Shown: positions 1 through 37,715 of the stretch, piece by piece
How positions within the stretch are numbered: the stretch's first letter is position 1
Layout: each line of letters begins with the position of its first letter
Assembly: GCF_001194135.2 (NCBI RefSeq)
Contig: NC_069005.1
Span: 11,383,635 to 11,421,349 of the forward strand
DNA from: Octopus bimaculoides
Taxonomy: Eukaryota
Length of the DNA stretch: 37,715 nucleotides
Reading direction: 5' to 3'
Notes under the pieces: generated by a model
Databases searched by the model: none
What the model saw: only the letters and a program-made list of their open reading frames with translations
Told to the model about the DNA's origin: nothing
Translations under genes and position numbers: made by a program

Positions 1-61
<61 letters not shown>

Positions 62-110
62 CATCATCATCGTCATCATCATTATTATTATCATTATTAT
101 CATTATTTTT
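1..110. repeat. (TTA)n/(TCA)n microsatellite
   Basis: Directly visible. Confidence 0.95.
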
Positions 111-759
111 GTTTGGAAAAAGAGAACGTTTGTTCATGACTCATAAGTTTTCTTTAAAATATCTTTTATTATTATTTGGTATACGAATTATTGTTTGACT
201 GTTTGACTAAATAAGGTAGGTCGCTTTGCTTGTAGTTCGCTTTGCTTGTAGTTCGCTTGTGTGGCGAAAACTTCGCTCTTGAAAAACGAATTTTGAAATT
301 CAAAATTTATTATTTAGTATTTCAAAGCAAAATGTAACACTAGTGCTTCCCAAATCGAGTGAAGAAATAGCTGTTGGAACAGCCATTATGACATTTTTTT
401 TACCACCTGTAATTGATATGGTCGAGAGACAAATCACAGGCAACAACAATATCAAGAGGAAAAAAACAACAACAACAGAAGCAACAGCAGCAGTGACGAG
501 CAGGATAAAATTAATGACACAAGTACGAGCGCTACTGCCAATGCAAAAATTAATACAACCAAAATATCGGCCGTTCTTATTTCTAAACAAACTGGGTTTC
601 GCATTCGTACAACTATGTCGTAGAAGGAAGGACGTTAAGGTGTCAGAAAAAAAGGTTAGAGATGCAACAGCACACCTTACAAAGAGTGACAGAATAATAT
701 TTCTAAACACGCCAGAGGAAATAGAGGAAGACACTAAAAAAGTATTATACACAAATGCC

Positions 760-1175
760 TGATTGGCACTACTCTGGAGGTAGCAAGAGCAACATTTAAC
801 AAAGTAAAGTGAGTGGGCCTGCAGAGAGGCAGGTCCATACGGTCCAATAACGTCGTGGAACGCTGGACGTGAAGGCTGGTCAAACAGTTCGGGGTCTAGT
901 TTGATCCACATCTCCTAGTGGAGAAAACATAGGACAACGTAACGATCAGGGTGGCTAGTGTCACTCAGAAATAGGCTGTGATTAAGCTGTCCCTGACAAG
1001 TCGGGCAAAGATGGCGAATGTTTACCTCACTCCATTATATATTATCGTCTGTCCCAGTTTACGCCTAACCAAATTGGAACGCGCGCTCTTCCTCTCTCTG
1101 TGAAAGGGAGGCGTTTTACTAGTCAGGCGCTTCATTTACTGTTAACATCCGTGAAATGGAGGACTGGGCATTATC
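760..1175 (+). mobile_element. Tx1/L1-clade LINE ORF2 fragment (RT C-terminal region), degenerate
   Basis: Frameshifted translation includes RVASVTQK, RAKMANVY, RLTKLERALFLSL*KGGVLLVRRFI and GGLG. Homologous to the 17180-17700 and 30300-30720 fragments. Confidence 0.7.
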
Positions 1176-1480
1176 TTAGGGATTCCTTCTGCTTTCAGGC
1201 TCCACATTCAGGTTGTCTCTATTTCCAGATCTTGGTATTTCGGCAGATTATCTGGTTCTTTTAGAGATACAGAGATAGATTACCATCTGTCGGGACTGAT
1301 ATGTCGGTTAGAAAGCATTTATTTTCTTGGTTGTCCTTGAGAACAATATCTGGAGTATTAGAATTGATCTCTCCTCTATCTGTGTATTGTAGCATATAGT
1401 TGCTTTGGCATTTTCTGAGACTTTTTCTAGGGCATACTTATCCCATATGTTTGGTTGCTGCTAATTTACTTTCATTGTGC
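1160..1480 (-). mobile_element. R4/Dong-like non-LTR retrotransposon fragment (restriction-like endonuclease region)
   Basis: Minus-strand peptides WDKYALEKVSENAKATICYN, SNTPDIVLKDNQENKCFLTDISVPTD and KYQDLEIE match the PD..D REL motif layout also seen at 28237-28659. Confidence 0.7.
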
Positions 1481-1845
1481 TATTGGTGGCCTTTTCTCGG
1501 AGTCTTATTAACCCTAGTGATACAAGTATTACCTCTATTGATGTAGTAGACTAAATAGTTAATAGAGTGAATAGCGATCATTTCCACGAGGTGCGGTTGA
1601 ACACAACATTTGTTCTGAGATGTACAACCTGTTAATTCCTCCCTCATCTTCTGCTGCTTAATTCTACTTTTTTCTCTCTTTCCTTTGTTTCCATGGTGAG
1701 GTAGTTAATGGGGTTAAATGTAGTTTAAAGCAATAAAATTTAAGTATAACAGGCGATATCCTTTATGGCTAAAAATAGAAGAGCTACAACATAAAGTAAT
1801 GAGATTTTACCCACCTCTCTTAATGCAGATTACATCTGTCTAATA

Positions 1846-2058
1846 CACTGGTTTCAAGTTTTGGGATAAGGCCAGCAATCTTGGGAGAAGTGCTAAGTAG
1901 ATTACATTGACCACACCAGTGCTCCACTAGTAGTTATTCAATCAACCCCGAAAGAACGAAAGTTAGTCTCAGCGGAATTTGAAATCAGAACGTAAAGACG
2001 GACGAAATGCCGCTAAGGATTTTACCCGGCGCGGTAACGATTCTGTCATCTCACTGCC
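1846..2058 (-). mobile_element. tRNA-derived SINE with target-site duplication
   Basis: Reverse complement of the SINEs at 2089 and 2322. Flanked by ttacatctgtctaata (1830-1845) and ttacatctgtttaata (2059-2074), a 16-bp direct repeat with one mismatch. Confidence 0.8.
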
Positions 2059-2088
2059 TTACATCTGTTTAATATATTAGGCTGTCAG

Positions 2089-2270
2089 AAAGCGGCAAAA
2101 ACTGGCAGAATCGTTAGCACGCCGGGAAAAATGCTTAGCGGTATTTCATTCGTGTTTACGTTCTGATTTCAAATTCCGCCGAGGTTGACTTTACCTCTCA
2201 TCCTTTCGAGGTCGATAAAACAAGTAGCAGTTGACCACAGGGGTCGATCTACTCATTTGTAACCATCACC
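2089..2270 (+). mobile_element. tRNA-derived SINE
   Basis: A-box-like tggcagaatcg and B-box-like ttcaaattcc; same family as 1846-2058, 2322-2520 and 15825-15950. Confidence 0.75.
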
Positions 2271-2321
2271 CAAAATTTCAGTTCTTGTGCATACAGTAGA
2301 GAAGAGTAGGAATGTAGTATT

Positions 2322-2520
2322 GGGCGGCGAACTGGCAGAATCATTAGCATGCCGTACAAAATACCTAGAGGCATTTCGTTCGCTTTTACGTTTTGTGTTC
2401 AAATTCCAGCGAAGTCGACTTTACCTTTCGTCTTTTGGAGTCGATAGAATAAGTACCAGTCGATGTAATCAACTTACCCGGCCTCCAAAATGGCTGTCCA
2501 TAAGCCAAAAATTGAAACGA
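2322..2520 (+). mobile_element. tRNA-derived SINE
   Basis: ggcggcgaactggcagaatc head, gttcaaattcc B-box and shared body gtcgatagaataagtaccag. Confidence 0.75.
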
Positions 2521-3057
2521 ATACATTAAAATGTCAGATAATGTTTTTGATTTTTTTCCCTGCTTCGCACTTTTAAAAAGCGTAAAGATAAACGATAAAC
2601 CAAAGTGGCAGGCAAAGAACAGTGCTATAAATAAACCATGAAGCACTACGAAAAAAATATTAATTCGAATAACATTGTAAAGGATTAAAAGAGACAGGTG
2701 GGTAGGTTTGTGGGAGGGGAGGTGGCTGGAAACGAACATATTTTCCTGACAACCTAATAGAACTGAAATCTCTTCCAAACCATAACAGCTAATGTAGTTA
2801 TGTCCCTTCGACCGCTCATTCATCTCCACCTCCACCTATCCTCAGTCATTATAAGTTCCTAAAGTGCTAGACATAACAGCCATTTATTCTACACACTATA
2901 CCATTGTCATCTTAAACACAAAATGTCGCTATAATTTATGTTGGAGCAGACCTGAATTTAACTAACCATTAGCACCAGCACCACTACCACCAAAAACAGC
3001 AGCAGCACCAAAACAATAATAATTACAACTACAACAATTGCAAGTATAAAATCAACT

Positions 3058-3091
<34 letters not shown>

Positions 3092-3339
3092 TTGCGAGCT
3101 TAAGAACTGTTGTTATAATAAAACACCTGCAACCATTGTAATTAGAGTTACTATGGTAATTATGATGAATGTAAGGGCGATAACTCTAAATTCTTGGAAC
3201 AAGTTGTAGCAGGAATCGAGCTATCATCGACAAACCAAACTCACGAACTTAGTCTTTCCGGCAATGACCATCCTGTCGTATTTTCAGGACTACACCGTCT
3301 AATGAGTCTTTTCTGTTTTCGATTCTTTCCTTCTTTCTC

Positions 3340-3370
<31 letters not shown>

Positions 3371-3977
3371 GCCAGAAGTATTAAAGCGTCGGATGGATTG
3401 CATAGTTTCCAATCATACTTTCCAATTATTTTCGTTCATAACAGTCCAAATCATCTTTTATTTTTGCCATTTTGGGGTTCTTAAATCAAATGACAAGTCC
3501 TGGGGTGATTTCTTCTTCTTCTTCTTCTTCTTCTTCTTCTTCTTCTTCTTCTTCTCCCCCCCCCCCTGTGTCTCTTCGTGCTCTCCCGTCTCTCACAAAG
3601 AATAGAAAGGACACATTAAACAACATGGTCGCGGATATAAAAGAAATGTGATAGCTACGAACGGAACGTCTGTTTTGCATATTTCCACCGTTAAATAACC
3701 ACATACACATTATTAGAAATATAAGCACAACGACAATTTGCAAGGAATAATGTAAAATTTTATTTGTAGCAAAAACAAAAAAAAACATCATCCTTTGGTG
3801 CATAGGATCTGATGATGTAAAACAATAGGTACGCTGCATAAGTGCTGCAATTGGTAACCCGTTAGGATCCAGCTTCACAACGGAGGCTGGAACTATGGAA
3901 GCGTAGCAGGATTCCAAATCAGCGGGTATAAATTAAAGGAACAGAAAAAAAACCCAAGGCAAGTGAAGCTTATCAGA

Positions 3978-4084
3978 TCATTTTGAATTACAGTAAAGGT
4001 GACTGAAATTAGGAAAAGTAATAGTACTTTAATTAAAATATTTTAATTACAGTAAAGGTGACTGAAATTAAGGAAAAGTAGTAG
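3978..4084. repeat. About 60-bp tandem repeat (two visible units) abutting a gap
   Basis: aattacagtaaaggtgactgaaatta(a)ggaaaagta(a/g)tag occurs twice, immediately before the N run at 4085. Confidence 0.7.
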
Positions 4085-4963
4085 NNNNNNNNNNNNNNNN
4101 NNNNNNNNNNNNNNNNNNNNNNNNNNNNNNNNNNNNNNNNNNNNNNNNNNNNNNNNNNNNNNNNNNNNNNNNNNNNNNNNNNNNNNNNNNNNNNNNNNNN
4201 NNNNNNNNNNNNNNNNNNNNNNNNNNNNNNNNNNNNNNNNNNNNNNNNNNNNNNNNNNNNNNNNNNNNNNNNNNNNNNNNNNNNNNNNNNNNNNNNNNNN
4301 NNNNNNNNNNNNNNNNNNNNNNNNNNNNNNNNNNNNNNNNNNNNNNNNNNNNNNNNNNNNNNNNNNNNNNNNNNNNNNNNNNNNNNNNNNNNNNNNNNNN
4401 NNNNNNNNNNNNNNNNNNNNNNNNNNNNNNNNNNNNNNNNNNNNNNNNNNNNNNNNNNNNNNNNNNNNNNNNNNNNNNNNNNNNNNNNNNNNNNNNNNNN
4501 NNNNNNNNNNNNNNNNNNNNNNNNNNNNNNNNNNNNNNNNNNNNNNNNNNNNNNNNNNNNNNNNNNNNNNNNNNNNNNNNNNNNNNNNNNNNNNNNNNNN
4601 NNNNNNNNNNNNNNNNNNNNNNNNNNNNNNNNNNNNNNNNNNNNNNNNNNNNNNNNNNNNNNNNNNNNNNNNNNNNNNNNNNNNNNNNNNNNNNNNNNNN
4701 NNNNNNNNNNNNNNNNNNNNNNNNNNNNNNNNNNNNNNNNNNNNNNNNNNNNNNNNNNNNNNNNNNNNNNNNNNNNNNNNNNNTATATATGTATGTATAT
4801 ATATATATATATATATGTATACATTTACGTACACATACATACATACATATATGTATTTATATACGTATATATATCTACACACACACCGGGTAAGTGTGTT
4901 CATATATCTGAGTGGGCGTGTATGTGATTAAAATCACTAATCAAATAGAAGCTACAGGCTGTA

Positions 4964-5005
<42 letters not shown>

Positions 5006-5207
5006 GTAGTAGTAGTAGTAGTATTATCATTATTATTATTATTGCTGCTGTTGTTTTGTTGTTGATGATGTTTTTTTTGTTTTTGTTGTTGTTATTGGTG
5101 GCACACGCCACAAAAAGCCTAAAAACCAAAACAAGAACAATATTAATCGACCTTTGACCCAAAAGTTAGCCCTGAAATTTGCATAACATATTATTCAATA
5201 CATTTTG

Positions 5208-5213
5208 TTTATT
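5208..5213 (-). promoter_or_regulatory. Candidate polyadenylation signal AATAAA, copy A
   Basis: AATAAA on the minus strand, 7 nt after the stop codon; conserved in copy B at 33269-33274. Confidence 0.45.
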
Positions 5214-5220
5214 TCGCCAA

Positions 5221-5314
5221 TTATTTTTCTGGTTTGGCTTTGATCCAGGCGGTTAACCGAGGCGCGTTTTCCGAAGTGCATTTTGTTGATATCTTACCAA
5301 TATTTTCCCATAAC
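5221..5314 (-). CDS. STC: Stanniocalcin-like gene, copy A, last coding exon
   Basis: Acceptor tttgcgttgcag|G completes the phase-2 codon (CT+G = Leu). Encodes LWENIGKISTKCTSENAPRLTAWIKAKPEK-stop (94 nt) with the tenth core Cys. The paralogue at 33282-33375 has the same length and stop position. Confidence 0.88.
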
Positions 5315-6428
5315 CTGCAACGCAAAGTAAAAAAAGAAATATTGGTGTCTTTTTGAATCACACACAAGCGAATTAAAACTTTTCTGTTGTTCTTGTGGTT
5401 CTTTAGTACCGACTCAGTACAAACACTAACAGACCTGACATTATGATCGGAGACATTTCAAACATGGCTGCCATGTCTAATTTTCAGCATTAATGAATCT
5501 CTAGATTACATTATTGTATGTGTTTAATTTTTATGACTTGTGTGTATATTTATGTGTATATATGTGTGTATGTGTATATATGCGTGTAAGTATGTATATG
5601 TGTGCGTGCGCGCATATATATATATATATGTATATATATANNNNNNNNNNNNNNNNNNNNNNNNNNNNNNNNNNNNNNNNNNNNNNNNNNNNNNNNNNNN
5701 NNNNNNNNNNNNNNNNNNNNNNNNNNNNNNNNNNNNNNNNNNNNNNNNNNNNNNNNNNNNNNNNNNNNNNNNNNNNNNNNNNNNNNNNNNNNNNNNNNNN
5801 NNNNNNNNNNNNNNNNNNNNNNNNNNNNNNNNNNNNNNNNNNNNNNNNNNNNNNNNNNNNNNNNNNNNNNNNNNNNNNNNNNNNNNNNNNNNNNNNNNNN
5901 NNNNNNNNNNNNNNNNNNNNNNNNNNNNNNNNNNNNNNNNNNNNNNNNNNNNNNNNNNNNNNNNNNNNNNNNNNNNNNNNNNNNNNNNNNNNNNNNNNNN
6001 NNNNNNNNNNNNNNNNNNNNNNNNNNNNNNNNNNNNNNNNNNNNNNNNNNNNNNNNNNNNNNNNNNNNNNNNNNNNNNNNNNNNNNNNNNNNNNNNNNNN
6101 NNNNNNNNNNNNNNNNNNNNNNNNNNNNNNNNNNNNNNNNNNNNNNNNNNNNNNNNNNNNNNNNNNNNNNNNNNNNNNNNNNNNNNNNNNNNNNNNNNNN
6201 NNNNNNNNNNNNNNNNNNNNNNNNNNNNNNNNNNNNNNNNNNNNNNNNNNNNNNNNNNNNNNNNNNNNNNNNNNNNNNNNNNNNNNNNNNNNNNNNNNNN
6301 NNNNNNNNNNNNNNNNNNNNNNNNNNNNNNNNNNNNNNNNNNNNNNNNNNNNNNNNNNNNNNNNNNNNNNNNNNNNNNNNNNNNNNNNNNNNNNNNNNNN
6401 NNNNNNNNNNNNNNNNNNNNNNNNNNNN

Positions 6429-6481
<53 letters not shown>

Positions 6482-6968
6482 CACATAAGTATATATGAGT
6501 ATGTATATGCATAGATATAAGTGTTTGTCTATGTATATAAGTGTGTGTATATATGTGTATATATGTAAGTGTATGTGTATGTGTGTCTGTGTAACTCCCT
6601 GTTTTTTTTCTGTAATATCTCATTTGCTCTTCCTTCCAGCACTCCAGCTGACAACACAGCCCTTCACTCACCCCGTATCTCTCTCACACGCACACGCACA
6701 CACGTACACACGTCAATTTCAGATACACGTACATACATCTTTCACTTTCTTCTATCTTTCACGCTTTCCTCTCACTTCAAAGCAAATTTCTCCTTTTCAC
6801 TTTCTCCTCTTTTTCAATTTCTGCTCTCTTCAAGCAGAAAATATTTTTACGGAAAATATTTTTACGGAAATTAACGATCAGTCATAAGATCCCGTATGAT
6901 AGACCATATGATCGAGTTGACAACTTTGATGCTTCAACCGAAAGAATGCCAAAAAATAACTTCTTTTG

Positions 6969-7014
<46 letters not shown>

Positions 7015-7682
7015 NNNNNNNNNNNNNNNNNNNNNNNNNNNNNNNNNNNNNNNNNNNNNNNNNNNNNNNNNNNNNNNNNNNNNNNNNNNNNNNNNNNNNN
7101 NNNNNNNNNNNNNNNNNNNNNNNNNNNNNNNNNNNNNNNNNNNNNNNNNNNNNNNNNNNNNNNNNNNNNNNNNNNNNNNNNNNNNNNNNNNNNNNNNNNN
7201 NNNNNNNNNNNNNNNNNNNNNNNNNNNNNNNNNNNNNNNNNNNNNNNNNNNNNNNNNNNNNNNNNNNNNNNNNNNNNNNNNNNNNNNNNNNNNNNNNNNN
7301 NNNNNNNNNNNNNNNNNNNNNNNNNNNNNNNNNNNNNNNNNNNNNNNNNNNNNNNNNNNNNNNNNNNNNNNNNNNNNNNNNNNNNNNNNNNNNNNNNNNN
7401 NNNNNNNNNNNNNNNNNNNNNNNNNNNNNNNNNNNNNNNNNNNNNNNNNNNNNNNNNNNNNNNNNNNNNNNNNNNNNNNNNNNNNNNNNNNNNNNNNNNN
7501 NNNNNNNNNNNNNNNNNNNNNNNNNNNNNNNNNNNNNNNNNNNNNNNNNNNNNNNNNNNNNNNNNNNNNNNNNNNNNNNNNNNNNNNNNNNNNNNNNNNN
7601 NNNNNNNNNNNNNNNNNNNNNNNNNNNNNNNNNNNNNNNNNNNNNNNNNNNNNNNNNNNNNNNNNNNNNNNNNNNNNNNNNN

Positions 7683-8357
7683 TCACTTGTAGCCTTTTGG
7701 AAAGTGGGGAAGTTTCTTCAGAAATAAGGTCGTTTACCTGTTGATTCTAGCATGTCGGGTTTTCTGGTGGTAATCTGGAATTTTTGCGCCTGCTATTTCA
7801 GTACAATTCTATACTTGCGTGAAACATTAGACGAAAGTGCAACATTGGAAAGTTTTAGCTTTCTGAAAGCGGGTAGGTGATGTGTAGGCGAGTGGGGTAT
7901 AGAATATTTCTTAGAGAAAAAATAAACATAAAAGAAATATATATATATTTCCTAGATTCGTAGTCTCTGTGTTTTTCTACGTGGTTAAAAAAAAATCGTA
8001 AAGAAATTACAAATTCAGAAATTGCGGTGAGGTCGAGGAGAAATTAAAATTTTCAAAACGTGATTTCTGGGAAAATCGTATTAACCTCCTTTTATACGAT
8101 GAAACAATACATAGAGCAGAAAGCACTTTCGTGTTAACCCATTTCTCTTTTAAAACTCACTTTACTTTTAAACCCACTTCATTTTTAAACAAACATTTTA
8201 AAACCCACTTCACTTTTAAACAAGAAATAACTTCCACTAAGCCAGTAATCCAGTGCACTATATATCGGCTGTGCCGATTATGCCCATAGGAAAGGAACGA
8301 ATAATGCAATGTGCTTGTAGGTCATAACATCCGGGCAACGCCGGAATGGATGGCTAG
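7683..8357 (+). mobile_element. Probable non-autonomous Helitron; 3' terminus at 8357
   Basis: Hairpin tccgg-gcaacg-ccgga (8330-8345) 8 nt upstream of CTAG (8354-8357), followed by T. This is the canonical Helitron 3' end. The 5' boundary is uncertain because of the gap. Confidence 0.5.
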
Positions 8358-8559
8358 TATATAAGATGGCCATTCAAAACTATAAAACGACTATGTGGAA
8401 TAATGGTTCCTCACAAACATAACAAACAAAAATAACAACAACAACAACAACAACAACAACAACGGCAGCTGCAACAACAGCAGGAACAACGGCGATGACG
8501 TTAACAACAATAAAAACTACGACAGCAACGATGGAAACAAATGTACGTGAAATACTCAC

Positions 8560-8786
8560 AGTCTGTAATGTTGTGATTTTGATTTCTCAATGGGCCGTTG
8601 AAAAATCTTCCACAGTCCCTGGCGATTTTCCCAGCCGACTTCACAAAAATCATTAGCCAGGTAACAAGTTTGTTGTATGGCCAGGGTGCTTTCCAAGACA
8701 GAATTACAATCGAGTGTGTCAGATTTGTAGAATTCAGTCAGTAACTTCATGAAACATCCAATTATTGAATTGATCCAAATTTTCCC
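8560..8786 (-). CDS. STC: Stanniocalcin-like gene, copy A, internal coding exon (equivalent to STC exon 3)
   Basis: Acceptor ttttacag|GGG, donor CT|gtgagta, 227 nt, phase 0 in and phase 2 out. Encodes GKIWINSIIGCFMKLLTEFYKSDTLDCNSVLESTLAIQQTCYLANDFCEVGWENRQGLWKIFQRPIEKSKSQHYRL. Cys spacing 16/14/7 is identical to STC1 C98-C114-C128-C135. The paralogous exon at 36215-36441 has the same length. Confidence 0.92.
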
Positions 8787-9914
8787 CTGTAAAATAAGCA
8801 GTTTTTCAATGAAAAATGAAATCAGTTTATAAGAGGGATTTTTGTGTTTTTCTTTTCTGACGATTAATAATGACTATTATGGAAACTAATCATATATATG
8901 CTAATCATAATTGTGTTATTTAAAAGCAGAAGTGAAACATATATGAATGAGACATTAATTAGAAAAAGAGAGATAGAAATGGAAAACTCAGGAAAGCAAA
9001 TGAATCTTCACACATACACACGCGCGCGCACACACATATACACACATATCACAGATAAATTAGCAATCAGTTGTAATATTAGCTAGAACCTAGTTATCTC
9101 ATTGATCAGGACACCGCGAAAGAGTCAAATCCCACACGTACGTACACGTTCATACATATACATACATTTATGCGAATATGTATATACACACACGTAGGTT
9201 ATTGATCTAATGCAAGTTATAGATCCAACCTAAGGATGGTTCAAGGGTTTATATGAAAGAAAACAAGTGGAGTTTAAAAATTCACAACATCTGTTTCAGT
9301 AGTATTTCGAATTGGTTACTACAATTATATCACGAAAAAATCCCGCAATCATCAGGTGATTTTAAACATAGGCAGGAAGAGAAAATTTAAACGGACCCAC
9401 TTTGGTAACCCATTAGCAATGCGGAATTGAAGAACCGTTGAAAGTTTATATGACTGTCAGCGATTGACTTACGGCAGAGAACAGAGGCAACAAAATTTTA
9501 AAGATCGCTCTCATAATTAATTACACAGATAATGAGGACTGACGTAGGAAATAAAGGATAAGAAGAAGAGAGAGAAAGGAAAAGAAAGAATATTATAGGG
9601 GAGAAAAGGGGAAAGAATTGTCTTTGCAAACTCACCACAGACAACCAAAGTTCATGTTGGCGTCTAAAGCTCTGTACCATTGAAGTGATTACCGCAACTG
9701 CAGCTTACGTTATCACACACATCAACATAGATTTATACAAATTTAAATAACGTATTACCTCATACACGCGAATATACGCACCTAAAAATCCATAAACACG
9801 TAAGTACACATACTTGTAGAGACAACCACACCCACACATCAACACACACATACACAAACATACACGCATGCACACACATATATACATACACTCAGATATG
9901 CATACAAACACGCT

Positions 9915-9979
<65 letters not shown>

Positions 9980-9994
9980 GGTCATATGCTCTAA

Positions 9995-10385
9995 AATGTT
10001 GTTGTTGGCACTCCGTCGCTTACGACGTCGAGGGTTACAGTTGATCCGATCAACGGAACAGCCTGCTCGTGAAATTAACGTGCAAGTGGCTGAGCACTCC
10101 ACAGACACGTGTACCCCTAACGTAGTTCTCGGGGATATTCAGCTTGACACAGTGTGACAAGGCTGACCCTTTGAATTACAGGCACAACAGAAACAGGAAG
10201 TAAGAGTGAGAGAAAGTTGTGGTGAAAGTGTATAGCAGGGTTCGCCACCATCCCCTGCCGGAGCCTCGTGGAGCTTCAGGTGTTTTCGCTCAGTAAACAC
10301 TCACAGCGCCCGGTCTGGGAATCGAAACCGCGATCCTATGACCGCGAGTCCGCTGCCCTAACCACTGGGCCATTGCGCCTGCACA
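9995..10385 (-). mobile_element. tRNA-derived SINE, near full length
   Basis: Minus-strand head ggcgcaatggcccagtggttagggcagcggactc...ggtttcgattccc (A and B boxes). Body (gttgatccgatcaacggaacagcc) shared with 15330-15617. Confidence 0.8.
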
Positions 10386-10699
10386 TGCCCTAAAATAAGC
10401 ACACTCTAAAGGACTGAGCAGTTAATTATATGTCCGGTGCTAAAGTAACCATATAGCGTTAAGCTTCATGGACGGCTCGTCAGACACAAATGGCAGCTGG
10501 TATATACCCCTCTTCAAACAGAAAAGAGAAATCCGTTACGGTCAGTTAGTTTGTTAACAAAAGTTAAAATACCGTTCGAGACTTGTCCGAGTTATGTCAC
10601 TGAGACAAGTCCAGATTGCAAATTTTATGATCTTAAGTGGCGAAAGAGGTATCTCCGCCCTTAGGCTGTTTCAAGTTTGCGGGGGTACTTTTCGGCTCA

Positions 10700-11010
10700 A
10701 ATCAACGAATGGGGAATGCCACGCTCGTAGTATGTAGCGTTTGAAATGGAGGCATGGGTTATAAATCTCGTTTCTTGAATTTAATACAGACGCTGAATCT
10801 TGAAAGAACATTGCTCGTTTGCAATGCAAAGCTTTATCGTCCGCTTCCGTTTATGTATGGTCCTTACTGCTCTATGATCCTCCATTTAATTCCGTATAGA
10901 ATTCCATTATCCTTAAGGTGCCTTATACGGCTAGCCAGGGACGTGACGTATCGTCTTTCCAGGACCCTGAAAGGGGACTTGTGGTTGTACAGGCACCACT
11001 TACAGGCAAT
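10700..11010 (-). mobile_element. Penelope-like element fragment (GIY-YIG endonuclease C-terminal part)
   Basis: Peptides YNHKSPFRVLERRYVTSLASRIRHLKDNGILYGIKWRIIEQ and LNSRNEIYNPCLHFKRYIL resemble the NHK.SF...TSL...I..LK......I.W.I and LN.R.E...C.H motifs of PLE ORF ends. Confidence 0.75.
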
Positions 11011-12997
11011 TCCAGCTGACCTAATATATCTACAAACATAGTTGGTGTTTTGTGTTCGCATTCCTTGTATATCTTCTGATGTTTCCGGGCCTGGGGTTGA
11101 TGTTGCCGCCGCTGTTATTACGGGACGTGGGTCTGGCGAAATCACTCAATTTCCTTTTTATCGAATTTGCTATAAGCCCGGGGTTATAATAGAAGACAAA
11201 AGGCCAAGTAGAGATATAGAGCCATGTGGTTGCAACGCGAGTTTCTTAACCACATGATTATGAATGCGATTGTAGACAATACAAGAATTCACTTACACTG
11301 ATACAACAGATATATCGCTCACTGCAAATATACAAACTATGTTATATGCTACAAGAACCATTTGCACTCAGGCTACATTAAATTAACTCCCAAACCGAAC
11401 AAAAAATATATTTTATCAAACGGTTACCTCGTAATTAGAACAGAATGAAAAGCTTCATCAAATCAGAAAATCACAGAATGTACTCCAAACAACTAAAATA
11501 ATATGCAAATTTCATTGTAAGCATAATGTTTGTAAACTACACGAGAAACTGTTACTTGGGATAAACAAGTACGACACTTTCACGTCGATTGACTATGTAT
11601 TTACAGCAAGGACTCACCGCAGATTGAATATAATACTGTACCAGAAAGAAAATTAGAAATAAAAACATTAGCTAACAGTGCTATAATTTTATATAGAATT
11701 CCTCAAGAAAATAAGAAAAATAACCATGACAGAAACTATATTAATAGAAAAATACAAATCAAAAGTCAGTACATACATATATATCATACATAAATTATGA
11801 AATCTACCAGAACTAAAGCCTTGTATAATTTCAAATTCAGCATGGACGATTTTATAAGTTATTACAATATTTCCATAATCTTAGTGACTGTAGTGCAAAT
11901 TATTAATATAATTTCAGTTGACTTAAGGAATTGATTAAGTTTTTAAAGGATACAGACTTAGGAATTTAGGAGCGTTGTAGTTCCTGTCGAAACGTAAAGA
12001 ATTAATAAGCAAGTATAAAAAGCCTTTTCAAAAGATCGAATTGAAATGGAAGCAGAAGACTATATGTATATATATNNNNNNNNNNNNNNNNNNNNNNNNN
12101 NNNNNNNNNNNNNNNNNNNNNNNNNNNNNNNNNNNNNNNNNNNNNNNNNNNNNNNNNNNNNNNNNNNNNNNNNNNNNNNNNNNNNNNNNNNNNNNNNNNN
12201 NNNNNNNNNNNNNNNNNNNNNNNNNNNNNNNNNNNNNNNNNNNNNNNNNNNNNNNNNNNNNNNNNNNNNNNNNNNNNNNNNNNNNNNNNNNNNNNNNNNN
12301 NNNNNNNNNNNNNNNNNNNNNNNNNNNNNNNNNNNNNNNNNNNNNNNNNNNNNNNNNNNNNNNNNNNNNNNNNNNNNNNNNNNNNNNNNNNNNNNNNNNN
12401 NNNNNNNNNNNNNNNNNNNNNNNNNNNNNNNNNNNNNNNNNNNNNNNNNNNNNNNNNNNNNNNNNNNNNNNNNNNNNNNNNATACATACAAGTAAGCAAG
12501 TGTATACAAAGCAAGGTTGAAAAATAATACTCGTATAGCAAAGCTAGAATAATATTCTACTTATTAAAGCCGAAAACTCTTCACAAGGTGTTGTGTCTCC
12601 CGTTACCGTTTGACGGACGGATGTGATTATATTAAAAGAAAAAATTGTGTGGGTACTGGTAATTTTAGTATACATATATAAACAAAGACAAATGGTCGCC
12701 AACTGTGGACATACAAACAAACTAATATCAATAAACGTACAAAATAAGCGAGACAGTTAGTGAATGTATGAGGGACAGAGAAGAAAACAAACAAGAATAT
12801 GGGCATACAAACGAACTGATATAAACAAAAGTACAAAATAAGGCCTTAGAGTCAGACAGGCGACGAAAATAGTCAAGGCTAGGAGAATATCCTAAAAGAT
12901 TTAACAGAGAGACAGCAAATGGTGAAAAGAGCGGGAGACGAGAAAATGCGACTGCTTGGTAAGTCAGCCTGTCATGTGTGCATACACACAGACAAAT

Positions 12998-13028
<31 letters not shown>

Positions 13029-13998
13029 ACCACACATATACACACATATATATTTTAAAAAACCTTATATATGTTTCACTGCCAACACAATCAAAGTTAT
13101 TTACAATACTCATCGTTAAAAACTGCTAGAATATATATGTGTGTGTGTGTGTATCTGTGTGTGAGTGTGTGTGAATGTGTGCGTTTGTGTGTGTGTATAC
13201 AAGTATACGTATATATGTGTGTATATGCGCGCGCGTGCAGTTGTATGATTAATCCATTTCTATTGTATGAATGTGATACACGTGGTTGAAAGTATCCAAA
13301 CCCTGGATTTGTTATGAGGATGGAGACGGGACAAGTGATTTATTTGCGGTTGAATTTATAAAAATAATTATCCATAAGATAGAAACTCTATAACTAGCGA
13401 TATCATTTATAAATGTACCGTTGGAAACCATACCATTAAAATAGCTTACATATGTATGACTGTTAATAGATTCAGAATTAGTTACGATACTCATCGTTAT
13501 TCGTTCAAAACTCTGCTAGAAGTAATATGTCTACAATTTCGCACTACTTTTGGCAGTTGAAAATTTGCAGCTTTCTTTGTAAACTTCATTGAAAGAATTT
13601 AGCTAAGGAGAAACTATAGCGGGAATCAAAATTCATACTATTTATGCACAATGACTCCATTTTAAATAGAAATTCAGGGCTTGCACAAATAAAATAATTT
13701 ATAGCTGTATCCATATGGATAGTCATTAGTTGTCAACATCCTGTACTAAACAGTTAGTGGACGACTGTGCATCTTTTTGAAGTGGTGACTGTGGCATATA
13801 AAAACTTTACATGTATAGATTTAGATACATATAATATATCGAAGCAAATATATACGAAATACAAGAAAATGAAGGTCCTCGATGTACTCACCAATAACCC
13901 AATATTATATTAAAAGATTTTGTACAATTATTTTCCGAGAAACTATCTCTCATTTTCCTCCTCTCTCTCACTCTTCCTTCTCTCTCTCTCTCTCTCTC

Positions 13999-14083
<85 letters not shown>

Positions 14084-14279
14084 ACATGCACACTCACACA
14101 CATATATATATACATACACACACTACACACTCTCTCAAACACACACCATGCATTGGTAATGCATTGGGGAATAGTCAACAGAGTTAGAAAGTAGAAATAC
14201 TAAATTTGTAGTAGAGAGAAAATTAGCTGACGTGGAGGAGTGAAAGCCAGCTAAATATTAAAAAAGCGTTACGTGTATC

Positions 14280-14870
14280 TTGATGTCGCTGGGTGTCAAA
14301 ATGCCGACCTCACGACTGCTGCTCAAAGCTCTCTGAACACTGTGAAGGTTGTAAGACGTGACATGGACAGCTTCAACGGCGGCTACAAAGTTGTGAACTG
14401 TGACCAACGGAAGGGACACAGCAGACTTTCTGACTGCGTTCCTACGCCGAGATACTGCCCCACATCTCCAAACAGGGACTGAGGTTCAATTCAGACGGCT
14501 ATGTAAAGCAGCTGGAGAATGTGGCAAATCCCTGGCTGGAGAGGGTTGCTAGCAGATGACCATACATGTTACGCAAAGATTCAACTCCTTGCCATACCTT
14601 CGGAAAGAGTTAGAATTGGTTGTCGGAAAAATTCTGCGTCTTTACCAGCCCTAATTTCTGGGCCTCCTAATTCTCTTCGATTATAAGCTCATGTTTGGAC
14701 GCGGTTGAGACAGACGCCAAACGATCTGCGTACAACACCAAGGCCTCGCCAAGTTCAAGAAGGTGTTCGAAGATCTTCTCAGAGACAGTGAGGAACGCAT
14801 GTGCCAGGTTCGGCACCCGTCTTAAGGCCTTAGTAAAAGGCGAGGGAGGCTATTTTGAGTAAAGTGTTAT
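14280..14870 (+). mobile_element. Degenerate Tc1/mariner-superfamily (maT/DD37D-like) transposase fragment
   Basis: GLRFNSDGYVKQLENVANPWLERVASR*PYMLRKDSTPCHT ... KGEGGYFE* matches the catalytic-domain C-terminal half; contains stops and frameshifts. Confidence 0.75.
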
Positions 14871-15058
14871 CTCCCAGCAATATTCTAGTTGATATTTTTG
14901 GATTTTTTAAAAGGTAATTTATTTTTGGATGAGATATTTTGTCTTTCACTTTTATACAAACTGTCAAAATTTAGCCCAAACATCCTGTACAAACTTTATT
15001 CACCCTTTCTCATTCTATTTCTAACGCGCAATTCTTTCCACTTAGAAGTTTCACTTAC

Positions 15059-15219
15059 TACATTATTCAAAGTTTTTGCCACTCTCAAAGCTCTTCTACA
15101 TTGCCTATACGAGGTTTCCTCTTTCTTTTTTTCTGGATGACAAGGGAACCTCTCATCCAAACATTTGTAAAACTTGCAGTTGACATTTTCACTATGTTTG
15201 AGACATTTCGGGGTAACAT
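15059..15219 (-). CDS. STC: Stanniocalcin-like gene, copy A, internal coding exon (equivalent to vertebrate STC exon 2); 5'-partial gene
   Basis: Acceptor ttttcag|AT, donor GTA|gtaagtg, 161 nt, phase 1 in and phase 0 out. Encodes xVTPKCLKHSENVNCKFYKCLDERFPCHPEKKKEETSYRQCRRALRVAKTLNNV. Five Cys spaced 9/5/7/14 versus human STC1 C45-C54-C59-C65-C74 (9/5/6/9, recalled sequence). Splices in frame to 8786-8560. Confidence 0.88.
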
Positions 15220-15329
15220 CTGAAAAAGAAAAAGAAAAGAAATACAAAGGTATTAAACAGGGTGTTTCTGATTCTTTTTTGTTATTAATAATAAGACTCC
15301 CTCCCCTAAGAAAGCAAGACAAGCAGCTA

Positions 15330-15617
15330 GCATTCCGTCACTTGCTCCCACGAGGGTGCCAGTTGATCCGATCAACGGAACAGCCATTCTACAGACGTGT
15401 GTACCCTTAATGTACTTCACAGGGAGATTTAGCATGACACAGAATGTGGTAAGGCTGGCCCTTCGAAATACAGACACTACTACTTTTTTGCTCACTGAGT
15501 GGATTGAAAGAACATGAAATAAAGTGTCTTGTTCAAGGACACGATGTGTCGCCGGGAATTGAACTCATGACCTTACGATTGTGAGCCGAGAACCTTAACC
15601 ACTAAGCCACGCACCTG
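15330..15617 (-). mobile_element. tRNA-derived SINE
   Basis: Minus-strand tggcttagtggttaagg (A box) and gagttcaattccc (B box); body shared with 9995-10385. Confidence 0.75.
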
Positions 15618-15824
15618 AAACAGATAAAAGATAAATAAAAAATGAAATTTTGGCGGTGGGGTCCAATCGATTATTTTATTACTAAGAGGGGAAAACAATA
15701 GGAAGTGAGGTTGAAAGTGGATGATAGAACATTATATTAACGAGAGGAAATAAATATACATCAGTCTATATTTTGGAATTAAAGGTAAGAAATTGTTCTC
15801 AAATATTGATACTTATTTTTTCTA

Positions 15825-15950
15825 CTCGGAAAGGATGAAAGGCAAAGTCGACCTCGGCAGAATTTGAAATCAGAAAGTAAAGAAGGACGAAACGCGGCTT
15901 AGCATTTTGCCCGTCTTGAGAACGATTCTGTCAGTTCACCGCCTTTACAA
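15825..15950 (-). mobile_element. tRNA-derived SINE fragment
   Basis: Reverse complement of the 2089/2322 SINE head (gtcgacctcggcagaatttgaaatcagaa...aacgattctgtcagttcaccgcc). Confidence 0.7.
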
Positions 15951-15963
15951 GCATATATAGAGA

Positions 15964-17179
15964 CAGGGTTTGGACAAAATAATGGAAACACCTTACAATT
16001 TCAAACAAATTAATTTTAATATGGGAATAAGACCGCCTTTGGAAGTAATTACAGCTTGAATTCTCCAAGGTATGGACTCATACAAAGTTTGAATTGTTTC
16101 CAAAGTAATGTTTGTCCATTCTTCAGCTAAAACAGTCTCCAGGTCTTGTAGTGATGATTATGGAGGATATCGACTCCTTAATTGTTTTTCTAAAATACAC
16201 CATAAATGTTCAATAATACTGAGATCTGGGGTCTGTGGTGGCCAGATAAGATGTTCAACTTCACTAGAATGTTCCTCGTGCCATTCAATAACAACTTTAG
16301 CTGTGTAAATTGGTGCATTTTTATACTGGAAGGTTGCGTTTCCCTCCGGAAACAGTTCCGCAACCATAGGATTAATTTGATCAGATAAAATGCTTAAACT
16401 GTCTTGACTATTAATACTGCCATGAAGGGAAACTATTGAGCCGGTGGATTTCCAAGATATAGCTCCCACCAACTCCAGATCATCACAGATCCCCTCCATG
16501 TTTAACAGTTAGAAGAAAGCAGTCTGGGTCAAATGCCTCTTTTCGCTGTCTCCACGCGTATATTCGGCTGGAGGTAGGAAATAAGGTAAAGGATGACTTG
16601 TCCAAGAAAGTAACACTCTTCCACTGCTCTAGGGACCAATTTTGTAGGTTCTTACTCCACTCTAAATGCTTTGCAACGTTTGTTTTTGAATGTAGTGGTT
16701 TTCTGTTTGCAGCCCTCGCGTGAAATCCGGCTTTGTGCGGCTCTCGGTGAACAGTTTTTATGGAAAATGGGTTCTCAAGGTAGTCATTAAGCTCAGCAGT
16801 AATTTGGGGAGCTGTACTGTTGTGATACTTTCTAACAATTCGCGTAATAGTCCGGAGTTTTGTTTCAACGAGGAGGTTTTTCCCTCTTTCTCAAAAGCTG
16901 TCATTATTTTCCAGACAGTACTTCTTGATACACCAAACATTTCGGCTGTTTTCGTTACGCTAGCGCCTGCCATACGAGCACCAACAATTTGACCTCTTTG
17001 AAAGTCCGATAGATCTGTCATGATATCTGAAAAGAAACAGCGATTTTAGCAAACCATATCAAGCAACACTAATAATAAATCAAAAGCATAAAAATAAACA
17101 AGCTTTAGACGGTTTTATAGATATTTCCAAATCATGGTGCTATGATGCTAGGTGTTTCCATCATTTTGTCCAACCCCTG
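15964..17179 (-). mobile_element. Tc1-like DNA transposon with both terminal inverted repeats; transposase inactivated
   Basis: Left TIR cagggtttggacaaaataatggaaacacc (15964-15992) and right TIR ggtgtttccatcattttgtccaacccctg (17151-17179), two mismatches, followed by TA. Transposase pieces: MTDLSDFQRGQIVGARMAGASVTKTAEMFGVSRSTV, WKSVTFLDKSSFTLFPTSSRIYAWRQ, FQYKNAP and WPPQTPDLSIIEHLW. Confidence 0.92.
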
Positions 17180-18490
17180 TATGGACACTGGACGAGTGCA
17201 GGACGGTTCCTTTGCCCTACGCACAATTCGGTTCCTTTGTCTCCGCATCATCAGCCACGGCATGCCCAGTTCTCCACGCAACGGCTTCTGACAGCAAAAT
17301 GGACCGTCTGACAAGTGGTACCCTTCCTTTCCACAAGAAGCAGAAGAGCAAGTGCACCAGCCTGTTTAGCCATGAAGTGGGGCAAGGGAAGACAGTCACG
17401 TGGTAGTATATGACGGATGTGATGTACGCATTCGTCACCTCCGCCCGACCTTTCAAGGACAGCTTCCTCTCAGCCCATTTCTGGGTGAGACTGTCCACCT
17501 TGTCTGTCACCTCTCCCTAGTTCTTGTCCACCTGAAGGTTCGGACTAAACCAGACCCCGAGCTACTTAACCGGTCCTTCCGTCCAGCGCCCTACAATGCT
17601 GTCGTTCGATTTGAACCTGCCTCTGCAGGTGCCGAACTGCAGGCCCACTGATTTCTCTTGGTTAATCATTGCTCTTGTCACCACTTCTTATTCCCTTTGC
17701 ATAATGCCGACGATCTCTATTTCAGAGACATTCGACACTATCCCGGTGACATCGTTCGCATACGCTGACACACCTCTTCTGCATCCCAGCTCACGCGGGA
17801 TGCCTCCCGAAACATCCAGTTTCCGCAGTAATGGCTCTAGTATCAGTAGAGAAGGGGTGAGGGTGGGCATCATTGACGGACCGAAAGGTCGATGCCAAAC
17901 GATTTCGACAAGGGTTCATTTACGTTGACCACCGAACAGATGTTGCTATACATTGCAGCGATCCAGCCTCTGAAAACGAAACCAAAGCCAGCCGCTATAA
18001 AGACAGCCTCCAAGTACCGATGGTCGATCCTAACGAAGGCTTTCGACTAATCCAAATTGATCAGCGCCCCATCCATGCCAGGTTCTTTACCAATTCTCTC
18101 TATGATGTATCGCATGAGGTGGAGGTTGTCGTAGATAGATCTGTTCGGGATAACGCAAGTCTGCGCATCATCCACCATTCTGGCCATGACAAGGGACAAC
18201 CTTTTTGCTAATACTTGGCCAAAATTCTGTAATCTGCAATTAGCAGAGTTACAGGCCTAAAGTTATCAAAAGTATCCCCTTTGTTTGGGTCCTTTTTCAG
18301 TAGCTTCACCGCACTTTGGCTCACAGATATGGGAATTCTTCCGTTCTGCTGCCAGTTGTGGCAGACCTATACCAAAATTTCACCGAACAAGTCTGGTATA
18401 TGAATATAACGTTCGAAGGGCAGACCATCCACTCCCGGAGAATTTTCCCTCAAGCACCTGTCCAGTGCGTCTCGTGCATCAGGGAGTTTG
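17180..18490 (-). mobile_element. Tx1/L1-clade LINE reverse transcriptase fragment, 5'-truncated
   Basis: ENSPGVDGLPFE; LINLD*SKAF; LEPLLRKL...VSAYANDVT (YADD-like); QKWAERKLSLKGRAEV...FLWKGRVPLVRRSI. Confidence 0.9.
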
Positions 18491-19200
18491 CTAACTCTAG
18501 AGTATGCCACATACAACTCCTCGTGACTGAACACTGACCACCGACATAAGAACAATCCCACCTTCTCAAATATCTGCCCCTGTGACTTGTTAATAGTCAT
18601 GACAAACGGACAGGAAACTGGATTCTCTCCAAGGTGAAAGGCAAGTTAGGGTCGCTTGGAGTCAGATTTATTCTGGGGATGAGGACATGTCTGCCAATTA
18701 GTGAGCCACTAATCAAGGAAGCCTTGATTGAAGCCTTGTTGATGCATAGCCACAACTTCCAGTCTTGTACCATTGCAGAGCGCATTCTGGTTAGAAATGT
18801 TACGAAGAAGCATTACTATTGAGCCGGGTTTTAAACACAATTTATGAGGTGGCATTCCCGATGGTGTCAAAGAGTTTAGAAATTCAGGTGGATAGCGCTC
18901 AGCCTCAGCAGGATCATCTGTCAAAACTTTATCTGTACTATAATAGGTGCGGCAGTTACCTAGAAGTTGTCTCTAAACTTCTTCATTGATCAGGAGTCTC
19001 TCTTCCTCAGATGTATTGTTGAAGATGTCATCCACCAGAGATCCATCAACGCGTGAAATTTGAGACACTTCTATGTCATCAACGGTGCTTGAGTTGAGGA
19101 GATATGAACCCACTTCGAGGGGCATTCGAGTTCAGAAACCATTCCCTGTGGCAAGAAGCATATTGCTCCCCCAGATTTTAATTCCTCTCTCTTTCTAATA
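18491..19200 (-). mobile_element. Helitron Rep/helicase fragment (PIF1-type helicase C-terminus)
   Basis: YPPEFLNSLTPSGMPPHKLCLKPGSIVMLLRN...LCNGTRL; IPRINLTPSDPNLPFTLERIQFPVRL; MTINKSQGQ...FSHEELYVAYSRV. Frameshifted. Confidence 0.9.
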
Positions 19201-19734
19201 TAAAGTAACCCCGATAGACATACATTGCCTAAGACAAGACTCATATTGTTCCTTCGGATTTTCAGACTTTATTCCTGTATCACTCTACTAATATTATGTA
19301 ATCCCGTTACACATGACGTAGAGCATTTTACGGCCTGGTCTGATACTGATACTCTCATTTAGACATTGACTGTCTTTAGAAGAGTTTTATGAACTCTGGG
19401 ACAGGGGGTTGCAGAAATTTGTCGATGCTCGCCACTTTTTCCTTTTGTTCAAAATGTCAAAAACCAAAACAAGCATCCCCACTGGAGAATTTTCTCTCCT
19501 CATTTCTAATATTAATGAACTCTGCTCGAACCTAAGTACCATCATCCATCCCTTTCATGCAGACTGGTCTACACCAACGAGAGACAAGTTACACACATGA
19601 ACACGCGCTTACAAACACACAGACACATTTGCAACAAAGGCGAATAAATGTATATTAAATACTGTTCAAGATATCTGAATATGCTTGTATCTTTTGTCAT
19701 TTGAACTGTGTGAATCTTTAGACACGGTGACCTT

Positions 19735-19905
19735 GTTGGAGAACTGCTTTGAGGAACTTTTAGTCGAATGAATCAATCCCGATACTTACTTTTTGTTAAA
19801 CCTAGTTCTCATTCTTATGCTGAACTGCTAAGTTATGGGGACATAAACACACCAACACCAGTTGTCAAGCGGTAATTGGGGGGCCAAACAGTCACAAAGA
19901 GACAC
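19735..19905. mobile_element. Short interspersed repeat (same family as 37495-37660)
   Basis: Shared ttagtcga..aatc.a.ccc...actta, gaactgctaag/gaaccgctagg and ggggacataaacacacc...ggttgtcaagc motifs, ending in a CA-rich tail. Confidence 0.6.
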
Positions 19906-20536
19906 ATTCACACAGATATATGTATCTAATTATAAATCTCACAGAGAGACTTAAGCAGTGTTACGATAAAGCAGTTATATACTCTCACATTAAGTTGACA
20001 GTATACAACTACTATATATATATATATATATATNNNNNNNNNNNNNNNNNNNNNNNNNNNNNNNNNNNNNNNNNNNNNNNNNNNNNNNNNNNNNNNNNNN
20101 NNNNNNNNNNNNNNNNNNNNNNNNNNNNNNNNNNNNNNNNNNNNNNNNNNNNNNNNNNNNNNNNNNNNNNNNNNNNNNNNNNNNNNNNNNNNNNNNNNNN
20201 NNNNNNNNNNNNNNNNNNNNNNNNNNNNNNNNNNNNNNNNNNNNNNNNNNNNNNNNNNNNNNNNNNNNNNNNNNNNNNNNNNNNNNNNNNNNNNNNNNNN
20301 NNNNNNNNNNNNNNNNNNNNNNNNNNNNNNNNNNNNNNNNNNNNNNNNNNNNNNNNNNNNNNNNNNNNNNNNNNNNNNNNNNNNNNNNNNNNNNNNNNNN
20401 NNNNNNNNNNNNNNNNNNNNNNNNNNNNNNNNNNNNNNNNNNNNNNNNNNNNNNNNNNNNNNNNNNNNNNNNNNNNNNNNNNNNNNNNNNNNNNNNNNNN
20501 NNNNNNNNNNNATATATATATATATATATAATGAAA

Positions 20537-20790
20537 GCACACGGACTGGTGGTTAGGCTGTTGCACTCATGATTGCTAGATCGTGGACTCGATTCCCAGA
20601 CCGGGCGGTGCGTTGTGTTCTTGAGCAAAACACTTCATTTCCCGTAGGTCACCCCCTCTTTCTATCGGGGGAAATGTTGGTCTGCTCACCTAACCAGCGG
20701 GGTGGCGTCATCCGAAGGCTAAAACAATGCAAAAGCGCATTTTGATCACCGATGTTTAATAACATCAGATAGTCTGGTCGGTCACGTGAT
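20537..20790 (+). mobile_element. tRNA-derived SINE
   Basis: tggtggttagg...gactcgattcccagaccgggcg head, related to the 9995-10385 head. Confidence 0.6.
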
Positions 20791-20799
20791 CGCAAGAAA

Positions 20800-20965
20800 T
20801 ATATATACACGACGGGTTTCTTTCAGTTTCCGTCTACGAGAGTTACTGAGAAGTCATTGGCCGGCCCGACGCTATATTAAAACATACTTGCCTAAGGTGC
20901 CATGCCGTGGTACTGAACCCAGAACCATGTGTTTGAGAAGCAACTTCTTACCACATAGCCATGCC
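20800..20965 (-). mobile_element. tRNA-derived SINE fragment
   Basis: Minus-strand caggcatggctatgtggtaagaagttgcttc...ggttcagtacc head (A/B-box-like). Confidence 0.55.
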
Positions 20966-22465
20966 TGCATCTATTACTACTCAGCTATTCTAGTGCATTG
21001 ATTACATGTTCATGGAGTACCGGATTTTTAGCAATAATTGTGACTTCCGGAACCTTTTGATACCACCTCGTACGTATGTATATTATATTTGATGATGCGT
21101 GTCATTTATACATTACATTATACTGGAAATCGTCACAAAGATTGCTCCATGAGACATTCAACAAAATATCTCGTAAGATACCTTGAAATTGAGCGCAATG
21201 TTTACTTGCACCATATTTAATAACGCATGGACACTTTCAACATTTGTCCCGATTGTTAGTTGACTTTGCTTCTGAGGAGGTAATATGGTAGTGTCTGTGC
21301 GGGACGAGTAATACTGGCCACGTTGGAAGACTCAGTGCTCAGGCCAGTGATGCTCGAATATACTCATTTGTGCAGGAAACTCATTGTGATGCGCTTACAG
21401 AGAAAGGAAGATGCTGTTTGTATTCATAATAGGAAAGATAGAGTGACGGTCAGTGGTCAGTGAACTGAAAAAGAAAGTAACATACGCTTCGTAATGAATA
21501 TGCCTGATATACCAGAGAGGTAGACAAGGATGAGGTTAAACTGCTTGACAAGGATTAAAGAGAGGGAGGGTTACTCAGCGTCGTGTACCTCACTCGCTCG
21601 NNNNNNNNNNNNNNNNNNNNNNNNNNNNNNNNNNNNNNNNNNNNNNNNNNNNNNNNNNNNNNNNNNNNNNNNNNNNNNNNNNNNNNNNNNNNNNNNNNNN
21701 NNNNNNNNNNNNNNNNNNNNNNNNNNNNNNNNNNNNNNNNNNNNNNNNNNNNNNNNNNNNNNNNNNNNNNNNNNNNNNNNNNNNNNNNNNNNNNNNNNNN
21801 NNNNNNNNNNNNNNNNNNNNNNNNNNNNNNNNNNNNNNNNNNNNNNNNNNNNNNNNNNNNNNNNNNNNNNNNNNNNNNNNNNNNNNNNNNNNNNNNNNNN
21901 NNNNNNNNNNNNNNNNNNNNNNNNNNNNNNNNNNNNNNNNNNNNNNNNNNNNNNNNNNNNNNNNNNNNNNNNNNNNNNNNNNNNNNNNNNNNNNNNNNNN
22001 NNNNNNNNNNNNNNNNNNNNNNNNNNNNNNNNNNNNNNNNNNNNNNNNNNNNNNNNNNNNNNNNNNNNNNNNNNNNNNNNNNNNNNNNNNNNNNNNNNNN
22101 NNNNNNNNNNNNNNNNNNNNNNNNNNNNNNNNNNNNNNNNNNNNNNNNNNNNNNNNNNNNNNNNNNNNNNNNNNNNNNNNNNNNNNNNNNNNNNNNNNNN
22201 NNNNNNNNNNNNNNNNNNNNNNNNNNNNNNNNNNNNNNNNNNNNNNNNNNNNNNNNNNNNNNNNNNNNNNNNNNNNNNNNNNNNNNNNNNNNNNNNNNNN
22301 NNNNNNNNNNNNNNNNNNNNNNNNNNNNNNNNNNNNNNNNNNNNNNNNNNNNNNNNNNNNNNNNNNNNNNNNNNNNNNNNNNNNNNNNNNNNNNNNNNNN
22401 NNNNNNNNNNNNNNNNNNNNNNNNNNNNNNNNNNNNNNNNNNNNNNNNNNNNNNNNNNNNNNNNN

Positions 22466-22500
<35 letters not shown>

Positions 22501-22556
22501 TGTCTGTATCTTTACATACATACATATATATGTATATATATAAATAAACTTTCTCA

Positions 22557-22594
<38 letters not shown>

Positions 22595-23242
22595 CGTATG
22601 TATACCAACGCACTCGCTCGCCAGACAACCCGCTAACTCCATTCATTAGTATTCTGTCAAGTTGACAACACTGATAAATTAGCTAAAGAAATATTAAAAG
22701 GTATATTGATAAAATTAGTTTACTTCGGCTTGTATTATTTATTATTTCCTATTTGTCAAAGAATTTAAATGATTGGGCAGTCTTTTGGGAAAGAAATAGA
22801 GCCGGCTTCTATGTAAACGTATTATCTTCCCTCTGTGGTAACTTTGCATCGATAAGCCAGGTTCTTAATTTTACATCTTGAGTCCAACGTGCTTTGTCTT
22901 TAGCACTGTATGTGAGTTTGTGTGTGTGTATATAAGTTTGACCCTCCTTGCTGACCTGCATAGAATGTCTCACAAAGTGGCCTGACATCATTCCACTGAT
23001 AGATACCACAATGGAAACTCAAAAAACCCTGATTCATCCCTGGTTAACGAGTTATGGTAAACTACCTATGATCACGAGCCGCCGACACATCTTCTAAGTT
23101 GTAGACACGCTTTCTCAAGAGCTTATTCGCCTGCGGCCAAACTCATGGCTGAAAGTACTTTTCAATGCCCAATGCAGAGATCGTTTCTATAATAGAAAGA
23201 AGACTAATTGGAATTTGGATAACATACAACAGGATTGTCTTA

Positions 23243-23401
23243 TACATACATACATACATACATACATACATACATACATACATAGATACATACATACATA
23301 CATGCATACATACAAACATACATGCATACATACATACATACATACATACATGCATACATACATACATATACACATATATATATATATATATACACATATA
23401 T
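23243..23401. repeat. (TACA)n microsatellite; similar tracts at about 24465-24500, 24755-24840 and 27370-27500
   Basis: Directly visible; source of the YIHT/MYVC pseudo-ORFs. Confidence 0.95.
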
Positions 23402-23892
23402 NNNNNNNNNNNNNNNNNNNNNNNNNNNNNNNNNNNNNNNNNNNNNNNNNNNNNNNNNNNNNNNNNNNNNNNNNNNNNNNNNNNNNNNNNNNNNNNNNNN
23501 NNNNNNNNNNNNNNNNNNNNNNNNNNNNNNNNNNNNNNNNNNNNNNNNNNNNNNNNNNNNNNNNNNNNNNNNNNNNNNNNNNNNNNNNNNNNNNNNNNNN
23601 NNNNNNNNNNNNNNNNNNNNNNNNNNNNNNNNNNNNNNNNNNNNNNNNNNNNNNNNNNNNNNNNNNNNNNNNNNNNNNNNNNNNNNNNNNNNNNNNNNNN
23701 NNNNNNNNNNNNNNNNNNNNNNNNNNNNNNNNNNNNNNNNNNNNNNNNNNNNNNNNNNNNNNNNNNNNNNNNNNNNNNNNNNNNNNNNNNNNNNNNNNNN
23801 NNNNNNNNNNNNNNNNNNNNNNNNNNNNNNNNNNNNNNNNNNNNNNNNNNNNNNNNNNNNNNNNNNNNNNNNNNNNNNNNNNNNNNNNNNNN

Positions 23893-23940
<48 letters not shown>

Positions 23941-24790
23941 AGATACATCAATAGGCAGGCTTTCATCACAGTTTCCGCTCAAATTTCGATGATATAGCAT
24001 TGCTTATTTGAATAGTATCTGTATGACTGACATAATATAGTGTCAGGCACTAGGTTCCAACTGGTGACATGTGCTACACTGGGTAACCACAACAATTAGT
24101 AAAAGACAATAGCAATAAATATTAGTATATCGTGTTAAGTAATGACTGTATTCTGTTTAGTAATAAAAACCATTAGCTTAAAGATGTCTCGATGTTTGGC
24201 ATAAAGCATTTGATTTACGATGACATGTGGATTTATGAATATATCTTGCGCAATATTGTAGCTATAAACGCATTTATGTGAATGTATGTTAAATAAATGA
24301 ATATATATGTTGTAAATAAATACACATGTGTTCGCATGCATGTATGTATGTTATTATTCAGTTCAATTTCAGGATTTCTTGCCAATAGAAAAAGAACCAG
24401 TTTCCAGCCCAGATCCGAGACTCCTTCATTGGAATTTCAAGAACATCAACAGGGTGTTTTTTGCATGTATGTATGTATGTATGTATGTATATATGTATGT
24501 ATATTTGTGTGAAAATTCGTATGTCTTGTTGTATGCATGTATACTCATTCGTATATTTGAACGTATAAACATGTTCATATAGACTTAAACAGATTTTTAC
24601 AGTTCCAGTGATGATTTGGATCTGTAGTCTTCGAATGAGCTCTCTCCTTTATGATTTTGAGAAGCCAAGATTTTCAAGTTTGTTATTTAGGCAGTGTGTT
24701 ACACATCCCTGTGTCCCAGTAATTACAGGTATAAGCCTGAACTTGTAATCTTGATATGTATGTATGCATGTATGTATGTATGTACGTATT

Positions 24791-24824
<34 letters not shown>

Positions 24825-27800
24825 TGTTTGTACGTATGTATGTTATTTTTGCCTTCGTATTCTTCCTATAAGGAACGACTGTAATTTGGATACCACAACA
24901 ATAAATGATACATGTTGAAATGTCTTACAATTGTATTGTTCCGCTAACAGATTGTTTTGGTGAAGCAGGTGTTAGCTGGTCACTTTCTTCACCTGAAAAG
25001 CTTAGGGTTTCCTTTTAATCTCTTAAACATTTTCTAACATAGCCAAATTAGAAAATGCATATCCATCTACATCATGAATTATTAGTGGAAATATGAATTC
25101 ATTGTGAGTGAGAGAAAAGTAGTTATCCATAAATGTCCTCTTTCTTAATAATTTTGGCAGAGATGTCTCCATCGCACGGATACCTGACCAATGTGACTGT
25201 ACACGACTTTTCTTTCTTTCACAAGCTATTGTATCATGCCTATTGCGTTTGCGATTGGCACAATTCTTGAATGATGGCGTAACTTAATGGCAATGAGCCA
25301 AAAAGAAGTTTTATTTCATATTAACGTCATTATTATCCACAAGATTACAGAGTGTTTTTGTTCCAGATTTTTGGTGAGAGTTCTCAGTTTTGCAATTTTG
25401 AGTTCACATGGGAGATCATCAACAAGTAAAAGACTTCTTCAGGCGGATGTCATTCTGTTTACTTTTGAGCACTTGACTAATGCATTTATTTCAAACTGTC
25501 TGCGTGGTAATACAATAGCTCTCAGATATGTTAGGGACTGATCTTTAGTCTTTTCCTCCTTCTATTACGAAAATCTACTAGTTTTTTATGAGGATCTTCA
25601 AAGATAAAACTTGCCAATATCACGGAAATTTGCAGTTGACGTCAGGATTTTGTGGGTTTGAATGCTAATGAAGCGGTTTCCCTATACACACAAGTTAAGT
25701 TTTTTAAATGTTAGGATAGGTACTGGAAGTACAAATGCATTGTGAGATATTGTCTTCCTCTCGAAGAAAGATCCAATTGCCATGTATAATAGTCATAGGT
25801 AACTCTACATATTTTCATCAACATCTTTGAATTTGTTGGACTCATTGTCGAATTCGAAGAGATAGAGATACTTTGATGTGATGATTTTGGATTTCAGAAA
25901 TAATTCTTCCGCATCCGACTGTCAAATTTGAATATTTTGGAGGGCAAATTTCAACCCTATATTAACAATATATATATTGTACATTTTTGTATCGCCTAAT
26001 TCTCCGGATGGTTTGTTATCGTCTGTTACGTTCTTGTACCATTTTCTGTTTTCTTTTTTATATATACATATAGCGGCATAGTGCAATTTTGGTCACTTAT
26101 ATGTAGGTACACACACACACACACACACATCTAAATTCCGTACGACTTCCTTATTCTTTTTTTCAGCCCCTTCACACTTACTTCGCTCTTTCCGCTTTTT
26201 TTTCTCGCTTCCCCTCTCTCACATTTCTTGGCCTTCCCTTCATTCTTACCGTCCTTCCTCTTTTATCTCACTCTGTCTCTTTTATTTTTCTTTCTTTCTT
26301 CCCAAATTCTTCTATCCCTCTGGCCCTACCTCTCTCCTCTCTTTCCACGTGACAGATGTTCCGACAAGCCTGACCTTTCTGTCGTGGTTCGACTACCAGC
26401 CGTGCAGTATCTATTTTCCTTCCTATGACTTTCATCTCTTGTTTGTCTGCCGTAAAGCTTCAGTTCCACACATGCCAGCTTAATTTAATTCGTCCTTAGT
26501 CGAAAGACACCTGTTGTTAATGTCCTGTTGTTTGTATTTATATTTGTGTAACATTTCTCCGTTTTTTTCCTTGTTTTTGTATACATTCGCTTGCTTTTTA
26601 CCAAGGAATCTAGTGCACTTAGCTTCGATTTTCTTGAGGCCGGCCAGATTAGAGCAGTCTCGAGTGTAACCGACCGAAACTGCTGAGAAAATCTGGAAAT
26701 CGACTGAAACTAGAAAACTCCGAATGACCCATCTTTGTTTTTATCCTGTCCTTTTTTATATCGTCAAACTGTCCGGATGTTTTGTTGTCACNNNNNNNNN
26801 NNNNNNNNNNNNNNNNNNNNNNNNNNNNNNNNNNNNNNNNNNNNNNNNNNNNNNNNNNNNNNNNNNNNNNNNNNNNNNNNNNNNNNNNNNNNNNNNNNNN
26901 NNNNNNNNNNNNNNNNNNNNNNNNNNNNNNNNNNNNNNNNNNNNNNNNNNNNNNNNNNNNNNNNNNNATATATATATATATATACACCTACATACATATA
27001 TACATCCATACATACATACAGAGAGAGAGAGAGAGAAATGTATGTATTATTGTATTCCTATATGAAATACATATGTGAACACAGACACCCATATACATAC
27101 GCATAATACACGCGCCATCTTTAGCCAGCTGGCAGAAAATAATAAATTAGTGAAAGAATATACATAAAACATAATGTCTTTAGGGAAAGAAAGAGAACTC
27201 GCTATTCCATTGTTTCTTTCTGTTGTAGAGATTAGCTGCTTGGTAATATGCAAAAAACCTTTTCAAAAATTAGGAGAAAAGACAGAATATCAATGGAAAA
27301 CTAATTAGAAACTTACAGCTCTTATAACCAGACTATAAATTTACTTCTGTCCCAATTATCATGAATACATGAATGCATGCATGCATACATACATACATAC
27401 ATACATACATACATACATACATACATACATTGATACATACATATATACATACATTGATACATACATACATACATACATACATACATACATACATACATAC
27501 ATAATATACACTTACATAGTAGTGGCACAGTAAAAATTTGTAAAACATTCTCAAGATTCTCTGAGATTGTTTAAAATGAACACATACACACTCATAGTAT
27601 TCACACAGACACATATAAAAAGCAATGATGCACACATACACATACGTACAAACGTACACATGCCAAAAGCACCTAATTCCAAAAGACACAGGTTGATATA
27701 GAACATAAGTGCAAGTGCATGCACCTACACACATACACTCGAGCGCGTTGATGACACGCGTACGCACACAAACACATGTCTTTATGTACTTGTTTTGCTA

Positions 27801-28229
27801 AATTCATGATGTGAACTCGTGGTTGAAACAGATATTGTTATACATGGGATTCTTATATATGTTTCCACTTAAACACACGCACTGTATGGTTGGTCTTTGC
27901 TTCAGGTTCAATATCATTATCATTTTTGTTTCTTTGTCAAGCTCTTTCGTCACACATCCTGAGACTTCTTCAACGTATATACACAAATACATAATACATT
28001 CTAGGAATATATACGCATACATACATACGCACGCACACAAAACATACATACATTATCCATACCTATTATTATTGGTGCCACAGGATACATACCGAACCCG
28101 TTTGGAACAACAGGTTACATACCCACCCGTCAGGAGCAAATTATGGATTAACATGGGTATGGAGGGCGAACACAAATCATTAATTTATACACTACATATG
28201 GTCACGATATCTGAGACTATTAAAGTCTG

Positions 28230-30195
28230 CAAGACCTTAAGTTCTGGTGGATGGTGAACAAAGCAAGATCATCTCGAACCTGACAGTAGCTTCAATATTC
28301 TTAATATGTTTTTCAAAGCCCTTGGAAACTGCTCGTAATGCTCCAATTACCACCAGTATCACCATTACTTTCCTCATGCCCCATAAATTTCCTATCTCAT
28401 CCCGCAGTGGCTGGTATTTCTCAATCTTTTCTGTTTCCCTACATTTCACTCTCGAATCACCAGATATTGCAACATCTATTATCTTTATTTCTTTTTCTGC
28501 TTTATGGATGAGTACGATATCTGGTCGTCTCGCCTCTATGACTTGGTCGCACTGCGTGTTAAAATCCCAGAGTATTTTATAATGTTCATTTTCTCTTAGT
28601 CCCTTTGGCTTGTGTTCATACCATTGTTCAACTCTCTCTAGGTTTGCTTTACCGCACAACAGCTAGTGGACATATCTAGCCAAGTTGTCGTGTCTCCTTT
28701 CATATTCGCGTTGTGCAAGCTTACAGCACTTACTAACAATATGGCTTATACTTTCTCCCTTCTCAGAGCACATCCTACACTGTGGCGAGTCAGTGCTTTT
28801 ATCAATGTGATATTTGGAGCAGTTTGTTCTGATAGCTTGTTCTTGAGCGCTGCACACTAATTCCCCAGTAGGCCCTTTTACGTATCCTTTCTGCAGCCAT
28901 TGCCAGGTTCTATTTCAATCAATCTCATCTTTATTCTTCAAGAACTGACTGTGCATTTTCTTGTCCTGCCAAATTTTCTTCATCTGCTGTCTCTGGTCTT
29001 ACTTAAATTGCGTTGGATCTACAGTTTCGTTCACTTTTAAAGTTCCCTGCATTTTCACTGATTCAATCATTTCTTCTTTACTCCCATTGATATACCAAGC
29101 CAGGTTATTCTCCTGTTCCCTTACACAACCTTCACAACACACTAGTCCCCGTATTCTTCCTCTTTACATACAATCTTGATACACCATTCTTGGGGTGTAG
29201 TTCCTTGTTCATTGTCATTAGCATACGTATTCTCCAGACTCTTGTAGTTCATGCATCTTCCAAAATACTATTCCTGCCCCATATCTCATCAAAGCAGCAG
29301 CCCACGTATTAATTGCTCTAATCTTATAGCGGCCATTTAGCTTCGATTGGCGGGCAATCCGAATTCTCCTCAAATATTCTTTCTTGTTCATGTCTTTCAT
29401 CTTGTGTTCATTCACCTTATCTTTTTCAATGACACCCAGGTACTTATATCTTTCCTCTCCGACTTCCTTTATAGTTTCACCATCTTCAAGCTTGATCCCA
29501 TGGCTTTTACTGATTTTACTCCTTTTGAGAATCATTACACCACATTTCTTGACCCTAAATTCCATGCCAATATCTTTGCTAATCATCTGTACAGTTGCCG
29601 ACAAACACTCAGTTTCTCCCTCAGTCTTAGCGAATTGCTTTAGGTCATCCACAAACCACAGGTTGTTTACTTTCACCCTACCTAGTATGTACCCCACACG
29701 CATCTTTCTTAAAACGTTCGTTAGTGGTAGTATGCAGACAACAAATAGGAGAGGCGTGAGACTGTCCTCTTGAAAGATTCCTCTTTTGATACTTACCTCT
29801 CCCAGCTTATTTCCCTATGCTGTGAGTTCAGTTCGCCACGTTGTCATTGAGTTTTGTATTAACTTCAGGATATCATGTAAGACCTTCAGTATTTTAAGGC
29901 ATTCAATAATGCACGAGTGTGGGACCATGTCATATGTTTTTCTGTAGTCCACCCATGCCATCGCCAAATTTTTGCGTCTCTTCTTGCAGTCAACCAGGAT
30001 AGTCTTATCGATTAGTAATTGATCCTTAATTCCTCTGTTCTTACGTCTACACCTTTTTTGTTCCACTGGTAGTAGATCGTTCTCATCTAGGTACTTACAG
30101 ATGCTGTTTGATATGATGGCCATCATCAGTTTCCACATAAGTGGCAAACAAGAAATTGATCGGAAATTTCCACTGCTGCCTACGCCAGGACAAGA
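28230..30195 (-). mobile_element. R4/Dong-like non-LTR retrotransposon ORF (RT, CCHC zinc knuckle, REL endonuclease), degenerate and 5'-truncated
   Basis: [13 protein letters not shown]; [14 protein letters not shown]; LWFVDDLK (YxDD-like); YKYLGV; CRMCSEKGESISHIVSKC...RRHD; LWDFNTQCDQVIEARRPDIV...IIDVAIS...EKIEKY. Confidence 0.9.
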
Positions 30196-30299
30196 ATCAC
30201 AAACATCACCAGCACCGGAAAAACTACCAGCAACAACACCAAAGACATTAACCACCGTAGGATCAAGCAAGGATAGTTCTCCCACCCGACTCACACCAA

Positions 30300-31075
30300 A
30301 CGACTCGGCACTTGGAAAGGCAATTCAATGCCGTCCAACAGCGTTGTTGAGCGCTGGACGGACGGACCGGTAAAGTTGCTTGTGGTTTGGTTCGGACTAA
30401 ACCTCCAGAATTGGGATGAGGCGATAGCAGGGTAGCCAGTCTCACCCAGAAATGGGCTGGCAGGAAGCTATTACTGACAGGTCGAGCGCAGGTGGCGAAA
30501 GCGTACGTTGCGTCCGTCATCTACTACGCTTGACCGTCGTGGCTTGCCCCCGATCGCACCTCGCCAAGTTAGAACGCCTTTTCTTCAAATTCCTGTGGAG
30601 GGGACAGGTTCCATTGGTGAAGTGGTCCATCTGCGGTAAACACTCTCTACGCGGATGGCTGGGTGTACCGTGGCTAATGATGCGCAGACATGCGCTGAGG
30701 CTGCGGTATCTCCAGATATTCTCTCTAAACGCCTAATAGGTGTGGTCGCCATTTGTCAAACAGGCTTTTCTACAGCTTGTCTCCTCGACTGAGTTGTAGT
30801 CCTTGGTCAAGAAAAGACCGAGGAAGGGTGACCAGCATCTACAAGGCGGGCAATGCGATCAGTGGAACATCCACTCTTGAATTCTATAGAGGGCTAGGGG
30901 AGGGAAAGAGCGATGACGCACCTGGAGAGATGCCAGGCGTTGACAAAGTCGAACTAACCAGTTTTCAGGAGGACTTTCGAGCCGGAGACGAGGGATAACT
31001 TCCGAAAATCCCTAGCTTGGCAGTGCTACCGGGGAGCACTGCCGGTTTGAGATAAGCTCTACAATCACGGAAGTG
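30300..31075 (+). mobile_element. Tx1/L1-clade LINE ORF2 fragment
   Basis: [27 protein letters not shown]; LTVVACPRSHLAKLERLFFKFLWRGQVPLV...GVPWLMMRRHALRL. Same family as 17180-18490, opposite strand. Confidence 0.85.
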
Positions 31076-31678
31076 CTGTCAGACGGACCCACCCGAAAAG
31101 CGCGCAAAGCCGCCACCACCACCACCATCAAAAACAACAATAATAACAACTACAAGTTCGAAATCAACTGCAGCAGCAGCAGAAGCAGCAGCATTTGCCA
31201 GCTTAAGAATCGTTGTTATAATAAAACACCTGCAAGCATTGTAATTAGAGTTACTATTGTAATTATGATGGATGTAAGGGGAATAAATCTAAATTCTTTG
31301 AGCACGATGTAGCATGAATCGAGCTATCATCGACAAACCAAACTCACGAAATTAGTCTTTCCAGCAATGACCATCCTGTCGTATTTTCAGACATATTATA
31401 TCTGGGACTACACCGTCTAATGAATCTTTTCTTTTTCGATTTTTTCTACCTTTCCTTCTATTCTTTTCTTTCTTTCCTTCTATTCTTTTCTTTCTTTCTT
31501 TCTTTATTTCTTTCTTTCTTTCTTTTTTTCTTTCTTTCTTTCGGAAGTATTAAAGCGTCGGATGGATTGCTTAGTTTCCAATTATACTTTCTAATTATTT
31601 GCCCTCATAAAAGTCCAAGTTATCTTTGATTTTTGCCATTTTGGGGTTCATAAATAAAATGACCAGTCCTGGGGGGTG

Positions 31679-31792
31679 ATTCTTCTTCTTCTTCTTCTTC
31701 TTCTTCTTCTTCTTCTTCTTCTTCTTCTTCTTCTTCTTCTTCTTCTCCTCCTCCTCCTCCTCTTCCTCCTCCTCCTCCTCCTCTTCCTCCTC
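31679..31792. repeat. (CTT)n-(CTC)n microsatellite, paralogous to 3510-3555
   Basis: Directly visible; both tracts follow gtcctgggg(gg)tgatt. Confidence 0.95.
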
Positions 31793-31844
31793 CCAGTCCC
31801 CTTGTGCGCTTCCGTCTCTCACCCAGAATAGAAAGGACACAGTG

Positions 31845-32047
31845 GTGCAGGTCTATATGTAAGAGATGAGGAATTATGTACATTTCTTACAATATTTACA
31901 TTTTGACGGATATTTGTCCTCATATTGTTTGTTGTTAACACAACATTTTGGCTAATATACCCTCCACCCTTCATCAGGTGTCTTGGGGAAATTTCTAACC
32001 TGTGTTCTCATTCTTAAGGTATTTCTCGATGTTGTCGTTGTTGTTAT

Positions 32048-32086
<39 letters not shown>

Positions 32087-32365
32087 AACTACTACTACTA
32101 CACCATATGCCCACGGGCATATGGTGTAGTGGTTAAGAGCGCAGGCTACTAACCCCAAGATTCTGAGTTCGATTCCAGGCAGTGAACTGAATAATAACAA
32201 CAACAACAACAACAACAATAATAATAATAACAACAACATCGAAAAGTACCTTAAGAGTGAGAACCCAGGTTCGAAATTTCCCCAGGACACCTGATGAAGG
32301 CTGGACAACAAACAAGATGAGAACAAATATCCATCAAATGTATTTAATGTGTATAGTCCTGTATA
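31845..32365. mobile_element. Head-to-head inverted dimer of a tRNA-derived SINE (fold-back), present only in duplication unit B
   Basis: Plus copy from 32115 has A box tggtgtagtggttaa and B box gagttcgattcc. The left arm (about 31895-32035) is the reverse complement of about 32233-32345. Centre is a perfect 16-bp palindrome (32097-32130). Absent at the matching unit A position (about 3620-3640). Confidence 0.75.
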
Positions 32366-33268
32366 TCAAAAGAAATGTACTAGCTATGGATGGGACGTCT
32401 GTTTTGCATAATTCCACTGTTAAATAACAACGCAGACAATAATGGCAATAAAGACAAAACGGGAATTTGCGAGAAATAGTGTCAAATTTTATTTGTAGCA
32501 AAGACAAAAAACATCATTCTTTTGGTATATAATTGATTTTGAATTGCATAGAGACATTGGGAAATTTCTGACGTGTGTATGTATGTATATATATGTATAT
32601 ATATATATATATGTCTGCATATATATATNNNNNNNNNNNNNNNNNNNNNNNNNNNNNNNNNNNNNNNNNNNNNNNNNNNNNNNNNNNNNNNNNNNNNNNN
32701 NNNNNNNNNNNNNNNNNNNNNNNNNNNNNNNNNNNNNNNNNNNNNNNNNNNNNNNNNNNNNNNNNNNNNNNNNNNNNNNNNNNNNNNNNNNNNNNNNNNN
32801 NNNNNNNNNNNNNNNNNNNNNNNNNNNNNNNNNNNNNNNNNNNNNNNNNNNNNNNNNNNNNNNNNNNNNNNNNNNNNNNNNNNNNNNNNNNNNNNNNNNN
32901 NNNNNNNNNNNNNNNNNNNNNNNNNNNNNNNNNNNNNNNNNNNNNNNNNNNNNNNNNNNNNNNNNNNNNNNNNNNNNNNNNNNNNNNNNNTATATATATA
33001 TATATATATTCACGTACACACACAGGGCATGTGTGTCTGTGTATCTGGGTGGGTGTGTATATGGTGAAAAGCACTAATGAAACAGAAGCTACATGGTATA
33101 TTATTATTATTATTATTATTATCGTTGTTGCTGTTGCTATTGGTGTTGGTGGGGGTAGTGGTGCCGCCACACGTCTCAAAATCTAAAAACCAAAATATAA
33201 ACAATATTAAACAATCTTTGAGCCAACAGTTATCCCTGAAATGTAGATAACTTATTGAATACATTTCG

Positions 33269-33274
33269 TTTATT
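33269..33274 (-). promoter_or_regulatory. Candidate polyadenylation signal AATAAA, copy B
   Basis: Same position relative to the stop codon as in copy A. Confidence 0.45.
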
Positions 33275-33281
33275 TCGTCAG

Positions 33282-33375
33282 TTAATGTTCTGCTTTGGAG
33301 TTGATCCAGGAGGTTAATTCAGGGGCATTTTTCGTTGTGCATTTTGAAGACATCATTCCGAGATTTTTCCATAAC
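33282..33375 (-). CDS. STC: Stanniocalcin-like gene, copy B, last coding exon
   Basis: Acceptor tttgcgttgtag|G, 94 nt. Encodes LWKNLGMMSSKCTTKNAPELTSWINSKAEH-stop; 17/30 aa identical to copy A. Confidence 0.88.
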
Positions 33376-35269
33376 CTACAACGCAAAGGATAAATGTAAT
33401 ATTAGTGTCTTTTTGAACCACATAGAAGCGAATTATAACTTTTTTTCTGTTCTTGTTCCTATTTAGTCCCAACTCAGTACAAACACTAACAGACCTGACC
33501 TATAATCGGAGACATTTCAAATATGGCTGCCATGTCTAATTCTCAGCAATAATGAATCTCCAGACTACGTTGTTGTATGTAGTTTATTTTAATGACTTGT
33601 TTGAACGCTATTAGGAACTTTTGGGTATGAGGTTTTTCGTGTGTGTACTCTTCTTTAAATGTTGTAGCTATGCACAATAAAAGTAAGCATGTAGTACAAG
33701 TTGTACTAGTACTAGTACTTGTATACCTAGGTGGATTAAAATACATCTAACATTTACACTACATGTATATCCCGTCATCCCCACATGAGTCAGGATAAAC
33801 CCCATTGTAACTATAATTAACTCTATATGGTTACAAAGTTACAATCTTTACAGCTTAACAACCTGATATAATTAAAATTATGATACAACATATGGTTATT
33901 TACGTTTCCTACGTTATACTCTTATCGTATTATGAATACTTTCTGCTTATATCCAGAATTGATAATAATCTCAACCTTACTTGTAGTGTCTATGAATGGT
34001 TTACACACTAGTTTTGCAATACACAGTTATCCCACTTCAACTATAGTCTACAAGCCTAAATATACTTTAACTTAGAACTGTACACATTAACCCTTGCATT
34101 TCGCACTTTATTCGTAAGCTTGAAATTAGTACGCAGACCTACCCACAACGTAATAACACTTAATAAACGCTATTCTAGTATAACACTTAGCTACGAATCT
34201 TAGTACGATAATATGCTATCAGACTACTCTTCTATGATTGAATCCTTTAGCGTATGTTTATCATTTATTTACTTTTCAACTAATCGCTTCTCCCTCCACG
34301 ACTCTCGTGCAGATAGTTACTGATATACCTATATAAAACGCCACTCACATATCCGTATTTCCCATAGCCCATCCATTACTAAGGACCCGCTTGAATATTC
34401 ATGTCTTAAATATTCTTATATTTATCTCTGTTCATGTTTTATTTTATTCTTTTGTTTTACTGGTCTTGTAATTTATTGATAGTCCTAACGGATCTGAACA
34501 GCGCCATTGTTTTTAAATGTTAGCTCACCAATTAGGTTGTAGGATTGACTTTGACCTTACTCCACTACGCCTAGGGGTATTGGCATTAGGTTTCAGTCGA
34601 TAAGTAACAAATATTAACATTGCACTAAGGTTATACTCAGTTTTTCTTTTATTAATGTACTTATGTATTAATTTACTCCTAACAGGTTCAATGTAAGTTA
34701 TTTTTGCCAACTCCTTTCATAATGCTATAGTTATTAAATAGCCGTTAGCCTCTGACTTCTGACCACTGTAGCATGGACCATACTATTAAACCCATCACAT
34801 AGCATACTACCTTCACTATCTCCCTCAGTATAATGGGAACACGATGTAAACCGCAGCCTACGGATATATCCCCTGAGAGTGACTTTATTTACATACCACA
34901 GGATGGAATACCATAGATTATAACACCTTAATATGAACCTCTTACTTTTCCTTACCGTGTCTATTACATTACATAACACTATTTTACATATTTTACTCTA
35001 TCTTATCATGTTTTACCCTACTCAATTAATCTAACAGAATTTCCCACATGTTAGTTTCCTAACATTTGTGCTCTCTGAAGAGGCTCAACCGTTATCCAAT
35101 GTCTGTCCAATGATTGGTCACCACTGTATATCACTGACGTGATGAGGATGACTTGGAAGATTCTGAGGCCTCATGGTAGAAACGGACGTAAGGGATTTGT
35201 ATCTGTACATTCATCTATTATTATTCATTCATCTCTTTCTCTCTTTCTCTCTCTTTCTCTCTCTCTCTA

Positions 35270-35322
<53 letters not shown>

Positions 35323-35362
35323 NNNNNNNNNNNNNNNNNNNNNNNNNNNNNNNNNNNNNNNN

Positions 35363-35399
<37 letters not shown>

Positions 35400-36022
35400 G
35401 TTTACATATTTATTGGCTGATCTCATTCGTTTACTTGTACCACTTAAACACATGTTGGTTATAATATCATAAATAAATATAATGGAATGTTTACTGGCTG
35501 ATGTTTGTCTATGTTATATCCTCTCCATTTTCTTATTTGCCTTTATATATAAGTGTTTGTCTGTAACTATGTATATAAGTGTGTGTATATATGTATGTGT
35601 GTGTGTAGGTATGTCTGTGTAACTCCCTGTTTTCTTTTTCTGTAATATCTCATTTGCTCACCCTTCCAGTTCTCCAGCTATCTAAACTACTCTTGATTTC
35701 TGACTAAATAGAAACGCTTCCTCCAAATGTAAGGTTTGTATTATTTAATTTCTCCGTCTGAAGAATTTCTACTAGGACATTCCATACGTGTCTATCTAAC
35801 ATGTAAAACTCTGTAATGGTTAATAAATAATACGATTACATTTTCCTTTTTCCTGTGTTGTTATACAATAACTCTGCAACCAATATTTCCAGAATTTTCA
35901 ACTTTTATCGTATACTTTGCCTCTGTACAACAACGACAGCAAATACGTATTGGATTGTAATAATGGAATAAGCAGAGGTGCTTCAAGAGGAAGCACCTGA
36001 ATACCTATCCTACTTAACTACA

Positions 36023-36025
<3 letters not shown>

Positions 36026-36112
<87 letters not shown>
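36026..36112. repeat. (CT)n microsatellite; others at about 13980-14000, 35230-35322 and 37230-37282
   Basis: Directly visible. Confidence 0.95.
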
Positions 36113-36118
<6 letters not shown>

Positions 36119-36214
36119 ATTTGTTTATTTGTTTATACACACGACGATGACGATAACAACAACAATAAGAATTACGACAGTAACAACGGAAACAAAAGTA
36201 CGTGAAATACTTAC

Positions 36215-36441
36215 ATCATATAATAATCTGATTTTGTCTCGTTCATGGGCCGCTGGAAAATTTTCCACAGTGCCTCGCGATTATCCCAGCCGACTCCGCA
36301 AAAATCATTAGACGTGTAACAATGCTGTTGTATATTCTTGGCTTTTCCGAAGACAGAATTACAATCGAGTGTTTCAGCTTTGTATAGTTCAGTCATTTCC
36401 TTCATGAAACATGCAACTAGTGAATTGATCCAGATTTTCCC
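36215..36441 (-). CDS. STC: Stanniocalcin-like gene, copy B, internal coding exon (equivalent to STC exon 3)
   Basis: Acceptor tttacag|GGG, donor AT|gtaagta, 227 nt. Encodes GKIWINSLVACFMKEMTELYKAETLDCNSVFGKAKNIQQHCYTSNDFCGVGWDNREALWKIFQRPMNETKSDYYMM. 47/76 aa identical to copy A, no indels or stops. Confidence 0.92.
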
Positions 36442-37225
36442 CTGTAAAGGTAGGCAGGTTTACAGAGAAAAATGAAACAGGATTATAAGGGAGATTCTTG
36501 TGTTTTCCTTTTCTGACGATTAATAATGATTATTATGGAAACTGATGGTATATATGCTAATCATTATTATATTAGTTAAAAGCAGATATGAGATATATAT
36601 GAATGAAATATTAATTAGAAGAAGAGAGATACAAATGGATAACTAAGAAAATTAAATGAATGTGCACACACACACGCACACACAGACACACACACAAACA
36701 CACACACATACACACACACATACACACACAAAGATACACACACACACACAAACACACACACGTACACACACATATATCATATATATTATTCAATCAGTTG
36801 TAAAATTCGTTAGAATCTACTTATGTCAACAATCAGTACACCGCGAAAGGGTCGAGTCCCACACGTACGTATACTTTCATACAGATACGTACATACAGGG
36901 ATGATCTCGGCTTGTACAAATAAAATAATTTACAGCTCTATCATATATCCATATGGATAATAATTAATTGTTTACATCCTGTACTAAACTGTTAGTAGAC
37001 TGTGCATCTTTTTGAAGTGGTGACTGTGGAATATTAAGACTTACATTTATCGATTGAGATACGTAAAATTTATCCAGAGAATCAAATACGAAATACAAAA
37101 ATATGGAGGGCCTCGTTGAGTCACGTAATGACCCAATATTATATTAAAAGATTTTGTGCGATTATTTTCCCAGAATCTGTTTCTCACTTTTCTACTCTAT
37201 CTCATTATCCCTTCCCTCTTCTCTG

Positions 37226-37318
<93 letters not shown>

Positions 37319-37494
37319 ATATATATATATATGTATATATATGTATATATGTATATATAAATACTTATATAAGGAGCATTACAACAGAGTAATGCCACAC
37401 ACTGGACTTCCCAAAATAAACACATTTAGTACCGAATGCGAGGAAAACAACCAACAGAAGACGACCAACTTTCTTTTAAATAACTCAACTATGT

Positions 37495-37653
37495 ATCGAC
37501 CGCCTTTAGTCGAGCAAATCGACCCCGGGACTTAATCTTTGTAAGCCTAGTACTTATTCTATCGGTCACTTTTTGCCGAACCGCTAGGGGACGGGGATAT
37601 AAACACACCAGCATCGGTTGTCAAGCAATGCTAGGAGGACAAACACAGAGACA

Positions 37654-37660
<7 letters not shown>
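37495..37660. mobile_element. Short interspersed repeat (same family as 19735-19905)
   Basis: ttagtcgagcaaatcgacccc...gtaagcctagtacttattctatcgg...ggttgtcaagc followed by (CA)n. Confidence 0.6.

Positions 37661-37715
<55 letters not shown>

Follow-up and report, generated by a model that had tools for sequence, protein, structure and literature searches.

The question raised by this locus is what kind of gene is represented by its spliced, cysteine-rich reading frames, and to what use an octopus may have put it. The window, i.e. the whole stretch of 37,715 nucleotides that was analyzed, lies at about 11.384-11.421 Mb on chromosome CM046625.1 of Octopus bimaculoides, and the cephalopod origin proposed in the initial annotation was supported by 100% matches to this record. 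The coordinates of the features found in the window are collected in Table 1.

The three minus-strand exons of copy 1 (161, 227 and 94 nt), which had been proposed to be joined through GT-AG sites into a 159-codon frame with ten cysteines, were confirmed on the sequence in all these respects. The exons are bordered by cag at the 5' side and by gtaagt or gtgagt at the 3' side, with the last exon ending instead in TAA, and when read from the third base they yield 159 codons plus the stop; the first two bases of the 161-nt exon belong to a codon that begins in the preceding exon, the intervening intron being of phase 1. The product of exon 2, (D)VTPKCLKHSENVNCKFYKCLDERFPCHPEKKKEETSYRQCRRALRVAKTLNNV, includes Cys 1-5 and has a phase-1 acceptor upstream, and this exon shows 87% identity to its O. 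sinensis counterpart (LOC115224535 exon 2), while exon 3 is collinear with positions 23498-23724 of the O. sinensis locus L001. The cysteines are located at positions 5, 14, 19, 26, 40, 64, 80, 94, 101 and 141 of the frame, which is uninterrupted by any assembly gap and aligns without internal indels to the O. sinensis protein, the annotated orthologue of copy 1 being 85% identical. The AATAAA hexamer located downstream from the stop is a candidate polyadenylation signal, with another one at equal offset in copy 2.

Table 1. Location of the stanniocalcin-like genes, assembly gaps, duplicated units and other elements in the window.
Feature	Position	Strand	Length	Remarks
Copy 1 exon 2	15059..15219	-	161 nt	Preceded by ttttcag, followed by gtaagt
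Copy 1 exon 3	8560..8786	-	227 nt	GKIWINS...SQHYR, Cys 6-9
Copy 1 exon 4, coding part	5221..5314	-	94 nt, including TAA stop (5223-5221)	Cys 10; acceptor gttgcag
AATAAA hexamer, copy 1	5208..5213	-		Begins 8 nt past the stop; sequence match only
5' part of copy 1 intron 1	21045..21600	-	556 nt	Gap-edge segment
Copy 1 duplicated unit	3010..21600	-		Gene body and about 2.2 kb of 3' flank; blastn to copy 2 unit
Copy 2 (NCBI LOC106879340) exon 3	36215..36441	-	227 nt	Preceded by tttacag, followed by gtaagt
Copy 2 exon 4, coding part	33282..33375	-	94 nt, including TAA stop	
AATAAA hexamer, copy 2	33274-33269	-		Sequence match
Copy 2 duplicated unit, part within window	31131..37715	-		Exon 2 and exon 1 region beyond base 37715
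Gaps	5641-6428 and 7015-7682			Copy 1 intron between 227- and 94-nt exons; collinearity with L001
Gap	12076-12481			Copy 1 intron between 161- and 227-nt exons; collinearity with L001
Gap	20034-20511			Copy 1 intron 1; collinearity with L001
Gap	21601-22465	-		Expected site of the first exon of copy 1 (putative signal peptide; the O. sinensis exon has about 106 nt)
Gap	23402-23892			Intergenic; outside the O. sinensis collinearity comparison
Tc1/mariner-type transposase relic (DDE_3)	16158..16499	-		In copy 1 intron 1; PF13358 37.2 bits, cut-off 28.6
Retroelement reverse-transcriptase fragments	29218..30294	-		Spacer between copies; two ORFs, RVT_1 19 and 28.7 bits, below cut-off 29.6

The 159-aa product stood as an open frame but not as a full protein, because a putative signal-peptide exon of about 35 aa is hidden in an assembly gap. 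The gap test has been carried out with the gapless O. sinensis locus L001, with which the window is collinear, in reversed orientation, at five of the six gaps flagged in it. The sequences on either side of the gap 21601-22465 (20799-21134 and 22481-22699) match L001 10909-10571 and 9646-9433, respectively; L001 exon 1 (10001-10105) lies between these two segments, and the gap is thus the expected place of exon 1 of copy 1. A tblastn search of the whole window with O. sinensis exon 1 as query gave nothing above noise. The region where exon 1 of copy 2 is expected falls in the gap 3488-4476 of locus L002. Each gene has four exons, exon 1 (putative signal peptide) and the coding exons of 161, 227 and 94 nt. 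The O. sinensis orthologues start with MWRFLAVLLMSFVLAIKG, which has a hydrophobic core, and by comparison with them both products would be secreted through the putative signal peptide encoded by exon 1. As the first exon of each gene falls in an assembly gap, copy 1 lacks a gene model in the protein databases searched and the NCBI model of copy 2 is truncated to 129 aa, which is of relevance for the annotation of this region. Transcript-derived sequences for copies 1 or 2 were not found in the protein collection, in which only the NCBI model of copy 2 is present; the Aplysia and oyster stanniocalcins do have transcript-derived entries in the same collection.

Copy 2 is located 27.7 kb from copy 1 on the same strand, so that the coordinates agree with the tandem arrangement previously proposed, and it repeats the 227- and 94-nt exons with the same borders, as had also been noticed. 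Its 161-nt exon 2 lies just beyond the window (L002 9909-10069, same chromosome record), and its product is 100% identical to the NCBI model of LOC106879340 (P0002). The tblastn comparison of both copies gave E = 4e-32, and their amino-acid identity is 59-62%.

The assignment to the stanniocalcin family was borne out by the Pfam domain, the sequence search in PDB and the fold. The Stanniocalcin domain PF03298 (cut-off 23 bits) was matched with 38.4 bits by copy 1 and 36.8 bits by copy 2 (E = 1.1e-9 for the match), and with 49-50 bits by the O. sinensis orthologues. The phmmer search against PDB revealed STC2 as the only match, with nine cysteines aligned to STC2 cysteines, and the tenth is nearly invariant in a family alignment of 20 sequences. 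The AlphaFold2 model (pLDDT 82, pTM 0.76) consists entirely of helices, and in the Foldseek search against PDB the top four matches were all human STC2 (probability 1.00, TM 0.49-0.61), with a probability of 0.06 for the next one. The ten cysteines occupy identical positions in the four genes (both copies in O. bimaculoides and O. sinensis), and the chance of keeping all of them with the differences placed randomly is about 0.005. In other stanniocalcins the ten family cysteines pair into five disulfides. Each octopus product would have about 195 aa, with a mature part of around 160 residues modeled as an all-helical stanniocalcin fold that contains the ten family cysteines. Copies 1 and 2 are therefore almost certainly functional tandem paralogues of this family.

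To our knowledge, the vertebrate pappalysins are the sole established molecular targets of stanniocalcins. The ten-cysteine pattern, the all-helical fold, the signal-peptide precursor (putative in octopus) and the GKxWI...C and Q..CY....C motifs are shared with vertebrate STC1/STC2. However, identity to STC2 is only about 15-20% (STC2 structures 8a7d, 7y5q and 8hgh), and the mature octopus proteins have about 160 residues, compared to about 220-280 in STC1/STC2, and lack their C-terminal region. The STC2 dimerization cysteine C211 has no octopus counterpart, as the proteins contain only ten cysteines and end 18 residues past Cys10. Copy 1 has Ser75 and copy 2 has Ala75 at the site aligned to STC2 C120, which traps PAPP-A covalently through a bond to PAPP-A C732, and invertebrate stanniocalcins in general have been reported without an equivalent of this cysteine (PMC11925022). 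In the phmmer alignment, the LNR3-contacting K104 of STC2 is replaced by Asn59 (PMC9579167). The vertebrate N-glycosylation sequon between Cys3 and Cys4 was not found in either copy or in the O. sinensis genes; N-x-S/T sequons are absent from copy 1 and both O. sinensis genes, and copy 2 has a single NET at residue 120. As the dimerization cysteine, Cys120 and the vertebrate glycosylation site are all missing, these proteins are predicted to be monomeric, non-covalent extracellular binders.

The comparison of the two units by blastn revealed eleven blocks of at least 100 nt, most of them collinear and with 75-84% identity, extending through introns and 3' flank. A segmental duplication of about 18 kb gave rise to the copies, and it is older than the O. 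bimaculoides/O. sinensis split, because both have O. sinensis orthologues, which are located on one chromosome; in O. vulgaris the gene model is a fusion of both copies. The tandem array originally described was real, but its size goes far beyond two copies, since nine loci with stanniocalcin-like exons, corresponding to at least 8 genes, were found in a cluster of about 206 kb (11,244,108 to 11,450,461). The word-indexed protein search was lossy, with 1 match per single query and 14 with a 20-sequence profile, and copy counts were based on an exhaustive representative search and tblastn of fetched loci. In a neighbor-joining tree (without bootstrap) the cluster genes form one octopus clade, separate from the canonical stanniocalcins of cephalopods, gastropods, bivalves and chitons. 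Similar arrays across molluscs, which would have removed the lineage-specific character of the expansion, were not seen at the Aplysia and Biomphalaria loci: each has one stanniocalcin gene, and the 10 kb flanking it on each side contain no second copy. In the databases searched, in which squid and cuttlefish proteomes are perhaps thinly represented, the expansion was confined to octopuses; it is not private to O. bimaculoides, as O. sinensis has both copies.

The single-copy homologues of other molluscs (Lottia, Aplysia, Lymnaea, Biomphalaria, oyster and Mytilus) and the canonical cephalopod type (Argonauta/O. sinensis LOC115215717-like, P0008) share the Pfam family and the cysteine scaffold with the cluster genes, and the exon that extends from just before Cys1 to a point ahead of the GK/GR-x-W motif has been conserved in both octopus and gastropods. 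However, the cluster genes show only 20-38% identity to these stanniocalcins, lack the C-terminal tail of the canonical cephalopod type and are arrayed, whereas the Aplysia and Biomphalaria genes are single. Outside the cluster clade, octopods also retain a canonical stanniocalcin (the P0008 type, 222 aa), which is more conserved.

Conotoxin-type venom superfamilies combine a conserved signal region with a hypervariable, cysteine-framed mature region. The octopus cluster resembles them in its nearly constant exon 1, diverged mature part, fixed cysteines and tandem amplification; in contrast, the sequences are unrelated and typical venom peptides are much smaller than the octopus proteins. Exon 1 of the O. 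sinensis paralogues is identical at 100/106 nt and 33/35 aa (94%), compared to 56% amino-acid identity in the mature part, and this conserved 5' end may come from gene conversion rather than from selection. Amino-acid identity between paralogues is 56-60%, and the net charge of the mature region has moved from about +10 to around -3, so that copies 1 and 2 are opposite in net charge. Positive selection is not claimed, because pairwise dN/dS was nowhere above 1.

A 2026 preprint reports stanniocalcin-like "doppelganger toxins" (superfamily SF5) among the highly expressed secreted products of O. bimaculoides salivary glands, with prey-hormone mimicry as the proposed role (bioRxiv 10.64898/2026.02.02.703354). 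The idea of a venom or salivary effector, already raised in the initial annotation, is therefore plausible but no longer new. The SF5 toxins share the species and the protein family with the cluster, while a genomic cluster is not described for them in the available part of the preprint, and they could stem from another cluster member or from the canonical stanniocalcin gene. Stanniocalcin is not mentioned in the supplements of Whitelaw et al. 2020.

The best overall explanation, which we consider likely, is an octopus-specific tandem cluster of stanniocalcins that act as secreted effectors rather than as a conserved hormone. The cluster products would be secreted and then bind a target protein extracellularly as non-covalent monomers, and an array restricted to one lineage, in which the signal exon is conserved and the cysteine scaffold fixed while the surface changes fast, would be expected of effectors more than of a conserved hormone. 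Among effectors, components of saliva or venom would be the likeliest; that copies 1 and 2 in particular are salivary or venom proteins is somewhat less likely than not. The complete scenario, in which an octopod venom family originated in the 206-kb array, is rather doubtful. It would require that an ancestral stanniocalcin hormone gene was duplicated, cut to a monomeric ten-cysteine core and amplified to at least 8 fast-diverging genes with a homogenized signal-peptide exon in common, whose products, secreted in the saliva, would hijack stanniocalcin/pappalysin pathways of the prey, with the oppositely charged copies 1 and 2 perhaps directed to different prey or targets. Should venom components be among the members, as the preprint suggests for this family, the cluster would show how a hormone gene is recruited and amplified into toxins, and it could yield probes for stanniocalcin targets. 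As a fast-evolving group with the stanniocalcin fold, the cluster is also a natural set of variants on a single scaffold.

It is unlikely, although several observations would agree with it, that the cluster consists of sub-functionalized endogenous stanniocalcins with paracrine or endocrine roles, such as regulating growth, ions or phosphate in gill, kidney or skin. Stanniocalcins are ancient secreted regulators across metazoans (PMC5654410), the pairwise dN/dS of 0.42-0.57 between orthologues indicates real constraint, and a transcript or proteome link of copies 1 and 2 to salivary glands was not found in the sources searched. However, the canonical stanniocalcin maintained by octopods outside the cluster clade, the presence of so many fast-diverging and charge-reversed paralogues, which is unusual for a hormone bound to one receptor, and the salivary-gland expression described in the preprint argue against this reading. 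Much less probable is that one or both copies are decaying unprocessed pseudogenes, intact in looks only. The higher dN/dS between paralogues (0.75-0.90) and the missing or short gene models would point in this direction, but the assembly gaps at exon 1 account for these models, the frames are intact, both copies have canonical sequences at all six splice borders, 10/10 cysteines are retained in the four genes, and dN/dS between orthologues is clearly below 1. Finally, that copy 2 is an assembly artefact (uncollapsed haplotype or misplaced contig), as might be suspected in a gap-rich region with a 556-nt gap-edge piece 96% identical between copies, can practically be dismissed, and is refuted for the gene bodies though not for that segment, because identity between the copies is just 78% in coding DNA and 75-84% in introns and the gapless O. 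sinensis assembly contains a distinct orthologue of each.

The gap-edge segment itself is 96.2% identical to the matching part of copy 2, compared to 75-84% in the rest of the duplicated unit, and in O. sinensis copy 2 matches it with 89.6% identity and copy 1 lacks it. This pattern points to gene conversion, or just possibly to a scaffolding artefact at the gap edge. The intron-1 pieces of the four genes, compared by pairwise blastn, differ by an indel of about 500 nt.

Other elements were also considered in the window. The Rfam and tRNA scans across the window found no RNA genes, and an inverted repeat at 13588-14580 was unconfirmed by the repeat finder; this region is better read as a segment of about 0.5 kb inverted with respect to O. 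sinensis, adjoining a (TA)39 tract. The transposase relic located in intron 1 is not part of the copy 1 gene.

Re-reading of the splice borders and of the joined frame has reproduced the structure proposed in the initial annotation for the first stanniocalcin-like gene (copy 1), with three spliced exons on the minus strand and a 159-aa open frame containing ten cysteines. All three coding exons are preceded by a polypyrimidine tract and AG, GTAAGT or GTGAGT follows the 161- and 227-nt exons, and the 94-nt exon ends in TAA. When joined and read from the third base, they give 159 codons and a stop, the first two bases of the 161-nt exon completing a codon that a phase-1 intron interrupts; the cysteines are located at positions 5, 14, 19, 26, 40, 64, 80, 94, 101 and 141. 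A tblastn search with this product also bore out the second gene (copy 2), previously placed about 28 kb away with 227- and 94-nt exons, which was found on the same strand at 27.7 kb with borders of the same kind. The coding exon lengths (161, 227 and 94 nt) are identical in both copies, and LOC106879340 of Octopus bimaculoides matches the partial copy 2 product with 100% identity. An AATAAA hexamer is present 8 nt past the stop codon in both copies (5208-5213 and 33269-33274, minus strand); if these hexamers are used, both 3' UTRs would be unusually short.

Exons, assembly gaps and cluster loci (window coordinates unless another record is named; L001, gapless O. sinensis locus of the copy 1 orthologue; L002 and L007, pieces of the O. 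bimaculoides chromosome record CM046625.1).
Feature	Coordinates	Strand	Basis or remark
Copy 1 coding exons	15219-15059 (161 nt), 8786-8560 (227 nt), 5314-5221 (94 nt)	minus	splice borders and frame
Copy 2 exons in window	36441-36215 (227 nt), 33375-33282 (94 nt)	minus	tblastn of copy 1 product
Copy 2 161-nt exon	L002 9909-10069		just past window end; canonical borders, five Cys
Copy 2 exon 1 region	L002 3488-4476		assembly gap
Gaps, copy 1 last intron	5641-6428 and 7015-7682		L001 flanks
Gap, copy 1 middle intron	12076-12481		L001 flanks
Gap, copy 1 intron 1	20034-20511		L001 flanks
Gap	21601-22465		flanks match L001 10909-10571 and 9646-9433; L001 exon 1 (10001-10105) between
Gap, intergenic	23402-23892		
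Three copies		plus	fused by NCBI into one model, LOC106876188
LOC128250809		plus	cluster locus
Exon 1-2 duplicate	L007 1469-1576 and 9905-10063 (CM046625.1 11315737-11324331)		possible alternative 5' exons of LOC128250809
LOC128250800		minus	cluster locus
Copy 1		minus	cluster locus, no gene model found
Copy 2, LOC106879340		minus	cluster locus
LOC128250786		plus	cluster locus

Membership of both copies in the stanniocalcin family is well supported, the signal peptide being seen only in the O. sinensis orthologues, which start MWRFLAVLLMSFVLAIKG and have a hydrophobic core typical of such peptides. Both products exceeded the curated cut-off of 23 bits for Pfam Stanniocalcin PF03298 (38.4 bits for copy 1 and 36.8 bits for copy 2), and a PDB sequence search returned stanniocalcin-2 (STC2) only, with nine cysteines aligning to STC2 cysteines. 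The AlphaFold2 prediction for the 159-aa copy 1 product, made from an alignment of 15 sequences, showed eight helices (mean pLDDT 82, pTM 0.76). Its top four Foldseek matches in the PDB were all STC2 chains (probability 1.00, TM 0.49-0.61; fifth match 0.06), so the identity initially given to these genes agreed with both the Pfam and the structural comparison, in which STC2 chains alone matched significantly. Relatives retrieved with the family profile (the gastropods Lymnaea and Physella, and also Mytilus, Lottia and oyster) are named stanniocalcin or stanniocalcin-like in their source, and in Biomphalaria and Aplysia stanniocalcin an exon runs from just before Cys1 to just before GK/GR-x-W, with boundaries as in the octopus genes.

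The segment 23893-37715 is 100% identical to CM046625.1 (assembly GCA_001194135.2), where the window occupies about 11,383,635-11,421,349; the N runs are also present in this chromosome-level record. Copy 1 shares 85% identity with LOC115224535 of O. sinensis (199 aa, four exons), and positions 57-22699 are collinear with L001 at about 85% nucleotide identity, exons and introns alike. Five of the six flagged gaps have flanks matching L001 on both sides, with order and orientation kept. The signal-peptide exon (exon 1) of copy 1 was not found in the window by tblastn because, judging from the L001 alignment, it appears to be hidden in the gap 21601-22465. No internal indels were seen when the 159-codon frame, which is unaffected by gaps, was aligned with the O. 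sinensis protein. Microsatellites ((TA)n, (CA)n, (ATAC)n, (TC)n) immediately adjoin at least four of the assembly gaps, for example at 4784-4874, 6970-7014, 23242-23394 and 35232-35322, and ORF translations revealed simple TA/CA-type repeats at further gap edges. Microsatellites at the edges probably caused these N runs, and the exon 1 gaps of both copies probably resulted from near-identity of the 5' ends together with flanking microsatellites.

Copy 1 (21600 down to 3010) and copy 2 (L002 4546 to 22753) share mostly collinear blocks with 75-84% identity, which span the introns and extend about 2.2 kb into the 3' flank and so define a segmentally duplicated unit of about 18 kb. Their coding sequences are 78% identical in nucleotides and 60% in amino acids, with Nei-Gojobori dN/dS values of 0.75-0.90 between paralogues and 0.42 (copy 1) and 0.57 (copy 2) between orthologues. 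All ten cysteines are kept in the four genes (both copies in both species), which would occur by chance with a probability of about 0.005 if 63 of 156 positions differed at random. The net charge contrasts between the copies (K+R/D+E of 28/18 in copy 1 and 20/23 in copy 2).

The O. sinensis exon 1 copies have 100 of 106 nt and 33 of 35 residues in common, and identity at the beginning of intron 1 reaches 95.7% between the paralogues of this species. The corresponding 556 nt beside the exon 1 gaps of O. bimaculoides (21045-21600 and L002 4546-5102) are 96.2% identical between copies, versus about 80% elsewhere; the copy 1 segment is 89.6% identical to O. sinensis copy 2 and was absent from O. 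sinensis copy 1. Gene conversion at the 5' end is suggested by this pattern; alternatively, the segment may have a complicated history that involves an indel of about 500 nt. A stretch of intron 2 of about 0.5 kb (13588-14116), beside (TA)39 at 14003-14080, is reversed relative to L001 14917-15448 within collinear surroundings. Its orientation is common to both O. bimaculoides copies, and no inverted repeat was found there by a repeat finder; it may have arisen by micro-inversion between the species or by an error of local assembly.

When 1.84 billion representative proteins were searched exhaustively with the profile, 136 matched at E ≤ 1e-3. Eight of the best 11 were Octopus proteins, several of them encoded on the same O. 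bimaculoides chromosome. When the loci were fetched and exons mapped by tblastn, nine loci with stanniocalcin-like exons were located between 11,244,108 and 11,450,461 (about 206 kb). The tandem array initially described stands as to its same-strand neighbours, but it is larger and older than had been noted. The exon 1-2 duplicate at LOC128250809 could be either an alternative 5' end or part of a further gene with its 3' exons in gaps (36% of the locus is N); NCBI isoform X2 of this gene (P0013) begins inside the duplicated exon 2. The last exon of LOC128250786 has an extra, unspliced-looking duplicate about 400 nt downstream (L006, the piece around this gene, 16044-16145; CM046625.1 11450869-11450970).

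Orthologues of both window copies are located on one O. sinensis chromosome (LOC115224535 and LOC118767950), and an O. vulgaris model fuses copy 2 exon 2 to copy 1. A neighbour-joining tree of 51 family members, calculated without bootstrap support, placed all cluster genes in one clade apart from the canonical cephalopod type (Argonauta P0008, 222 aa), gastropods, bivalves, chitons and an annelid, and within it the copy 2 pair of O. bimaculoides and O. sinensis was sister to the copy 1 pair. Aplysia and Biomphalaria have one stanniocalcin gene each; its neighbours are unrelated, and the 10 kb on each side contain no second copy. Two loci each were seen in a chiton and the oyster, and therefore small duplications also occur outside octopus. 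No array comparable to the octopus cluster was found in the databases searched, in which squid and cuttlefish may be poorly represented; with this coverage, the lineage-specific expansion initially proposed was upheld. The NCBI model of the O. sinensis copy 2 orthologue (L003, its CM016883.1 locus, 10001-54916) has a first intron of 45 kb with no stanniocalcin-like exons inside, the matching distance in O. bimaculoides being about 6 kb with uncertain gap lengths; this may reflect a large insertion or an exon 1 assigned to the wrong place.

Compared with vertebrate STC1 and STC2, the mature octopus proteins are short, with only 18 residues beyond Cys10, and are therefore without both the segment and the cysteine (STC2 C211) responsible for vertebrate homodimer formation (PMC9579167). 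The residue aligned with STC2 C120, which binds PAPP-A C732 covalently, is Ser in copy 1 and Ala in copy 2, and K104, which contacts the PAPP-A LNR3 module, is Asn. Copy 1 has no N-glycosylation sequon, and the single one of copy 2 is not homologous to the vertebrate site. According to Kjeldsen and Oxvig, invertebrate stanniocalcins are generally without C120, and pappalysin inhibition by them is considered unlikely (PMC11925022). Both proteins would function extracellularly, as monomers that bind non-covalently.

Copies 1 and 2 are intact, constrained and duplicated genes for secreted-type proteins with the stanniocalcin fold, within a cluster that is octopus-specific and fast-diverging. The conserved signal exon, fixed disulfide scaffold, variable surface and tandem amplification are effector-like features that would be more in keeping with exported effectors than with a conserved hormone, especially since a canonical stanniocalcin gene has been kept in addition. 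Stanniocalcin (superfamily SF5) is listed, in the accessible text of a bioRxiv preprint of February 2026 (10.64898/2026.02.02.703354), among "doppelganger toxins", highly expressed secreted proteins of the posterior salivary gland of O. bimaculoides and Hapalochlaena maculosa. A link between these proteins and copies 1 and 2 is possible but tentative. The protein collection contained no transcript-derived entries for either copy, although the Aplysia and oyster homologues are represented by such entries; this argues weakly against very high expression, the octopus RNA-seq coverage of the collection being uncertain. The main alternative to exported effectors, that these are endogenous, sub-functionalised signalling proteins, is rather unlikely. 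Pseudogenes are very improbable with such intact, constrained frames, and an assembly artefact is hardly credible.

The stanniocalcin family is already known, and stanniocalcin-like salivary toxins of O. bimaculoides have already been proposed in the accessible preprint text. In NCBI, the cluster genes carry no annotation beyond "uncharacterized protein". No description of the genomic cluster or its extent, of the duplication shared with O. sinensis or of the homogenised signal exon was found in the accessible text of the stanniocalcin-octopus literature. The cluster is a solid finding, useful for venom and hormone evolution, with no major surprise.

Remains of mobile elements were also noticed. 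A 113-aa ORF in intron 1 of copy 1 (16158-16499, minus strand) carries a DDE_3 transposase domain (37.2 bits, cut-off 28.6) and represents a Tc1/mariner-type transposon relic. In the spacer between the copies (28237-30294, minus strand), three consecutive ORFs, two of which match RVT_1 below the cut-off (19 and 28.7 bits), belong to a degraded retroelement.

Follow-up and report, generated by a model that had tools for sequence, protein, structure and literature searches.

The segment at positions 8560-8786 of the window (the whole 37,715-nucleotide stretch of DNA that was analysed) is the third of the four exons of an unannotated stanniocalcin-like gene, called copy A here, on the minus strand, and amino-acid replacement in this exon proceeds about as fast as silent change (omega 0.8–1.0), a pace that few proteins show. 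A sequence-only reading had taken the segment for a coding exon that diverged faster than its flanking non-coding DNA, as a sign of diversifying selection; this was not confirmed, since the adjoining non-coding DNA has diverged just as much. We think it probable that the pattern arose from a burst of amino-acid change after a gene duplication, together with weak constraint outside the cysteine scaffold and mosaic gene conversion between the copies. The replacement excess lies mainly on the post-duplication branch and in exon 2.

The window is 100% identical to Octopus bimaculoides GCA_001194135.2 (chromosome CM046625.1, ~11,383,635-11,421,349); it is eukaryotic DNA with microsatellites and ten N-gaps, and the features of the locus are collected in Table 1. 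In copy A, exon 2 codes for (D)VTPKCLKHSENVNCKFYKCLDERFPC...TLNNV and thereby for five of the scaffold cysteines, and exon 3, opening with GKIWINS, is translated as GKIWINSIIGCF...SQHYR with four of the ten. In both copies the AG/GT splice sites, the reading frames and all cysteines were checked and are intact, as the sequence-only reading had stated in arguing against pseudogene decay. A pseudogene was rejected for copy A, whose exons 2-4 are open with all AG/GT sites intact and whose omega against the O. sinensis copy A is 0.41 (exon 1 being unseen). Exon 1 was not found in the window by tblastn. It most probably lies, with the signal peptide, in the assembly gap at 21601-22465, because the locus is colinear with that of the O. 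sinensis orthologue, in which exon 1 (L003 10001-10106) sits between blocks aligning to window positions 22481-22699 and 20799-21134. The homologue searches returned no database protein equal to copy A, so the gene is regarded as unannotated, and the loss of exon 1 in the gap would account for its absence from the O. bimaculoides annotation. Copy B is a tandem paralogue located ~18 kb upstream of copy A. Its exon 2 is intact and located outside the window; no exon 1 was found for it, and this exon is probably in an assembly gap outside the window (L001 gap 3488-4476), which would explain why the NCBI model of LOC106879340 (P0001) is shortened and takes a Met inside exon 2 as its start.

Table 1. 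Features of the stanniocalcin-like copies A and B and of the DNA around them; divergence is that between copies A and B of O. bimaculoides.
Feature	Position	Strand	Divergence, A vs B	Remarks
Copy A intron 1, start	21045..21600	-	3.8%	96.2% identical to copy B, 89.6% to O. sinensis B
Copy A intron 1, 3' end			41/149, 27.5%	
N run (assembly gap)	21601..22465	.		Most probable site of copy A exon 1
Copy A exon 2	15059..15219	-	23.6%	161 nt; splice sites; 87% identical to the P0101 exon
Copy A intron 2, first ~350 nt	14707..15058	-	12.5%	Gene-conversion tract
Copy A intron 2, next ~620 nt			14.7%	
Copy A intron 2, last 381 nt			67/381, 17.6%	Fisher p=0.29 vs exon 3
Copy A exon 3 (flagged)	8560..8786	-	48/227, 21.1%	227 nt; phase 0 at its start, last codon split after 2 nt; acceptor AG, donor GT; matches positions 82-154 of the Pfam profile PF03298; O. 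sinensis orthologue of this exon in LOC115224535
Copy A intron 3, first 80 nt			20/80, 25%	Fisher p=0.53 vs exon 3
Copy A intron 3, last 228 nt			14.5%	
Copy A exon 4 (last, TAA stop)	5221..5314	-	23.4%	Encodes LWENIGKISTKCTSENAPRLTAWIKAKPEK and the tenth Cys
3' flank of exon 4			44/183, 24%	
Non-coding block downstream of copy A stop	3062..3505	.	8-14%	Holds the earlier 92% yardstick
Copy B counterpart of downstream block	31165..31674	.		Downstream of copy B
Copy B exon 3	36215..36441	-		NCBI LOC106879340; 100% tblastn match to P0001
Copy B exon 4 (TAA stop)	33282..33375	-		LOC106879340
LOC106876188, exon 2 / exon 3 pairs	L004 2563/4070, 24924/26389, 42570/46316			Three separate copies

Copies A and B belong to an array of at least nine stanniocalcin-like genes spanning ~210 kb of CM046625.1. 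The tally follows the listing of LOC106876188 (three copies), LOC128250809, LOC128250800, LOC128250786, LOC106876190 and copies A and B; the first four loci are placed at 11.24-11.45 Mb of the chromosome, and LOC106876190 is a further O. bimaculoides paralogue listed without a chromosomal position. The array paralogues are 33-59% identical to copy A. The 333-aa model of LOC106876188 covers three separate stanniocalcin-like copies (L004, CM046625.1 11241549-11291408) and looks like a fusion annotation. An O. vulgaris model (P0002) is likewise a fusion, with exon 2 of gene B joined to gene A. Thus, one annotated gene is shown to merge three gene copies, and an intact unannotated stanniocalcin-like gene is added to the O. 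bimaculoides catalogue. Copy A is a new member of a known family, and the tandem array, now mapped with at least nine genes and with members evolving near omega = 1, is without an earlier detailed description.

Both copies are members of the stanniocalcin family, that is, small, probably secreted proteins of ~195 aa with ten cysteines and an all-alpha fold, encoded by four-exon genes. The Pfam profile PF03298 (Stanniocalcin, gathering cut-off 23 bits) scores 38.6 bits with exons 2-4 of copy A, 37.0 bits with copy B and 49-50 bits with the orthologues. Word-indexed homologue searches gave merely 1-5 proteins, and the family became visible via an exhaustive search, which found 99 relatives. Ten cysteines (C6, C15, C20, C27, C41, C65, C81, C95, C102 and C142) vary little or not at all among 15-26 family members; the same holds for W58, Y74, W106 and W132 in the family alignment, and a ten-Cys pattern defines the stanniocalcin family (Roch & Sherwood 2011, PMC5654410). 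The family profile matches human STC2 chains (E=7e-12), and the cysteines line up: C6-C102, nine of the ten, pair with STC2 cysteines in an alignment that ends before C142. Moreover, the AlphaFold model (pLDDT 93.3, pTM 0.87) is all-alpha, and its four best PDB fold matches are all STC2 (probability 1.00, TM 0.50-0.63), the next matches having a probability of 0.2 or less.

The octopus proteins are therefore homologous by profile and fold to vertebrate STC1 and STC2 (human STC2: PDB 8A7D, 8A7E, 7Y5Q and 8HGH), with which they share ten cysteines in a matching pattern, the all-alpha structure and the four-exon gene, and the octopus orthologues are probably secreted like them. However, the octopus proteins are only ~14-19% identical to STC1 and STC2, are ~195 aa long without the long C-terminal tail, have no 11th, dimerising cysteine, and are encoded by a fast-evolving tandem array of at least nine copies, whereas STC1 and STC2 are two dispersed genes. 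The O. sinensis orthologues begin with MWRFLAVLLMSFVLAIKG..., which is hydrophobic by eye; the corresponding exon 1 of the copies in the window would fall in assembly gaps. Homologues from other molluscs (Lottia gigantea, Patella and Liolophura) are 25-29% identical to copy A and have the same length class, the ten-Cys core and a signal peptide, but in these limpets and the chiton one or two proteins matched per species, a number of matches and not a count of gene copies. Tandem expansion is not mentioned in Roch & Sherwood 2011 (PMC5654410), and the octopus array is a lineage-specific expansion. By analogy with stanniocalcins, copies A and B may act as secreted ligands or inhibitors.

In O. 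sinensis, the orthologue of copy B is P0003 (locus L002) and that of copy A is P0101 (LOC115224535, locus L003), located ~30 kb downstream of the former. The gene order, B and then A, is common to O. bimaculoides and O. sinensis, the introns are colinear, and intron identity is 84-92% between orthologues versus 73-78% between paralogues. Of the informative sites in exons 2 and 3, 35 unite the orthologues and none unites the two copies of a species. The A/B duplication is therefore older than the split of O. bimaculoides and O. sinensis, and A and B in both species have kept open frames, splice sites and ten cysteines.

The counts on which the sequence-only reading had relied were reproduced. 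The exons at 8560-8786 and 36215-36441 differ at exactly 48 of 227 nucleotides; the 29 replaced codons among 76 are 28 full codons plus the split one, with 40 codons identical and 7 changed only synonymously, and where the residue is unchanged and its codon four-fold degenerate, which applies to 14 codons, the copies never differ. In the last exon there are, as counted before, 5 synonymous-only codons and 13 replaced (plus 1 split), and the non-coding pair 3090-3287 and 31193-31390, which is 92% identical, differs at 16 of 198 positions without gaps. This block is no true flank, as it lies 5.3 kb from exon 3 and 1.7-2.2 kb past the stop codon. The unconverted non-coding tracts of the gene are 24-28% diverged versus 21.1% in exon 3, the lower values (8-12.5%) being those of converted or younger tracts alone, and a significant difference from exon 3 is seen for just the 92% block (p=0.0002) and a single converted tract of an intron (p=0.007). 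Exon 3 is thus not accelerated. From the picture of a fixed Cys scaffold under diversifying selection, the small, probably secreted Cys-scaffold protein and its fast replacement remain; the argument for diversifying selection is not supported, as the 92% block has a younger history (see below) and omega of exon 3 does not exceed 1. Four-fold sites changed unevenly between the copies (0/14 in exon 3, 4/6 in exon 4 and 6/30, or 20%, in exons 2-4); the probable cause is chance, or else the border of a converted stretch. The non-coding figures for the O. sinensis copy A around exons 3 and 4 (37-40% 'divergence') were set aside, because repeat insertions in that copy disturb the MAFFT blocks.

The low divergence of the downstream block has a history of its own. 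Among the three sequences available for it, the distances are 11.3% between copies A and B of O. bimaculoides, 13.4% between the copies A of the two species and 11.2% between the O. bimaculoides B and the O. sinensis A, and the 10 kb that follow the O. sinensis B gene contain no counterpart. Since the distance between paralogues is not above that between orthologues and O. sinensis B lacks the block, its 92% identity reflects a younger coalescence or gene conversion; the block coalesces near the time of speciation and is no neutral baseline. The sequence-only reading had itself named recent gene conversion or a young repeat in the flank as a finding that would undo its case, and a younger history or conversion is what the distances give. 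Two other accounts of the block were rejected: it is no dispersed repeat, being single-copy in ~250 kb of sampled octopus loci, and no constrained DNA, its divergence between orthologues (11-13%) being that of ordinary introns (10-12%). In addition, the whole window, the downstream block included, has no Rfam match at the gathering threshold, and ARAGORN called no tRNA.

Conversion has left its mark at other places of the two genes. The start of intron 1 (21045-21600) is a 5' tract homogenised within the species. In the first ~350 nt of intron 2 (14707-15058), none of the informative sites groups the copies by orthology and 12 group them by species (Fisher p=1.3e-12 vs the rest of the block), and the O. 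sinensis copies A and B are only 2.8% diverged there. In O. sinensis, conversion also reached the 3' half of exon 4, where copies A and B show 0 synonymous differences. It follows for tandem arrays that conversion gives non-coding tracts of differing ages, and that an exon more diverged than its flank is by itself no evidence of selection.

Codon models were fitted with our own maximum-likelihood implementation of GY94-F3x4 to four sequences, namely copies A and B of O. bimaculoides and O. sinensis. Between copies A and B of O. bimaculoides, omega of exon 3 is 0.82 by the Nei-Gojobori method and 0.95 by maximum likelihood (p=0.90 vs 1), that of exon 4 is 0.51 (Nei-Gojobori), and that of exons 2-4 together is 0.92 and 1.01 by the two methods, respectively. 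In exon 2 it reaches 1.81 (Nei-Gojobori) and 2.3 (maximum likelihood), with 33.5 non-synonymous and 4.5 synonymous differences; the signal of omega>1 is thus strongest in exon 2 across the gene, above that in the flagged exon 3. Between orthologues, omega is 0.41 for A and 0.57 for B (Nei-Gojobori). On the four-taxon tree M0 gives an omega of 0.77, and the internal, post-duplication branch has an omega of 2.2 versus 0.59 on the terminal branches (p=0.016 vs one ratio), although the excess of the internal value over 1 does not reach significance (p=0.12). The fit of M1a is much better than that of M0 (lnL -1462.7 vs -1472.9), which shows that constraint varies among sites; the constrained class has p0 of 0.37-0.44 and omega0 of 0.10-0.14. 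As the average is near neutral while ~40% of the sites are constrained, the remaining sites must be at or above neutrality.

Diversifying selection is possible, but in its pervasive form, acting on a hypervariable surface of the toxin, immune or recognition type so that the exons are truly faster than neutral DNA, we regard it as unlikely. The best evidence for it comes from the site models: M2a is preferred over M1a for exons 2-4 (p=0.0076), exon 2 (p=0.0025) and exons 2+3 (p=0.0009), where ~30% of the sites are placed at omega ~3.4 and 15 sites have a posterior above 0.9. The test is calibrated under its own assumptions, as in a parametric bootstrap under M1a 3 of 60 replicates lay above the 5% chi-square point and 0 of 60 reached the observed value. 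For exon 3 alone, the exon for which such a check had been proposed, the same comparison on the four sequences gave p=0.14. Furthermore, the signal hangs on a single long branch: it is lost without O. sinensis B (p=0.25) and kept without O. bimaculoides B (p=0.006). In exon 3 (L002 60303-60529), that branch has ~2x the length of the other three, and it also shows an elevated dS and elevated divergence over the ~90 nt at the start of intron 3, which makes conversion from a third paralogue a live confounder that could mimic positive selection in O. sinensis B. The local contrasts that speak for pervasive selection are those of exon 2, whose omega of 1.8-2.3 goes with 23.6% divergence versus 12.5-14.7% in the intron just downstream, and of the B orthologues, in which exon 3 is 20.7% diverged versus 7.4% in the intron just upstream; also, the mature-peptide exons have diverged in spite of homogenisation at the signal-peptide end, and stanniocalcin-like toxins are described in a 2026 preprint on octopus venom glands (see below). 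Against this, the low-divergence introns are accounted for by conversion, unconverted non-coding DNA is equally or more diverged than the exon, omega of exon 3 is not above 1, and the orthologue values mean net purifying selection since speciation.

Pure relaxation, in which redundant tandem copies drift near-neutrally and retain the disulfide scaffold alone with no adaptive part, is very unlikely: a pairwise omega indistinguishable from 1, the redundancy made plausible by many paralogues in the array and the missing annotation of copy A, which shows no other sign of use in the data examined, agree with it, but both copies have kept frames, splice sites and ten cysteines in two species, selection is still acting after the split (omega 0.41 for A and 0.57 for B), and relaxation, which cannot raise omega above 1, would hardly produce an internal-branch omega of 2.2 or the outcome of M2a. 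We infer that the replacement excess reflects adaptive divergence of the paralogues rather than relaxed constraint alone.

The explanation that we consider probable, a post-duplication burst with weak constraint outside the scaffold and mosaic conversion, would run as follows. After the duplication, the mature-protein exons 2 and 3 would have gained many replacements (omega ~2 on the post-duplication branch vs ~0.4-0.9 later), with the ten cysteines, several Trp and Tyr residues and the splice sites held fixed throughout; many replacements on a fixed scaffold would bring the exon average to about the neutral rate. Gene conversion has repeatedly homogenised A and B at the 5' end near exon 1 and at the start of intron 2, probably also in the downstream block, and in O. 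sinensis in the 3' half of exon 4, and because of this exchange some non-coding tracts look far slower than the exons. Later, the proteins would have come under moderate purifying selection.

In snake PLA2 isozymes and conotoxins, the mature-peptide exons diverge more than the introns or signal exons. The octopus pair resembles them in that the 5' or signal end, like some intron stretches, is conserved or homogenised and the mature-peptide exons have diverged much further on a fixed Cys frame. However, omega of the pair is ~1 here and not clearly above 1, and the intron conservation comes from patchy conversion and is not uniform. A recent preprint reports stanniocalcin 'doppelganger toxins' of the superfamily SF5 with high expression in the posterior salivary gland of octopuses, O. 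bimaculoides included (bioRxiv 10.64898/2026.02.02.703354). Copies A and B are, like these toxins as described there, stanniocalcin-like and probably secreted proteins of O. bimaculoides, and their rapid change and tandem arrangement are in keeping with recruitment to venom; the venom link of the two copies is a lead only. It is doubtful that they are venom-gland stanniocalcin mimics in which conversion keeps the signal end and introns uniform and positive selection diversifies exons 2 and 3. If this were true, the array would be a cephalopod example of hormone-mimic toxin diversification, and if array members are the venom components of the preprint, the locus would offer a tractable case of hormone-mimic toxin evolution.

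The window also contains several mobile elements and repeats. A Tc1/mariner-type DDE transposase fragment lies in intron 1 of copy A (16158-16499, minus strand; Pfam DDE_3, E=3e-9), and broken reverse-transcriptase-like ORFs at 28237-30294 (minus strand; RVT_1 with E=1e-6 and 1e-3, both short of the gathering cut-off) are probably the remains of a LINE that lies between copies A and B. A G+C-rich repeat, whose ORFs have no Pfam match, occurs at 17238-18451, 30301-31070 (inverted) and 784-1171 with copies 66-72% identical, and four times in O. sinensis L002, with ~6.4 kb spacing, in the 45-kb first intron of gene B. An insertion at 31963-32305 is specific to the region downstream of copy B and is bounded by an 87-nt inverted repeat (31963-32049 / 32219-32305, 88.5%); its core is tRNA-like by eye (GGTGTAGTGGTTAAGAGC...GGTTCGATTCC-like), and ARAGORN and Rfam call nothing in it. 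Finally, two short interspersed repeat families, one at 37499-37715, 20799-20975 and 19758-19928 and the other at 1894-2254, 2323-2460 and 15807-15945, are probably SINE-like elements, and both recur many times in O. sinensis L002 and L003 at 75-90% identity.
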